A stretch of DNA of 64,000 nt from Bigelowiella natans CCMP2755 (Eukaryota > Protista > Cercozoa), in the NCBI GenBank assembly GCA_000320545.1, contig ADNK01001130.1, positions 92,830 to 156,829 of the forward strand, given 5' to 3'. The notes beneath the pieces were generated by a model that did not search any database, was not told the origin of the DNA, and saw nothing but the letters and a program-made list of their open reading frames with translations. Shown piece after piece: positions 1 to 64,000 of the stretch. The first letter of the stretch is position 1. Every line of letters starts with the position of its first letter. The position numbers and the translations under genes are program-made.

Positions 1-37
1 GCAGCATAAAGATAGGATATATATAGGGCAGACAGAC

Positions 38-69
<32 letters not shown>

Positions 70-149
70 GTGTTACTCATTAAGTAGTAGTAGCAGTAGT
101 AGTAGTGGTAATAGTTTTTAGCGGATATGATGATGAGGAGGAGCACCAC

Positions 150-642
150 CTCAAATTCTCCTTCTGCCTTGTAAGAACCCCCTTCGCACAGAAACTAGTC
201 ATGAATGAGAGGGTCATTCAATGATGATGATGATAAGGATGATAATGACGATGACAACGAATATGATTAGACAATGAGTAATAATTTTATGTTCTCGGTG
301 GTGAGAGAAGTTCCCTCACCATATCCTTTTTCTTCGTCTCCTTCTCCTCCTCCTCCTCCTCCTTTTGGTCGTTGTTAGCCTCCTTTTCTGGCAGACGTGC
401 GGATTCCTGTGGGGAAACCATCGGAGTGGCTGGAGGTAGTGAACCCTGTGTTGGGGGAGCAGCAGCTGCTGCTTTAAGAGTCGGCTGCTGGGCTGTTGTT
501 GTTTTTTTATAACAACTGAAAGCAGGGCCTGCTTTAGGCTTCGTCTTTCTGACTGTGATTGGCTTGTTCTTGCTCTTCTTTATTTTCCTCCAACATTGGA
601 CGCTGCAACTATAACAAGCCAAAGCACGCATAAGGACAAACA

Positions 643-684
<42 letters not shown>

Positions 685-1303
685 CGCAAAGAAAGAAATG
701 AAGAAAGAAAGAAAGAAAGGGGCTAAATTCTTACTATGGCTGTGGCTTTGTGTAAGCTGGGTTTCCTTTCCCACACCAGGAACAAGTGAGAGCTGCTGTC
801 GTCGTTGCTGTCCTTGAACTGTTGCAGACTCCTGTCGTTCTCGGTTGTGTCTCCTTCAAATCTGCACTTCCAGGCGTTGGCGTTTGTTTCTGTTTGGTTA
901 TCACCTTCTTAGTCGTAGGTGCTGTAATCGGTGCGTCCTTATCTATCTTCTGTGGGGTGGGAGTGGGTTTGGTGCCTACAGGAGCTGTCTTTGGAGGTAG
1001 TGAACCCTGTGCATTAGGCGTGGGTGCTGCAACCGTTGCCTTATCGGCTGCGTCCATATGCGGTTTCTTCTTTTCCAACGCTGCATCAGTTTTCACAACG
1101 TTATCGTGTGCTGTTGTGGTTGTGGCCTTTGTCGGGGTTTTCACTCCATCTTCATGTGTTTTTGGTTCCCCTTCATTAATTGAATTCTCTGGTGTGAATG
1201 TCAGCGGATCGTCTGCCCAGCATGGGATTTCTTCGTTTACTTGCGTTGAGGTAGGATTTCGTATATTATTATCCATATTTGCGTCAGGAGATTGGTCCTC
1301 CAT
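150..1303 (-). CDS. Hypothetical low-complexity (P/T/K/A-rich) protein with a CxxC...YCSxxC zinc-binding motif; 3' end probably runs off the window
   Basis: ATG at 1303. A phase-2 GT-AG intron (~732-609) joins CSWCGKGNPAYTKPQP to YCSVQCWRK, a MYND/TRASH-like Cys pattern. QGSLPP occurs twice in the protein. A further phase-0 exon FLCEGGSYKAEGEFE ends at a GT donor near 150. Confidence 0.55.
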
Positions 1304-1846
1304 GATTCTTCCTCTTTATCGGAACCGCAAACAAAGAAAAAATAGATGATAATTTGGATAATCTGTTTGACGCAATACAGGAATCAAGGCCATTTTAGGT
1401 TTCGTTTACCTCTCAACATCAACCAAATCCAGGTGGATGGTAACGAGGAACGAAATTCTTCCTTCAAGGGGATGATGAAACTGTCCGACGTGTCCGAATA
1501 TGTGTCCGAAGATTTTTTGTCTCTTTTCTTGAATCAATTATTTCTTTTCTAATTTTTTAATTTTTTCCATGTGTTCGACATCTTGTGAATGGAAATACTC
1601 GAGCAAAACAACCAATACAACAATTATAACCGATTTTTTAAATTTTTTATTGGATCACCTGCGCAAGGTGCGTGCAGTCCAGGAGATTTTGTGCTTTTTA
1701 ACAGAATAATTGGATGTCGTATGCATGTAATAAAGGTTTTGGTTTCAGAAGAGCTACTAGTACCGGGATTGAGCTGCCTTCCTTCCTCACCCCTCTTCCA
1801 TCCCCCATAGGCTTACACCATCCAAGAGCCGTCGCGTTTCGTCACC

Positions 1847-3414
1847 ATGTCTGATGATCGTGCAGCAACAATTGCTACGTACAGGAAGAAATTTCTTGAA
1901 CACCGTGAGCTGGAGATCCAAGTCAAAAATCGTAAGACTTCCTAACGATCATTACAGCCAGCATGCACATCCTTACAATTGTCACATCTGTTTCAGTACG
2001 CTTGAAGATGAGAGACTTAAATCGTCAATATGAAAAGACAGAAGATGATCTAAAAGCGGTGCAGAACGTGGGGCAGATTATCGGAGAAGTGCTGAAGCAG
2101 CTTGATGAAGAAAGATGTAATACAAAATTCCAACATAATTCTTTTTCTTATCTTAACGTCATGTTCATCTGCAGTTATCGTGAAAGCATCTAGTGGTCCC
2201 AGGTATGTAGTTGGATGCAGAAACAAAATTGCAAAATCAAAGCTCAAGGCTGGATGTAGGGTCGCATTGGACATGACCACACTCACAATCATGAGAATCT
2301 TGCCTCGTGAGGTTGATCCTATGGTGTACAATATGTTGAACGAGTCGCCTGGAACAATCACGTACGCTGATATTGGGGGAGTGAGTGAACAAATTCGGGA
2401 GCTTCGTGAAGTCATAGAGTTACCTCTCACAAATCCCGAATTGTTTCTCCGAGTTGGTATTAAGCCTCCCAAGGGTGTCCTACTATACGGCCCCCCTGGT
2501 ACAGGGAAGACACTTCTCGCGCGTGCTCTAGCAAATAATATCGAAGCCAAGTTCCTGAAGGTTGTTGCAAGTGCGATAGTGGACAAATACATCGGAGAAA
2601 GTGCACGGATCATTAGAGAGATGTTTGGTAAGACCATCTTCCTGTTTTGCGCCAGAAATCTCCTTGAAACCCTGTCATCTATTCAGGTTACGCTCGAGAT
2701 CATGAACCCTGTGTCATTTTTATGGATGAAGTGGATGCCATTGGTGGTCGCCGTTTTTCGGAAGGAACTAGTGCTGATCGAGAAATTCAAAGAACTCTAA
2801 TGGAAGTAATATGAAGATAGTGGGATCACAAATTCCGTTTTAACTTTCTCTTTTTGCATCAGCTCCTTAACCAGCTCGATGGATTTGAAGTCCTTGGGAA
2901 AGTCAAGATGATTATGGCTACTAATCGTCCCGATACACTCGATCCTGCCCTATTAAGGCCGGGACGACTTGATCGAAAGATAGAAATCCCACTCCCAAAC
3001 GAAAACGCACGTCAGGAAATCCTGAAGATTCACGCTTCGAAAATAAATAAAAGCGGAGACATAGGTAACTATCCTATTGTGAATTTCAAGGATATTCACA
3101 AGTGAAGTTTGTTTCAGACACTACGTGTCATTTAAATGCCAAGTCTAAATAATTTCATTTTCAGATTATGAAGCAGTAGTAAAACTCACGGACAACTTCA
3201 ACGGAGCAGATCTTCGAAACGTTTGTACAGAAGCAGGTTTGCTATGCTACTTCCTTATTTATTTCCTACACTAAAACTAAAAGTTTACCTTACAGGCATG
3301 TTCGCAATACGAGCAACTCGAGAATATGTGGTAGAAGAGGACTTTATGAAAGCAGCACGCAAAATTGCAGCTGTGAAGAAACTCGAGGGAAAGCTTGAAT
3401 ACTCAAAAGTATAA
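1847..3414 (+). CDS. RPT4: 26S proteasome regulatory AAA-ATPase subunit RPT4 (PSMC6/10B)
   Basis: Spliced reading [23 protein letters not shown]...[20 protein letters not shown]...[12 protein letters not shown]...[18 protein letters not shown]...[36 protein letters not shown]...[14 protein letters not shown]...[12 protein letters not shown]. Short GT-AG introns. The diagnostic RPT4 motifs are intact. Confidence 0.97.
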
Positions 3415-3529
3415 TTACATCTGCAGAAACTGTTAGATTGTACACGATACAGATTTAGAAGTGTTCGAAGATTCAATATTAATATTCGACAAAATAACAA
3501 TATGGTAAATCTGTCGTCTGTAACCATAT

Positions 3530-4000
3530 CTAGCATATGCTAGCATGCTATGCAAGAATCTAGCTAGCTAGGAATCTAGAATGTCTGCATGACAATGTGC
3601 ACATCATTTTGTGTCATCGCGCAGTTCTAGAGTTGCTAGCTAGCGATGGAGCTCACCTTTGATACATGCTAGCATGGCATACCGCGCGGACATCCCGTTC
3701 TGCGGCTAGGCTAATAGGGCACAGCTGACAGTGCGTGCTAGCTAGCTAGGCTGCTAGGTGTGTATAATGATGATCATGATCGAAAGCCGCCGCGGCATGC
3801 ACATCATCAGCTCGATTGGGATCAAGCAAACACCTAGCTACCACGCTATAGGATGCAAACTCTTTGCCATTGTGTTCAAAATGAACGAAGGTGTAGCACA
3901 TGTGTTCGATCAGTTCACATGCAAGTGCATGGTGCTGAATGAAATTCTATGCTTAACCTTGCTTGCATCACCTCGTGCGTGAGAGCTTACGCTATGATCT
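3530..4000. repeat. Palindrome-rich (CTAG/CATG/TGCA/GCTAGC) block in the RPT4/kinase convergent gap
   Basis: CTAGCATATGCTAG, CTAGCTAGCTAG (twice) and CATGCTAGCATG (3665-3676); roughly 15 CTAG in about 500 bp, counted by eye. Confidence 0.8.
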
Positions 4001-4026
4001 TTCGCAAAATATAGAGGGGACTCGAA

Positions 4027-6278
4027 TCAAATTGAGTGGGATGGAGGCGGCTGCTGAATGTTGAGCTGCTGCACTTGTTCCTCCATCTCTCGAAAATTGT
4101 TAGCTAGAACGCTGTCGCGAAGTTCATCATCACGCACTTCTACATCTTCACGAGAATCCGAAGTCCCACTTTAGGTACACAACAATCATAGAAACATTTT
4201 CAGCACTAGACTGTCGATTTCAATGCGTAGTGTGGAATGTCATGCAAATTAATATTTCCTATGGATATTAGCTATACGCTGTCAATCCTGATCGGACGGT
4301 GTCGAAAGCCGAAGTGTTCATAGTTCTGTCATCATCACTCTGGGTATAACAAACACAAAAGTGATGACATTGAAACGAGATAGAATTCCTCCCTGCTATT
4401 CTTACAAAATCATCCTCGTCTTCGTCTTCGTCAGATTGCTTTGCCTCCCGCAGCAACTCAATGTCAGGTAAACATTTCTTGACTAGAGATGCAAGAATCT
4501 GAAACAAAATCCAAAATTTCCAAACGTTTCAAACTCCATGACTGTGTGCCGTTCATTAACTTAGACAACTGAGGCATTGAAACCCAACATTCGAGGATCT
4601 CTTCATCTTTAAAATATGGATGTTGAAAGATCATTGCACCTCTTTTCCGGAAGCGTTTTTAATAAATGGGTGCTGCAACATGTCGCTTGCAGAGGGTCGT
4701 ATCTGGTTCGAGGGATAGAATCAGAATCACACACATTACAGAATAAATAGTCAATGTTCAAAATGTGGAACCTTATAATCCTTAATTAAGCATTTCGCAA
4801 GGAAATCGACAAATTCTGTAGGCCATATTTTAGGGTTCTGTGAAAAAAAAAAGATGAATGAATGTTGGAAAGATTAAAACTTGTGGAAAAAATACATAAC
4901 AACCTTCAGAGTTGGGGGCGGTTGTTGAGGAATGAGGAATAAAGCTCGCATAGGATGTGCATGAGCAAGGGGAGGCCTACCGTCCGCACACTCTGAATAT
5001 GATCGTGTGTGTGACCGTGTGAAATCCCGGACAATTATGTCAAGTTACCGATGCAAGTAATTCCCAGTGACCAAATATCAGCAGTGTAATTGTAGCCAGA
5101 ATGAGTGCGTTTTTTTGAATCCACAACCTAAAATAATGTGTACAAAAGTTTTGTGGAGGCGAGGATGAGGGGAAATCATTAATGAGCACTGACCTCTGGA
5201 GCCATCCAGTATGGTGTGCCGATCAGTGTTCGTGTTTTTGCAAGAGTGTTATCCAATCTCTTCGATACCCCAAAGTCTGCTAGCTTACATTCCCCTTTCT
5301 CTGTGAGGAGTAAATTTGCTGCCTGTTGTGATGCCAATGGCAAACATTCATGCTTTTGATTGTGAAATGTAATGTGAAGGTAACCTTGACATCTCTATGG
5401 ATAATCTTTTTCTTGTGTAGATATTCCAGTCCAAGGAGTGCATGTTTCGCACAAACCGCAATTTCTTTCCATGTCAAGGTTAGTTGACAAATTTCCATCA
5501 TGTCCATCACACTTCCACCAGCACAGTACCTATAGAATTTATGAGCTCATAACAAGTCTTCAATAGTCGGTAATCTAAAAAATGTACTCCATTGCAATCC
5601 AAAAGTGGCCATCGTACACAAAACTCGCTATGTAAGCCTAAAACATAATTGCTTCATCAAAACTGTATTGCAAGTATATTGACAGTCAAAAATGATGTAC
5701 AGTGAGATAGTCGGACTTGCAGCCAGATAAGATCTGTAATTCTGCGAGAAGGTCTTTGTAGTCATCCTTTACAATTGGTTGAGTATCAAATAACCGTTTA
5801 TCAATAGATCTACATTTTTGTTCACCTTCGATATATCCATGATTTTTATAGCACATTCTTTGCCGTCCTTTTTCGAAGTTGCTTTCACAACGATCCCCTA
5901 GCCATACGAGAATTCTCAAACTTAGTTGAATGTCTATGGATAAGAAAAACACGAATTCGTTTAATGTTCAATGCTCAATGTTCTCACATATGCCCCTTTT
6001 CCAAGTTTTTCTCCAGTCATCTCAAAATAATTTTCTGGATTGCCAAATGCATCCGGCCTTTCTGCTGATGGCTTCAACCTATCATCCTTTTCATTGTTAG
6101 TACTGGGAGCACCTTTTTTCAAGGAACTATTCTTCTTTGATGTGTTAATGGATCCTCCATCCCCTTCTTTGCGCTGTTCTTGCTTTTCCGACTGTGATTC
6201 AGGAGAAACACCAATTTCCCCTCGAGACTGCGAAGCTACTTTATTCTCTGCCTCTTGTTTATCCGTGGTCTTGTCCAT
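4027..6278 (-). CDS. STE20/GCK-family (MST/Krs-like) Ser/Thr protein kinase
   Basis: Exons give [19 protein letters not shown]...[35 protein letters not shown]...[45 protein letters not shown] and [13 protein letters not shown]. An acidic tail ends PPPSHSI* at 4027. Start taken at MDKTT (6278). Confidence 0.9.
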
Positions 6279-6596
6279 CGTTGTGGAAGAGTCAATGCGT
6301 AAAACTTCGTTTGCACGAAGGGGGGTGGCGTGAAAATAATTTCGAAGTGCCGCCAACCAGCAAAAAACACATCCCATTCCTTTTATGCGTCAAGAGGATA
6401 TCGTTGACGCAGAAAGGCAGTCTCAATTTTCGTTTTCTCACAGATGGTGCTGCGTCTATTTTATCACTTCAGGAAAGAAACGTAGGCAAATTTTCTCAAA
6501 AATATCATTGAACAGGTGCACAAAACTGGAAAAACCAAACTGTGAAGACTTCTTGCGACGATTTTGCCCTGCGACAAACTTATGATTCAAACGATA
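6279..6596. promoter_or_regulatory. Putative bidirectional promoter (kinase / SEC6), 318 bp
   Basis: Head-to-head start codons at 6278 and 6597; inferred from geometry only. Confidence 0.5.
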
Positions 6597-9500
6597 ATGG
6601 CGGATGATGAACGCGATGATGACATTCGGATAGTTGAGGAGCTCGCATTGCTACTCGCAAGTAAAAACTATGTTCATCCACCGAAAAAATTCAGTTCAAT
6701 GCTCCTCGTCGTATTTACTGTTTAATGCTTATCGTTAGCTCCTGACCAACTTGAAAATCTCCCCCAGTACAAATCTCAATTTAGAGAAAAAATGGAGGTT
6801 CGAAACGAGATGTTACTGTTGTTATCGCATGTATCGAATAATTGTGTTGTACAGATCTCGGCTTCCAGCCTCCAAGGAACCTATGAAAGTTTTTTGGCGA
6901 ATCGCATGTATTGCTTGTGGAACTTGGCGTTCATAATTTTATCGCACGCAATTGCTTGATTGATTGATTGTGACATTATGACAGAATTGCTTATGAACTA
7001 ATGCCACGGACCAAGAAGCTTGTACGGCTTATTAACCACGATCTTACAAAGCTGTCTAAAGAATCTTCTCAGTGTTCAGCCCTCTTTAAGAATCGAGCTC
7101 ATCAAGAAATTGTATTGTCCACAACTGTGTCACTATATCATTTATTGATAGGTTTTATTATTAGATCAATAGAATAAAAATCGTACGCAAGAACTTCCGG
7201 CGCGTTGAAATTCTTCAAAGAGAAGTCTCGGCAGTACCAGCAAAATTAAAGGCTGTACGTACAATATCTTTGCTCGATCGAATCATCAGGCGATAAAACC
7301 TTGGTCCGCAGGTAGAGGATATATTGGCTAGGATGGAAGGAGAACGTGTTCCCCTGCACGACAGAAAAATTAAAGTGAAAGACCTCTGCCATCACATAAA
7401 ATGATTGACAGATAACACTAATAAGTACGTTCTTTGCAGGATGCATATCTAGACCTCAGGAGCTTAGTAGTATTAAGAAATAAAATCTGGAAGGAAGGCC
7501 CAAAAACTTCGTCGGACGAATTTGCACAATTCAAAGATGATATGCGATCTACATTTGGCAAGATTGATGATGTGATGTTTCTATATTACATAAAATTGCC
7601 TTCCATTAAATATTTATTGGCAACTTAGGCGGCAAGTCAACTAGAGAATGTTGTCCTCGAAAATGTAGAAGACGGGCTAGACCTTTGTAGAGCGGTAAAC
7701 TCCAACTTTCAATACACAGTAAATGTTAAAGACACGCGTTAAATAATTGTCTTAGGATCCAACCACTCTGATCTACTCCATCGTAGTTATAGAAATGGAG
7801 GTAGTGGGAAAGGAATAACATTGAAATATGATAAAGAAAATTTGATAATGTGATAACTACTTCTCAGGACCGAGCAAAAAATAAAGTCTTCACTTGCAAC
7901 CCAATGCACGAAATTGGGAATTCTGGAAGCGGCTCCGAAGATATTAAAATGCGCTTGAAAGCACTTAACAGAGTAAACTAATAGTATCTGGATTATATAC
8001 TTTTATCTCATTATCGAATCTGTGGGCAGATCGAAGAGTCAATTGTCGAAACCTTTTATCAAGTCCTACAGGGGGATCCGAACAGGCTTACTGGACAATT
8101 AGTACCAGAGACTGGATCTACTCCAGACAAACGAAGCCGTCCCGTTTCGAAGCTTGGAAATGAAAATTTTACTGAGAACTCTGGATTAAGCGCCTTCAAA
8201 GCCCAATCTATAGATCAGGTTAAGGCTACGGGTGTATTTGATTAAATTATTTAAAGGCATGATAGCGGCTGGAATTGTATATTTCTCGCCATTATTCAGG
8301 TATTGGCCTCTCTAGATAAACTTGTTGACGATCTCTATTTGGTGAAAGATGAAGTCTGTCCTTTATATCCATCCGATTACAACATACTCTCGGTCTATGT
8401 GCATCGGTAGATAGATTTTCACGTCAATAACTGTTATTTATTGAAAGTCAATGCAATGTTATGTAGGTATATAAAATATCTAAATGCAGATCTGTCCAGT
8501 AGACTATCCCATCCAGAAAAGCTGTCACAATCTGGTAAAATGATAATAACCTTTTTGCCGTTTGTAGATTGTAGATTTCATTTATTTTTAACAGACTTGT
8601 TGAGATGGTCATCTTGGATACAACGCTTTCGACAGCATGTAAAGACGCTAGGATTCGATCTACCAGGTGCCGTAATGCCATGTGATCACCACCATTGCGT
8701 AGCTGATAAAGCTGTTTTTGTACCATAGAGGAGCTTCAAGATTTGATACTCAAACTTGCTGGAGTTTATAAGGTTGAACGCCTACGTCTTTTTATAACTT
8801 AAAAAATGTGTAAATAAGTAATTTTAGATGAAATCATACGAACATCTCCTGTTACCTATCAACAACATTTTGGAAACTGAAAGGGAAGAAGAACCGGTAG
8901 AAACAGTTGATTGTTCGTTGATTCTGATTTGAGTTATAGTTTATGCATAGGTGGAAGATAAGAATGGATATCCTAGAATGAGAGGCCCGCGGGATCTTTT
9001 TGGAATCCTTCATAATGTACAAGATTTCTGAACATAAGAAAAGTACTAACTAATTTCATTTTATGTTTAGCATTGGGATAATGTACTTGCACAAAGCATG
9101 GGAGAAAAAATGAACTCTAAGGTCTTCACCATCCTTGAGATATCATCATGCAACGTTCCTCAAATTTAATTTTAGAAGTTTAAGATTATTTCGATTTAGG
9201 CAATCCTCGAGGTAGCAAAAACTTATGCAGGGACTCTCATATACGTTCAAAGAAATCATGTGAGATTTTGGGTATGTGAAGATGAAACTGAATATCCTTG
9301 TAGAAACTGACCTTGCAAAAACTGATTTCAAATTATTAACTTAGAAAACTCTGGTCTACAATGAAATCAAGGTTTGAAAAGTGACATCAAATACATTTTT
9401 GAACGGCAAGTGTTATTATTTCAATCCAGAATGACAAGGAACCTGAATTACATATTGTGGTTGATGGAAAACCCAAAACCGAGCAACATGTTGCAGCCTG

Positions 9501-11770
9501 GATAAATGTAAATAAGAAAGATCTTAGATTCCAGTAAATCATTTACTCATCATCACTCTAATTGAAATGATAGAGTTCTATTCGATATCAAGAATTAACT
9601 GCCCAGCTAACTAAAAGAATCCAGGAACATGTTCAAAGGTTAATCATCATGTCAATGTTGTAGGGCTTTCAGAATCTATTTTGCTAGGTGTCTTGAGGTC
9701 GAATTCGGTGAGATAACGCCGGTTCATCAAGAAAATTTTGTGAGGAAGGTTCAAGAGGCCCGATGGAGTAGCCGTAAAATAGTTTAATTGATGCTAAAGT
9801 AGCTGCAAGTAGTTCCAGCATTGGAAGAAGTATGAGGTCATCCAATGGCCTTAGCACAGAGGAGATCGAATCTATTAAATCACGAAAGGATGTAAGCATC
9901 TCTCTTCACTCCGTGATGTCCTTGGTAAATATATACATTTATTCAGTATCCTCAAGATCTTTTTCACCTGATGATGTCATTTGATAACACCAAAAGGCCG
10001 AGAAAGGCTTTCAAAGAGTAACAGATTCTGCTGTCAATGGCCTCGCAGTAAGATTTATTTTTTAATGTAGATAATACTCATAACTGAACGTAACCCTAGG
10101 GATTTGTGGTTTCAATTTGCAAAGAAGAGTTCAAATCTCTATTTTCACCTAGTTGGTTGAAGATTGTAAGCCAGGAGAATTGCCAGAAGCCAACAGCCAC
10201 TTTGAACATAGAAAGTGCCTTAGAACCTCCGCAACTTCTTCAACTCCAGCTATCGAATTGCGCTGTGGCAGCAACGCCAACTTCGGAATCTGGTAGCATT
10301 CCCTTTTTTAAGGAAGAAATTCCTGCAGTCGTACAAATTGCTCAGGTGAAGCCGTGGTTTAATGTGATGAAATGTGTCTCAATGATCTGATACTTAAATT
10401 CCTTTACAGGAGCTCCAACTTGCTATGGTCGATTATGCAGCGTTGGTATAGAAATTTATTCAATTGTTGAAATAAACATTTAGTAATCTATCTAAAGAGT
10501 TTCAATGCTCCAGATATCTGACGAAAAAGTTCAGTCCCAGCTCGCCGAACGACTAGTGATGAGAACTTTGAAAACATATTTTTCTCAGGTGATAAAGTAT
10601 TTTGGCTTAAGTAGAGAGTTCTGATTGTAAACGATTATGACAGTTTGCAGCATCAAAGCGAAGACTCACAGACGATCAAAGAACGGTTTTTTAATTTCGA
10701 AGTTCAGAAAATGTATGATGGTCTGAAAAGTTGAATTTTCGAAGAAATTTGGCTCTGGAATTTCTGCAGATTTAGATGCAATGAAGTCTCGATTAAAGGT
10801 ATTTACTGCTTTAAAAATTCTCAATTTTCTCCTTCCAACCGTACAATTTCTATAGGATCCTTCGGGGATTGAGAACAACAAAGCAGAAGTCTACGCGTAA
10901 GTAAATCATATGCAACAAATTAATATCTAATTATCTCACAAAATTAGGTTTGAGGACAGTATGTTAAACAATTGTTTCGACAAGTTTATGTTTGTTTCGG
11001 ATTTTCTTAATGAGCAAGATCCAGAAAAAGCAGCCGTTGCTTTAACAAATGTATATCTAAAGTTAATACAAACCATTAAGGTATAGTCCTTTATTCAATT
11101 ACGCCATACTTCTGACCAATACAGGCACTGGGAACAATAATTACGGAATTCAACGCACATGAAGGACTAAACTTCGTTACGGGGATGTCGAAGCTACGGC
11201 CAGATCTAAGTGCACAATGGAAGCTGCTTCTGCAACAGGTAGGATGTCCTCAGCGGTGGAGCTTCTTCTTAAATGATTTAGCATCCATTGATCTCTGAAT
11301 AAGCTAATTTTAAGATCACAATTTTTATCAAAGGAGTTCCAGTATCGACTTTCCAATCATGAAGAGGAAACTGAGGTAATATCTACAACTTCTGTATAAA
11401 GATTGTTCATTTTGTAAAGTTTATCCTATCCCACAAGGGTAAATCAGTTGACACAATAGCACAGAGGCTGCGACTGCCCTGGGCGTCCTTGAGCAATGGT
11501 TCTCCTTCCATTGAAAGTGACGTCTCCAGTTCATGGCTTTCGAACTTTGGAGTCACCGTAACGCGCTCCGAGACAGAAGCTACTTCTCATGACCCTCATG
11601 TAGAGTCAAAAATATCCCAAAACGCACCTCCACCTTCTGTGAAGCCAGATGATGATACAAAAGAACAATCAGCTGCTACAGCAGTGAAAAAGACGTCACA
11701 TGTTAGATCCAACACCATGGACACTGACATTGACGCAGAAATAATATCTCTGGATGATTTTCTTTCGTGA
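6597..11770 (+). CDS. SEC6: Exocyst complex component SEC6/EXOC3, many short exons
   Basis: Exon fragments match Sec6 in order: IVEELALLLATPDQLENLPQYK, DPTTLIYSIVVIEME, LVDDLYLVKDEVCPLYPSDYNIL (cf. plant YDYVAPCFPPRYEIF), GPRDLFGILHN, EEFKSLFSPSWL. It has a low-complexity C-terminal exon. Not every exon junction was resolved. Confidence 0.75.
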
Positions 11771-11919
11771 TCGACAAAGATATCACAGCAGCTCTCAACA
11801 GTCCATGGTTTAAGTTCTGATCATGAATGTGTAAAAAATAAAAGCAATGAGCCAGTTATTGAGCATCGAATGAATCATGACACAGCTCAACTATTACAAT
11901 TCTCTTGTTCACAGAATGG

Positions 11920-12480
11920 ACAGATGGTGCGTGCTAGCGTGTGAGATCCAATTGCGAGCGCTACATGACGACAATTTTGAGCATTTCGGCTACATGCACA
12001 TGACAATTACATCTGCGCAGAGTGCAATGCAGACTTGAGAGGACTAGAGGATGTGATGAATCACGAACATGCTAGATGCATGTATGTGCGTTGCATGACT
12101 AATAGCCAATCTAGGTAGCTAGCAATCTAGCAATGCTCAAAAAGGCCTAGATGACTTCCTTAGCAACGGCCTGCTCTAATGCTGGACGAATCATTTCATC
12201 CACAAGCCACCTAGATCAGTTTTAGAGTGTTACATGCATGCTAGCATGCGGCCTAAATGCTCGCGCGCATTTCTAAGCTTCAACTCTGAAACCCTCTGAA
12301 ATGTTCTAAAAAGCTTCTAGCTAGCATGCTAGCATGGTCTAGTGGTTACGACAGAACAGAATCTGTCAAGCGTACATTCACATCTCTTGATCTAACGAGC
12401 TAGCTAGCTAGTTAAACATGCATGATTGCACATCTAGACACGGCAAAACTAGAAAAGGTTACATCCCAAGTTTCAAACAG
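11920..12480. repeat. Palindrome-rich block in the SEC6/GNAT convergent gap
   Basis: CATGCTAGCATG at 12237 and 12325, AGCTAGCTAGCTAG, and many TGCA/CATG. Confidence 0.8.
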
Positions 12481-12703
12481 TATGTTGCACATCTTGCACA
12501 CAGCTCACTCACTATGTCGAAGCGTTAATTGCTGTTGAATTGAGTAATGAAACCATGAAGCCTTAGCCTGCCACTAGTGCATTTTGCGGACATTCACAAC
12601 ATGTATTTGAATTCTACAATGTCTAATGGAAGGAGAACAATAATGTCCATTATTTACTTGAGGTGATTACTTTTTTTGTCATTTATTTGATCATTGTGTT
12701 CTT

Positions 12704-13931
12704 CTATTCGAAGGGAGATTCAAAAGTTGATGTCCTTCTGACCATGAACGCCAACACACCATTTGGACTGTCGTAAGGTTCCCTGTGCAACATTTTCTGC
12801 GTCCTAGCAAATTTCAAAATACATGTTATAAACCATTCCGATCGTGACAATCAACAATAAACCTGTAGCCAATACGCTGATAAAATCCTATTGCATGAGC
12901 TTGTGAATGCAGGGATGTCGTTCTGTAAATTTTACATTGCACAACAAGGATTCAACCCAAGAATAATGATTTCAAGATGGTAAAGATTCGGGAATTGAAT
13001 TTATTACATTAAGTTCTTTTCCTCGGCAAGCATGTGAATCATGTCCATGACACTCTGTGCATATCCTTGCCGTCGATACTCCTGGATGCACAATGATGAG
13101 AACAGCGAAACACATAGTTCTGGCAAATACCTATAGCCGTCATTACCTTGAGCACTGCAACGTTCGACACAATTCCTTGTCGATATAATCCGTCTCTCAA
13201 AGTAACCATCCTCCCTGATGAAGCATATCCCTCATTTTCTGACTACCGCGAGCGTAAAAAAAAATCTTTTTTTGACGGGCAAACATACCTGTAGCAACTG
13301 GGATGGTAGGGTTTTCTCTATGGTACGACACCACATGGAAAACCTACAGGCGAGTCAAAAGTAGATATGAACTCTCGCGCAAGAAAATAGCGGAATATCA
13401 TAGGAGTCACCATACCTCAGGCATCAATGCGGGATTTCCCTTTGAGTCCATGTCCCACTGGTCAAAGGCATTGAGAATTCCCTAATTCACACAATACTAC
13501 TTACAAAAACCGCACGATGGGTGATTGAAATTTACCTGTTCTTCGACAAACACTTTCTTCCGAACATGCATGGCGTCTTTAAGATTCTCTAGTTCTGATG
13601 CCATAATCGTACGAGGTGCAGCCCTCCCCTCTTTACTGCTTTTTCGAAGGTCTAGGCTATCCTCCCCATTTCCTATACTTGATCTTAATTGTTCGATTCC
13701 TGGCTCTTGGTCCCGCATTGAAATTCTTATCCTTCGCGTAGTAGCTGGCGTCCTAATTCGATGCGCCGTCCCATGTAGCGAGCATCGATTGCTCCCTATG
13801 GTTATACTCGAGCCAGATCCAAGGCTAGGAGGGTGATTAGAGCGGATTTTACTGTATAGACATGCAAGAGAAAGGCAGAAGAGCAGACTCGAGAACGGGT
13901 AACTGGTAGCACAATCTCGTTGGGTCATCAT
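12704..13931 (-). CDS. GNAT N-acetyltransferase (ElaA/YjcF-like) with an N-terminal signal-plus-transit-like presequence
   Basis: Exons give VRKKVFVEEQ|GILNAFDQWD, SNVAVLK|EYRRQGYA (acetyl-CoA motif A) and LHSQAHAIGFYQRIGY (motif B). The N-terminus has a hydrophobic stretch (YPFSSLLFCLSLACLY) followed by an S/R/T-rich segment. Confidence 0.8.
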
Positions 13932-14482
13932 CACATTAGGCTAGGTGCTCATGTGTGGGCGACGGGCAGCTTCTTCCTCCTCCAGCTCGTAGGAAGCCGA
14001 AAAGATAGGCTATCCTGCTATTACCGACATTTTTATTGGAAGAACTTATTTTTTTTAATTTAGTAATAAAATGCGATTAATAAAATGCTATTTCATGCAT
14101 GTGCTGAGATGTACTCCTAACAATGAGCGCTACGTGTGGCAACTTTGGAAGGAAATCCTATGGTGCGTGCATTGTTTACTCACCTGAGATCTATGTGAAG
14201 AGTAGTAGTAGGTCAACTACGTCTAACGACATCGTGGTTCTCTTTCTTTTTGCAGTTGCCGCTTCTTCCTCTTCTCCTTCGTTTGTGCCGAGTACAACAT
14301 GGTCGAATTTCCATCCTAAGACAAGCATGAGGCCAAGTCGTAGAGGAGAAGTGTCGCCTTCTGTGCTTTCAGTCTGTGTGTCATGAGCAAGGACATGCCT
14401 CTATCTTGGAGTGAGTTTTGGAGAGAGCACTGTTCCTTGTGTCGCTGTCCCAAAATTCCCTGCAAATCGATCGTCCGACATC

Positions 14483-15136
14483 ATGAGCATCATGTCTTCG
14501 CACAACAAACAACTTTCCGAGTTCCGTCTGCCGGCGCGCTTCCGGTTCCAGCCTCTTCGGGTCGCTCCCAGCTTCGACCATTGCGCGCACATATACAGTA
14601 GCATGCAAGCGGCCAAAATCTCATCTTCTAAACAAATTCCATCACCTTCTAACCTTGCAGTACCAAACTCTCCCGGAAAGCGTGTCGTGGAAAAAGGGAA
14701 GGGTGAAATCTCGAGTGGGGGAGTCGAAATACAAGCTTCAGACGTTGAACACAAATTTGGGAAGTCGCTCGAAAACTTTGTGCCTCGTCATTCAAATCCA
14801 ATGGTTCTTATAAATCCAATGAACAATGAGAGACGGTATGAAATTAAAAATATGCTACTCTCGAGCCCAGGCCCTCGCTCCTTCGCCTGGCAATCTACTG
14901 GGCTATCTAACATCGAACAAGAAAATCGATACCAATGGGAATATTATTTTGCTTGGAGATACGCTGCAAATGGGGAAGATGATGAAGAATTTCGGGAATT
15001 ATTGAGGACCGACACTAAAGAATATGTAAAATCTGAAAAACCGATGAGATTCCGTGAAAATTGCCGCTTCCACTGCGATTCTAAATGTCCCTGCAACGAA
15101 AGAAGAAACTGTGAAAATACCTGTGCCATTATTTAA
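14483..15136 (+). CDS. Hypothetical protein ending in a Cys-rich segment and CaaX box (CAII*)
   Basis: Open frame 14411-15136 with first in-frame ATG at 14483. It ends CRFHCDSKCPCNERRNCENTCAII*. Upstream spliced exons (e.g. from ATG 14123) are possible. No family recognised. Confidence 0.55.
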   Translation: MSIMSSHNKQLSEFRLPARFRFQPLRVAPSFDHCAHIYSSMQAAKISSSKQIPSPSNLAVPNSPGKRVVEKGKGEISSGGVEIQASDVEHKFGKSLENFVPRHSNPMVLINPMNNERRYEIKNMLLSSPGPRSFAWQSTGLSNIEQENRYQWEYYFAWRYAANGEDDEEFRELLRTDTKEYVKSEKPMRFRENCRFHCDSKCPCNERRNCENTCAII

Positions 15137-15169
15137 GTTAACTAGACCAATGATGACTACCGCTAAACA

Positions 15170-15870
15170 TTAGGATACATTCGGAGTTGTTAGAGTACAT
15201 GCAACTACTTAGTACTTCGAGATGCCAACGTGATGATAGCTAGCAAACAGCAAACAGGAGATTTCGAAGACTCATTAGCTAAGAGCAACTAGCATGTTCA
15301 CGTTCAAGAGTTACAAAACAAACTTCGTGGTGTCCATTACTGAGACAAATTTAATCATGTGCAAGATGGTGTGTCACATCATATATATAATGAGTACTTC
15401 TAGACTTATTCTATCCGCTCAGCGCTTAGCGAAAGGACGGTCACCATTTCAGTTTGTCTAGTTGTGCTGTCTAGCTGTCCTGAATCTAGCAATATGTGCC
15501 TACGCCGCGGGCACATAACGCTCAGTTATTTGCAAGTAACAAGACGGCAGCGAGTTAATGCTGTACATGATGTTCCTTGCTTGCTAGCTTGTGTGACGAT
15601 AATTCTTGATAGTGTCGCGCTCGCATCGCTAGATCGCATCTCTAAATCTGACTAGCTGCGAGGATCAGCGCAATTCTAAAAGTACGTGTGCACTTAATAG
15701 TTTGAGCGCATGGGCGTGGCTGTATGTACACGCATTCTTTGCTAGTTTTGTGGCTGCATTATCAAAATCTCTAGATGTGTTGGGTGTGATCTATTTCTGG
15801 TGTCCCTCCAGAAGCAAACCCACCCTTCGTTGCATTAGCTAGCTCTAGCTTGACGCATCTTGCATGTGTA
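15170..15870. repeat. Palindrome-rich block in the CaaX-gene/TOR convergent gap
   Basis: Repeated AGCTAGC, CTAGCATG, TTGCTAGC, CGCTAGATCG and TAGCTAGCTCTAGCT. Confidence 0.7.
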
Positions 15871-16046
15871 CAATAGACAGAACAACTTCGATGCTAAATA
15901 GCTACTTTTTAATTATCAATATGACCTCAACAACAGCTTATACCATTCATGATATTGCATGCAGGAAGAACGCCATTGGATGCAATACCAGGCGAATGGT
16001 ATGCTCTGTGTATGTAATATTCTCATGGACTTCATTTCTCCTCGAT

Positions 16047-16785
16047 TTACCAGAAAGGGCACCATCCAATGTAACATTGACTTAGATTTGCGTGCGATGT
16101 TGCTTGACGGATCAACTTTTCCACTTGTTGAGGCACATTCAGCGGCTCACCTAAGATGTGTAGTACGAAAGACGAGGAGGTTGACACATGCTGTTGTCGT
16201 TGGACATGAGCATTACATAATCATGACTGTGCATCTCTCTATTCTTCTTCGCTGTTGCTTTTCGTCAAGAAAATGTAGTTATTACCGTCTCCAAAATCCT
16301 TCCCATCTAGCTTGTCAGCTATTCGTCCTATTACTTTAAGGGCTTTTTGATTCAAAACACCTGTCCCCCCTACCCCTTCTCTGTTATTATTGTTTTCCGT
16401 TGCGGCCGCTTCTTCCTCGCGGCCGAGAAGTGCTGCAGAGCTCTCAGAAAGCCCACTTCCCTGATCACCAGTAGAAACACAGATAGATATATCACATGCT
16501 TGTGCCATAAAAATGGCCAACTTCCTCCTCCTCCTCCTCCTTCTCCCCTAAAGCTTCACGCACCTTTTCATCGTCATCATTGTCATCTTCTTCAATCTCC
16601 TCCTTTTGCTCTGGATTCTCATGCAGGCGGCTAACTTTGGTTTGCAAGAGACGCCAATTTATGAGCGGATCATATACGAATGCCTCTAACACTGCCATGA
16701 CACTCTCCTTGTGTCCTCTTAACACACGCATCACCGCCTCGCACGTGGAACGGAAGTTTCCTTCAATTCCGCTTACCTAAGAATA

Positions 16786-16819
<34 letters not shown>

Positions 16820-17024
16820 GCTCCCTAAGAATTCTTCTAGTACCATCACGTGAAAGTAGGCTGTTACCTCCATTGCATTGATCAGCATTCGAGTGAGCCG
16901 GAAAGGAATTTTCTCAGGAAACTTTTCGCGCTGCATTGCCACCTGACAACAATTCATTGTGACGATGATGCTTGCTAAATGATGACTCACGGAATGACTT
17001 ACGAAGCTGCTTATGAGTCAACGT

Positions 17025-17063
<39 letters not shown>

Positions 17064-18313
17064 CATATTATATGTATGTATAGAGAGAGGCGAAAGATAT
17101 ATGACACTGACGATTGTACTGGTAATTTGGCAGAACTTAAACAGATGTGTACGCACCTCAAAGCAGTCACCGAAATCGATATGAATGATCTTTCCGGAGA
17201 ATTGATCCAGCATGAGGTTGCACGGGTGTCGGTCGCCCAGTCCCAAAATGTAGCCAACCATGCACATCACCGCGAGAGATCTTGTGTAATTCGTTCGCCT
17301 ATCAAGCCAAGTCTCCGAGTCCTGGCTTTTCAGCCAAAGCACATGGTACAAGTCCAGCCCAGAGGTGCGGCTAAGCGCGTACTCGAATACCTCGATCTTC
17401 TCTATCACTGTGAGCTGCTCGTACACGCGGTTGGAGAAGGCCTTGATCAGCATCGTTTCTACTTGAATCATGATTGCCCGCGCGTCTCTATACTCTTTGA
17501 TGAGAGAGTGCAGCGTGTCGCAGTTCTCTAGCCATTGGATCAGACCGGAGTTCGGAGCGAGAGGAATCACAGAGTACCTAAAGGCAGCAGCAGCAGCAGC
17601 ACACCATAACATAGAGCATAGAGCATCACAGAAAGAAGATGATCAACGAATGCCGATGTGATGGAAGTGACGACAAGCTCGGATATCGATCGACCAACTA
17701 CCTGTGGATGTTTAGGTTCTTTTGCGTAGTTTGATCATCTGTTGCCAGGAGAGTATTGACCAATCCAAACAGCTGCATAACCCTTTCATCTTGTCTAAGA
17801 TCCTCGTGGCCCTTGAGCAGGAACGAGTACTCGAGCTAAGATTGTAGCAGTAGTAGATCACGACAGATAAGATTCCAAGAGATGGGGGAGAGAGGAGGGA
17901 GAGAGGCGTTTTCATTTCGAAGACAGCCGTGATAAGCATGATTGAAATAGTATGATCTTGGTGTTCGATGCCATCATCATATTCGGTACTACTACTACTA
18001 CTACTACAACGACTACTCTCCGAGTCTTTTCCCCGCCCTCCTCATATGCATTTGATCATCATCAAATGGGTGAATGAATGATGCTGACGATGATTGATCT
18101 TACGATGGTGATGATGATAGTAGGTAAGTACTATTATTACCCCATCTGAGCCAATGATCGTCAGCTTTCTTGGTCTCTGTTTCGATTCGATCACTTTAAG
18201 GCGAGGCTCGAACCACGCAATGCGAGTGATTTTACCCTCCATTCCTTCGTCCACGCTGTATGTAGCAAGTAAAGTGCTGTTTATGTGATGTGTGTCTGTC
18301 TATCTGGGAGAGA

Positions 18314-18359
<46 letters not shown>

Positions 18360-18905
18360 GTTGTGCGTGCAAAATAGGCTATCTTTCTCTCTCCCCCCTC
18401 CCTTCCCTCTCCACATACCTGTTGCCGTACTCCTTGCTTCCTCCACCAAAATGCTGCAAGTGCTGATCTTGATCAACTCGAGCAGCAGCAGCGGCAGCAG
18501 CAGCAGCCCCGCCCTTGCTATGAAGATGTTGGTAGTAATGCTGCTCATCATTCCCTTTCATCAGCATGGCCACGCCTTCTCCCATGATAGGATACCCAAC
18601 TGCCGCTGCAGCAGCTGCATCAGCGGCTCGTACAGAATCTTGGTGTTGATGATATCTGATCGCAACAAATACAAATGATTATGGGAAAAACCGTCGTCGT
18701 CGTCGTCGTCGTCATTGCTATCATCCACTATCATCAAATACTAAAGTCTTTGAGTTGTTTGACTATCTGCAAATAGTTTGTACGCGGATCACGTCACATC
18801 ACAACATACGGAGAAAGAAAGAGGTGTTGTAGCTACTACAACCACCACTATTAGCAGCAGCTACTACTTGCGGCTGACACACACACACACACACACACAA
18901 GGTGC

Positions 18906-18946
<41 letters not shown>

Positions 18947-19372
18947 CTCTTTCTCGGCATTCGTATCAATACGTAAAATATGTTGTTGCGAGCGACATCA
19001 TTTTGACTTTGACGTTTTAACCAACCCCCCCACCCCCCTTAACCCAAAGTAAATGGTTATTACTGGTTTTGAAAGACGGTGTTGATGTTGGTACTGCTGC
19101 TGCTTGTATTATCGGATCCCCCCCCTCTCAACTTAGAAGAAGGCTGCATTCTCTTATTGCCACGACTAGCTGCTGTTCCTGCTGCTGCAGCAGCCGTTGC
19201 AAGAGCATGGGGTCTGATTAGATTGGCCGCAGATACGACTTTCTCGTATGTTCCCGGCACTGCTAGCTCAAGATGACGCACAGCTTTCAGCTTAGGAGAT
19301 GCATGGTGTAAATCTACGGTCACAAGCCGTTCTTTGTTCTTGTTGATACGTCTCCACACCTATGTATGATGA

Positions 19373-19404
<32 letters not shown>

Positions 19405-19994
19405 ATGATGATGATGGGTCAATACATTCGTAATCGTCATCACTAAAAGAGCTCTCTAAGGCGGTTCAAGCAGCACGTATGTGTGTACTCGCGGTACTAT
19501 TTTTTTTCTGGCCGTTTTTCCTCTTCTTCTTCTTCTTGCTCTTCTTCTTCTCTACTCCTTGTTTTTAGCCTCCTCTCACTCTCACATTGCAATAGGCGTC
19601 CCACGCTTGATTGAGGTCAGATTCGTTTGATGAAACTTTGTATCGGTCGAGCCACTCCTTAGCCTCTATCAGTTCTCTTCCGTAGCGTTGTTGAAACGCC
19701 ACCTCTCGCATCGTCTGTGGTCCTTTAGCCATCAACTGATGCAAAGGCTCCACAACCTGCAGCATGCCTTCGATATTGCGTTTGCCGAACCAGAACTTGG
19801 AGGCCTCTTCCAGCGCGTCGTGCCACATTTCATGCCATAAGATCGCAACCCGAATCAATTCACTCGATATCAGCTCAGCCTGTGGTGTTTGATCAGCACG
19901 GAGGTGATGTTGGTGGTGATGGTCATTAGCAGGAGGAGAACCAAATGCTATGTAGCATCAGAAACTGTAGATGTGCGTGTATACATATGTTTAC

Positions 19995-20035
<41 letters not shown>

Positions 20036-20624
20036 CGTCAGATTGCTCCTCTCCCCTGCTACTACCTGATCAACTAGCTTCTTCGAGTATTTCCGCATAT
20101 AGTTCATGACGCCCTCCGCAGCCTTTCTCCTGGCAGCAATTTGCGACTTTGAAGCGACGGTGAGGGGATAGATGAGCGCCTGAGGATGTTCTTTACCGAT
20201 CTTTCGTAGCAACTGCTCGACGAGCTTCCGGACACCTGGATCTACCGTGTAAATGCGAGCGATTATCTGTGGAATGACCGTCAGCCATGTATGGATAGAC
20301 GTTGTGTTGAAGCCCCGTGACAAAGCTGCATTGACCTTTCATATAGTGTGTAGAGCAGTCAGGGCAAAACCAACGAAATTTAAAAAAAAGAAGCGTGACA
20401 ACTCCACCGGGTTGTGCTGGGTTCTTAGTTTTTTTGCTGTGTTCTTAGTTTTTTAATGTAGTGTGAGATCGATGGCGATCGGTTGTGGCGATCGGTTGAG
20501 ACTTAATTAATGCTGTGATGATAATCATCATCACCACCACCACCACCACCGCCACCACCATTCTCATCATCATCATCATCTGCTACGGCAACTGATGAAC
20601 ATGCCTCTATTACTACTGCTCCAT

Positions 20625-20657
<33 letters not shown>

Positions 20658-20981
20658 GCACGCACTCAGACATAATATATACCTGTGGGTGCTCACTACC
20701 ACCATGACTAAACCATAAAGTAAGCAGCCGTAGCACGTCCTGTAGCGTCGATCGATTGGGTCCAGCCAGAGCGATGCAGCGGAAGAACCCTTCAATAGCC
20801 GCTATTACATGCTGGTATATTTTACGAGAAGATGCTGATGCCGTGGTAGCTGCAGCAGCACCACCACCACCATCAGCATCCTCTCCCTTCTTGGAATCTC
20901 CTCCCCCCCCCCCTCCTGCTGCTGGTGGAATCCTTTTAGCTTCCGCGTCCAAAAGGGACACCTATCGTCAAACAATGAGGC

Positions 20982-21014
<33 letters not shown>

Positions 21015-23068
21015 CATATACAGTTAATTCAGTTTTGTTACCTCCCGTGAAAGCAAAGCACGCACACAGACACACATAGAGAGAGAACGAAATACGAGGA
21101 AAAGACGTGATATAATCTGTGTTCCGCTTAATTGTTGGTTGGCCTTCTCGAAAAGATTGATGAATTGATGACAACAGTGACTTTGATGGTACGCATCAAG
21201 GGAGGAGGTCATCGCATCTTCTTCTTCTTCTTCTTCGTGCCGACTTTGAAAAAAAAGCAGACTTACAAGTCTAAAATGAACGGAGGCGTACGCATGCCAT
21301 GCGTCGTAAGAGTCCTTGCAGATCCTCGTAGCGAGGCGATACGCTTGCAGCACACGTTCGAGGTTGCTGGGAGAATCTCCACCGAGCTTCCGTCGCCATT
21401 CACCCAGAGTCAAATAGCACTCCATACGAGTGGTTTGCTGGGCTGCTGAATCGTCAGCAGCAGCTGCTGCTGCTGGTGATGCACTAGTCGATGCAGCGAC
21501 GAAGTCTGGATATGATGATGATGATGATGATGATGATAATAATGATGATGATGTTACCGCACCGCGTGGGGAGCGAGGACTCATTGGAGGGAGAAACACG
21601 GGTGTTGATGATGCACTGCCTCCACCGTGATGATGATGATGATATTGCGGCCTCGTGTCCTCTACGAGGGCTTCCAAACGTTCCAAAGCTTCACAAGAAT
21701 ACCTGATATCGTTGGTGAGATTAACGGTCAATGAGCTGATTGATTGAATGCAGCGAATGCAACGAACAATAGAACAACGACTCGCTTGGTTGCGTGCGTA
21801 GCAGTCGCTGACGAAGAAAAGGGGCGGGTAGAATCGATACGGAGATTGTAAGTATATCTATACTGCTGCTATACTACTACTATTACTACTACTACTACAA
21901 CTACTACTACTACCGGTACTAATACTATAGTGTGTGTGATGAATAACTAACAACCCGGCATCCCAGAGGTGTACAAGATATGCAAGACATAGCTTCGGAT
22001 ACGCAAACGGCAGCCTCACGCTCCTGGGATCGCTTCTCAGTAGGGCGTAATACCCACCGCTGCGGTCGTACTCTGCATGAACCTCATGATGGTAGAGTAG
22101 CCGATTAAACTTCTTCTTTTTCTCCTCGTGCAGCTGCTTTCCTAATCTTGCCGCTACAACGGCTGACACTGCTGCCATCGATGCAGAGGACGATTCTAGC
22201 AAGAACGGTGCCAAGGCTTGCAGCGACAGTGCGAGTCGCTGCGATTTGCGTGCCAGGGCCGAAAAGTCCACTATCGTGTCAATTTGCTCCTCCGGGTTCA
22301 GAACCAGCTTCCGAGCTGCTAAGATATGACGCCAAACCATGATGTTGCGTTGAGTGCCTCCTAGCCTATTCCGCCATAGTTGCTGGATGTGCACGCGCTC
22401 TTCGTCTCTTCGGGCCTTCTTGTAGGCAACAACTTCTTCCAGCTCAGCGAGGACCTGGACCTTGACCATATGCCCATAGGCGCGATTGTACGACTCAGCC
22501 ACGAGAGAACGCAGCTCAGGGAACACGGCTTTCCGTGCGATACTTATCAAGTTTAGTGCAGATTCGTATTCTTCCCTCTGAATTGCTAAGACGCACTTGA
22601 AGATGCACGTGTCCAATGTTCCATCTGGCATGCGCTTTACGTACTTGATCATGCCTTCCCAATCTCGAAGCTCCCACGCTGCACTCGCCCCAAACTTTGC
22701 CACGCTTAACACCTCTTTCTCTGACATCATCATCAAGTTGCTGACCCTTGAGGATGATGGCGTCGAGGGAGCAGCAGCATGCCAGCCAGTATTATCATCC
22801 CCATCATTATCGTCAGGTGGCAGCCGTGTCTTCCAGATATGATCACACATATTTGACATTCTTGACCATAACCCAAGAGCGTCTAGACAGCGCATTCTTC
22901 CCAGCGTGTGCTTGATACTGGCTTGGTCTCGAAGCTGCAACACCTCGTATTCTTCCAATGCATCTTCCCATCTCTGCAGCTTCTCGTACCTAGAGATAGT
23001 AGATTTACAACATATTATCATGGTAATGATATCCTGCTGATTCGAAGGAGGGGGACTAGAGAAATGAT

Positions 23069-23099
<31 letters not shown>

Positions 23100-23632
23100 A
23101 CACACGCACCATGTTGGTTGCAGCTCCATTCCTGCCATATCCTGTGCGCACTTGAGGATGCCGACTGCAGCGTCAGGCTGCTGCAGATCGTTGTTGATGC
23201 TGATGAGGGACTCAATTGTATCTTGCGGAGCGCTCTTAAATTCAATTTCCTTATAATGAAGTGCCTTAGCAAAGGCGTGGCATCTCTCCGCCAAACGGCC
23301 AAGCGTGGGTTGATCTTTGCTCTCATCTTGTAACAATGGCAATGCCCTTCCCTCTCTCTCCATGAACTCTGCAAGGTTTAACAGCACTTGGAGGACCTCA
23401 GGCGGCGTGGATGGCCTCAGTGCCGTCTCTAAGCTACGAATCAAATCGTCCTTCGATCGATCGCGGAGCTCACTCCACACGGAGAGGAAAGCAGCATTGA
23501 ATAAATCTCGTGCCAATGAGCGATCGCGCTTAGCCAAAGTGACACATGGCCGGAGGGATGTGGAAGGCGAGAACTCTAGCAGCTTTACCTGTGGTGCGTG
23601 AAGAGAGATGGTATTTACGGTGATGGTGATAC

Positions 23633-23665
<33 letters not shown>

Positions 23666-24345
23666 CGGTGATGATGATAGATGGTGATGGCAACAACGAC
23701 ATTCAAACTCTCACCACACCCCTCCTCCTTATTTTATCAATCCCCCCTCCTCTTGGAACTACTAGTACTCTCTGCTTCTTCTTCTTCTTCTACCATGAAG
23801 TTGGTCATCCACTGCTGCCAGTCTTCCTTCGATAGCTTGTTTTGGCATTCCCAAGCCTTTGAGAGCGCATTGACGTCGATGGTAAGCTTCGTTGACCTTT
23901 CAAAAATCGTGGGCTTTTCCCGTGCTGCCATCTCCCGGACGATCTTGCGCTCACGGTCCCAACTCAAATGCTTTTGGCCATTGAAGAGCGACAGAGCTTT
24001 GTTCAAATCAAATGTTGTGGGCGTCTCCCCTCTCATGATGATGTCTTTGAGAAGATCGTAGCTATCGACGCATGCCGCCAGTCTCGCTTTCTCCTTCTGA
24101 TCCCTCATCAATTGAGCGTTACGCGTCTGGACTTCTAGTGCTTTGTTGATCAAAGGCACGAAAAGCAGGAAATCCACACCAACTTGACGTATGACCGCCA
24201 AAAGCATCGCCATCACCTTGTCACGATGGTTCGAGTCCCTTGCTCCTGCCTATAAAACGGAGGTTCAGTGGAAGAAAGTAGATGGGGGGGGGGGAGACAC
24301 TTCGTGCTACTGTTACCCTACAACAACAACCTATATTACCAGCAA

Positions 24346-24378
<33 letters not shown>

Positions 24379-27300
24379 GAATAACTAAATATATGTAATT
24401 ACCAATATGCGAGCTGTAGGATGCACAATACATGAGATGTAGTCCCTGAAGTCTAGATTCGTACACAGCTTCCCCACCGTTTGTACGGCGGTCTCTCCCA
24501 CTGACTGAGCAACGTCTTGCGATTCGGCGAGCTTCATCAGGGTGGGGATCACTAAGTGCAGATACTCCTCCAGATTGCTACCAAATGTCTGCATCGTTTC
24601 TAGTATTCGTTGCTCCAAGTGATGATGATGCTTCGATTCGAAGAGATTCCCCTTGAGAAGAAGTTGATGATGGGGTTGTGACAAGACAAACACGAGAGGT
24701 GAGAATTTATATGCATGGGAGGTAATAATCATCATGCGATCGATCAATTTCACGCTGTATGTAGTTTGGATTAGTCAACGAAGTTGTGTGCATGATCACG
24801 TGTGATTATTAGACTCGTCATTACCCCTGAGGTAGCAGCAGCATTCGTTGAAGAGGACGATAAGTTACTGCTATTTGTCATCGTGACCGAAGCTGCTCCG
24901 GTGGCAATTGCTACTCCCCCCGCAGCCCCCCCGCCGCCCCCCACCCCGATATTCTTCTTCTTCTTATCATCTGCCGTCGCAACCAGCAGAGCAGCAGCAC
25001 CGGAGGGTGCTGGCGGAGGGCTACCATGCAAAGCTCTCAAGAAATGGGGTATGAGGTCCGGCAGGTAAAACTTGAATTCCTCTCGCAGCGCCAAAGAGAT
25101 TGTTTCCACGAGCGCTAAGACTTCGTGTGCCAACGCGCCGTCATACGTTCGAGAGCGTGTCCATCGAGTGTAGATTACCTCAAATATAGGGTGTAGGTAT
25201 GGTCGCATGTGCTTGCCCACGATCGATACCAACTCTTGAAGCCGCTCTAATACCTGGTGGTGGTGGTTGGTGGTGGTGGTGAAGAGGGTGAGATGTCATG
25301 CAACAGCAGCAACGAATAGGTAATAACACTTGAGAGCAATAGTATAAGATAGAAGTCATTCAAGCTTCAACAAACAACAACAACAAACAACAAACAGCAA
25401 ACAACAACAACGACACCAAGTTCGTAGTAGAGCAACGACAGCAGCAGCACCTGCTTTTGTAAGGCGATATTTTGTTCATCAGCCGTATTTCTCAGCACCG
25501 CAAGGAGAGTGGGTATTATCCTGGGCAAGAAAACAGCGCATTTGGGACCAAGGGATCGAAACACGTACGTGGCCGATTTCATCACAGAGTTATGCTGAGA
25601 AGAGAGCGTGGGGTCCGCTAGTACGCGCATTAAAGCGTTCATCGCCACTGTAGAGTAGTACTCGTCCAATGATCCAACCATGCTGGGAAGGAGGTATCGA
25701 TCGTCCGTCACACTAAAGATTTAAATAGTACAATTACCAGAGAAAAGAGCCAATCAACACTTTGTGCATTTTCACACACACACACACACACACAAATTCT
25801 GCAACATATCAGCAGGAAGGAACCCAAAAAAACCAACCTATCATCATCATCATCATCACCACCATCACCATCATCATTAAATGCACACATCACCATCATA
25901 CCGAGTTGGGTTGACAGACACCCGGCCAGCCCGCTCGTTGTCATTCCCCCCCCCCGCCTTCGCCGTTCGTGTACCGCCAGCTGCAGTAGTATTCTTATTC
26001 TTGTAGTAGTACATCTTGAGCAGAGCACGATGTGGCCCCATGGTGGTAGCAGACTGTCCTTTCCTATTAGCAGCCTCAATAGCTGCATCTCGTAGCTTAG
26101 CCTCGTTGATCTTGTGCTGGTAGGGGTCTAAGGCGCCCAGTATTCCTAACACCTTGAGAGCCTCCAGCCTCGCCTCCCACTTCACCTCAGTCGAGAGGAT
26201 CCTCAATAGGGTGGGGAGGAGCTCGGGATACTGCACGTATGGCAGAATCACATTGCCTGTGGCCCTTATGAGTTTCCCCAGCGCCTTCAAGACAACCTCC
26301 CTTTCTATGCTGTGCGCTTGGCCTCTATTCTTCAGATGTCCTAAAAGAAAGGGTAGCAAATCCGGAAGATATGCTCGGAGTTCCAATCCACCTACTTTCT
26401 CGAGCTTCCCAAGCGTTTCCACGACGCAAGAAACCACTCTTGGGTCTGCTGTTGCAGCCCCTGCTGTTGTCGTAGGCCCCATCTTCTTCAGCGAAGGAAG
26501 CAGCACTTTTAGAATGGCTGGCAGGTAAGGTTTGGTGAGCATTTCCGAGGATTCAACTAAGTGGCCTAGCAAACGGCAACTCTGCTCCTGACTCACAGAA
26601 TCGACGCCATATCTGGAAGAGAACGAGGAGGAGGAGGAGGAAGAGGAGGCAGGAAAGAAAGAAGAAGAAGAGGGAAGAGGCGAGGCACAGGTGAAGACAA
26701 GGCGGACAGACAAACACCACACACCCACACACACACACAGACACACACACACACACACATACACAGACAGACAGACACACACAGACACATATTAATGTAA
26801 TATATATACTTACTGGATCTGCGTGAGCAGGTGGATGAGGCTCTTCCTCAAGGACGGCATTACATATGCGGGGTTTTTCAGTGCTAAACGGCCAATGACT
26901 GATATTGCGGCTGCCCTGATTGGAAAGTTCTCATCGTTGAGCGCCACAAACAGTGCGTGTAGATTTTCTGCCTGTGCCAAGAAAGCATCGAATCTAGGAT
27001 GGAGAGCGTTGATCACAGTCTGCCGTATTCGTGGCATTGGATCCGCAACTCCTACGGTCAACAACTGCTCCAAGACGCGATATATCATAGCTCGATAATG
27101 CGTCTTGGCCAAATTAGCTTTGAGGTAGGGATCATTTGGACGCAATAAGAGGTTAGAGCATGCTACTGCTGCTGCCTCACGCACTGCTACCTTAGGGTGA
27201 TCCAAGTACCGGATAAGGCACTGACACACAAACCAAAGCAGCCGAATGTTATCGAAATTGAAGGTTCCTAATGTGTTTAGCGCGAGCCTCACGACAGCTG

Positions 27301-29374
27301 GATCTTTGATCTTGCTGTCATGCTGGTGATCGGCAGCGGTGAAAGATGAGGAAGGGGAGGAGGACGAACGAAGAATCTTGAGCACATCCGCCATTATGCC
27401 AATATCACTTGGAATGAGGTACTGACTAGCAGCGGCAGAAACTGCATCGGCTGAGGCTGCAGAGTTGGTGCTAAGATAGTTGCTGCTAATACTGCCTCCA
27501 CTCAACGCTGCACTCGCATTTGCACCCCCCAAAATAGAGGTAGGCAGGGCAGCTGATGGGGTCAATATTTGAAATATTGCGGCCAGAAGACGTTTTTGGA
27601 TATCGCTGAGCAGACGCTGATCCTTGACGTGATCAACAAGAGCTGTTAGCGCACGCACAAGCTCAGCCCCATGAGGTGCCGTGAGGCCATCGCTCTTTAT
27701 CATCTTGTCAACCAAGTCTGTGGCATGGGGCCCTAGCAGCGGACCAACAGCTTTCGCTAGTAAAGCGATGCACCGTAACGCCTCAGTAGCCACGGTGCTG
27801 TGGGATATAGCAGGACTGCTGCGACCTGTGTTGTTATGATAATAATAGAGGGGGAGGGTACAATATCATGAGAGGAGCAAGAGGAGGAGGGAGGGGGGGG
27901 GCTATAAATCTCTCCTGTTTAGGATTTCGAGATGACAGATGACAATATCATCAATCTCACACTATTTTCTATAAGGTGTACTACTACCTTTCCTGGTACG
28001 CGTGAGTCCTTCGTCCAAAACGGTAATGATAGGTGGCACCATCGGCATGATGTTATGCTTTACTGCGAGGGCTACACCCCCAAGCGATGAATACGTGACT
28101 TGGGGAGATACTGTTTGTAACTTGTGTTCTTGTATTATATGCCTTACGCACGACTCGAGGTATCTGTTATCATGGCGATGGTGGTGGTGGTGATGATGAT
28201 GATGACGATGGTGAAAATATGTGTCTTTGAAGAAGAAGAAGAAAAAGGAAAAAAAAAAAAGAAGAAAGGAGGATTCCAACGACTGTTGCGACGATACTAC
28301 TTAATGTATTAGTAGACGCAGCGAGACGTGGCATGCGTGTCTTGTCCTCTATAATACAATCTACCATAATCATCATCAATGTACTTCACTACTACCGTTT
28401 GGAGAACAGTATAGGGTTGAAATGAGCAAGCTTCGGCATCAGAGTAATGATGGTCTCCTTGAGGAGAGGCAGCCGTGCGTCCTTGTGTGCGAAGAACAGT
28501 TGGCAGATCTCACCATAGACTTTGATGATATAGGTAGGTTGCTGCTTCTTGTCCTGTGACAGCAGCTCTCCGATTACGAGTATGGCCCCATGAATCACAT
28601 GATATTGGCCGCTGCTGAGTAACAGTATCATCCCAAACGAATCATACATACAACCACAGCAGACAATAGAAAGTAGCAGTGCGACAAGGGCGGATAAAGT
28701 AGTGGTAGCAACTTGTGGAGAAATACTCTCTCTCTACTCTCATACACGTCTATATTATTGTATGCATGCGCGGCAGTCCGACCTGCTTTTGGATTGTTGT
28801 TGCTGTACTATCTTTTGCTTAGCCGTGCTAAAAAGTTTATGGTACGCTTGAACAGCCCTTTTCCCTCCTATGAGGACTAAAACTTGTCTAAGTGCAAGCT
28901 TGGACGTCTCCCGTATCTCAGCCTACAACAACAGCAACAACAACAATGGCGGAGAGGTTAAGACAACTCTGAAGACAGCTCTGAATACTCGAACGAAATG
29001 AAGACGAGCAAGAGGGATGGGAAGAAATCACCTTGTAGTCTGTAATGCCCACCCATACACTTTCGAGAAATTGAGGGACATATTCATTGAAGAGTGTCGG
29101 TGCAGCTTTCGCAAGCTCACGGATTATCTAATATAGTTTTTCATCATCATCCATGAAAAAAAGGTAATTACGACTTAAATTATCCACAGATATTGATGAA
29201 TGTAATCATCCTTAACTCTACTCGATCTCTCTCTCTCTCTCCCCCCCCCCCCCCCCTCTCGCACTCTTTCTTGTCATCTTTGAAGCTGCTACCAGCATAG
29301 CCATGTAGACATTGTACTCGTTTCTGCTAGAACTACTATTGCCGCTCGCAAGCCACTTAAATGCCTGTTTCACC

Positions 29375-29416
<42 letters not shown>

Positions 29417-29573
29417 AAGAGGTAGAGAACAGGAAAGGAGGGAAGCAAGTTCCAGCCATGAATCACCCAATCTCTTCTTCAACTACCCAATATTGCTCTT
29501 GCCCCATTTGCACATGCACACGAATCAATATACTAAAAAACGTCTGGGGACTCCCTACCACCACTACCATTAT

Positions 29574-29604
<31 letters not shown>

Positions 29605-30373
29605 GCTGCTGCTACTGCTATCTTGTTGCTGCTGTGTGAAATGACAAAACCGATGATATCAACACACCTCTCGCTCGAAAATATCAGCTGAGGTTGGGTT
29701 TGCCTGCACTAATTTGCCCAGAGTTTCCGCAGCGATCTATCAATTGAATAGGAATTAGCATCAAAAGCCAGAAAGAAGCGTAATCGAGGAAAATCTTGGC
29801 AACTCGCTCTTATTTTCTGAGGAAGACACATATGCCATAACAATGCATCTCTCAACACCTCATTGATATTGTCCGAGACTGAGACTCTGATGTTCGTGCC
29901 GTTGTCGATGATCTTTTGAAGATATCGTCCTGATTTTCCACCAACACCATCGTCACAAAAGGTGCGGTCAATTTAAATTAACTCCTTTAATTCATTTGAT
30001 ATGAAAAAAATCAGCAAACCTAGTTTCTGTAAGTGCAAATCGTGCTCTGCATAAACAACGTCGACCAAGTTACGGATGAGCAGAATGCCGCCCATCCGTT
30101 CATTCCGATTGTAGCTCTCACAGAAATCGTGAATATTCTTGCATATCTCCTCCATGTATATATTGAATTCCTGTGTACGAACAAATTAAGTAAGCATAAT
30201 CTTCGAGCGAAGGTCTCAGCCGAAACCAATGTGACCTGGCTTGTCCGAATCCTTGCTTCCTTGATTGCATGAGCCTTGAGGTGCATTGCAGCCAAATGCT
30301 GCTGCTTCTGGTCATCGGATCGCAACTTTGTTAGACACTTTTCCAACTCCCAGAACTCTTTCGGAGCGCTCAT
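16047..30373 (-). CDS. TOR: Target of rapamycin (TOR) PIKK kinase: HEAT repeats, FAT, FRB, kinase and FATC domains
   Basis: N-terminal HEAT exons ([14 protein letters not shown]; [16 protein letters not shown]). FAT domain (ALHYKEIEF; [11 protein letters not shown]). FRB ([23 protein letters not shown]). Kinase (SKQRPRKL; [29 protein letters not shown]; HIDFGDCFE; [10 protein letters not shown]). FATC end [14 protein letters not shown] at 16047. Confidence 0.97.
16780..29620. repeat. Dense simple-sequence repeats ((TA)n, (CA)n, (GA)n, (GAT)n, (CTA)n, (CAA)n) in TOR introns
   Basis: Visible tracts, e.g. 17028-17058 (TA)n, 18320-18352 (GA)n, 20981-21014 (GAT)n and 29570-29605 (CTA)n. Confidence 0.95.
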
Positions 30374-30558
30374 TATTAATTACAGAGAACTCCCTTTTTC
30401 ACACTGAACGTCAACTGAATCTAAAATTATCGTGGGTGGCAAGCAGCTGGCCACCCTCTGGTTTGTTACTCGCCACGTCTGATGAAAATGTGTATTTGTT
30501 ATTTAATCTCCAATGGAAAAAGTGCCTGAATATCTTTGATTTCCCACTCTCTCTTCCT

Positions 30559-30600
<42 letters not shown>

Positions 30601-31265
30601 TTCTGCTTCTCATCCCCACCCTCTTCTGCTTGGGGCTAATATGCCATTCAAATATCAACAACCCGTCGCAGTATTTCTTTTCTTCGTCTCTCTAAATTTT
30701 GTCCTCGCACGCACCTGTAGTTAGTTGATGTGCGGATCTCCAGTAACAACCACCCTTGTGACCTAGATACAGGAGGTGGTTCCTCCTCCCCCCTGGATCT
30801 CCTTTCCGTGGTGTGTATCTAGTGGGTAGTGCACAATGTGTATCTCCGTGTCCTCCCTCCCTCTCTTTCTCCCTCACAGATCAATTCTGATTGTGTGATG
30901 TCGTCGGTCGAAAGCAGGAGGAGCAGCGATCTCACGAATGATAAATAATATCTAGCGCGATTCAGACAGAATAATATCGAAATAACATCCAACAACCGTC
31001 CTCGCAACAAACACAACAACAACAGCAACAATGTTGAGGCACAACAACATCGCAACAACTACCAACAAGCTGGCAACACAACCTGACACAACATCCGATT
31101 TGCAGTGAACGACAGCGCTGATTCCGGATTGCAGGAGTCGGTGAAACAGCAATACGACATGAAATTTAAGTTGTCGCATGTGGAAATCATGTGGTGAATG
31201 GTGTTCGTTTGTTGTTCCTTGAAACTTCAAGGAACAACAGCTGTGAATGAAAGCAATAACCCAAC

Positions 31266-33485
31266 ATGACCTCGCACGCGAATAAGCGAAGGCAAGCAAA
31301 GGATAAAGCCGGTGGTCAGAGGCGTCCAACCAAGCTCCATATCTCCAATATTGTGGGTACCAATACCGTTGACCCGGAGAAGAAGGACCGAAAGGAGATA
31401 GAGGACAACGTATGTCATGAATATTCCAGAATTCTGTCAGAGAAGCTCATACCTTTCCACCCCCTTTACCTTACACCTTCTCTTGCTATTTTTACTGCTT
31501 ATCAGAATACATCTCAAGTATCTGGTGGTGCTTTGGCAAGTTGGCCGTCAGATTCACGATGCACCTACAATGGAGACGTCCTCCATTTTCAACTAGGGCT
31601 GTCCCTCAGTGGTGGCAGCTTGTTTGAAGCAACGTCCTTCTCGCTGGTTCGTGGAAAAGTCACAGGGCTTGTTGGTACAAACGGTGCTGGGAAAACATCC
31701 CTCGCTAGGTGAAATGTTGCTTTAGCTTCGATCCGATACACAGGTTGTGAAATTGTTGACTACTATCCAGAGTGATTGTCTCGAAGCAGCTCCCTGGGTT
31801 TCCCTCTGACCTCACGATTATATATCTCTCTTCCCACGAAAACCATATATTTTCAGACGAAGTAAGTGAGTATTGTATATGTAAGGATGATTAAAACTTC
31901 CCTGAGTTTGAGTAACATTCGGAGCATGCAGCTCGAATAAATTACCTTCGGATCAATTGAATATTGGTTAAAAAAGTGCGAATCAATTGAATATTGGTTA
32001 AAAGGGAACTCGTTCATCTCTTTAGGAAGAAGGCAAATTGATACCAGAATCGTATATCCTCAAGATAGTAGAGAAAAAGCTCGAAAGACTTCAAAATGAA
32101 ATCGAAACACTAGAAAATTCTCCCGATGAAGACCCAGAGATCGTTGAGGAGAATGCAGTTCGCTTGTCCGAACTCTGTGACAAATATGATGAGCTACAAG
32201 CTTCATCGAAACATCAGATCAAGCAAACACTAGAGGAGCTTGGATTTGGACCTTATTTACATAGATCGGTGAGGAATCTTTCCTCTGGATGGAAGTACAA
32301 ATGTGCTCTTGCTGGGGCCTTTATTGCAAAACCAGATATTTTGGTAATTGATGAGCCCTCCTTCCTCGATGCTGCTTCTACAAAATGGCTCATAGCCAAA
32401 TTACAAGAAGCTGAAAAATGAATACGATAATTCTATTTATTTCACACAAAGTCGCCTTGCTTGAAGCTGTCTGTAGCAGGATTCTATACATAAACTCCGG
32501 AAATTTTACCTTGTCATCGTATAACTGCGGCTACAGCAAATTTCGTAACGTTTACATGGCCGAGGTTTCTCATGCTGAGCGTGCTTGCAAAGAGTATGAG
32601 CGACAGGTATCTACCTCTAAGAAATCACTGAAGAGTATCCAAAATCAGCTGCATCGCCGTGAGCGCAATCTTAAAAAAATAACTACAAAGAATGCTGACC
32701 AACGATTTGTTAAGGGGAAGAGCAAGGAAGCCAAACAGAAATCAGATAGATCAGCCGCCTCGAAGCTCAAAAAGCTACAGTTACAAAGCTCACAGATGGA
32801 AAAGATCCAACAAAAGACCACGCGAGAACAAGTGAAGGCATTACATATCAACGGGGTCGAGGTGAAAGGAGCACTCGTTACTTTTAAAGACGTTAGCTTT
32901 ACCTACGAAAATGGTCAGCAGAATATATTTACGGGGCTAGATGCTAAATTGGAAGGTAATGATCGGATTCTCCTTTGTGGACCGAATGGCCGCGGTAAAA
33001 GCACGTTCTTAAAGCTGATGCTCGGGGAACTGGAGGCAACTGAAGGCACTATAATACGTGAAGTTTCCGCTCTTTACTTTCCTCAGACATCCTTAAGCGA
33101 TCTAGTGATCTTCCACGGCGATAAGTCAGCAGTTCGCTACTTAGGTAACGATCTAACAGAATCTAAGGCTCGAAAACATTTAGGGGATTTTGATCTCAAA
33201 GGGAATGCCGCACTTCGACCCATCGTCTCTTTGTCTGCAGGCCAACGGGTACGATTATGGCTAGCGAAACAACTTCTCGAATTACCAAATCCATCTCTCC
33301 TAGTCATGGACGAGATTTCAGAGAATCTTGACGTAGAAACAAGAGCATCACTTTCAGATATCCTCAATAGTTTTGTTGGTGCCGTAGTTTTAGCATCCCA
33401 CGATGAAGATTTTTGTTCATCCTTCCATCCTACTCAAATTTGGCATCTAACTCCTTCGGTCATTCGAATAAAACATGTTTCTTAA
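31266..33485 (+). CDS. ABC-F family ATPase (two NBDs, no TM domain), interrupted by an apparent -1 frameshift at 32414-32421
   Basis: Walker A GTNGAGKTS, signature LSSGW and Walker B LVIDEP in NBD1. A long helical linker follows. NBD2 has GPNGRGKST, LSAGQ and LVMDE...LASHDE. Frame 1 stops at GAA AAA TGA (32421); the H-switch (LFISH) continues in the -1 frame from 32418. Confidence 0.8.
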
Positions 33486-33559
33486 TAACATAGCGTGTCT
33501 CGTTATTTGCGAACTTTGCTGCAACTACTGATCTCCAGCAAGTTGCGTTGTGATGTAAT

Positions 33560-33870
33560 TACATATACAACGGCATCGATGCAATAAAAGTACGTAGATG
33601 TGGATGTGCACATGCGATATTTACGACATTTACGACATTTGCATTGCTGACTGCGTGAATAAGAGCTATATGCGATACATGCATGAATCAATGAATGTGT
33701 TGTGTTCAGAGCAGACTAGCAGAGCTGATCGTCTGAAGACAACATATCGACAACGCACACATTACACACGCCAGCGTGTACATTGCTCGCGCTCGATCTA
33801 GCAGCGTGCGCTCATGATAAGCAACGCACGTGTACATGCAATGTGCTACATGTTGGCTTGATGACGGAGA
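33560..33870. repeat. Palindrome-rich block in the ABC-F/SOS1-like convergent gap
   Basis: TGCACATGCG, ACATGCATG, GACTAGCAGAGCT, GATCTAGC and GTACATGCAATGTGCTACATG; weaker in CTAG than the other blocks. Confidence 0.55.
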
Positions 33871-34185
33871 TAACCACATACACACAAAAAGTGAATTTAG
33901 TGATCAATGGAATCGAGAACTACATGAATAAGTGAAGTGAAATGCAATTGAAAATACACGTGAAAGTTCAAGCATGCTCGTCATAGACTAACTCTAATAT
34001 AGCGTGATAGGATGAAAAATGTTTACGCTCATACACGTATCTCACTAATAGATGTTAAATCAATTACTGTGGACTGTGGTTGAGTAATCATATAGTCACC
34101 AACTCTGTGTGAAGTGTCTCTTAGTAATATAGTAAAGAAAAGAACTCCCACCTGAGCTATATCCCCGCTTGTGTAAAAAGATATT

Positions 34186-36620
34186 TCAAATTTGTTTAGT
34201 TTTTTTATCATTACTTGCAGTTTCTCCTGCTATATGGTTGATAGCTATTCTTGGCTCTCTTCTTTTCTGGGGCCTTTCCGCAGATGTCGGGGATTTATTA
34301 CTAGTGTCACTTCTGCTTGTCTCAGCTTCCTTTTCATCAGCTGCTCCAAGGGACTCCCCGTGCTTGAAATCGGTTAAATCGTTTTTTAGATTTCGCATTA
34401 CATTTCTTTCTCCTCTTGTGCCCACTGTTGACGACCGTGCAGGGCGAGGACGATACGAGGCCGTTAATCTCGCCGTAGTGTCGTTGTTATGATCCGCATC
34501 ATCACGTGGGTTCGAATGAGATCGAGCCCTTGTCATTCTCCCTGCTGTGCATGTTCATCATAGAATTATTATACAGATAATACTGTTAATACGTGATCGA
34601 ACCGAATGAAAATAAGTGATGACGGCAATAACGACACCATTGAAAAAAGGTGTGTTTATGTGTTTATGTGTTTGTGTGTGTGTGTGTGTGTGTGCGTGTG
34701 TGTTTTATGCAATACACTATTTTAACCTTTGGTTTCGATTTTCTTAAACTGGGAAGTCTGAAGGAAAAAGAATGTTATAAACCAGCTGTATAAGAAAGAA
34801 ATTATGACTGGAGACATCTATATTTCCCGCATAAAAGGAAAAATGGAACAGTATCATAAACGGCAGTCTTTGTGATACCCTTTTCCATGATAATAGACTA
34901 GAGTTGAAGGATGACCGAATATCAGCTAGCCCTGATATGGTTATGGCGATTATGTTGAAAGAGGGAGAGGCGAATATGAGGAAAAGCCATAGGATAACAA
35001 TAATAATAATTATAATAATAATAATGATAAATATAACGATAACGATAATGATGATGATGATGATGATGATGATGATAGACTGTAATTTGTTGCATCACTG
35101 TGTCTGCTCACAATGTGAAATCGACTGATTTATAAACTATGGATTGTGTTCATAGAAGAATGAACACACAATAACTGAAAGCTACTGCCATCATCATCAT
35201 CATCATCATCATCATCAGGAGTAGCACCAGCGTTATTGTCGTTGTTTATCTATTCAGTCCATTACTAAACTTATTTCTTCCATCATCATCATCATCATCA
35301 TCATCATCGTCGTCGTCGTCGTCCTCACCACATGGCAGTGCCCAAATCAAAACACACACACACACACACACACACCTTTATTATTATCCGGAGTCGTTGT
35401 AATCCTCGACAACGTAGGTCGTTGTTGGGGTATTAGATGCGGTGCGAGGGCATGCTAATAATTCGTGGTGTGCGTAGCAAGAGAAGAAGAAGAAGAAGAA
35501 GATGATGATGATTAAGAAGAGACAAAATGGAGAAATAAATTAAAAAAATGATAAGGAGGTGCAACAAATGCTAACTGCATAACGGTTCCAGGACGATGAG
35601 ATTTGGATTGTGAGACAAGTCAATAGTAGTTGTAAAAAAGTATAGCCGTTTATTTTTGTTTGTGCGGAGGTAAATCCAAACCAAACATAACGCCGTTAAT
35701 CATGTAGCATATTTATACAGATAACAGCGATTGGTTTACTACTATTCCGAGATGTCCTTGAATGGTGGTGATGGTGGTGATGCTGATGATTCTGTATAGT
35801 GTACCACCTCTTTCGACTCTCTATAAATAGCTGGTGCGACGTGCTTGAATACCATGTAAACAGCGCCCTGTAAAAGACAAGAAAAGAAGGCAGCCAGACA
35901 AACAGACAGTCAGACAACAATGGAGAACGAGGGCTAGATCACTTAGTAGCGTTCTAAAGAACGATGGCAGCCATCATGATGATAATGATGATGATGATGA
36001 TGATGGCAACACAGTAGCAGCAGAACACCAACCAACATGACGATGACGATGATGACGACTTCATTATCTATTACATCCGAGACAGAGTATAGAGCTTTTG
36101 TTTCCTTTTCACCAAGAGTAAGGAGGTCTGGTGCGTGGAAGATATCGTCGCCATCCTGCTTCATTATTTCCTCCATTTCTATTGCGTGCTTGAAACCAAC
36201 AGGAATCTGCGCCGATTGAGCCTCAGGCGATTTCTTGAATAACCCCAATTTAGACTCCGTGATCTTCAATTTCTTTCTGCCCGCTGATGACGATCTTTGA
36301 TGACTCTCGTCACCTTTTGATGTCCCCCTACTCTGTCGCTGCTGCTGCTGCTGGATCTCAGTGATTCCGCCTAACGCTAGCGCCTTCTTCTTGTTGCTGC
36401 CTTCGTTTCTAATCGGGTGATGATGTTGTTGTGATGGCCGCTGCTGTTTTTGGGCAGTGAAGGAAGAATACGTTGCGGACAATCTTTCAGATGCCTTAGA
36501 ATCTATCCGTGGAAGTCTTGCATCCCCCCCCATTTTATCGATGTCTTCTTTCATAGCTGAGCCCTTGAGGAGAAGTGTCAGATTCTTCACGCCAATCGTC
36601 GATGCCAACTACATTATATA

Positions 36621-36656
<36 letters not shown>

Positions 36657-36962
36657 GTGTGCGATGATGATCATAATGATAATGATGATGATGCACCATC
36701 AACTGCTCTAGCTGAAACTGGGAATTACGAAGAATACGTTGTGTTCAGTTTATATTTCCTCTCTTTTAAACTTTCTTCTTCTTCTTCTTCTTCTTCTTCT
36801 TCTTCATCTTCTTCATCATCATCATAGTCATCACCACCACCACTACATTGAGGCAAACAACAAACCAACCTTGGCTCTTTTGAGCACAGCACCTGTAACG
36901 ATGGCGTGGGTCTTGCGCCAAGACTCTTTGAATACGTCTGGGTGCCTTCACACACACAAACA

Positions 36963-37000
<38 letters not shown>

Positions 37001-37199
37001 AGTACTACCAACTTTGGCTGAGGTTGATTCTGCGACAAATACACAGACGATGGTGTAATCAAACGATGATAGACATCACAGAATAAGAAGACTAAAGCGT
37101 GTGGTGGTGGTGGTGGTGGTGGTGGTGGCACTCCTATATATGTAATGTAAACTTTGTAATAATAATGCGAAAATGATCAGATGATGGTGATGATAAGAA

Positions 37200-37236
<37 letters not shown>

Positions 37237-37405
37237 ATATTATATATATATATATATATATATTGGTAGGGTAGTGACTACTTTAAAACTAATGCATCTG
37301 TAGCGGCATAGTTCCATAGAATCTTCCTCACAGCTGGGATTTGCATTAGGTGTGTCAATAACCCTAACAATAAACAATCATCATGATCTTGAGACTCAGC
37401 TCACT

Positions 37406-37446
<41 letters not shown>

Positions 37447-37732
37447 GGGCATGCCATCGTCATCGTTATCATCATCATTGAAGAAAAGGCGAGTAGTCTA
37501 TGATACTGCAATGGCGTGTTCGGGCTGCTAAATAATGCATATATGCGCGATGATGTTTAGCAGTGATAGTTAGCCTCCTCCTCCTCCTCCGGGTGATGAT
37601 CTCACATATACATATCATCTTTGTATTATCATTCTTCCCTTTCATTGTTACCATTATTAATATTATTATTACCTTTGTCAATCTCGAGTAACACAGCAGG
37701 ATCAGACTCTGATTTAGCTTCATCTAGGTATC

Positions 37733-37770
<38 letters not shown>

Positions 37771-37802
37771 ATGAATACGATGACCCTAGTGCCAGTTCAA
37801 AT

Positions 37803-37836
<34 letters not shown>

Positions 37837-37958
37837 CTACTTCTGCTGCTGCTATGACATGCTTAGCAAGAGCAGCAGGAGCAGGCAAGTAACATTGTAG
37901 ACGCATCATCACCAGTAACAACATCCAAATCACCTACTACATAAACTCCTCTCCCTCT

Positions 37959-38006
<48 letters not shown>

Positions 38007-41000
38007 GTTACTACATCAAAAGAGCCTAAAGTAGCTGCGCTCATCATACCATCATCATCATCATCATCCAAGCCACACACACGCACACACAAACAGACAC
38101 GCACACGCACACGCACACTTGCATTTCACACACTTTTGCACTTCACACAACTTCTTACTTTGGTTGGTGATTGAGTGTTGACCACGTGCCGTACATGTCA
38201 CCAATGCCAATTGTATGGAGAAGCTTTCCTCCATTCTCTTTGGTATCATATACCTTCAGAATACCTTGCATCACGTAGTAAAGCCTGCAATGGATGTGTT
38301 TGTGTGTTACTGTTTGTCCTTTTGATAAAGCAATCCTCCTGCATGATTGCAATTTCCTCTGTAATTCTTTAGGAGTCATATCCCAGAACTCAATTTGAGT
38401 GATGATGTCCGAGGAGGTTATGTGGTCCTTCGCTGGCTCAATGTTATTGTACATAATCCAGTGTGACTGCCTCCCAAGTGCCTCGTGAAGCTTTTTCTTT
38501 TCATTCTCGTCGATTAGCCCTTTATGCTGTAGGTTGTCAATTGCTCGCCTTTCAGTCTCTAGCAAACGGCGGATCGCAAAGAGAGTTTGCAGGGAATAGT
38601 ACAGGTTTGGAAAGTCCATCTCGACGGAATCCCATCTAGCAAAAGCTTTCTCCTTAAGCTGTTTCGCATGCTCCTTCAGCTCATCATACACGATGTTATT
38701 GGCGAGTTCATGGAACAACTCGGTCTTATCAATCACCTGCAGCGCGTGTATAAAGGATACGGCAAGATCGACTGCCAGGACGTAATGTGCTTGATATATA
38801 CGATCAGCCAACCAAGGCCAGCACCTCGTAAACCATACGAGACTTGTCACACAAAAGTACCCGTCAATCGTGTTCCATAGAACGTCTAAATTGTCTTCAT
38901 CGAGAGCAGTTTCAACGGCTTCAGTTAGTATGGGAATGGCTTCTCGAGATACTTGACCTTCCTCGTATGCTGAGAGAAAGCTAGCCTGCATTGCAGTGAG
39001 GAGGCGATGTATCAATTCCTGTTTTAAGTCCTCAGGATCGAGTTGTGAAGAGGTGTCTCGATCCAGGCTCAGAACCTTCTCATCAGTATGAGATGGTTGG
39101 TGTTTATGATCATGATCTTGCCCAAATAGCCTCGTCCTACAGGCAACAACAACAACAACAACAACTAGGCTCAAGTGGTGCTAAGGTGACGTCGCCAACC
39201 GTCAATCAACACTAATAATAGTGAGTATTGATTAAGGGAGATGGTGATGCAGTCATAATAAGTAGTAATCATGATCATTAGTTGTTCTATCGACGATGGA
39301 TTATGATACAATATGATCATCAATATGCAACGAACTAGTAGGTATTGAATCATCCATACTTTCTTTTGTAGGAGCGCTGCTGTTGCTTTAGTACAACAGC
39401 AATCTCTGCATCACTGAGGTGAAAAGGTATTTCCTTGACTTTCGCAAGGGCAAGATCCCTAGTCTGGTGCTCGTACTGTGGCAGGTAGCGGCCAACCTGA
39501 TGAAGAAGATGATGATTCATGGTCATATATCCAACATCACCACATCGTCGTTAACAGAAACAAATGCACGTGTTCATAGAATAGTAGTATTAGACCAACC
39601 TCCCCCCAGTCGGCCATCTGAAACATCTTCTCTTTCCTCATCTGAAATGACTGTTTCTCTGATTGCTTCTTGATGCTTTCAATTGCTTTGTGATACGCCC
39701 TGAGCTTGGATCCCTTTATCTTCTTCAGCCCCACCCATTCTAGCACAATGCCAGTTGTAGACCCGTTGATGAGTAGGGTGAGCGTAACGATTCCCGCAGT
39801 ATGGAACAAGATCAAGTCACTGATTTCATCATCTATGCTGCGATTTAGATCGACAATAAGTGCCAGAGCCAAGCCAACAGCGCCTCTCAATCCTCCATAG
39901 CACAGTACAGTTCCTATCCGCCAATCGAACCCATATCCCAGCCTTGCCATAATCGGCGAGAGCAAGAATATAGTTGTCCCACGAATAACATGGATCAGCA
40001 CGTAAATCATGATAAGGTAACCAAAGTCTCTTCCGAGTTTGATATTCTCGTTATCTCCAAACATGCGCTGCACGACAACGATACCGGAAATGAAGAAGAT
40101 GAGAGTATTGGCAACGAAGCCTATCATTTCCCAGAAATGATGGACGGTCTCCTCTGATTCTACACTGATGAAAAACTTAAAGCGGTTCATTGCTAACCCT
40201 AATGCAACTATGGCTAAGACACCAGAGACATGTATTCCAGGCTGTGCGCTCTCTGCGAACCAAAAGCATATGTATGCCGAGCCAAAGGTTATGGTGGTTT
40301 CTATGGCCGGGTTGTCGAAAACCATCTGTAGCCACATCAATGCTGGAATTGCACAAGCTAATCCAAAGCAGAAACCGCCCAGTGCAAGGCGGACCAACTC
40401 CACCGCAATTTCCCCCGGCGACAACTCATTTCCTTCCAGGAATTCGATCCACACCAGGAAGAATACAAACGCCGTCCCTTATTATAATAATACGTGTAGA
40501 TTAGTGAAGGATGCAGGCGCCAAAACAAATGATGATGATATTGACGATGAGAATCATGATGTATTTGTTGCAGGATTACCGTCATTAAATAGAGATTCTC
40601 CCTCGATCAATGTTGCCAACCTCTTAGAAACCTTAAAATCCATTGGTAATTGTGGCGGTAAATAACTCACAATGCTGCTTAAAAAGTAAACATGTTGTCA
40701 CCAGTGTCGTTGGTTACAACAACCTCTCTGTAGTACCTCCACTACTTTTCTTTTGCTGTTATATTTTAGTGAGTTATAACAATCATTTGTTTACCCCGAG
40801 GTCCCTCAAGAGAGCCACAACTGCGACGGGATCTGTCGCACTCAAAATTGCCCCGAACAATAGCGCCGTTGTCCTTGCAAAACAACAAAAAGAAGAAAGG
40901 TTAGCAAAAATTACAATGTTCTTGTGATGTGATTCGTAGCCCAAGTTGTAGTAGTAGTTAGCAAATGAGTAAAGTTGGCCGTTGTATTTTGTTAGTAATT

Positions 41001-41350
41001 ACCAGTCCCAATTGTAATCAAAACAATATCTTGCGGCCAGACACGAAAGAATCATCGAAATTACAACCCCTGGACCTACACAAAGTTTAGTAATTATCAT
41101 CTTGGAAAGGACTCTGTGCTGCTGTTATCATCATCTAATATTACTAGATGAAATTGATGATGATGATGATGAGTTCGGACAACCTGCTAGGAGGAGTGCC
41201 TGTGCAAACTCTCGTTTGATGATATGATAAGACGACGAAAATGCTGATTCAAATATCAGCGCAGGAAGGAATAACTGGAGGAGCAGATGTGGGTCGATCG
41301 AAGCGTATCTGAAACGAAGAACAGGGGGTTAGATGGGGGCTTAAATGGAA

Positions 41351-41386
<36 letters not shown>

Positions 41387-42105
41387 GGATGGAGAATGCC
41401 GATGGTGAAATAGTGACTTTACATATAGGCTACTACTATTACATTTCCATTCCCTGGTGAAACCAATTTGACCCACTTCCTCCATTCACATTAGACGCCC
41501 TGCCAGGGTCAGTAGTAGCAAAAGAAAGAACTAACGTTAGATTACTTAATGACAAGAGCACTATCAACGAACACATGAAAGAAGACACACAAGCAGGATA
41601 TTTACCCGATAGCCATCCCTAGAACCAGCATGCAAACGGTGTACTGAACATATAAGCAGCACTGTCAGTCAAAGCTATTTTTTCGATTGTATGTGTGGAA
41701 AGGGGGATGCTTTGGAATCTTCAACCGTGCATTAATGGAATAGAGAGAATCTCTCCATAATTACAATTATGACTATATCTAGAGCTACTATAACTGTAGT
41801 ATCGCTGCACTACTGGTACTAGTAGTTCGTTGTTGGAAGTGCTACAAGGGCTACATACTTACTACCGGTAAAGGGATGTTGAATCGCTCGATGATGGTGT
41901 ATACGCACGACCCTGCTAGTAGAGAAAATACTAGGAACATAACCCCAAGGCCTTCCACCTCTGAATGTCCTCCATGATGAGCTGTATCCGTTCCGTTCGA
42001 GTTGGACGACGCAAGGAGATGCACAACTTCAGTTTTTGAAGGCGGTGGATATGATGACTGATCTTGTGCGGTAACAGCGAGGGCCCAAGAAATATACGCC
42101 AACAT
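34186..42105 (-). CDS. SOS1/NHX7-like CPA1 Na+/H+ exchanger with a cyclic-nucleotide-binding-like domain and long C-terminal tail
   Basis: Hydrophobic N-terminus, GAILSATDPVAVVALL, LIEGESLFNDG, SGVLAIVALG, WEMIGFVANTLIFFISG and YGGLRGAVGLALAL. A CNBD-like segment LYYVMQGILKVY...IGDMYG follows. The last exons (36608-35943 and 34545-34186) are assigned by orientation and splice sites only. Confidence 0.88.
34660..41400. repeat. Dense simple-sequence repeats in the introns of the SOS1-like gene
   Basis: (TG)n, (GAT)n, (CAT)n, (CA)n, (TA)n, (GA)n and (CT)n tracts between the exons. Confidence 0.95.
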
Positions 42106-42609
42106 ATTTTGTTAAAATCCAACCTGTACAGCGATGTTAAGCACCAATTCTGCTAATTGACAGATTGTAGCCAATGTTACGAACAGTAGGCCGGATGTAG
42201 ATGACAATCGAAAGAATTATCTTCTTCCACTTTTTCCTTTCATCCTAATCAAAGAGGTCATTTGAATCGGTGGAAAAGTATCAAAAGGAAACGTTTTCTC
42301 ACCGCGTGCCCGGTGAGAGTTGAGAAATGAATGTATTCGGGTGACGGGAAGGAAACAACGGAGAAATGCTTAGCTACACTGTTCTTCTGTTTCACTTAAC
42401 TACTTTCATAAATCGATGTCGTATTCCAAAATTCTCTTGCATTTCGAATGACAGTTAGATTCGAACCAGATATAAAAATACTGGGAAAATGACCTAGGTT
42501 CTATGATGAAATGGTGGTTCAGTCTGAGTCGTTTACATGCAAACAGCAGTAGTGTGATGGTCGGAATTCATCATTCCTTCTTCTGCTTCGCAATCAAGCA
42601 AGGCAGAAA

Positions 42610-43533
42610 ATGGAAGAACCGGAATCGGTGAATGCCGATGACGTGCACACGCAGATCGATGGGTAGACCCTAACCCCCTTCAAACGCATGATAGCCATTA
42701 GTTTAAGTTTCCTTAGGCTATTGCAGGAATATTTCGGACTGTATGCGGAACTCTTGTCTTACATGGGCCAGGTGGAGAAGCATGTTCGAAAGGTAGGAGT
42801 TACGTTTGGATTGGGATGCACTGTTACAACTTGCAATGAAAACAGGGATACTCAAAGTTTGTACTTGCTCGTGCCGACGACCCAGCGCTACTTCTGGGAA
42901 CAGGAAGCTACGCTGGAAGAGAAATGCGACCGCTAGTGACGATAGAAGAGTACACTGCGAATCTCCCCTAAGAAAGAACACTGGTTATTTACTCATCGTT
43001 TATTTATGGTTTATTTCAAAGGGGTTCGATCTTAAAGATGAAATCAAGAGCACCTGGCACTTCTGTTGCAAGAGTAAGACCAGAAAAGAAATATGAGAAG
43101 CCGTCTCCATTAGCTAGGCTTCGGCAGAGAGCGCTCACGAAAGCTGCCGAAAGGGATCCAAAGCTGAAGGAAATTATGCAGAAAAAAAATATGATGCAAA
43201 GTAGGAAGGCCGAAACAACGGAAGATGATGATACTAAGGTTAGATGAAATAGATAATGTATCCGCATCACATTCTGAGATAGGAAATGAGTAGGTCTTAG
43301 AGGATCCTGTGTCTTGGTTCGGATGCTTGATACCCCGTGACGTACGAAATGCGAAGAAAGATTTTTCACTAGGTTTGGCAACTATCGTATGCTTTATACT
43401 TCCCAAGATTTCATAAAGTATATGATAATCAGGCTTGGAAAAGTTGTTGCGTGTGGCCGAACTCCGCCGTCAGATGGATAAAAAAGAAAATAGAATACGA
43501 AAACTTAAACAGCAGCTGGTCAAAGCTGAGTGA
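42610..43533 (+). CDS. VMA22: V-ATPase assembly factor VMA22/CCDC115
   Basis: Five-exon model in consistent phase: MEEPES...IDGLLQEYFGLYAELLSYMGQVEKHVRKGYSKFVLAR...GSYAGREMRP...EDPVSWFGCLIPRDVRNAKKDFSLGLEKLLRVAEL...KAE*. DPxxWFGxL(I/V)P is the family hallmark. Confidence 0.85.
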
Positions 43534-43629
43534 CAATAAGAGAGTACAGATACCATATGCTAAAGCGGAATCTGCATATACTTCTCGGCTCGATTCGATC
43601 AATGATGCAACTATTAAATCTAAATATAT

Positions 43630-43810
43630 CGACTATTGCCCGATAATGTAGACTACATGATACTTTGTGTATGCTATGCGAGCAGCCTAGCAGCGCTAGC
43701 GCGATGTCGTCGTTGATCATGTTCATCCAGCGGAATGAAAATGCATGGCAAATGGGATACACCCGCACGCGCGCTACAGCTTGCGCAGCTCATACATAAT
43801 ACAGATCTCC
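43630..43810. repeat. Palindrome-rich block in the VMA22/FANCD2 convergent gap
   Basis: GCCTAGCAGCGCTAGCGCG, ATGCATG and GCGCGCTACAGCT. Confidence 0.6.
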
Positions 43811-43946
43811 ATTTGCTCATTTCGCAAATGAGTCCGACTCTTTCATTCTAGCATTGCGTGTTGCCGAGTTAACCTTTTTTGCTATTTCGTCGAAAGCGAG
43901 TCCGTACTCACAACTAGCTATTCCTAGCCGCCTTACTGATATCTTT

Positions 43947-46900
43947 CTATTGTTCTCTTTCATTTTGAGCTTCACACTCTGACTCTTCTTCAGCATCTCC
44001 ATTGGCCTCTTCTTCCTCCTCATCCGAAGGTGGTGTCTGAGATATTTCAGTACCATCCATTGCTCTGTGCTTGAGATTTCCTTGCCAAAATGCTCCCAGA
44101 CAATTGTTCCCCTTGAACAATTTCTTAATATGATAGATAAAGCTTTCCATAACCTTCTTTGATGATGGTACAAGAGATATTAGGTTTGAGAGTCTATTTC
44201 TCTTCCCGTGCGTGCATATCATTTGCATAATACGCGTTCCTTGTTGTATATCCCTTATCATTTCGATGATATCGTCTCTATATTGGGAGAAGTTCTGGTG
44301 CAGAAACGGCATGTGCTTCACGTATGTATCGACTAAAACCTTTCCCGATCTTAAAGCAGATACCAATAAATTCACTTTTCCATAGAACTTTTTGCATAAT
44401 CCCATAAGATTTCTAAACACGTGTGAGTGACGAGAGAGACAGACTATACCGGGGCTAGCTGCTGCAGGAAGCCTTTGGCCTGCGGATTGAGTTACTTTCT
44501 CGAGCGTGACGGTAAAATAGAAGGGAATTGTTTTTTCCGTTAAAGTTGCATGAAATGGGCTTTCATCACTCTCAGATTCGTCTCCTCTGTCATCATCTTC
44601 TTCGGTCTCATCGTTACCGTCCTCGTTTTCCTTGTTCGCACGTGATTTTTTCTTTTTAGATTTTCGCTTTTGCTTCTTCTTCTTTCTTTTTCGACGCTTA
44701 GCCGCTGGCATTTCTAGCATTGCAGTCGACACTAATTCCTCCAATGCGTCCAAGGGGCTCTTTGCGTATGTAATGAAAACGCGGACAGATCGGCTTATGG
44801 TACTACTGTTGAGCTTCGAGTCTGAGTCCCATTTCGTCTGAAGCAGCTCACAGGCGAGTTGGCTAAGACGTGATCGACACGCGGTCAATTTTTCTGGGCT
44901 GATGGCTAGAGCCTTTTCCATGACTTCAATCGCAATCACTTTCTCCTGGAATCGTGATAACGCACCCAGTTGTTTCTCAAGAAACTTGAAGACTTGGGTT
45001 GCAATCTGCATCTTTGCGTCAGGGTCAGGAAGAATCTCCATAGAATCTCGTTTTTTACCTTTACCCCTTTTAGAATCGTTCTCTGTTGGAGCCACGCATG
45101 AGGTGAGGCGATGCAAAGCATGCCAGAAAGCAGGTTCGCTATCCAACCCCCCCTCGGCACTATCCAGAATCATCTTAGAGCAACGAATGACGCTCATGAC
45201 AATGGCTTGTAGGTCTTTATTATCCATTAAGGATTTATTCGCTTGGTCTGCATTCAATAGCGTATCCGCTATCTCGTTTAGGTGCCGGCCGACATGTTCA
45301 AATATTGGCGAAATTGAGGAAAGAAGGATCTCTGGTGGCTGGGCTGCACTCTTAGACTTGTTCGGCTTTTTTTTATCACCAAAGAACCCAAATTTGCGTT
45401 CTCTTCTGAAGGAGGGTTTGAGCAGTAGTTCTAGTTCCCCGATGAAATAGTTTAAAGTTGTGGGATCAAGCTTAGGCTCCTCCGATTTTATTTCCATCAT
45501 CTTTGTGTCGCTTTCAGAGGCCGCTGAAATTTCCAAGGGCAGCTCTAGAATCTGAAATGCGGACTCCAAAATGGTCCGGTAATAGGGCTTCAAGCTAGCC
45601 AAGAAAGAAGTATCGTCATTTTGAATGTCTTTTTTCTTTGAGGCTTTTTTGCCCTTGGGCTTAATTATTGCAACAGCTTCTCGTGCTTGAGCTGCAGATA
45701 CACCCATAGGAACAAAAGTTGAGGCTGTAGGCATTTGACGCATTAAACTGCCCAGCGCCTTTTCAAGATTTAGTATGTGATAAACTCTTTGGCAGACCTT
45801 CCTCCTGGAAGCCTTGTCTCCCTCCCCGCAAAATGCGTTTAGCAACTCTCTCATCCATTGAATCGCGTAGAAAACGCACGAGCAAATTAATTCTTGCTTT
45901 TCCCTGCCCATGTCAGAGATGTCATTCAATTCTTCGTCGAAGAGTATAAGTTTGGCTCCTAATAGCGCGTCCAGGCCTGCCCGGGATCCGTCATTGCTAG
46001 CTCCTTCACCGACTTGGAGAAGGCGAAATATAGATGCCATGCAAAACACCTTTGAATTGTCAGTTTCCTTGTCACTTGCCAATAGGGGCCACAGCAGCAA
46101 CTCGATTCCATCTTCGCCATCCAACCCCATCCAGGGGCTTGAATCATCTGATTCGAAGGCTTTAGGCTCGACAAGAAAATCCTCTTGAAACGTATCTGCA
46201 ATTTTGTCTATAACTCTTTCGATAATGTATGGAGAAAGATTTCCTTTCAAAATATATGAGGAAATCTCATCTGCCAAGAATATTCGAAGATCTGAAGATT
46301 CGGAAGTGCAGCTAAAGATGTCCTCGAGTAACTGTGAGATCTCGGTTTCCTTCGCCTTATCTTGAACAACTTTTTTTGTTTTATCGACAAGGCGTGAGAG
46401 AAGGGATACTCCCCCTATTACCCCTATTTCTTGGTACCTTGGTGTCGAAAGCTGTTTTTTAATATTTATCATCAGCTCGGTACCGAAGTTACTAGATTTT
46501 CCCGCATCGCACGTAGCTATAATGCTGAAAATGCTGTAAACATTTCGGAGTTGCGGTCGTGAGAATCCAGATAGATAATCTAGTATCCCTCTCACAAAAG
46601 CTACCATAGGCTGCATTGATGTGGAGTCGGCCTCACAAATTCGTTGCAATTCCCTTAGGGAGACATTGACCTCATCGTCGATGCCAGAACCAATGTGGGT
46701 GATTAAATTTCCTATTACGTCTTGCTTGATATAGATTGTATCACATGAGAGAAAAAGTCCACTATAGAATTGTCCTCCGGCATTTCGCAGTATCATCGAA
46801 TCCGCACGAACAAGATTCCCAGCGATATTCAAGATTGAAGCAGAGAGATCTTTTATGATGCTTAAACGTTGTTGAAACGCATTCTTGAAAAATTTCAATG

Positions 46901-48099
46901 AGAAAAGGCCCGCATTTATCTTTTTCTTCAAGATGGACTCCACTTGTTTTTTGTGTGAAGAGAGCGAATGAATCATCAGTAAAATCCATAAGTCTAGAAT
47001 TTTGAACTCAACCGCAACAGTGATTTTAGAGATTTCCTTCAAAAACGACGCTGCCACAGGCCTCTGAAAACGTATTGAATTTTTAAGTGCATCAAATATT
47101 AGCAAAGAGTCCTGCTTTGCTGACTTCCGAGACTGAGATGTCCCAAAAAAGTTTAGATTTTTCCGGAGCACACTAACGGTATTCTGCAGTCCCTTTTGCG
47201 TTGTTGTTTGAAGGATAAACCTGATCACCACGGGCAAATCCTCTATTCTCGTAGAGGACATGTTGTCCAGGACAGAAGCTGATACCTTCGAAGCGGTATC
47301 TCCTGAGGCAAAATTTTAGGTTAGACAATCCCACTTTGTTATGGCAAAGGAATGAATACCTTTAATCGTTAAGTTCGAAAAGGCGTCAAGGATCGTGACT
47401 GTGAGATCTGGAGTTTCGTTCATTAGGTCCACGAGAAATGCAATCATAATATCATGGCCAGCATCATCTATGATATCTGGAATAGCTGCTATTAGATGAC
47501 GTTGTAGCAGCGGGCTACAAACTGCGGCTACTTCTATCAGCTTGGAGCTGAGCTCTTTACCGTCAACAACATGATCTAACCACCTGAGTTGGTTCACAAT
47601 TTGGCAAGCAAGCTGAGAATCTTCCGGAGATGAACACTCAGGCAACTTCTCTAGAAGATATTCTAAAATTTGAGGTTGCAAAGTGTTGACGCCGAGAAGT
47701 AATCGTACTAAACTTTGATGCCGTTCCATCTCAAACTCATTGCCTTCTTTCTCATAGGTATTCCGCAAACTTTTGTGCAGGTTTCCGTCATCTTCCATAT
47801 GTCGCTCAAATTCCTCCAGGAAGCTTTTGGTAGCTTTGAAGTCATCGAGAAGTGCCCTGTCCAAATTCAAGCCTATGCTTCCTGGTTGTTTGCATAGATG
47901 AAACTTTGATTCTGGTCGTGTAAACACAAATCCGAAGGACTCGAGGCTGGTTTCAAAAAAGCTCCTTCCATCGCTGGAAGATGCAGCCTAACAAAAATTT
48001 TCGCAACGACTCATACACCAGAAAAATTGCTTATAGCATGGCAGATACATGTACCATAGCACCCTCCCCAAATAGTGCACGAACCTCCCTCTTGCTCAT
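43947..48099 (-). CDS. FANCD2: Fanconi anemia group D2 protein
   Basis: LVRLLLGVNTLQPQILEYLLEKL; IVNQLRWLD; DLPVVIRFIL; IKKQLSTPRYQEIGVIGGV (the ubiquitin-acceptor Lys context of human K561); C-terminal NNCLGAFWQGNLKHRAMDGTEI. Two 5' introns, then a single 3.3-kb exon. Confidence 0.93.
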
Positions 48100-48322
48100 C
48101 TCCTTCTCAGGCCTTATGTTCCCTTTGCTCTGGTTCACAGGTAAAATTTAAGCTGCGACAACCCATAATCCATTCGAGATGGAAGCATCGGAGCGCATAT
48201 CCGCAACAGCGTCCCGCGAGAACTACCGATTAATCCCAGCTGTTTTTCCTCTATCGACAGAACAAATATGATGTCGCATAGTACAATAGCTCAGATTGTG
48301 CAAACACGGTCCGGTTCTGGGA
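48100..48322. promoter_or_regulatory. Putative bidirectional promoter (FANCD2 / GNAT), 223 bp
   Basis: Head-to-head start codons at 48099 and 48323; inferred from geometry only. Confidence 0.5.
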
Positions 48323-49082
48323 ATGGGCAATGGAGCATCCGCCTCAAGACCAAAGTCCAAGACAGCCGATCTAGAAACTCACTTTCGTGTGGCAAATCTA
48401 GACGATGCAGGAGCACTTGCAGCGTTACAGGTGAAGGCCTGGAAAGACACCTACCGCGGCATCATAAACGATGAGTTTCTGGAGTCCAAGAGTATGAGTG
48501 AATGCCACAAGGAACGAAAGTGGGTTAAGATACTTCAGGATCGATCCTGCCTCACTCTTATCCTCTCAAAGAAAAACTGCAAAGAAATGTTAGGATATAC
48601 CACGGTTGCAATTGCTGGAGGTAGATCTAGGGAAAAAATCGAGAGGACTTTGAAGGAGGATATCGGCTTAAAGAAGAAATTTGGCACGAAGGTGCACGGA
48701 GAGATGAGAACGTTATACCTCAGCACTGATGCGCCTAAAAGGTATGTTATTAACTTTATTTATCCAAAGGCTACCCGTTTTATATACTATCTCTGCCGTA
48801 TGTGTAAGAAAAGGCCTCGGTTCGAAACTGTTCGAACACGGATACTCTTTCTTAGAACGGCACCTAGGAGAAGGTTGTGTTATGTGTCTTTGGGTTATCG
48901 CGGAGAATACACCAGCCATGAAATTTTATGAGAAACTTGGCTGTAAAATCGCAGTGTCAAATTCAAGGGCTCGGTTTGGAAAGGGTTTGTACAGATATGT
49001 TGGACTGGTTTATTCTAAATATCAACCAGTAGCTGAACTACAGAATGAAGCAAAGGAAAACGGGAAAGACAGTGCTCAATGA
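48323..49082 (+). CDS. Bacterial-like GNAT N-acetyltransferase with an N-myristoylation-type start (MGNGAS)
   Basis: RVANLDDAGALAALQVKAWKDTYRGII; GEMRTLYL...PKR|KGLGSKLF (one GT-AG intron, ~48742-48808); LWVIAENTPAMKFYEKLG. Confidence 0.85.
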
Positions 49083-49149
49083 AAGTTGCATCGTCAGAAC
49101 TCGTCTTTCTAGAATTTGAAATATACACCAACAAACTTTTCGAATTATA

Positions 49150-49720
49150 TTTCGAGCAAGCTAGCTAGCTAGACATCTCTGCTAGACATCGCTGTAAATA
49201 GAGGCACAGGAACACGCCTGCTAATCTAGCTAGAAACTCGGCTCTGCAGTAAGCAATGCTAAATATATTTGTATTTACACTAGCTATAGGTAATAATGAA
49301 ATTTAACTTTTGCATGATAATGAAATAAACATGTCTAGCTAGATGTGTTCATGGTGTGAGACGGATGTAATGAATCAATTAAATTTATTCAATGACCATC
49401 CTCATGTAGCTGTGGCAATGCTAGAATGCAGCGGCTACAGCGCTAATGTTGAATCTGTTGGTGTAATCAATCGTCAAATTGAATTTGTTAAATGGTCATC
49501 CTGATGTCTAGATGTAGCTGTGCAATGCAGCGGTTACAGCGCTAATGTTGAATCTGTTGGTCACCGCTGGCGATACGTGTGTTTCATGCAATCAAATGAA
49601 AGCTTACGTTTAGACGTCTCTAGGCCTAGATGCAATGCAGTATCTAGTGATGTGCACATCATGTGCGTAGATCTTTACTAGTTTAGATCTTATTGCAAGT
49701 ACTAGAATAAATGGCGACTG
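49150..49720. repeat. Palindrome-rich block with an internal ~100-bp tandem duplication in the GNAT/LIN9 convergent gap
   Basis: AGCTAGCTAGCTAG and TCTAGCTAGA. AATGCAGCGG(C/T)TACAGCGCTAATGTTGAATCTGTTGG occurs twice, about 100 bp apart. Confidence 0.8.
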
Positions 49721-49947
49721 AAAAATATTAGACTAATATGCGATGGCCAAGATTGCAAACACACATGACACGGAACAGTGTGTCGAATGTTATGAATGTT
49801 AATTAGATACACTATTTATATTAACATAATTTAGTTCAACTTAGTGGAAGCAGCAATTGCATCAATGCCGCATCATTCATTCACACTCAACAAATGAGAT
49901 TAATTTCACTCGGAGATTCATTCGACATTTCTCGTTTTTTTCATCAC

Positions 49948-52900
49948 TCATACTGCAGAGAGTGAGAGCATTGATTGCATCTGTCTGAAGGAGGTTTCAA
50001 TCTTTTCAAAAAGCCTTTAAAAACAACAGTATTAGATTTGTGTTTTAAATATGTTTTGATGGACACTTACTTTTGATTTTGAGGATGAGTCGGCCGAACA
50101 CTTTCAAGGAAGGCATTAAGTCCGAGTGGTTGCAACCCCCTCTCAGCGCAGAACTAATCAAATTTTACGGCAGCCAGAGAAAGTTGTGGAAATTATAGCC
50201 ATGAAACCGCTACAAAATACAGTTTGCGCGACTTTAAAAAAAAACCTATTCGATTACAAATTGAACAAAAGAGACGTGTTGCGAGAATTTAGGGCCGTTA
50301 GCTGAATTCCTAGTTGACCTTTATGAGTAGAACGAGGCTAATACAGCAGACGATTAAATTGCTCATCTTCGAAGGCATTCCACTGGAGGATTTGGCCGAA
50401 AGACTCCCCGTAGACACGAGCCTATCTCGAAGACTCTGCATGATCTCTCTAATAATTGGTAGTGGCAACAACAACAGGCAGTGGTGGTGCAACCAATGTT
50501 TTTCTTTTTACATGTTTTACTATCGAAAGAGTGTAACAGCATCTAGGTTCGTCGTCGTCGTCATCATCGTTGTCATTGTCATGGTTATCCCTCCCATTCT
50601 AATTACTACCGTGCTCTTTGATAGCAGAGTTGGGAGACATGGACAGAGAGGTCCGAACCGGCTTCTCCAAGGGAAATGCCAGATTGCCGAAGCCGCATTG
50701 CCTGTAGTGTGATTATAATAGCTCAATCATCTTTTATGAGATACCCACGCAGCAGTTTCGCAGGAGGTAATAACACAAACAACCTGCAAAGCATTGTCGA
50801 GGTCTCGGCTTGCCTTTTCTAGTTCCACAATGACCCATGCACACTGCTGCTTGAATGCTGGCGGTATAGCAACTACTGGAGGGGGAGGCAGAGGCGTAGA
50901 TGCAGCTGCGGAGTCCGACGATGATGAGGAAATGGCAGCCTTAGTAATGCTCTTTAATTCATTGTTGTTTTTATTTTTGGCAGTTCTATAAGTCCCACCA
51001 TTTTGCAATGCGGGGCTGCTGCTGCTGCTAGTCGTTGTCATATGAGGGGTAGAGGCGGCTGCTCCTTCGAACTGCTGTTGTTTTTTCTGATCTCTTTCCT
51101 TTTTGACTGTCGTTGTTTTCGCGGATACTACTTTTGCTTTAGCCTTAGCCTCTGCCTCGTTTTGCATTGATTCCGCCTTATGAGTTGAAAGATGATGTGA
51201 GAGGAAAAGGAGGAAGAAGGAGGAAGGGGAAGGAGGACAGACGAGCAACTGCACACCTACATGTTTCTCACTGCCTATGTGTCTAGGTCGCCTGAACCTC
51301 CTCTCCCCCTCTATCTTTAAATGCATGTGTGTAAGTGTGTGCTACGGAGATAAGTTCTGCAACGTACGCATAATGCTAGTAAACGTTTATTTCTTCCCCC
51401 CTGCCCAAGCTAGTAGCAGTTCCTTCTCAAATTACCAAGTCATTCATCGTACGAAGATGTGTAAGAAGAGCTTCCTTTCGGTCAAGAAGTCTTAGAAGAT
51501 TAGCCACCATATGAGCATCACCATGAGCATGAGGAAACCGAGGTCCGACTGGGTGTTGAAGCTGCGAAAGGGAAGAGTGCAGATGGCCATAGGGCATGAC
51601 TTTGGTGTCAGAGACCAAGACGCCGCTGCCAAGACCTTCTTGATCGAAAGCAATCTGATATGCGTAGGGGTCTCCCCCCCCAACCGAACCTTGTTGATCC
51701 GCTTGACCACCACGTTGGGAAGAGAAGGAAGAGGAGGAGGAGGAGGTGGTGGTAGTCGAGGGGGAGGATCTTGGCGGCTTCGGCATGACAACTCCAGTGT
51801 GAAGTTCTCCGGTGGAAGGATGGACTGCTACTACAGTCTGACCGTCAACCAGACGTGCAGGGACCTCCTCAGGGAAAGGAAATTCATCACAGACAACTGT
51901 CAGGCCTTGTTGTATACACCTCACATCGTCCCGATATCGCTCTAGTTTCTTTCTCTCCTCACGGAAGAATGCTGCCGACATACGCCTAAAGATAAATTAT
52001 TAATCGACAAGGAAAATGTCTTCAATAAATTTGAGATAAAAGAAGAGGGGGAAATTAAAAACGAAATCTTTACGATACTGTCAATGGTTATTCGCTCTGA
52101 AATTAAAACAAAGTCCTCATATATATTGCAACAGGTCATTGTCTATACTCTGCAGAACGCAGAGTATAGAGGACCTCAAGGCGTTGCTTGGTCATTTTTT
52201 CTCATCATTGCGAGTTGTTCACTTAACGACGACAGATCTCGAGAAAGAATCTCAAATTTCCTTTTTTTGACAATCGTATTACCACCACCAATAGCATGCA
52301 TAAGGTCCATCTATCCTCCTCCTCTTCCTCCTCCCCTTTCTGTCGCATCATGACATAAAGATAACTACTACTAAGACTACTTTATTACCTGGGTTTTCCG
52401 ATTATCGATCTAACGTAGCTCCACTCTGTTCTCGTTATTTGCTTGATGTTCCCCATCCCATACTCGTACAAGCACTCCATGAAATCGTTTTGCGCAAAGT
52501 ACAAACGATCGATTGCCGAGACAAAAAACTCACAACGGCACCATGACCTGAACTTCTTCGATTTCAAAGCTACGGTGAGCTGGCGTAGGCATTCCTCGCT
52601 CTTCGGGCTGGGTATGATCGCTGGTTAAATACACGCAAATGAAGTGGCAGTAAAGATGATGATGATGATGATGATAATTATCGTGAAGACGACGAAAAAT
52701 ATGATCAAATTACCTTGCATAGCGCTGGAATCAAAGGTATTTCTAAAGCGCACTTTCATCTGAGAGGTATCTATCTTTCCAGTTTCAGCAATAAGCTGCT
52801 TTCGCTGCTGTTTGGAATCTATCCGAGTAGTCGTCGTCTTTGACTGTTGAGGAGGGGTTGACGTTGTTGCACCTGCTGTAGAATTTGTTGAAGACGACAA

Positions 52901-54863
52901 CCGAGAACCTACGAGAACGATGATCATACCAACGACGAAGGTGATGATGATGATGATGAGTGATGATGATGATAATGTAAGAAGAGATAATATACGTTAA
53001 ATTTCGTACAATACAACATTTTCGCTACTGTTCAGGAAGAAGTTGAATCATCAAGCAGAAAAAGGGAAACGGATTATTTGTGCATCCTAGATAGCGGAAA
53101 AACTATGCGTATTCGTGTGCGTGTTTGTGTGTGTGTCGAGCGAGATGGGAATACCTCTCTTTCGCTTTCGTATTGCTGAGGTTGTTCGCTTTGTCGTTCC
53201 TCCTCCTCCGCCTTTACCTGCTGCTCCACCACCTGCGTCATCACCACCCGCTCGTTTCCTCTCTGCGGCAGCTTTTTGCCTTTCTGCTGCCGTTGTTCTC
53301 TTTTTCTTCTTGCCTTTTTCTGATGCTGTACGCTTCGAATGCGATCGTTTGGCAGTTGAAGAGTCTGCAGCCGTGCGTTTCTCCGATGTTGCACTCGATC
53401 GCTTTTCAACAGCGCCTGTACGGGCGCTGCTGCTACTACCACGTTTCTTTTGTTTGTCTGAGGCTGCTGAACGTCTATCGTTCGCTTGGCGTTTCTTACT
53501 GGCGATTTCTCTGCTGCTGCTGCGGTTGCTACGACCGCGAGGAACTACTCGTTTACCTGGTTCAATATCGAGAACAAACGCTTAACACGCATTTATAACA
53601 ACGTAATGAGTGTATGGTGTTCGACATTCTGTCACGAGCATTGATCTCTAGCCCAGAGAGGAAGAGGGCAGGGGGGTATGGTACGAAGTAATCCATTATG
53701 GCATGTAGTATCCTTGCGCTGTTATATGACAACAACAACGTGACAACTACCTTTCCCTTCAATGGCACTAAAAAGAGAATCCAATGCAGAATTGTCTCCT
53801 CTGAAAATTTGACAAATAGAGGAAACGAATGTTAGTTACTTAGTGATGAAATGTTTAGTATTTTCTAACGAGGGAGTGCAACTGCTATCAAAAGAACTCA
53901 GGTGCTTCACCTCGTTACTCCTTTAGTCCTGGCCTTCTTTTTCGATGGGGGGGGATGATCTTTGACTCTTTTCCTTCCTCCTTTCTCAGATTCCCGCCCT
54001 TGAGTACCGACATCTTCAGGTTCCGTTGCTGAATCTTCATCATTGCCACTGACATAGGGGGGGGGGGAGAGAATGAGATGAGTGTAATCCCAAAAATACA
54101 TAATACATTTCTGCTTTATATTAATATTTGTGTGCACGGCTATTAGTTCGCACTCTTCTTCTGTTTCCGGTCCTCCGTCATCAGAATCGTTATGATGTGT
54201 TTTCTCGGCTTCTTCAATACTCCGTCGCGATCTTCTCACTGTGCGTCCAGAGCGAGTGACCGTTTGAATAGCCCCAGATGTTGCGGAAGCAGCTGCAACA
54301 CTTGCAGTTCTAGAACGTTTTCTTGGTCTCTTCTGGTTTTGTGGTTGGGGTTTCTTCTCTGCAGCCGGCTTTCTCTTTCTAAGAGAGCGTGACTTGCTAG
54401 AACTCGAAGAACTACTAATTTTCGGAGGGGGCGGCTTGGTATCCGTTTTAAGAGCTGCTTTCTGAAGATTACATGACAATTATCAATCACTCAAAGATGA
54501 GGGAAAATTAAATGAATCTCAAATATCAATATTCCGTACGGTGGATGATGCTATCTCCGCCATTTTGCTCAACGAAGCTAGAGCTGAGAGTTCCTGTGTA
54601 TGTTGGAAGGAAAAATAAGAATAACAAGCTGAAGCAATAGTAAGACAAAATCTCTCCACCTCCAGGTTCTCCGACGCCTGAAAATATACCGAATATTTCA
54701 GGCGCGATCACATATGGGAAAATGCGGCGATAATAGATTTTACCCTTAAGAGCGGAGTAAGCATCGGGGAGGTCTTCTCGTCCTTATCCTAATGTATAAA
54801 AAGTCATTGGAGAAGTCCGAAGGAGAATTTTCGGGTGGAGACCTCAATATTGCGCTGCTCCAT
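49948..54863 (-). CDS. LIN9: LIN9 / ALWAYS EARLY (DREAM/MuvB complex subunit) with DIRP domain
   Basis: DIRP domain KFRSWCRCEFFVSAIDRLYFAQNDF...QITRTEWSYVRSIIGKPR. Tudor-like GQTVVAVHPSTGELHTGVV...YQIAFDQEGLG...VSDTKVM. C-terminal LIVCCISLVLLIK|FCAERGL...SVRPTHPQNQKLFEKIE. The 5' exons join in phase 0 from ATG 54863. Confidence 0.88.
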
Positions 54864-55157
54864 GATTAATTGTGAAGTCCTGGAAGCCAACTGCTTCGTC
54901 CACGCCTTATCTTCTCTAACCCTCGCGCGTCCTCGGACTCGAGTTTAGTCGTAATTAGTTCCTATGTTAGAGGATGCACGTTAGCAATCAGTGTGCATTG
55001 TCGCTGTTTTGTTTTCTTTGAAAGCATCTAATTCATTTGAACGCAGACATTGCGCTGCTGGGGAACATCGTGACAGATAACCTGCACCTCCCGTTTCGCT
55101 TTAAACTATCAGGACTCATAGTACGTAGATAAAAGAAAGTGCGAAAGCTTCAAATTG

Positions 55158-55328
55158 GTGCTCGCTCATCTCATAGATAACATGGGACGGGGGGAATTAG
55201 GAGCGCGGACCCACCTCCTAATTGTTAAAGCGTCGGGCCTGGTTTTGAAGGCCTGACAGCGAGCACGGACTACGAAAATGAGAGTAAATGCCCTCTATTT
55301 ACGCCTAACGTCAACACCAGATACTCTC
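55158..55328. ncRNA. Candidate structured element (multibranch fold) between LIN9 and the hypothetical gene; identity unknown
   Basis: Nested complementary pairs: 55158-66/55258-66 (9 bp), 55186-89/55231-34, 55195-203/55215-23 (9 bp), 55236-40/55249-53, and 55280-86/55322-28. Confidence 0.3.
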
Positions 55329-55412
55329 TGTGGATATTTAACAGCAGGTACATTATTTACACACCAACCACTTTTTGGGTTATTTAGATTACGATTTTAG
55401 AGCCCGTTTGAA

Positions 55413-57107
55413 ATGACACGAGAAGCAGATCGTTTGGAGCGCTGTCAACGACGAAAATTGTGGCAAATATCAGCTCTTTTATCAACTCGACATATAAAAT
55501 ATACGTCTCACGTCAGAAACAGAATGCTTTATATTTACCGTTGAAACAGATTCAAATCTCTCTCTCAGGCACATCGGTTTGAGAGTTGATGTGTATTTTA
55601 TGTCGCACACAAACTCGAGAGGTCATCTGCTTTTTATTCTTTCCAGCGTGTGTCGTTTTTTCGCAAAGAATCTTGAAGCCATTTGTACTTTACGACAAAT
55701 TAGAAGACACAAAAACAACATTCATGAAAATGCCCTTTATTCGAACAGGATATACAAACGTTGGCAAGTCGTAAAGATGTAAATCGGGAGGCTCTACGAC
55801 AACTTGCAAGAACCTGAAACGCCAGCTCAACAAGCCGGTGCACATGAGCGCGAAACGGCGGGATGATGCCCCTGCCCAGCGCAAGGCCCGGGGCCATCGG
55901 AACGCAAAGAATGCTGACATGAAACTCACTGTAAAAAACAAAGATCCTCGATCGAAATCGAACGGGGCAGCCTCCCCTGACGGCGAAGGTAGGGAGGTAG
56001 ATCTTAAAGCGATGGAGTCTTCACGCGTCAGCTTGCTTGATGTGGCAAAAGAGATAGCACAAAAGCGAGCACATACAAGGACGACAAGGTATGTAGAAAG
56101 GAAGTCAGAAATAGCGTCGGAGATATTTGGGGAAAATCAAATTCATTGCAACGTAGAGTTGAGAGGTTGAATCTCGTGCAATTTGCCATAGCCCTTGTCC
56201 AAGCTAGGTATAACGCGCTACAATAAACCTTTTCAGGCTGGTGTACACTGCCACTAGGGGTACAAACGATGGAATCGAAGGTAGTGTAATATAGTTTATA
56301 TTTATACCTTTTAGACTTTCTTACAGGGGTTTTGTTTCTCAACAGAGTTCCACGGGGACTGGTTCAAAAAAAATTCGAAGATTCACGATGTTACTGGACT
56401 TGCTACCTTAATATCGGGTACAATGTTCCTGCACATAGTTGAAGCACCTACAAAGGTATGGATGAATTGAATATCTATTCGAGAGTAGTGACCCTTACAG
56501 ATGAAACCGATCGTCATCATCTTCTAGATTTTGCTCGGCCTTCTCAAAGATTTAATTGTCGCCGAAGAAAAAAAACTGACAATGAAAAACGTCAAAATAA
56601 TGGCGTTCACAGAGGAAGTAAGAAAGCATTTCAATAAACAAAAGGAATAGCGAATCAAGTTTATTCCATACAGGTTTCAAGAATTTATAGAACATGGACT
56701 TGTGAATCAGTGGCAATGGATCCAGATGATGCAGGGGATGTTGAAATTCTCACGCTTTCATGGGGAATATGCAAAGACATGTTGAAAGTAATAGCCTTAA
56801 ATGTGTCATAAATACCTTTTCTGAACTCTTTCAAATTAAATGAACAGATGGGAATTGATGCGAAAGCGGCTACACCAACTAAAGCGATGTTCCAAAAGTT
56901 AGGATCATGTTACAATAAATATTGTTCCCCACCATGACTGAAGCTCCATTTATCAGGTATCTACCTTCAACTCAGAAGTTGGTGAAGGTATCATCGAGTA
57001 ATGATTTGTGCACTCCAAGCGAATATTTGAAAATATTCCACTCAACGGTGGACTTCACAATGGACAGTGAAAAACACTGGCCTGCAATGGATTTAGTAGC
57101 CTTTTAG
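55413..57107 (+). CDS. Hypothetical multi-exon protein, start uncertain
   Basis: A series of plus-strand open segments bounded by AG/GT: ...RVSLLDVAKEIAQKRAHTRTTR|VERLNLVQFAIALVQAR|LVYTATRG..., ILLGLLKDLIVAEEKKLTMKNVKIMAFTEE, and a last exon ending WPAMDLVAF* (57107). No homology recognised. Confidence 0.45.
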
Positions 57108-57239
57108 ATTGCTTAACCTGAGATAGCTCACTCCCCTGACTGGGTAATGAAGGGAGGAATCTTGCATGTCATTTCACTTCAGAATGTCCATCTAGACATA
57201 CTCATGCAAGAAGGCGTGAAAGATGAAAAACTGGGGTAT

Positions 57240-57660
57240 GCTCCATGCTAGCATGGTCTGCGGCATGCACAGGGGCTTGTACAAGCAGCAGCTGCACGCA
57301 AGCAACATCACGCAGTGCATGAGTAACAATGTAACGATGCGCGAGTCTCTACCTCATCATTGCTTGCGGACACGCGATCGTTGACCGCTGACCTTGCTTT
57401 CTACGTGCCGACGCGTTGCGTTGCACGAGTATACAAATGAAGAAATGCACAGCTACATAAGGATGACCCAATGCAATATTGAACAAATTTAATTGATTAA
57501 TTACATTCGTCTTAGCTACATAAGGATGGCTATTGAACACATTTAATTGATTAGTTACATCCGTCTTACAAACGAATATACGAAGAATAATAGACACAGG
57601 TCTATCATAAGACTGTCGCTTTACTGCGCATCTCAACGCAACGCTATTGCGAACTTATAA
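57240..57660. repeat. Palindrome-rich block with a tandem ~60-bp unit in the hypothetical/hydrolase convergent gap
   Basis: CCATGCTAGCATGG (57243-57256). Two tandem AGCTACATAAGGATG...ATTTAATTGATTA.TTACAT.CGTC units are homologous to the 49.4-kb block on the opposite strand. Confidence 0.8.
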
Positions 57661-57993
57661 TATTGTCATACATGTGCATCAGGGCGGTGCACAAATACTT
57701 CCATGGTACAACTAATTAGGATAGTCTATAAGTAATTTAATGATGCAAGGATACCTATTATTATAGCCGTAAAGACCCCAAGCAAACACGTGGAACAACA
57801 GCTTGTTGGAAGGCACCTTCATTCAATTATGCGAAAAAAAAATTACAACTTGCCTTAAGTCATGACAAATCTTGGTGCTTGAAATTGGTTATCAACATAC
57901 CACATACATCCATATGCTCCCGTTGGAATATCTTCGTCCTATCAAACAACATGATTTGTACATATAGCCTTTGCATACAAAGTTATCATCGTT

Positions 57994-58029
<36 letters not shown>

Positions 58030-58151
58030 ATATATCTAATCTTAAAACATTTCATTTTGTATCTGCGTGTTTTCGCGCTCAGGTCATGTACATCTGATTT
58101 CGAATTACAAACACTATCATTTGTGAGAGTCGGTTTAATTCTATAAGATAG

Positions 58152-58863
58152 CTAGATGTAGCGAGAGTGTGACGGCATGCATGCAGCAGATGCTACCGAT
58201 ACGAATTTATCGATCAAATCCACCATGTAGGAGTCATAAGAAGGGCCTAAATTGATATATAGCAGCCATTTTCAGCAACAATGATTTCACCATCGGGATT
58301 GGACACAATGCAGCAAGCAACTCCTGCATTCATGTTACCTTCCATCTCGAAGTGACCGACGCCAGGAATTGTATGTGTCTTACGAGGCCCGCACATCATG
58401 CACCAGCAGCTATGTAGATGACAGATGATGGATGATGCGATAGTGAGAGGAGCATGCATTTGATCATGAATAGCAATTTGGCCATGATAATGCTGTTTAT
58501 GCATCTGGGGCCCCTATCGATTCATAAAAAAGTTGATACTGAAAGACGACACTATTTCGGAACAAAAACAATAATTTGTAGAGAGTCACTACAGAGCACC
58601 GTTCATTCATTCTTTCAGAGGAAATAGGAGGGCTATTCATATTTCTATCTATAACATCTACCATAAGTATTCGCAGACGCTTGTAAACATGTCGCAGGAA
58701 CCGTTGATAAATAGCCGGCGTTTGTTCGAGCACAAGACTCTGCACGCAAGGTTATTGGAAGGAATCGAAGGTGTCAGGATTAGAACAAAAGGAAGGGAAA
58801 TAACCCACCTATATATCACTAGCAAAATAGAGAAGAAGGCGAGAAAAAGACGCCAGTGGAAAG

Positions 58864-58909
<46 letters not shown>

Positions 58910-59337
58910 GTGTTGATTCATCATCGGTTGTCCATGTTGTTACTTTTTTGTGTGTTATCATCTGATATCTTCTTCCTCCTCCTCCCCTCCTTTCTTAACA
59001 TGTGCTTCTTCAACACCATCATAATAATCAGTACCCAGGGTAGTGTCCCCCGAACAAAAAAGCAGCTGCAATTCCAAATATGTAGCCTATCCCTATATAG
59101 CCTGGTGATCATGCATTTCGTCAATATCATCATTATCATTATCGGGGTAGCTGTTACACGTCGGTTGAGAGGAAGACAGAGAGTCATTGCATATCTGATA
59201 GAAGATAAGTATTCAATTGCTCGCACCTTCAATTTCGTCTACTCTATTTAGCACCGTTCCTAGACAAAATTACCAAAGAGTGGTATGTTATTCCTCGTCG
59301 TCATAATAAAGCAGCAATATCATATATCACGATGATA

Positions 59338-59370
<33 letters not shown>

Positions 59371-59490
59371 GTGATGATGAGAGCAATACCTGCTATCGGA
59401 GCACCAGCAGAAGATGCAACTAAATAAATCTGTACGAACGATGACGCAAGATCGTAAGGTATTCAGGACGTAATACTAACGTTCTGGGGC

Positions 59491-59526
<36 letters not shown>

Positions 59527-60692
59527 TATAAAGCGAGACTAACTACCTTGTGTCCTTTGTGCTTTTCGACTATGTACCGTACCTGATTACATACAGAGGT
59601 CGTTAACATCGTAGGGTATTATCCAACCTTTTAGTGCTGTTGCTTCTTGCTACTTCCCACTTTACCACGGCTTCAACATCTGCTGTCTGAAAAAGCATAC
59701 ATACAGTGTTTTGCACATATTAAGTATGATCGTCGATATGATTCTAACGAGATATTGGGTCATCATTCCATACTGCACACCTCATCGCATCCACAGATTG
59801 TCGGAGTCCCCGAGCTTCCACCAACCTGCACGCACATCATTAGGGAGAGATCTGCTCTGAATTCTCATATTTTTTTATGAGCTGGTGCAAAACTGATGTT
59901 GTATATTATTCTGGAAAAGAGTATTAATACGATGATGATGATGATGATGATGGGAGTGCTATGTAGTAGTATTACTCCTCTCATATTGAAGACCACTGTG
60001 TTGTAACCCTGAGACCGACACATAAAGTAGTAGTAGATGATGTTTCAGAGCATAGCATGAAGATAGACTCTGTTCTCCTCTCCTTCTTAACAGATGTGTA
60101 AGTAACTACTACCCTTTGAGCGAGCTCCCCTGCCATGCCCGTCATCATCATCATGCTTCCACCAAGAATAGACCACTATACAAAAACAACAACAACAGTC
60201 GATTTGGCAGCAAATCTAACTCGATACCACTATCGTGTATCATCGTCATTATCAATATCACCACCACCATCATCATCTCCCAGGAATAGGATATCAGAGC
60301 AGATAATGAATGCTCCGACGGGAAGTATTAAAATGACCTGATGGACGAGAACAATAGTAATGTTTGACCCCTCAAAATCATCAGTTCGGAACACTCGAGT
60401 TTCCAGCGATATCGAATCCGAAACCTTCCATTTGGTGAAGATGCCATTGTTAGGGTACTGAGATTATGTGTCCACCACCTACTACTACCTTCACAGCTGT
60501 AGCTTTCCGACTGTAACTTATTGATGCAACGGTGCTCTATCAACAACAATACACGAGGATCATAACACATGGTCAACCAACACGTGAAGAAGGAATAGAA
60601 CACTGTATTACCCTTAGCTGCCGTTCATTTTTACTCTCACCCTCCTCAAGTTGAGACTCCCTCTGCTTGCTGCTTGAAGATATTTCCTCCAT
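58152..60692 (-). CDS. Small alpha/beta-fold hydrolase (plant/protist type), about 10 exons
   Basis: Exons in order: SNITIVLVHQ|WSILGGS...MAGELAQR|GYNTVVFNMRG|VGGSSG...|TADVEAV|VRYIVEKHKGHK|IYLVASSAGAPIAG (nucleophile Ser)|YIGIGYIFG...|RLFINGSCDMFTS (Asp)|IPGVGHFEMEG (His)|PSYDSY. The start codon is tentative, and an alternative 3' exon could end at 58079. Confidence 0.85.
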
Positions 60693-60899
60693 TTTTCGGA
60701 GGGAGAAGGATTTTCGTCCTAGGTCCAGTATTTGGGAACGTTTTTACGTTAGGAATATCGTATCGATGTTCACTCTTGCATGAAATGATAAGCCAACTCG
60801 CTACACAGACGCATTGTGATTCTTGATATTAACTATAGGATATTCAATCGAGGTTATTATTATTTATTTCAAAATTGTTGTTGTTGTTGTTGTTGTTGC

Positions 60900-61988
60900 A
60901 AGCAGCGGAGGAGCCGGTTGCCATAATCGATAAGCACAACTCATTTGACTGCTCTCGCACAATCGATCAGTAAAAGGTCATGGGGGTCGGATGATACCTC
61001 TTTTCCATTCCTTTCATATGCTTCGAGACGCATTTCGCGGTTACTTTCTACTTTCCCCTCGTATGATGATGCATTGATGATCCCCGACGGGTCAGTCATC
61101 AGTAGTAGCGAATAATCGGATATGGCAAGCTCGAGAGGTGTGCTGACATACATCCATGTTTTGTACAAACCAGGTTGAAGCAGACGGAAACATGGATCAT
61201 CTATCTGATGAAGAAGTGGCTGAGCACTTTCCTGGTGGCATGTTAAAGCTGTACGTGCACTACATGGATCCCGAGACGCCGAAATGCAGCTTTACATTAA
61301 TACATCTCACCAACATCCTTACTCATTCTACAAAGACTGGTAAGTAGCAATTTGTGTTTTGTATCGTTTTAATTGAACGGCACTAGACAGTAATGTAGCT
61401 GTTGCATTTTCTTTTCATCATCATCATCGTCATCATCCCTCAGTGGGCGATTTGAGGAAGGAATTCATCGAAGCATACAACGATAGATTCAGTATCGGTC
61501 TTAGTTTGGATCGATCGGTTATCTCAGACGGGTCGTCCCCCCCCTCCTCCCTCCCCCCCCTCTCTGGATTACACAAGCATGTGCCGTCATCATCATCGTC
61601 ACTCTAATACTTTGCACGAAGCGATGGTACAATGGTGTGGCTTAAACATTGCTGCTGCTGCTGCTGCTGCTGCAGGAAATTTGTAATGAATGACTCGAGG
61701 CTATTGGCAGTTGTGTTTGAGAACATGGACGATGTCTTCGTACACCAACAGGTTGTAGTAACAGCTTACTACTCAGTTCAAATTGTCCTTTTTACTCTCC
61801 CCTTTATAGATTGCACACTGATTGAGCAGATATATCTTGTTGCAGGAAGAGAATAAGAAGGAAAAGCCTCAAAATGATACCAAATCATCGTCATCATCAT
61901 CATCATCATCATCCCAGAAAGCGAAGAAGGCAGAACGATCCGCCGTCGACCCAACCAACGCGTCTACAAACCGCAAAATCAAGTTCGG

Positions 61989-62027
<39 letters not shown>

Positions 62028-62049
62028 ACATACACACTTTATATCAATA

Positions 62050-62088
<39 letters not shown>

Positions 62089-62617
62089 CTGTGTGTGTAT
62101 GTGTGTGTGTGTGTGTGTGTGTGCACCAGTATCATCTTTTCATAGCAAACTCATCATCATCATCATCGTCATCATCACCTTCTTCCAAATAAAAGTCAAC
62201 GTGGAAGAAGCTTTCTCACGTGCGACAATGCTATCTAATGGAACTTATTCTTTTATGATAACAGTGATGATACAACTACTACTTGACTGCTTTATTCTTT
62301 GCAGAAGTATGCCTCCTAAGATGAAAAGTCGATTGATTTCCAAGGTGGTAGATAGATATGTAGATTATAGTTGTGATGAGTTATGGTAGTGTGAATATCT
62401 CATACGACGACTTTCTCGTTCATAGCAACTATTCTGTGTGCTTAGTATGTGTGCTTAGTGCTTAGTGCTTTAGTGCTTAGTGTGTGCATAGCATAAATGT
62501 GTTACAATAATGTTCCCTCATATGCCATGATTACAGCTCTCCATATGACTAACATATATACCGAGGACTAGGGATTACGGTTTACTGTGATGTTCTTTTG
62601 CTCGATGGCCCCATCAA

Positions 62618-62650
<33 letters not shown>

Positions 62651-62930
62651 TATCATCGTCATTATCATCATTATTATCATTATCATTTAGTTTCAAGACG
62701 CCATGAAGGTCCAAGCTACTGGACTTCTAAAAAAAGCATATAAAGCTTTCCAACGAATCGCAACGGTTGCATGATGATGCACTGTATCCTCCATCCCCCC
62801 CCCCCCCCCCTTCTCTCCTCCTCTTTCCATGGAGGTAGCACATTTTCTGTATATTCTTCTTCACTATTCATTCATTCAAATCCATCAAGAACTTACTCGT
62901 TATCACACATTGTGTTCTCTCTGTTACTTC

Positions 62931-62961
<31 letters not shown>

Positions 62962-63050
62962 CTTCATATATTTCCAGACCGCTGCGAAGTATGCCGCTCA
63001 CGATGATCCAGTTGGACAATACTTGTAATAGTAATAGTATAAAAATCGTA

Positions 63051-63145
<95 letters not shown>

Positions 63146-63747
63146 TCATTTATATGTATAATAGTAGTAAGTGAGCGGAGCTCATGGGGGGGGAGGGTTG
63201 TGACATACTGCAGCATTTATCGTCTATGAAGTAAGTAGTAGTGGTGGTGGTAGAAGTAACAGAGAGAACACCATCTTCTTCTTTTACTCACTGCTAGTAC
63301 TATGGATGATTCTCTTCTTCCTTCTCCTCCTCCTCCTCTTCCTCCTCCATATTTAAAAAATATTATGATACAATAGGTTTGGACTGTCGCAAGAATCAAT
63401 GGCAACGATTCACATCCACAACAATATGTAAGTAGTCATGCTACCACTGCTACTAATATAGTAGTAGTAGCAGTTGTAGTAGTAGCTTCTTTTCTCTCGA
63501 TTGCTGTCTTTCCTCTTCTTCTTCTTCTTCTTCTTCTTCTCCTTCCTCTCTTCGTCCTCACACACGGCAGACAAAACAACAACAACAACAACAACAACAC
63601 CTAGGTACAAAGAGGCCAAGAAGTGCTTAACACGTTTCGAGGAAGAAGCGGTGCTACCTATTCTAACACTAAGATATCATAGAAGAGAGGAGAGAATAAG
63701 ACTTGTGTGTGTGATATGCTTATATTGTATTAATCCAATGCATATGC

Positions 63748-63835
<88 letters not shown>

Positions 63836-64000
63836 TCATTTATATGTATAATAGTAGTAAGTGAGCGGAGCTCATGGGGGGGGAGGGTTGTGACATACTG
63901 CAGCATTTATCGTCTATGAAGTAAGTAGTAGTGGTGGTGGTAGAAGTAACAGAGAGAACACCATCTTCTTCTTTTACTCACTGCTAGTACTATGGATGAT
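60900..64000 (+). CDS. Hypothetical protein, partial: ubiquitin-like-fold segment followed by TPR-like helices (inferred)
   Basis: Phase-consistent exons LKLYVHYMDPETPKCSFTL...TKT|VGDLRKEFIEAYNDRF...DG|KFVMNDSRLLAVVFENMDDVF, then DAMKVQATGLLKKAYKAFQRIAT and RYKEAKKCLTRFEEEA. The start and several junctions are unresolved; it runs off the window. Confidence 0.45.
63058..64000 (+). repeat. Exact direct repeat of at least 253 bp at 690-bp spacing (63058-63310 and 63748-64000)
   Basis: Identical sequence, including (TA)n and (TG)n tract lengths; the second copy is cut by the window end. Confidence 0.95.

What the first reader, a model, noticed from the sequence alone, without database searches (positions are those of the whole stretch)
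150..64000. Sixteen consecutive genes in strictly alternating orientation
Seen: strand order -,+,-,+... with no tandem neighbours, giving eight head-to-head pairs with gaps of about 0.2-0.9 kb. With independent orientation, 15 consecutive switches has probability (1/2)^15, about 3e-5. Inference: the genome may be built from divergent two-gene modules, each a shared promoter flanked by palindromic 3' junctions. Caveat: three gene models (14.5 kb, 55.4 kb and 60.9 kb) are low confidence.
Basis: partly seen in the sequence, partly recalled or inferred. Interest (0 to 1): 0.8.

Follow-up and report, generated by a model that had tools for sequence, protein, structure and literature searches.

The report
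Alternating gene strands in Bigelowiella natans
In this stretch of the alga Bigelowiella natans almost every gene points the opposite way from its neighbours, so gene starts and gene ends lie in separate spacers; a related marine microbe shows the same layout, and the bias looks much stronger than the one known in brown algae.

Summary
The window is nuclear DNA of Bigelowiella natans: one exon is 100% identical to an MMETSP transcript, and one ORF clusters with JGI Bigna1 model 87741.

From 0.15 to 57.3 kb I find 14 strand blocks in strict alternation. Nine have homology, Pfam or spliced-transcript support. Four rest on an out-of-sample gene-finder strand call. One, at 14.5 kb, rests only on a 249-codon ORF ending in a CaaX box.

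Merging same-strand exons produces alternation by construction. The honest test is whether each block holds one gene: 7-10 blocks do, and 3-4 places could hide a tandem gene. That gives 13/13 to 13/17 switches.

The 3' junction claim holds. Of 60 GCTAGC/TAGCTA hexamers, 45 lie in 8 kb of convergent gaps (P about 3e-28).

The best independent support comes from an intron-poor marine MAG with the closest TOR (68% identity) and FANCD2. Its two contigs show 19-20 consecutive strand switches between different Pfam families, with different gene partners. Three comparator contigs show 17 switches of 30.

So there is a real, probably lineage-wide architecture, but no evidence for conserved two-gene modules. 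First readers flagged the same pattern in at least five other windows of this genome. Genome-wide numbers were not obtainable here.

The parts
287..1303 (-). g1, P/T-rich ORF (737-1303, possibly continuing to about 290 across a (GT)n tract)
   Evidence: 189-codon ATG ORF. Gene finder out of sample: '-' 42.1 vs '+' 2.3. No Pfam hit.
1304..2007 (.). divergent spacer g1 / Rpt4 (704 nt ATG to ATG)
   Evidence: CTAG 1, palindromic hexamers 17/kb.
2008..3411 (+). 26S proteasome ATPase Rpt4 (PSMC6), at least 5 short introns
   Evidence: 97% identity to an Amorphochlora EukProt protein; hits named Rpt4/S10B. tblastn exon map. Pfam AAA.
3412..4270 (.). convergent spacer with CTAG/CATG palindrome island (3530-4269)
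   Evidence: 18 CTAG; 27 GCTAGC-type words; palindromes CTAGCATATGCTAG, CTAGCTAGCTAG, CATGCTAGCATG.
4271..6278 (-). Ser/Thr protein kinase (STE20-like by eye)
   Evidence: Pfam Pkinase on '-' in two exons, E 5e-8 and 4e-10. Gene finder '-' 29 vs 0.
6582..11770 (+). g4, intron-rich gene(s) of unknown function; one gene or two tandem '+' genes not resolved
   Evidence: Gene finder out of sample '+' 66.9 vs '-' 0. Many canonical 44-66 nt GT..AG introns. Purine skew '+' throughout. No Pfam hit.
11771..12146 (.). convergent spacer; the palindrome island (11933-12411) overlaps the predicted end of the next gene
   Evidence: 19 GCTAGC-type words; GCATGCTAGCATGC, GCTAGCATGCTAGC.
12147..13718 (-). small gene, GNAT-like by eye only
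   Evidence: Gene finder out of sample '-' 41 vs 0. No Pfam hit.
   Evidence: 249-codon open frame; 0/2000 shuffles reach it. Only CaaX-ending ORF of 530. Island starts 101 nt after its stop. No gene-finder, Pfam, PDB or AF2 support.
15137..16046 (.). convergent spacer with CTAG island (15237-15899)
   Evidence: 14 CTAG and 14 GCTAGC-type words.
16047..30373 (-). TOR kinase, at least 24 exons, one gene fills the block
   Evidence: tblastn of the 2498-aa MAG TOR covers residues 1-2498 from 30155 down to 16050. 1931 homologues of the 614-aa exon.
31251..33580 (+). ABC-F ATPase; transcript contig L006 spans exactly this unit (CDS 31266-33485)
   Evidence: Exon 100% identical to MMETSP protein P0295. 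L006 is colinear at 99.87%. Pfam ABC_tran.
33581..35942 (.). long convergent spacer, CATG-rich near ABCF, content unresolved (small ORFs 34136-34554 on both strands)
   Evidence: 14 CATG, 6 CTAG. Gene finder at most 4.4 on either strand.
35943..42244 (-). Na+/H+ exchanger with cyclic-nucleotide-binding domain; ORF X (35946-36608) is either its tail or a separate tandem '-' gene
   Evidence: Pfam Na_H_Exchanger in three exons. cNMP_binding is cut at profile position 61/89 at the ORF end at 38158. A CNBD-like exon lies at 37673-37731. X scores '-' 57.9.
42583..43643 (+). g10 = JGI Bigna1 model 87741 (209 aa, coiled-coil; CDS 42610-43533)
   Evidence: ORF 43038-43244 is in the collection and clusters with EukProt Bigelowiella_natans P003598. 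tblastn. Transcript contig L013 lacks two introns that are GT..AG on '+'.
43947..47987 (-). FANCD2, with one in-frame 57-nt intron near 47303-47359
   Evidence: 40% identity over 99% of the query to P0001; Pfam FancD2. Single tblastn HSP 47966-43959. Intron read.
48323..49082 (+). GNAT acetyltransferase
   Evidence: Pfam Acetyltransf_1, E 1.8e-5, in ORF 48708-49079. Gene finder '+' 12 vs 0.
49083..50726 (.). convergent spacer with CTAG island (49159-49337, CTAG-rich to about 50.0 kb)
   Evidence: 19 CTAG; 17 GCTAGC-type words.
50727..55353 (-). LIN9-like gene (DIRP domain); the 5' half (53-55.3 kb) is basic and low-complexity, and whether it is one gene is not proven
   Evidence: Pfam DIRP split over two exons, E 1e-11 and 8e-11. 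Gene finder '-' 100 vs 2.
   Evidence: Gene finder out of sample '+' 36.7 vs 0; 6 exons. Purine skew '+'. No Pfam hit.
57108..58246 (.). spacer with the highest palindromic-hexamer density (CCATGCTAGCATGG, GCTTGTACAAGC, GCATGC)
   Evidence: 56.9 palindromic hexamers per kb; sequence.
   Evidence: Gene-finder scores at most 19 on either strand, below the antisense noise of about 40. No Pfam hit. ORF 61826-62386 is made largely of microsatellites.

Best explanation
The nuclear genome of Bigelowiella natans, and that of at least one related uncultured marine eukaryote, is laid out so that neighbouring genes almost always lie on opposite strands.

Shown here:
- Intergenic spacers fall into two classes. 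Divergent spacers (0.3-1.1 kb ATG to ATG) hold both 5' ends. Convergent spacers (0.3-2.4 kb) hold both 3' ends.
- In B. natans the convergent spacers carry strand-symmetric (palindromic) CTAG/CATG/TGTACA word islands. These begin about 70-165 nt after the '+'-strand stop codons; on the '-' side the spacing ranges from about 2 to 127 nt. That is close to where the two known transcript contigs end.
- Gene partners differ between B. natans and its relative.

Inferred mechanism:
- In a compact genome a tandem junction must fit a terminator and a promoter in series, and it exposes the downstream promoter to read-through.
- Alternation avoids this. One spacer can serve two genes, as a two-way promoter region or a two-way termination/polyadenylation zone.
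- The layout would be kept by selection while genes are reshuffled. Only rearrangements whose two breakpoints fall in the same class of spacer preserve it, which would explain why the rule is conserved and the partners are not.
For: Organism.

Alternation in the window:
- 14 blocks alternate.
- Seven blocks are filled by one full-length gene: Rpt4, kinase, TOR, ABCF, g10, FANCD2 and GNAT.
- From NHE to LIN9, five verified genes alternate across spacers of 0.3-1.65 kb that leave no room for another gene.

Two spacer classes:
- 45 of 60 GCTAGC/TAGCTA hexamers lie in 12.6% of the window, all in convergent gaps (P=2.6e-28).
- All twelve 12-14 nt CTAG/CATG palindromes are in convergent gaps.
- The first palindromic word lies 71-163 nt after the stop for six of the seven '+' genes.
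- Transcript contigs end 95 and 110 nt after the stop.

Relative (MAG KOPF15-1 / GCA_977009605.1; TOR 68% identity against about 50% for the next hit; FANCD2 39%):
- Contig 2416 reads p450+ GST-like- SRP72+ CCDC22- DEP+ PCMT- TOR+ 179aa- 223aa+ PeptC1- FANCE+.
- Contig 2606 reads PeptC13+ CLEC16A- FUT8-like+ DEAD/HA2- VPS9+ CCDC15-like- EthD+ L36e- FANCD2+ Nop-.
- That is 19/19 switches (P=2e-6).
- Its convergent gaps have GC 0.34-0.47 (one 0.55); its divergent gaps have GC 0.50-0.63.

Other contigs:
- L001, from another organism (FANCD2 40% identity), shows 7/8 switches.
- The same gene caller on three other marine eukaryote contigs gives 9/14, 6/11 and 2/5.
- Partners are not syntenic.
- First-reader notes report the same pattern in other windows of this genome.
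Against: - No genome-wide count could be made. The Bigna1 annotation and strand-specific RNA data were out of reach.
- Alternation of blocks is partly tautological in an intron-rich genome.
- g6 has no homologue, no transcript and no gene-finder score.
- g4, NHE/ORF X, the LIN9 5' half and the 33.5-35.9 kb gap could each hide a tandem gene.
- 58-64 kb is unresolved.
- The MAG sample is only about 47 kb. One 116-aa '-' ORF there, if real, would break the run, and one called ORF proved to be an antisense artefact.
- Contigs L007 and L008, whose ABCF and Rpt4 are the next closest to B. natans, do contain tandem genes.
- CTAG islands are absent from the MAG, and three of seven B. natans convergent gaps lack strong ones (33.5-35.9 kb, 43.5-43.9 kb, 57.1-58.2 kb). 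They are therefore not the cause of alternation.
- Every functional step (two-way promoter, two-way terminator, selection against tandem junctions) is inference.
Confidence: 0.5

Rival explanations
1. B. natans has only a moderate bias, as in brown algae (about 60-70% opposite-strand neighbours). This window is a lucky run, lengthened because same-strand neighbours were read as one gene.
For: - The known precedent is Ectocarpales at more than 60%.
- 13/17 is the pessimistic count here.
- The scan covered very many windows, so long runs will be picked out.
- L007 and L008 show tandem genes in organisms with fairly similar ABCF and Rpt4.
Against: - At q=0.65, 13 switches in a row has P about 0.004.
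- At least five other windows of the same genome were independently flagged.
- The closest relative shows 19-20 of 19-21 switches with ORF-defined genes.
- All checkable blocks are single genes.
Confidence: 0.3
2. Chance plus artefact: orientation is random genome-wide, and the pattern comes from weak or merged gene models.
For: - Two of the 16 reader models fail and one (g6) is weak.
- Merging makes alternation automatic.
- (1/2)^15 ignores the number of windows scanned.
Against: - Seven to ten verified single-gene blocks give P of 0.008 to 0.001.
- The two spacer classes differ sharply in sequence (P about 3e-28), which is not expected if the junction types were misassigned.
- The MAG result is independent of intron modelling.
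Confidence: 0.08
3. One reading: the genome is built of conserved, co-regulated two-gene modules, each a functional pair sharing one promoter.
For: Seven head-to-head pairs with 0.3-1.1 kb between start codons. Transcript 5' ends lie 15 and 27 nt upstream of the ATG.
Against: - The partners have no evident functional link (TOR/ABCF, FANCD2/GNAT, NHE/coiled-coil protein).
- The partners of TOR and FANCD2 are different genes in the MAG and in L001.
- Co-expression was not tested.
Confidence: 0.1

Closest known systems
Excess of adjacent genes on opposite strands in Ectocarpus and other brown algae (Cock et al. 2010; Phaeoexplorer preprint 10.1101/2024.02.19.579948)
   Same: An intron-rich algal nuclear genome in which neighbours tend to alternate and divergent spacers are short.
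   Different: Brown algae reach 'greater than 60%' alternating pairs. Here the window gives 76-100% and the related MAG about 95-100%. The lineage is different (Rhizaria). The palindrome-word islands at convergent junctions are not described there.
Bidirectional (head-to-head) promoter gene pairs of compact eukaryotic genomes
   Same: Divergent neighbours with about 1 kb or less between starts.
   Different: Those are a minority class among mostly random orientations. Here nearly every gene is in such a pair and also in a tail-to-tail pair. Shared promoter activity was not tested.
Strand-switch regions of kinetoplastid polycistronic units
   Same: Transcription starts confined to divergent switch regions and ends confined to convergent ones (my own knowledge).
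   Different: Kinetoplastid units hold tens of same-strand genes. Here each unit is a single spliced gene. No trans-splicing or base J evidence was sought.
UGUAA poly(A) signal of green algae such as Chlamydomonas (my own knowledge)
   Same: TGTAA or the palindrome TGTACA lies 28-224 nt after most stops here and is frequent in the MAG's convergent gaps. The ABCF transcript contig ends about 22 nt after a TGTAA inside the palindrome ATGTAATTACAT.
   Different: Not shown to be the signal in B. natans. It is absent within 260 nt after g6, g10, the kinase and FANCD2.

Membership tests
Bidirectional-promoter (head-to-head) gene pair | Two adjacent genes on opposite strands, transcribed away from each other | tested here: met
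   Seven divergent junctions between supported genes.
Bidirectional-promoter (head-to-head) gene pair | Transcription start sites no more than about 1 kb apart | tested here: inconclusive
   ATG-to-ATG distances are 303-1110 nt. Only two 5' transcript ends are known: ABCF 15 nt and g10 27 nt upstream of the ATG.
Bidirectional-promoter (head-to-head) gene pair | Shared regulatory region or co-expression | not testable with these tools
   No expression or chromatin data were reachable.
Genome-wide alternating-orientation bias (Ectocarpus type) | Proportion of opposite-strand adjacent pairs significantly above 0.5 over the whole annotation | not testable with these tools
   Window only: 13/13 to 13/17. 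The Bigna1 model P0354 is not on record in the contig index.
Genome-wide alternating-orientation bias (Ectocarpus type) | Divergent spacers shorter than tandem spacers | tested here: inconclusive
   No confirmed tandem junction in the window to compare with.
Kinetoplastid-type polycistronic units with strand-switch regions | Long runs of same-strand genes between switch regions | tested here: not met
   Blocks that can be checked hold one gene each, e.g. TOR fills 14 kb.
Two-way (strand-symmetric) terminator region between convergent genes | A sequence element reading alike on both strands, placed between two 3' ends | tested here: met
   Palindromic CTAG/CATG islands lie only in convergent gaps.
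Two-way (strand-symmetric) terminator region between convergent genes | Termination or polyadenylation activity in both directions | not testable with these tools
   Only two transcript 3' ends are known, 95 and 110 nt after the stop.

The most novel reading that the evidence does not exclude
Chlorarachniophytes and their uncultured relatives obey a near-obligate rule (over 85% of junctions) that neighbouring nuclear genes alternate in strand. It would be the most extreme case in any eukaryotic nuclear genome. Every spacer would be either a two-way promoter or a two-way terminator, the latter marked in B. natans by palindromic CTAG/CATG islands. The rule would survive extensive gene reshuffling because only rearrangements between spacers of the same class persist.
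Probability: 0.4. Interest if true: 0.8.

Novelty: new variant of a known kind. Interest (0 to 1): 0.6.

Why it matters
If near-strict alternation holds genome-wide, B. natans would be a natural test of how gene orientation, transcriptional interference, supercoiling and termination shape genome layout.

- The genome is public and the organism is cultured.
- A close relative, Amorphochlora, is transformable as far as I know (not checked here).
- The arrangement gives a simple grammar: promoter spacer, gene, terminator spacer, gene.
- That grammar would improve gene prediction in this intron-rich, weakly codon-biased genome.
- It would also supply compact two-way promoters and terminators for engineering.
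- Conservation of the rule without conservation of partners would constrain models of how such genomes rearrange.

Tried and rejected
1. Codon-usage and 3-periodic Markov coding scores give only about 0.1 bit per codon, too weak to call short exons.
2. The first self-trained gene finder merged neighbouring genes and predicted antisense 'genes' scoring up to 40. I replaced it with a model trained on verified genes only, with leave-one-out testing.
3. Homology-anchored intron extraction was noisy for TOR, whose introns run 90-980 nt with weak consensus.
4. Purine skew is only partly predictive; it is wrong for the TOR 5' half and the NHE membrane part.
5. Two scans of metagenome contigs with degenerate patterns covering several targets found nothing. 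The positive control from L006 was missed too, so that collection lacks the MMETSP assemblies and the blanks mean nothing.
6. Twenty exact-ORF look-ups found only g10. A further exact look-up for g6 failed.
7. The Bigna1 model P0354 is not in the contig index, so the official annotation could not be read.
8. Single-sequence AlphaFold2 of g6 gave pLDDT 40, and a PDB sequence search gave nothing.
9. Pfam found nothing in g1, g4, g6, g14 or any ORF of 58-62 kb.
10. A candidate promoter word RCGACAT has 7 of its 16 copies in divergent gaps. Its total count equals chance and the enrichment does not survive multiple testing.
11. Islands compared with one another share only 16-53 nt matches, so they are not copies of one mobile element.
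12. Literature searches found no statement on gene orientation in B. natans. The 2012 genome paper is not held, so prior mention cannot be excluded.
13. Rfam and tRNA scans found nothing.

Full report
**What the DNA is.** The window is intron-rich eukaryotic nuclear DNA, 43% GC and full of microsatellites, with no tRNA or Rfam hit.
- The last ABCF exon (32418-33485) is 100% identical to an MMETSP transcript protein and 89% identical to a Bigelowiella protein from MMETSP1359.
- A JGI MMETSP contig (L006) aligns colinearly with 31251-33580 at 99.87%.
- ORF 43038-43244 is in the protein collection. It clusters with EukProt Bigelowiella_natans P003598, which is JGI Bigna1 model 87741.
- The organism is therefore Bigelowiella natans, a chlorarachniophyte, or a very close strain.

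**Genes with direct support.**
- Rpt4(+) 2008-3411: 97% identical to an Amorphochlora protein, with the exon map from tblastn.
- Protein kinase(-) 4271-6278: Pfam Pkinase in two exons.
- TOR(-): the 2498-aa TOR of a marine MAG aligns from residue 1 at 30155 to residue 2498 at 16050, so one gene fills 14 kb.
- ABCF(+) 31266-33485.
- Na+/H+ exchanger(-): Pfam hits in exons at 39.5-41.3 kb. A cyclic-nucleotide-binding domain is cut at the ORF end at 38158 and continues in an exon at 37673-37731.
- g10(+) 42610-43533: Bigna1 model 87741. Transcript contig L013 lacks two introns whose ends are GT..AG on the '+' strand, which fixes the strand.
- FANCD2(-) 43947-47987: 40% identity over its length to two uncultured relatives, with one in-frame 57-nt intron.
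- GNAT acetyltransferase(+) 48323-49082.
- LIN9-like gene(-): a DIRP domain split over exons at 51.4-52.6 kb.

**Genes with indirect support.** Codon bias is very weak. I therefore wrote a small splice-aware gene finder and trained it only on the nine verified genes.
- Leave-one-out, it picked the right strand for all nine. The worst antisense total was 26, over the 14 kb of TOR.
- Out of sample it gave g1 '-' 42 vs 2, g4 (6.58-11.77 kb) '+' 67 vs 0, the 12.1-13.7 kb gene '-' 41 vs 0, and g14 (55.8-57.1 kb) '+' 37 vs 0.
- g6 does have a 249-codon open frame, and none of 2000 shuffles of the 2.3 kb spacer reaches that length.
- It is the only one of 530 ORFs of at least 50 codons in the window that ends in a CaaX box (CAII*).
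- A CTAG island begins 101 nt after its stop, within the range seen for most other '+' genes.
- I rate g6 at about 0.75.
58-64 kb gives scores of at most 19 on either strand and no Pfam hit. ORF 61826-62386 is largely microsatellite.

**Is it more than chance?** Fourteen blocks alternate, giving 13 switches. In an intron-rich genome, though, blocks alternate by construction once same-strand exons are merged. The fair question is whether each block holds one gene.
- Seven blocks do so demonstrably: Rpt4, kinase, TOR, ABCF, g10, FANCD2 and GNAT (P=0.008 under random orientation).
- Up to ten do if the small unverified blocks are counted (P=0.001).
- Four places could hide a tandem gene: g4, ORF X after the exchanger, the 5' half of LIN9, and the 33.5-35.9 kb gap.
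- The switch fraction therefore lies between 13/13 and 13/17.
- Because the scan covered many windows, this window alone would not carry the claim.

**Two classes of spacer.**
- Of 60 GCTAGC/TAGCTA hexamers, 45 lie in the 8.1 kb of convergent gaps (P=2.6e-28). Only one lies in divergent gaps.
- The main islands are at 3539-4269, 11933-12406, 15237-15899 and 49159-49337.
- All twelve perfect 12-14 nt palindromes built of CTAG and CATG units lie in convergent gaps. CATGCTAGCATG recurs at 3.67, 12.24, 12.33 and 57.25 kb.
- The islands share no long similarity, so they are not one mobile element.
- Three convergent gaps are weaker or of another type: 33.5-35.9, 43.5-43.9 and 57.1-58.2 kb.
- The two transcript contigs end 95 and 110 nt after the stop codon, near where the palindromic words begin.

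**Relatives.** The closest TOR (68% identity, next about 50%) and one of the two closest FANCD2 proteins (39%) come from an uncultured marine eukaryote (ENA KOPF15-1 assembly; NCBI MAG GCA_977009605.1). It has 60% GC and few introns, so genes are plain ORFs and the merging problem does not arise.
- Contig 2416 reads p450+, GST-like-, SRP72+, CCDC22-, DEP+, PCMT-, TOR+, 179aa-, 223aa+, peptidase C1-, FANCE+.
- Contig 2606 reads peptidase C13+, CLEC16A-, FUT8-like+, DEAD/HA2 helicase-, VPS9+, CCDC15-like-, EthD+, L36e-, FANCD2+, Nop-.
- I checked the calls. One '+' ORF is an antisense shadow of CLEC16A, whose FPL domain lies on the '-' strand. One 116-aa '-' ORF remains unexplained.
- That gives 19/19 switches (P=2e-6), or 20/21 if the 116-aa ORF is real.
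- Convergent gaps there are AT-rich (GC 0.34-0.47, one 0.55). Divergent gaps have GC 0.50-0.63. CTAG islands are absent.
- L001 (GCA_014466275.1, FANCD2 40% identity) shows 7/8 switches.
- The same gene caller on three other marine eukaryote contigs gives 9/14, 6/11 and 2/5, so it does not create alternation.
- The neighbours of TOR and FANCD2 differ between B. natans and the MAG.
- First readers reported strict alternation or junction-specific palindromes in other windows of this genome. Those notes are unchecked and open to the same merging bias.

**Reading.** Shown: alternation of supported genes, two spacer classes, recurrence in a relative, and no conservation of partners. Inferred: spacers act as two-way promoter regions and two-way 3'-end zones, and tandem junctions are selected against. 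Alternation would then survive reshuffling because only rearrangements with both breakpoints in the same spacer class preserve it. The CTAG/CATG islands look like a B. natans elaboration of the convergent spacer rather than the cause.

[quoted passage not shown] I found no statement for B. natans, but its 2012 genome paper is not in the library. I file this as a stronger variant of a known kind of bias, in another supergroup, with a new junction-specific sequence feature. The decisive test is a junction count on the public annotation, which could not be run here.

Noticed in passing
window 37673-42244 (-): The Na+/H+ exchanger carries a cyclic-nucleotide-binding domain after its membrane part, an architecture like the sperm-type SLC9C exchangers of animals. 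The domain is split by a roughly 430-nt intron that contains a (GT)n tract.
   Followed up: partly
window 14483-15136 (+): An orphan 217-aa ORF ends in CAII*, a CaaX prenylation box. It is the only such ending among 530 ORFs of the window. No homologue, domain or confident fold was found.
   Followed up: partly
window 33553-33580; 3' flanks of most genes; convergent gaps of L004 and L011: TGTAA, or the palindrome TGTACA, lies 28-224 nt after most stop codons. The ABCF transcript contig ends about 22 nt after a TGTAA that sits inside the palindrome ATGTAATTACAT. TGTAA is also frequent in the MAG's convergent gaps. It is a candidate poly(A) signal like that of green algae.
   Followed up: partly
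L006 (= window 31251-33580) and L013 (= window 42583-43643): The MMETSP transcript contigs of B. natans are unspliced (L006) or only partly spliced (L013: two introns removed, others kept). This fits heavy intron retention. It also means ORFs called on them equal genomic ORFs.
   Followed up: partly
window about 47303-47359 (-): FANCD2 has an in-frame 57-nt GT..AG intron holding a stop codon. The two long ORFs appear separated by a single stop, and tblastn aligns straight through it.
   Followed up: yes
window 1714, 14226, 30898, 31154, 42416, 48271, 55600: Seven of the 16 copies of RCGACAT lie in divergent spacers, which make up 7% of the window. The total count equals chance and the enrichment does not survive correction for the number of words tried.
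   Followed up: partly
window 63067-63143 and 63757-63833: The same compound microsatellite, (AT)23(TG)16.5, occurs twice about 690 nt apart with similar flanks, which suggests a local direct duplication.
   Followed up: no
L011 2397-5099: The collection's gene caller listed a 290-aa '+' ORF that is antisense to the N-terminal FPL-domain ORF (859 aa, '-') of CLEC16A. Called genes on GC-rich eukaryotic contigs need checking.
   Followed up: yes
L004 and L011, all intergenic gaps: In the 60%-GC MAG, convergent gaps are short (106-351 nt) and AT-rich (GC 0.34-0.47, one 0.55). Divergent gaps (84-740 nt) have GC 0.50-0.63. This is a clear compositional signature of junction type.
   Followed up: partly

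Follow-up and report, generated by a model that had tools for sequence, protein, structure and literature searches.

Tc1/mariner elements (Tc1, Mos1 and Sleeping Beauty) have a target-site duplication of TA only, and in their excision footprints this duplication flanks a short constant residue of the element ends. The overhangs left behind are self-complementary or nearly so, which makes the scars uniform; local hopping gathers them in clusters. Excision of piggyBac is seamless: its self-complementary TTAA overhangs re-anneal and TTAA is restored, leaving no scar. Distinctive features also occur where transcription units converge, as with base J at the strand-switch regions of kinetoplastids and the domain boundaries of dinoflagellates, which are marks of chromatin or base modification on polycistronic units. 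In the alga Bigelowiella natans, foreign DNA undergoes TpA to TpG/CpA hypermutation, with clusters defined by Rho TpA <= 0.43 together with Rho CpA+TpG >= 1.52 in consecutive 1-kb windows (Mettrop et al. 2026, bioRxiv 10.64898/2026.01.13.699255); CTAG, palindromes and convergent gaps are not mentioned in that work.

Here we describe a window of 64,000 nt, the whole stretch of DNA analysed, which by its sequence is nuclear DNA of Bigelowiella, a chlorarachniophyte (MMETSP transcripts match it at 100% protein and 99.6-99.9% DNA identity). Its palindrome-rich blocks are spacers between convergent genes piled with 8-bp insertion scars that are probably footprints of the excision of a cut-and-paste transposon. 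The arrangement would be analogous to that left by Tc1/mariner elements in having a duplication on both sides of a few constant, end-derived nucleotides, in the uniformity of the scars and in their clustering. It differs in that the duplication is of 4 bp of almost any sequence, with CTAG as the remnant, and in that the scars are confined to convergent spacers. As with piggyBac, religation of a 4-nt palindromic overhang would yield an invariant junction, although in this case the element ends would have to supply the palindrome, and the duplication stays. The position recalls strand-switch marks, but what lies here are scars in the sequence itself, with target duplications, between monocistronic genes. 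The hypermutation of Mettrop et al. occurs in the same organism and adds CA/TG as TA is lost, so that CATG and TGCA could arise from TATA-like sequence, whereas the gaps described here are not depleted in TpA.

Gap limits were set by stop codons and a coding map, and motifs played no part in them. Orientation was taken from Pfam matches for the Rpt4-like AAA (+), mTOR (-), ABCF (+) and FancD2 (-) genes, from C-termini and stop codons for the last exon of the Rpt gene, for mTOR and for the two genes whose ends lie at 11770 (+) and 12704 (GNAT), and from a self-trained coding map for the remaining genes. Seven convergent gaps were counted, with tentative borders on both sides of gap G and on the right side of gap F; a possible eighth convergent junction at ~62-63.4 kb was left out of the count. 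Searches of the whole window gave no Rfam match at gathering score and no tRNA. The gaps and their features are as follows, an exact scar being CTAG between two identical copies of a tetramer.

3415-4038, no strand: convergent gap A, between the Rpt4-like proteasome ATPase gene (+, stop 3412-3414) and a - gene (stop 4039-4041); 16 CTAG, one scar with a single mismatch (3536-3547) and four exact scars, CTAG-CTAG-CTAG (3560-3571), AGTT-CTAG-AGTT (3623-3634), CATG-CTAG-CATG (3665-3676) and CTAG-CTAG-CTAG (3738-3749)
11771-12703, no strand: convergent gap B, between a + gene (stop 11768-11770) and a GNAT acetyltransferase gene (-, stop 12704-12706); 19 CTAG and eight exact scars, their CTAGs at 11934, 12044, 12127, 12241, 12329, 12339, 12404 and 12449, with CATG-CTAG-CATG and TGGT-CTAG-TGGT overlapping at 12325-12346
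15137-16046, no strand: convergent gap C, between a + gene (ORF end 15136) and mTOR (-, FATC end ...GWCPFW*, stop 16047-16049); 14 CTAG, four scars with a single mismatch and five exact scars, their CTAGs at 15400 (ACTT), 15458 (TTGT), 15471 (CTGT), 15584 (CTTG) and 15629 (ATCG)
33486-34185, no strand: convergent gap D, between the ABCF gene (+, stop 33483-33485) and a - gene; rich in CATG/TGCA, with alternating pyrimidine-purine runs at 33604-33616 and 33824-33840 and one exact scar, CAGA-CTAG-CAGA (33712-33723)
33586-33589, + strand: poly(A) site of the ABCF transcript, whose 3'UTR is ~100 nt long
43534-43946, no strand: convergent gap E, between a + gene (stop 43531 or 43649, uncertain) and FancD2 (-, stop 43947-43949); two exact scars, CAGC-CTAG-CAGC (43683-43694) and CATT-CTAG-CATT (43844-43855)
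49083-50300, no strand: convergent gap F, between a myristoylated GNAT-like gene (+, stop 49080-49082) and a DIRP/LIN9-like gene (-, right border approximate); 17 CTAG, ATGT-CTAGCTAG-ATGT (49331-49346) and four exact scars, three CTAGs in a row (49161-49172), AATG (49417-49428), ATGT (49504-49515) and TTTA (49674-49685)
49372-49565, + strand: tandem pair of a ~95-nt repeat in gap F
56938-57854, no strand: convergent gap G, between a + gene (stop 56935-56937) and a putative - gene (stop 57855-57857), borders tentative; rich in CATG/TGCA, with one exact scar, CATG-CTAG-CATG (57244-57255), and two reverse-oriented copies of the F repeat (57425-57575)

The sequence-only reading had reported seven motif-rich blocks lying only between 3' ends; all seven are present at the positions given, every one of the seven + to - gaps is motif-rich and the other classes are low. 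CTAG occurs at 13.6 per kb in convergent gaps, compared with 2.9 in divergent gaps, 2.6 in coding DNA, 2.5 in the tandem class, a single gap since the window holds only one, and 1.7 in introns and other DNA. Convergent gaps are denser than the other classes also in GCTAGC (3.8 per kb vs 0-0.26), CATG (11.3 vs 3.3-4.8) and TGCA (12.4 vs 4.1-6.1). Over the whole window GCTAGC has 30 matches (10.7 expected), 21 of which lie inside blocks; CTAGCTAG has 12 (0.76 expected), confined to blocks A, B and F; and CATGCTAGCATG, with at most one mismatch, has five (0.21 expected), confined to A, B and G. CTAG is abundant in blocks A, B, C and F (14-19 each); D, E and G contain just 2-5 and are distinguished mainly by CATG/TGCA. 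As had been noted, the blocks are not copies of one element, since their mutual alignment stops at palindromes of 12-16 nt, the exception being a repeat of ~60 nt common to F and G. The idea of a shared palindrome grammar fared less well: after dinucleotide control the enrichment stays strong for CTAG (observed/expected 4.15) but not for CATG (1.54) or TGCA (1.12), and with CTAG alone strongly over-represented given the dinucleotide content of the gaps, there is no general palindrome grammar.

The flanks of CTAG point to its origin. Exact 4-bp direct repeats surround 25 of the about 75-79 CTAGs in convergent gaps (about 0.5-1 expected) but only 1 of 125 outside them, which is chance level; 1000 third-order Markov simulations that kept CTAG abundance gave 0.5 on average and never more than 4. 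Across the window, 26 of 204 CTAGs have identical 4-nt flanks, compared with 0-3 for each of 13 other non-microsatellite palindromes, and flanks identical at other lengths are few (five at 3 nt, one at 5 nt, none at 6 nt). Sorted by 0, 1, 2, 3 or 4 flank mismatches, the gap CTAGs number 25, 13, 12, 22 and 7, and those outside the gaps 1, 8, 26, 55 and 35, the latter corresponding to background (rates of 1.4% for no mismatch and 7.2% for one). The residue between the duplicated copies is constantly CTAG, and no other spacer of 0-8 nt is stereotyped. The duplicated tetramer is other than CTAG in 21 of the 25 scars and is of 17 kinds; its symmetry is weak, with C or A at the first position in 22 of 25 (never G) and G or T at the fourth in 20 of 25, and the flank consensus of CTAG (G at -1, G at +1, C at +2, T at +3) is not a clean palindrome. 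Scars reach a frequency of ~4.5 per kb in convergent spacers, where they are often repeated within a few tens of bases, clustered scars lying 10-114 bp apart, and some lie inside earlier scars (CTAG-CTAG-CTAG); none occurs in 25.7 kb of introns. About 25-30 excess CTAGs lack a recognisable duplication.

Unoccupied sites are preserved in the repeats of F and G. The two F copies, which are paralogues and not alleles, serve as each other's empty sites: copy 1 reads ...GCAATG-CTAGAATG-CAGCGG where copy 2 has GCAATGCAGCGG, and copy 2 reads ...GATGT-CTAGATGT-AGCTG where copy 1 and both G copies have ATGTAGCT. Aligned across the F and G paralogues, empty and hit sites are ATGTAGCT against ATGT-CTAG-ATGT-AGCT and CAATGCAG against CAATG-CTAGAATG-CAG. 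The empty sites contain neither a CTAG remnant nor a second copy of the tetramer, and we saw no empty site that already bore CTAG beside the tetramer duplicated in its counterpart. The event is therefore an insertion consisting of a target-site duplication of exactly 4 bp plus an invariant CTAG, and with both the flank duplications and the empty sites preserved, the blocks are accumulations of this 8-bp scar. GCTAGC, CTAGCTAG and CATGCTAGCATG are accounted for by the same insertion, CATGCTAGCATG and CTAGCTAGCTAG being special cases of XXXX-CTAG-XXXX.

The richness in CATG/TGCA is a second, independent layer at the dinucleotide level. Rho in the gaps is 1.3-1.4 for CA/TG and 1.6 for GC, CC/GG is low, and scrambled alternating pyrimidine-purine runs are four times commoner there, unlike arrays of intact (TA)n/(CA)n, which are rarer; this layer is best read as transition-decayed (TA/CA/TG)n tracts, to which TpA to TpG/CpA hypermutation possibly contributed. 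That such hypermutation made the blocks as a whole, TA having become TG/CA to give CATG/TGCA while CTAG survived as a refractory context, is unlikely. The process exists in B. natans, and in raw counts, sorted by the base flanking the mutated base and without normalisation for site availability, CTA/TAG is hit about three times less often (20 of 206 listed TpA mutations of the NCLDV on scaffold 10, compared with 52 for GTA/TAC and 67 each for TTA/TAA and ATA/TAT; bioRxiv 10.64898/2026.01.13.699255). The gaps, however, are not poor in TpA (rho 0.81-0.85, compared with 0.83 in other non-coding DNA), individual blocks (rho TA 0.78-1.23, CA+TG 1.27-1.73) likewise lie above the cluster threshold of 0.43, and sparing could produce neither a ten-fold rise in CTAG nor flanking 4-bp duplications, so hypermutation explains at most the CATG/TGCA layer. 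The earlier suggestion of a mutational scar survives in the broad sense, through insertion with target duplication in place of deamination. Decay of 5-methylcytosine (CpG to TpG/CpA; CCAG/CTGG to CTAG) would fit the enrichment in TG/CA, but it is extremely improbable as the origin of the blocks: the gaps show no CpG depletion (rho 0.90-0.94 vs 0.79 in other non-coding DNA), which leaves such a route to CATG/TGCA unsupported, precursors containing CC/GG are rare, and CTAG was gained as an insert and not by substitution.

The same scars bear on whether the palindromes are functional, as sites under selection for a bidirectional terminator or insulator factor that binds CTAG/GCTAGC/CATG, or as substrates of a symmetric DNA methyltransferase. 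We regard this as quite improbable, even though the blocks lie strictly between 3' ends, the palindromes are identical on both strands, richness in GCA/TGC/CATG recurs in a convergent gap of a distant relative and the only poly(A) site mapped in the window lies at the edge of block D. At that site four MMETSP contigs (L004-L007) align to 31251-33589 at 99.6-99.9% identity, L006 entering an A tail, so that block D and its scar are downstream of, and outside, the ABCF mRNA. The CTAGs bear the signature of random insertion with varied 4-bp duplications, a gap may hold anything from 2 to 19 of them, which suggests neither a set dose nor a set position, blocks D, E and G are nearly devoid of them, the general palindrome excess vanishes after dinucleotide control, and no CTAG scars occur at FancD2 loci of distant relatives (L001-L003, 40% identical). 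A host origin, in which a nuclease or topoisomerase acting at convergent-transcription collisions leaves 4-nt staggered breaks that are filled in, with CTAG added on re-joining, is very unlikely. Type II topoisomerases cut with a 4-nt stagger, equal to the length of the duplication, error-prone topoisomerase II repair reportedly yields 2-4-bp duplications in yeast and in cancers (ID17), torsional stress builds up in convergent gaps, and the window holds no element; yet outside CTAG arrays the gaps show no enrichment in simple 4-bp tandem duplications that lack CTAG, the 8-bp CTAG insertion is absent among 21 de novo indels from 3,132 mutation-accumulation generations, and we know of no repair route that adds a constant tetranucleotide. 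Replication slippage of (CTAG)n or of a microsatellite with an 8-bp unit could account for the CTAGCTAG(CTAG) arrays and for a few two-copy repeats of 13 nt within blocks, but it is highly improbable given the variety of duplicated tetramers, the make-up of each scar as 1.5 units of a different 8-mer and the complete absence of CTAG from the paralogous empty sites.

Excision footprints remain the probable source. The donor would be a DNA transposon of the cut-and-paste (DDE) type, which would cut its target with a 4-bp stagger and have ends of the form 5'-CT...AG-3' or 5'-CTAG...CTAG-3'; on excision, either the flanks would retain 2 nt of each element end, or a self-complementary CTAG overhang would be kept and would re-anneal. 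The weakly symmetric target positions, as a dimeric transposase would give, the location of the single mapped poly(A) site upstream of block D and the lack of scars at the FancD2 loci of the distant relatives speak for excision footprints, whereas the lack of an intact element and of the CTAG insertion among de novo indels, the excess CTAGs without duplication and the flanks that are not clean palindromes suggest otherwise. We found no intact element or filled site (a 4-bp duplication with inverted ends, CT..AG or CTAG) and no transposase gene in the 64 kb. We know of no described transposon superfamily with this exact footprint, and a literature search found none. B. natans is reported to have eight DDE transposase genes (PMC12730881).

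That the scars lie in convergent gaps alone and are missing from introns is atypical of footprints, since 8 extra bp within an intron ought to do no damage. Spacers between convergent genes may be untranscribed or weakly constrained and could thus have gathered many copies, which local hopping would cluster. Insertion might be targeted to non-transcribed 3' spacers, or selection in a compact genome might act against even transient insertions in promoters and short introns, and both routes could operate together. A role in termination, insulation or DNA modification is no longer required to account for the sequence of the spacers between convergent genes.

The window consists of eukaryotic nuclear DNA that contains introns and has a G+C content of 43%, and neither Rfam families nor tRNAs were found anywhere in it. 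The limits of the intergenic regions were set without reference to motifs, from stop codons that we read directly and a self-trained coding map. Since Pfam returned almost no match for 20 small gap-flanking ORFs, gene orientation was taken from this map together with hand-read C-termini. The genes placed were as follows:

Stop 3412-14, + strand: Rpt4-like proteasome ATPase (Pfam; stop codon read)
Stop 11768-70, + strand: gene left of gap B (stop codon read)
Stop 12704-06: GNAT gene (stop codon read)
16.0-28.9 kb, - strand: mTOR (Pfam; C-terminus ...GWCPFW, stop 16047-49)
Stop 33483-85, + strand: ABCF (Pfam; stop codon read)
Minus strand: Na/H exchanger with cNMP domain (Pfam)
Stop 43947-49, - strand: FancD2 (Pfam; stop codon read)
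Stop 49080-82: GNAT-like gene (stop codon read)
Minus strand: DIRP/LIN9-like gene (Pfam)

The ABCF ORF (32415-33482) matches a protein from an MMETSP transcript at 100% identity and one from Bigelowiella longifila at 89%, and four MMETSP transcript contigs match 31251-33589 with 99.6-99.9% identity. These matches assign the window to Bigelowiella, a chlorarachniophyte alga, the species being almost certainly B. natans. The ABCF intron 31410-31505 is retained in two of the four (cited as L004 and L005), and, owing to a frame-changing indel between strains, one gene call is split into 127 + 355 aa while others give 482 aa. Intron microsatellites of the mTOR gene (16100-28900, - strand) are strongly strand-biased, with GTGTGT occurring 56 times in sense and 5 times in antisense.

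Seven convergent (tail-to-tail) gaps were delimited: A (3415..4038), B (11771..12703), C (15137..16046), D (33486..34185), E (43534..43946), F (49083..50300, right border tentative) and G (56938..57854, both borders tentative). The sequence-only reading had placed palindrome-rich blocks exclusively at such junctions, and the densities below bear this out.

Motif densities (per kb) in classes of the window
Class: CTAG; GCTAGC; CATG; TGCA
Seven convergent gaps (5.5 kb): 13.6; 3.8; 11.3; 12.4
Introns, nine putative divergent gaps, one tandem gap, coding: 1.7-2.9; 0-0.26; 3.3-4.8; 4.1-6.1

The enrichment of CTAG, CATG and TGCA in the convergent gaps of the window is real and statistically overwhelming. 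CTAG occurs 204 times across the window (o/e ~1), yet is extremely clustered, and GCTAGC, CTAGCTAG and CATGCTAGCATG are each commoner than in shuffled sequence and lie nearly all inside the blocks first singled out. Gaps A, B, C and F are CTAG-rich, and CATG/TGCA is the main mark of D, E and G. The blocks had also been described as not alignable end to end; indeed, all-against-all BLAST of the gaps recovered nothing in common beyond palindromes of 12-16 nt, apart from a short repeat shared by F and G. Near 62-63.4 kb, in a stretch of ambiguous gene orientation (60-64 kb), there may be an eighth convergent junction; it carries no CTAG scars of the kind described next.

Every CTAG in the window was checked for a flanking direct repeat. 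Identical 4-nt flanks (XXXX-CTAG-XXXX, the scar) were present at 26 of the 204 sites, the other 13 non-microsatellite 4-nt palindromes gave 0-3 cases in the same test, and CTAG with identical flanks of 3, 5 or 6 nt gave 5, 1 and 0. The seven gaps hold 25 of the 26 exact cases; the last falls within coding sequence, in an exon of the GNAT gene, and a single case is what chance predicts for the 125 CTAGs found elsewhere in the window. Among the 79 gap CTAGs, 25 have exact and 13 one-mismatch flanks, against background rates of 1.4% and 7.2%, and a third-order Markov simulation preserving CTAG abundance (1000 runs) yielded a mean of 0.5 exact cases and a maximum of 4. No stereotyped spacer other than CTAG was found in a search of 0-8 nt. 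The target is weakly two-fold symmetric, X1 being C or A in 22/25 cases (never G) and X4 being G or T in 20/25. GCTAGC results because the duplicated tetramer is often C-initial (15/25) and G-final (12/25), CATGCTAGCATG is CATG-CTAG-CATG, a special case of the scar, and CTAGCTAGCTAG is a scar inserted into an earlier CTAG.

The nature of the event is revealed by the short repeat, present as two tandem copies in gap F and two further copies in gap G. The sequence ATGT-CTAG-ATGT-AGCT in one F copy corresponds to the empty site ATGTAGCT in the remaining three copies; CAATG-CTAGAATG-CAG in the second F copy corresponds to CAATGCAG in its twin. Each event thus inserted 8 bp, consisting of CTAG and a second copy of the four target bases, and it is close to certain that the CTAG richness of the gaps reflects insertion scars. 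Scars reach a density of ~4.5 per kb in the convergent gaps, are spaced 10-114 bp apart, are nested in one another and make up at least 200 bp of the 5.5 kb of spacer. The repeat itself (~60-95 nt; 49372-49565 and, in reverse, 57425-57575) is confined to these two convergent gaps, with no further copy in the window, and a metagenome scan with its core gave 19 matches, all chance AT-rich ones without extended similarity.

To characterise the remaining signal, gaps stripped of exact scars were compared with other non-coding DNA. Their GpC rho is 1.57 versus 0.93, CpA/TpG 1.34-1.43 versus 1.21-1.26 and CC/GG 0.52-0.58 versus 0.88-0.93, and CATG and TGCA are ~2.5 times denser. Given gap dinucleotides, o/e is 1.12 for TGCA, 1.54 for CATG and 4.15 for CTAG: dinucleotide composition accounts for TGCA and most CATG, not for CTAG. 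A general palindrome enrichment was rejected, as the dinucleotide expectation is exceeded by CTAG alone, apart from a mild excess of CATG, AGCT and TCGA, and the reading as a shared palindromic grammar is given up. Derivation of the motifs by 5mC deamination, also suggested from sequence, is ruled out because CpG is undepleted in the gaps (0.90-0.94 versus 0.79) and the CTAGs carry target duplications. Scrambled alternating pyrimidine-purine runs of at least 10 nt are four times commoner in gaps, and intact dinucleotide microsatellites are rarer there. Such a composition is expected of (TA/CA/TG)n tracts decaying by transitions; TpA to TpG/CpA changes, in particular, turn TATA into CATG or TGCA. 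B. natans has recently been shown to undergo TpA-specific hypermutation (bioRxiv 10.64898/2026.01.13.699255), and in our own tally from the preprint table, unnormalised for site availability, the CTA/TAG context is the least mutated (20 of 206, versus 52-67 per other flanking class). The gaps are not TpA-poor (rho 0.81-0.85) and do not qualify as hypermutation clusters as defined in that preprint; at most, hypermutation has helped to shape the CATG/TGCA layer.

Three loci distantly related to FancD2 of the window carry no scars. In one of these (L001, GCA_014466275.1, 40% identity) the convergent gap at 4238-4630, devoid of XXXX-CTAG-XXXX, is rich in GCA/TGC/CATG/GCAGC, and the compositional layer may accordingly predate the scars and be more widespread. 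Elsewhere in the window, palindromic compound microsatellites of the form (CA)n(TA)n(TG)n occur at 61990-62123, 63046-63143 and 63742-63833, and (CA)n(TA)n at 37201-37263; this form would arise if TpA to CpA changes spread into a (TA)n array at one end and TpA to TpG changes at the opposite end, possibly linking it to the TpA hypermutation. A direct duplication (63051-63160 and 63741-63850, ~690 bp apart) includes one such microsatellite. About 7 of the 15 insertions among 21 de novo indels of B. natans end in ...ACA (GACA, CAACA, ACA, TGTTTGTAACA, ACACA, TACGCGCAACA and CATTACA; supplementary table of bioRxiv 10.64898/2026.01.13.699255), which looks like a second stereotyped insertion type, a pattern on which the preprint does not comment.

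The scars are probably footprints of cut-and-paste transposon excision. Cut-and-paste transposons, with Tc1/mariner elements and Sleeping Beauty as the textbook cases, classically leave on excision a few constant nucleotides enclosed by a target duplication of fixed length, and by this comparison the window scars likewise join a target duplication to constant residual nucleotides. In the simplest model, an element would cut its target with a 4-bp stagger and have the ends 5'-CT...AG-3', excision leaving 2 nt per flank, or 5'-CTAG...CTAG-3', in which case a self-complementary 4-nt overhang could re-anneal, which would explain the uniformity of the scars. Their clustering and nesting, as local hopping would give, fit a transposase, the weak two-fold target symmetry is consistent with one, and eight DDE transposase genes are reported in B. 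natans (PMC12730881). Searches of the 64 kb for an intact element (4-bp duplication with inverted ends matching at 12/14 or better) and for XXXX-CTAG...CTAG-XXXX pairs returned low-complexity or chance matches, with no occupied site; the scar form is absent from the 21 de novo indels of 3,132 mutation-accumulation generations (bioRxiv 10.64898/2026.01.13.699255); and a literature search for a CTAG footprint or 4-bp duplication gave nothing relevant. For these reasons we place the transposon origin no higher than probable. It is very improbable that a host break-and-rejoin process at convergent transcription writes CTAG with the 4-bp duplication, CTAG then being protected. Such a process could perhaps involve a domesticated transposase or a topoisomerase, with CTAG shielded, for example by methylation, from TpA-directed hypermutation. 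Convergent spacers would in that case gain both marks and length by an active process and form a readable record of its events. The plain 4-bp tandem duplications of a topoisomerase-type signature are unenriched once CTAG arrays are removed. A putative terminator, insulator or modification role for the blocks is improbable: it is not needed, and it fits poorly with a CTAG number that varies from 2 to 19 between gaps.

The one mapped poly(A) site, that of ABCF (33586-33589), lies ~100 nt past the stop codon, with block D and its scar further downstream; in other gaps the first scars lie 36-264 nt past the left-hand stop codons. We infer that, in a genome this compact, only the spacers that separate two poly(A) sites are free of both transcription and promoters. 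The element may target such DNA, or insertions elsewhere may be purged before excision. Sequence preference alone is insufficient, since ~250 CATG sites outside gaps carry no scar. In searches for transcripts that would place further poly(A) sites, exact look-ups of the 117-aa GNAT ORF and the FancD2 ORF gave no match, nor did a protein search with the GNAT ORF; a metagenome scan with the Rpt 3'UTR pattern gave 0 matches, and TGTAA/AATAAA positions were inconsistent as poly(A) proxies.

These results put a concrete, testable mutational mechanism in place of a tempting "regulatory grammar" and counsel caution in inferring function from motifs in little-studied genomes. The scar is easily counted genome-wide, so that existing assemblies and strain data could settle the idea quickly, and it is relevant to the TpA hypermutation recently described in B. 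natans. With ~4.5 scars per kb in convergent spacers against 32 kb of introns and other gaps spared, the target or selection bias is striking, and the scars point to a chlorarachniophyte cut-and-paste element or another insertion process that leaves an unusually uniform scar.
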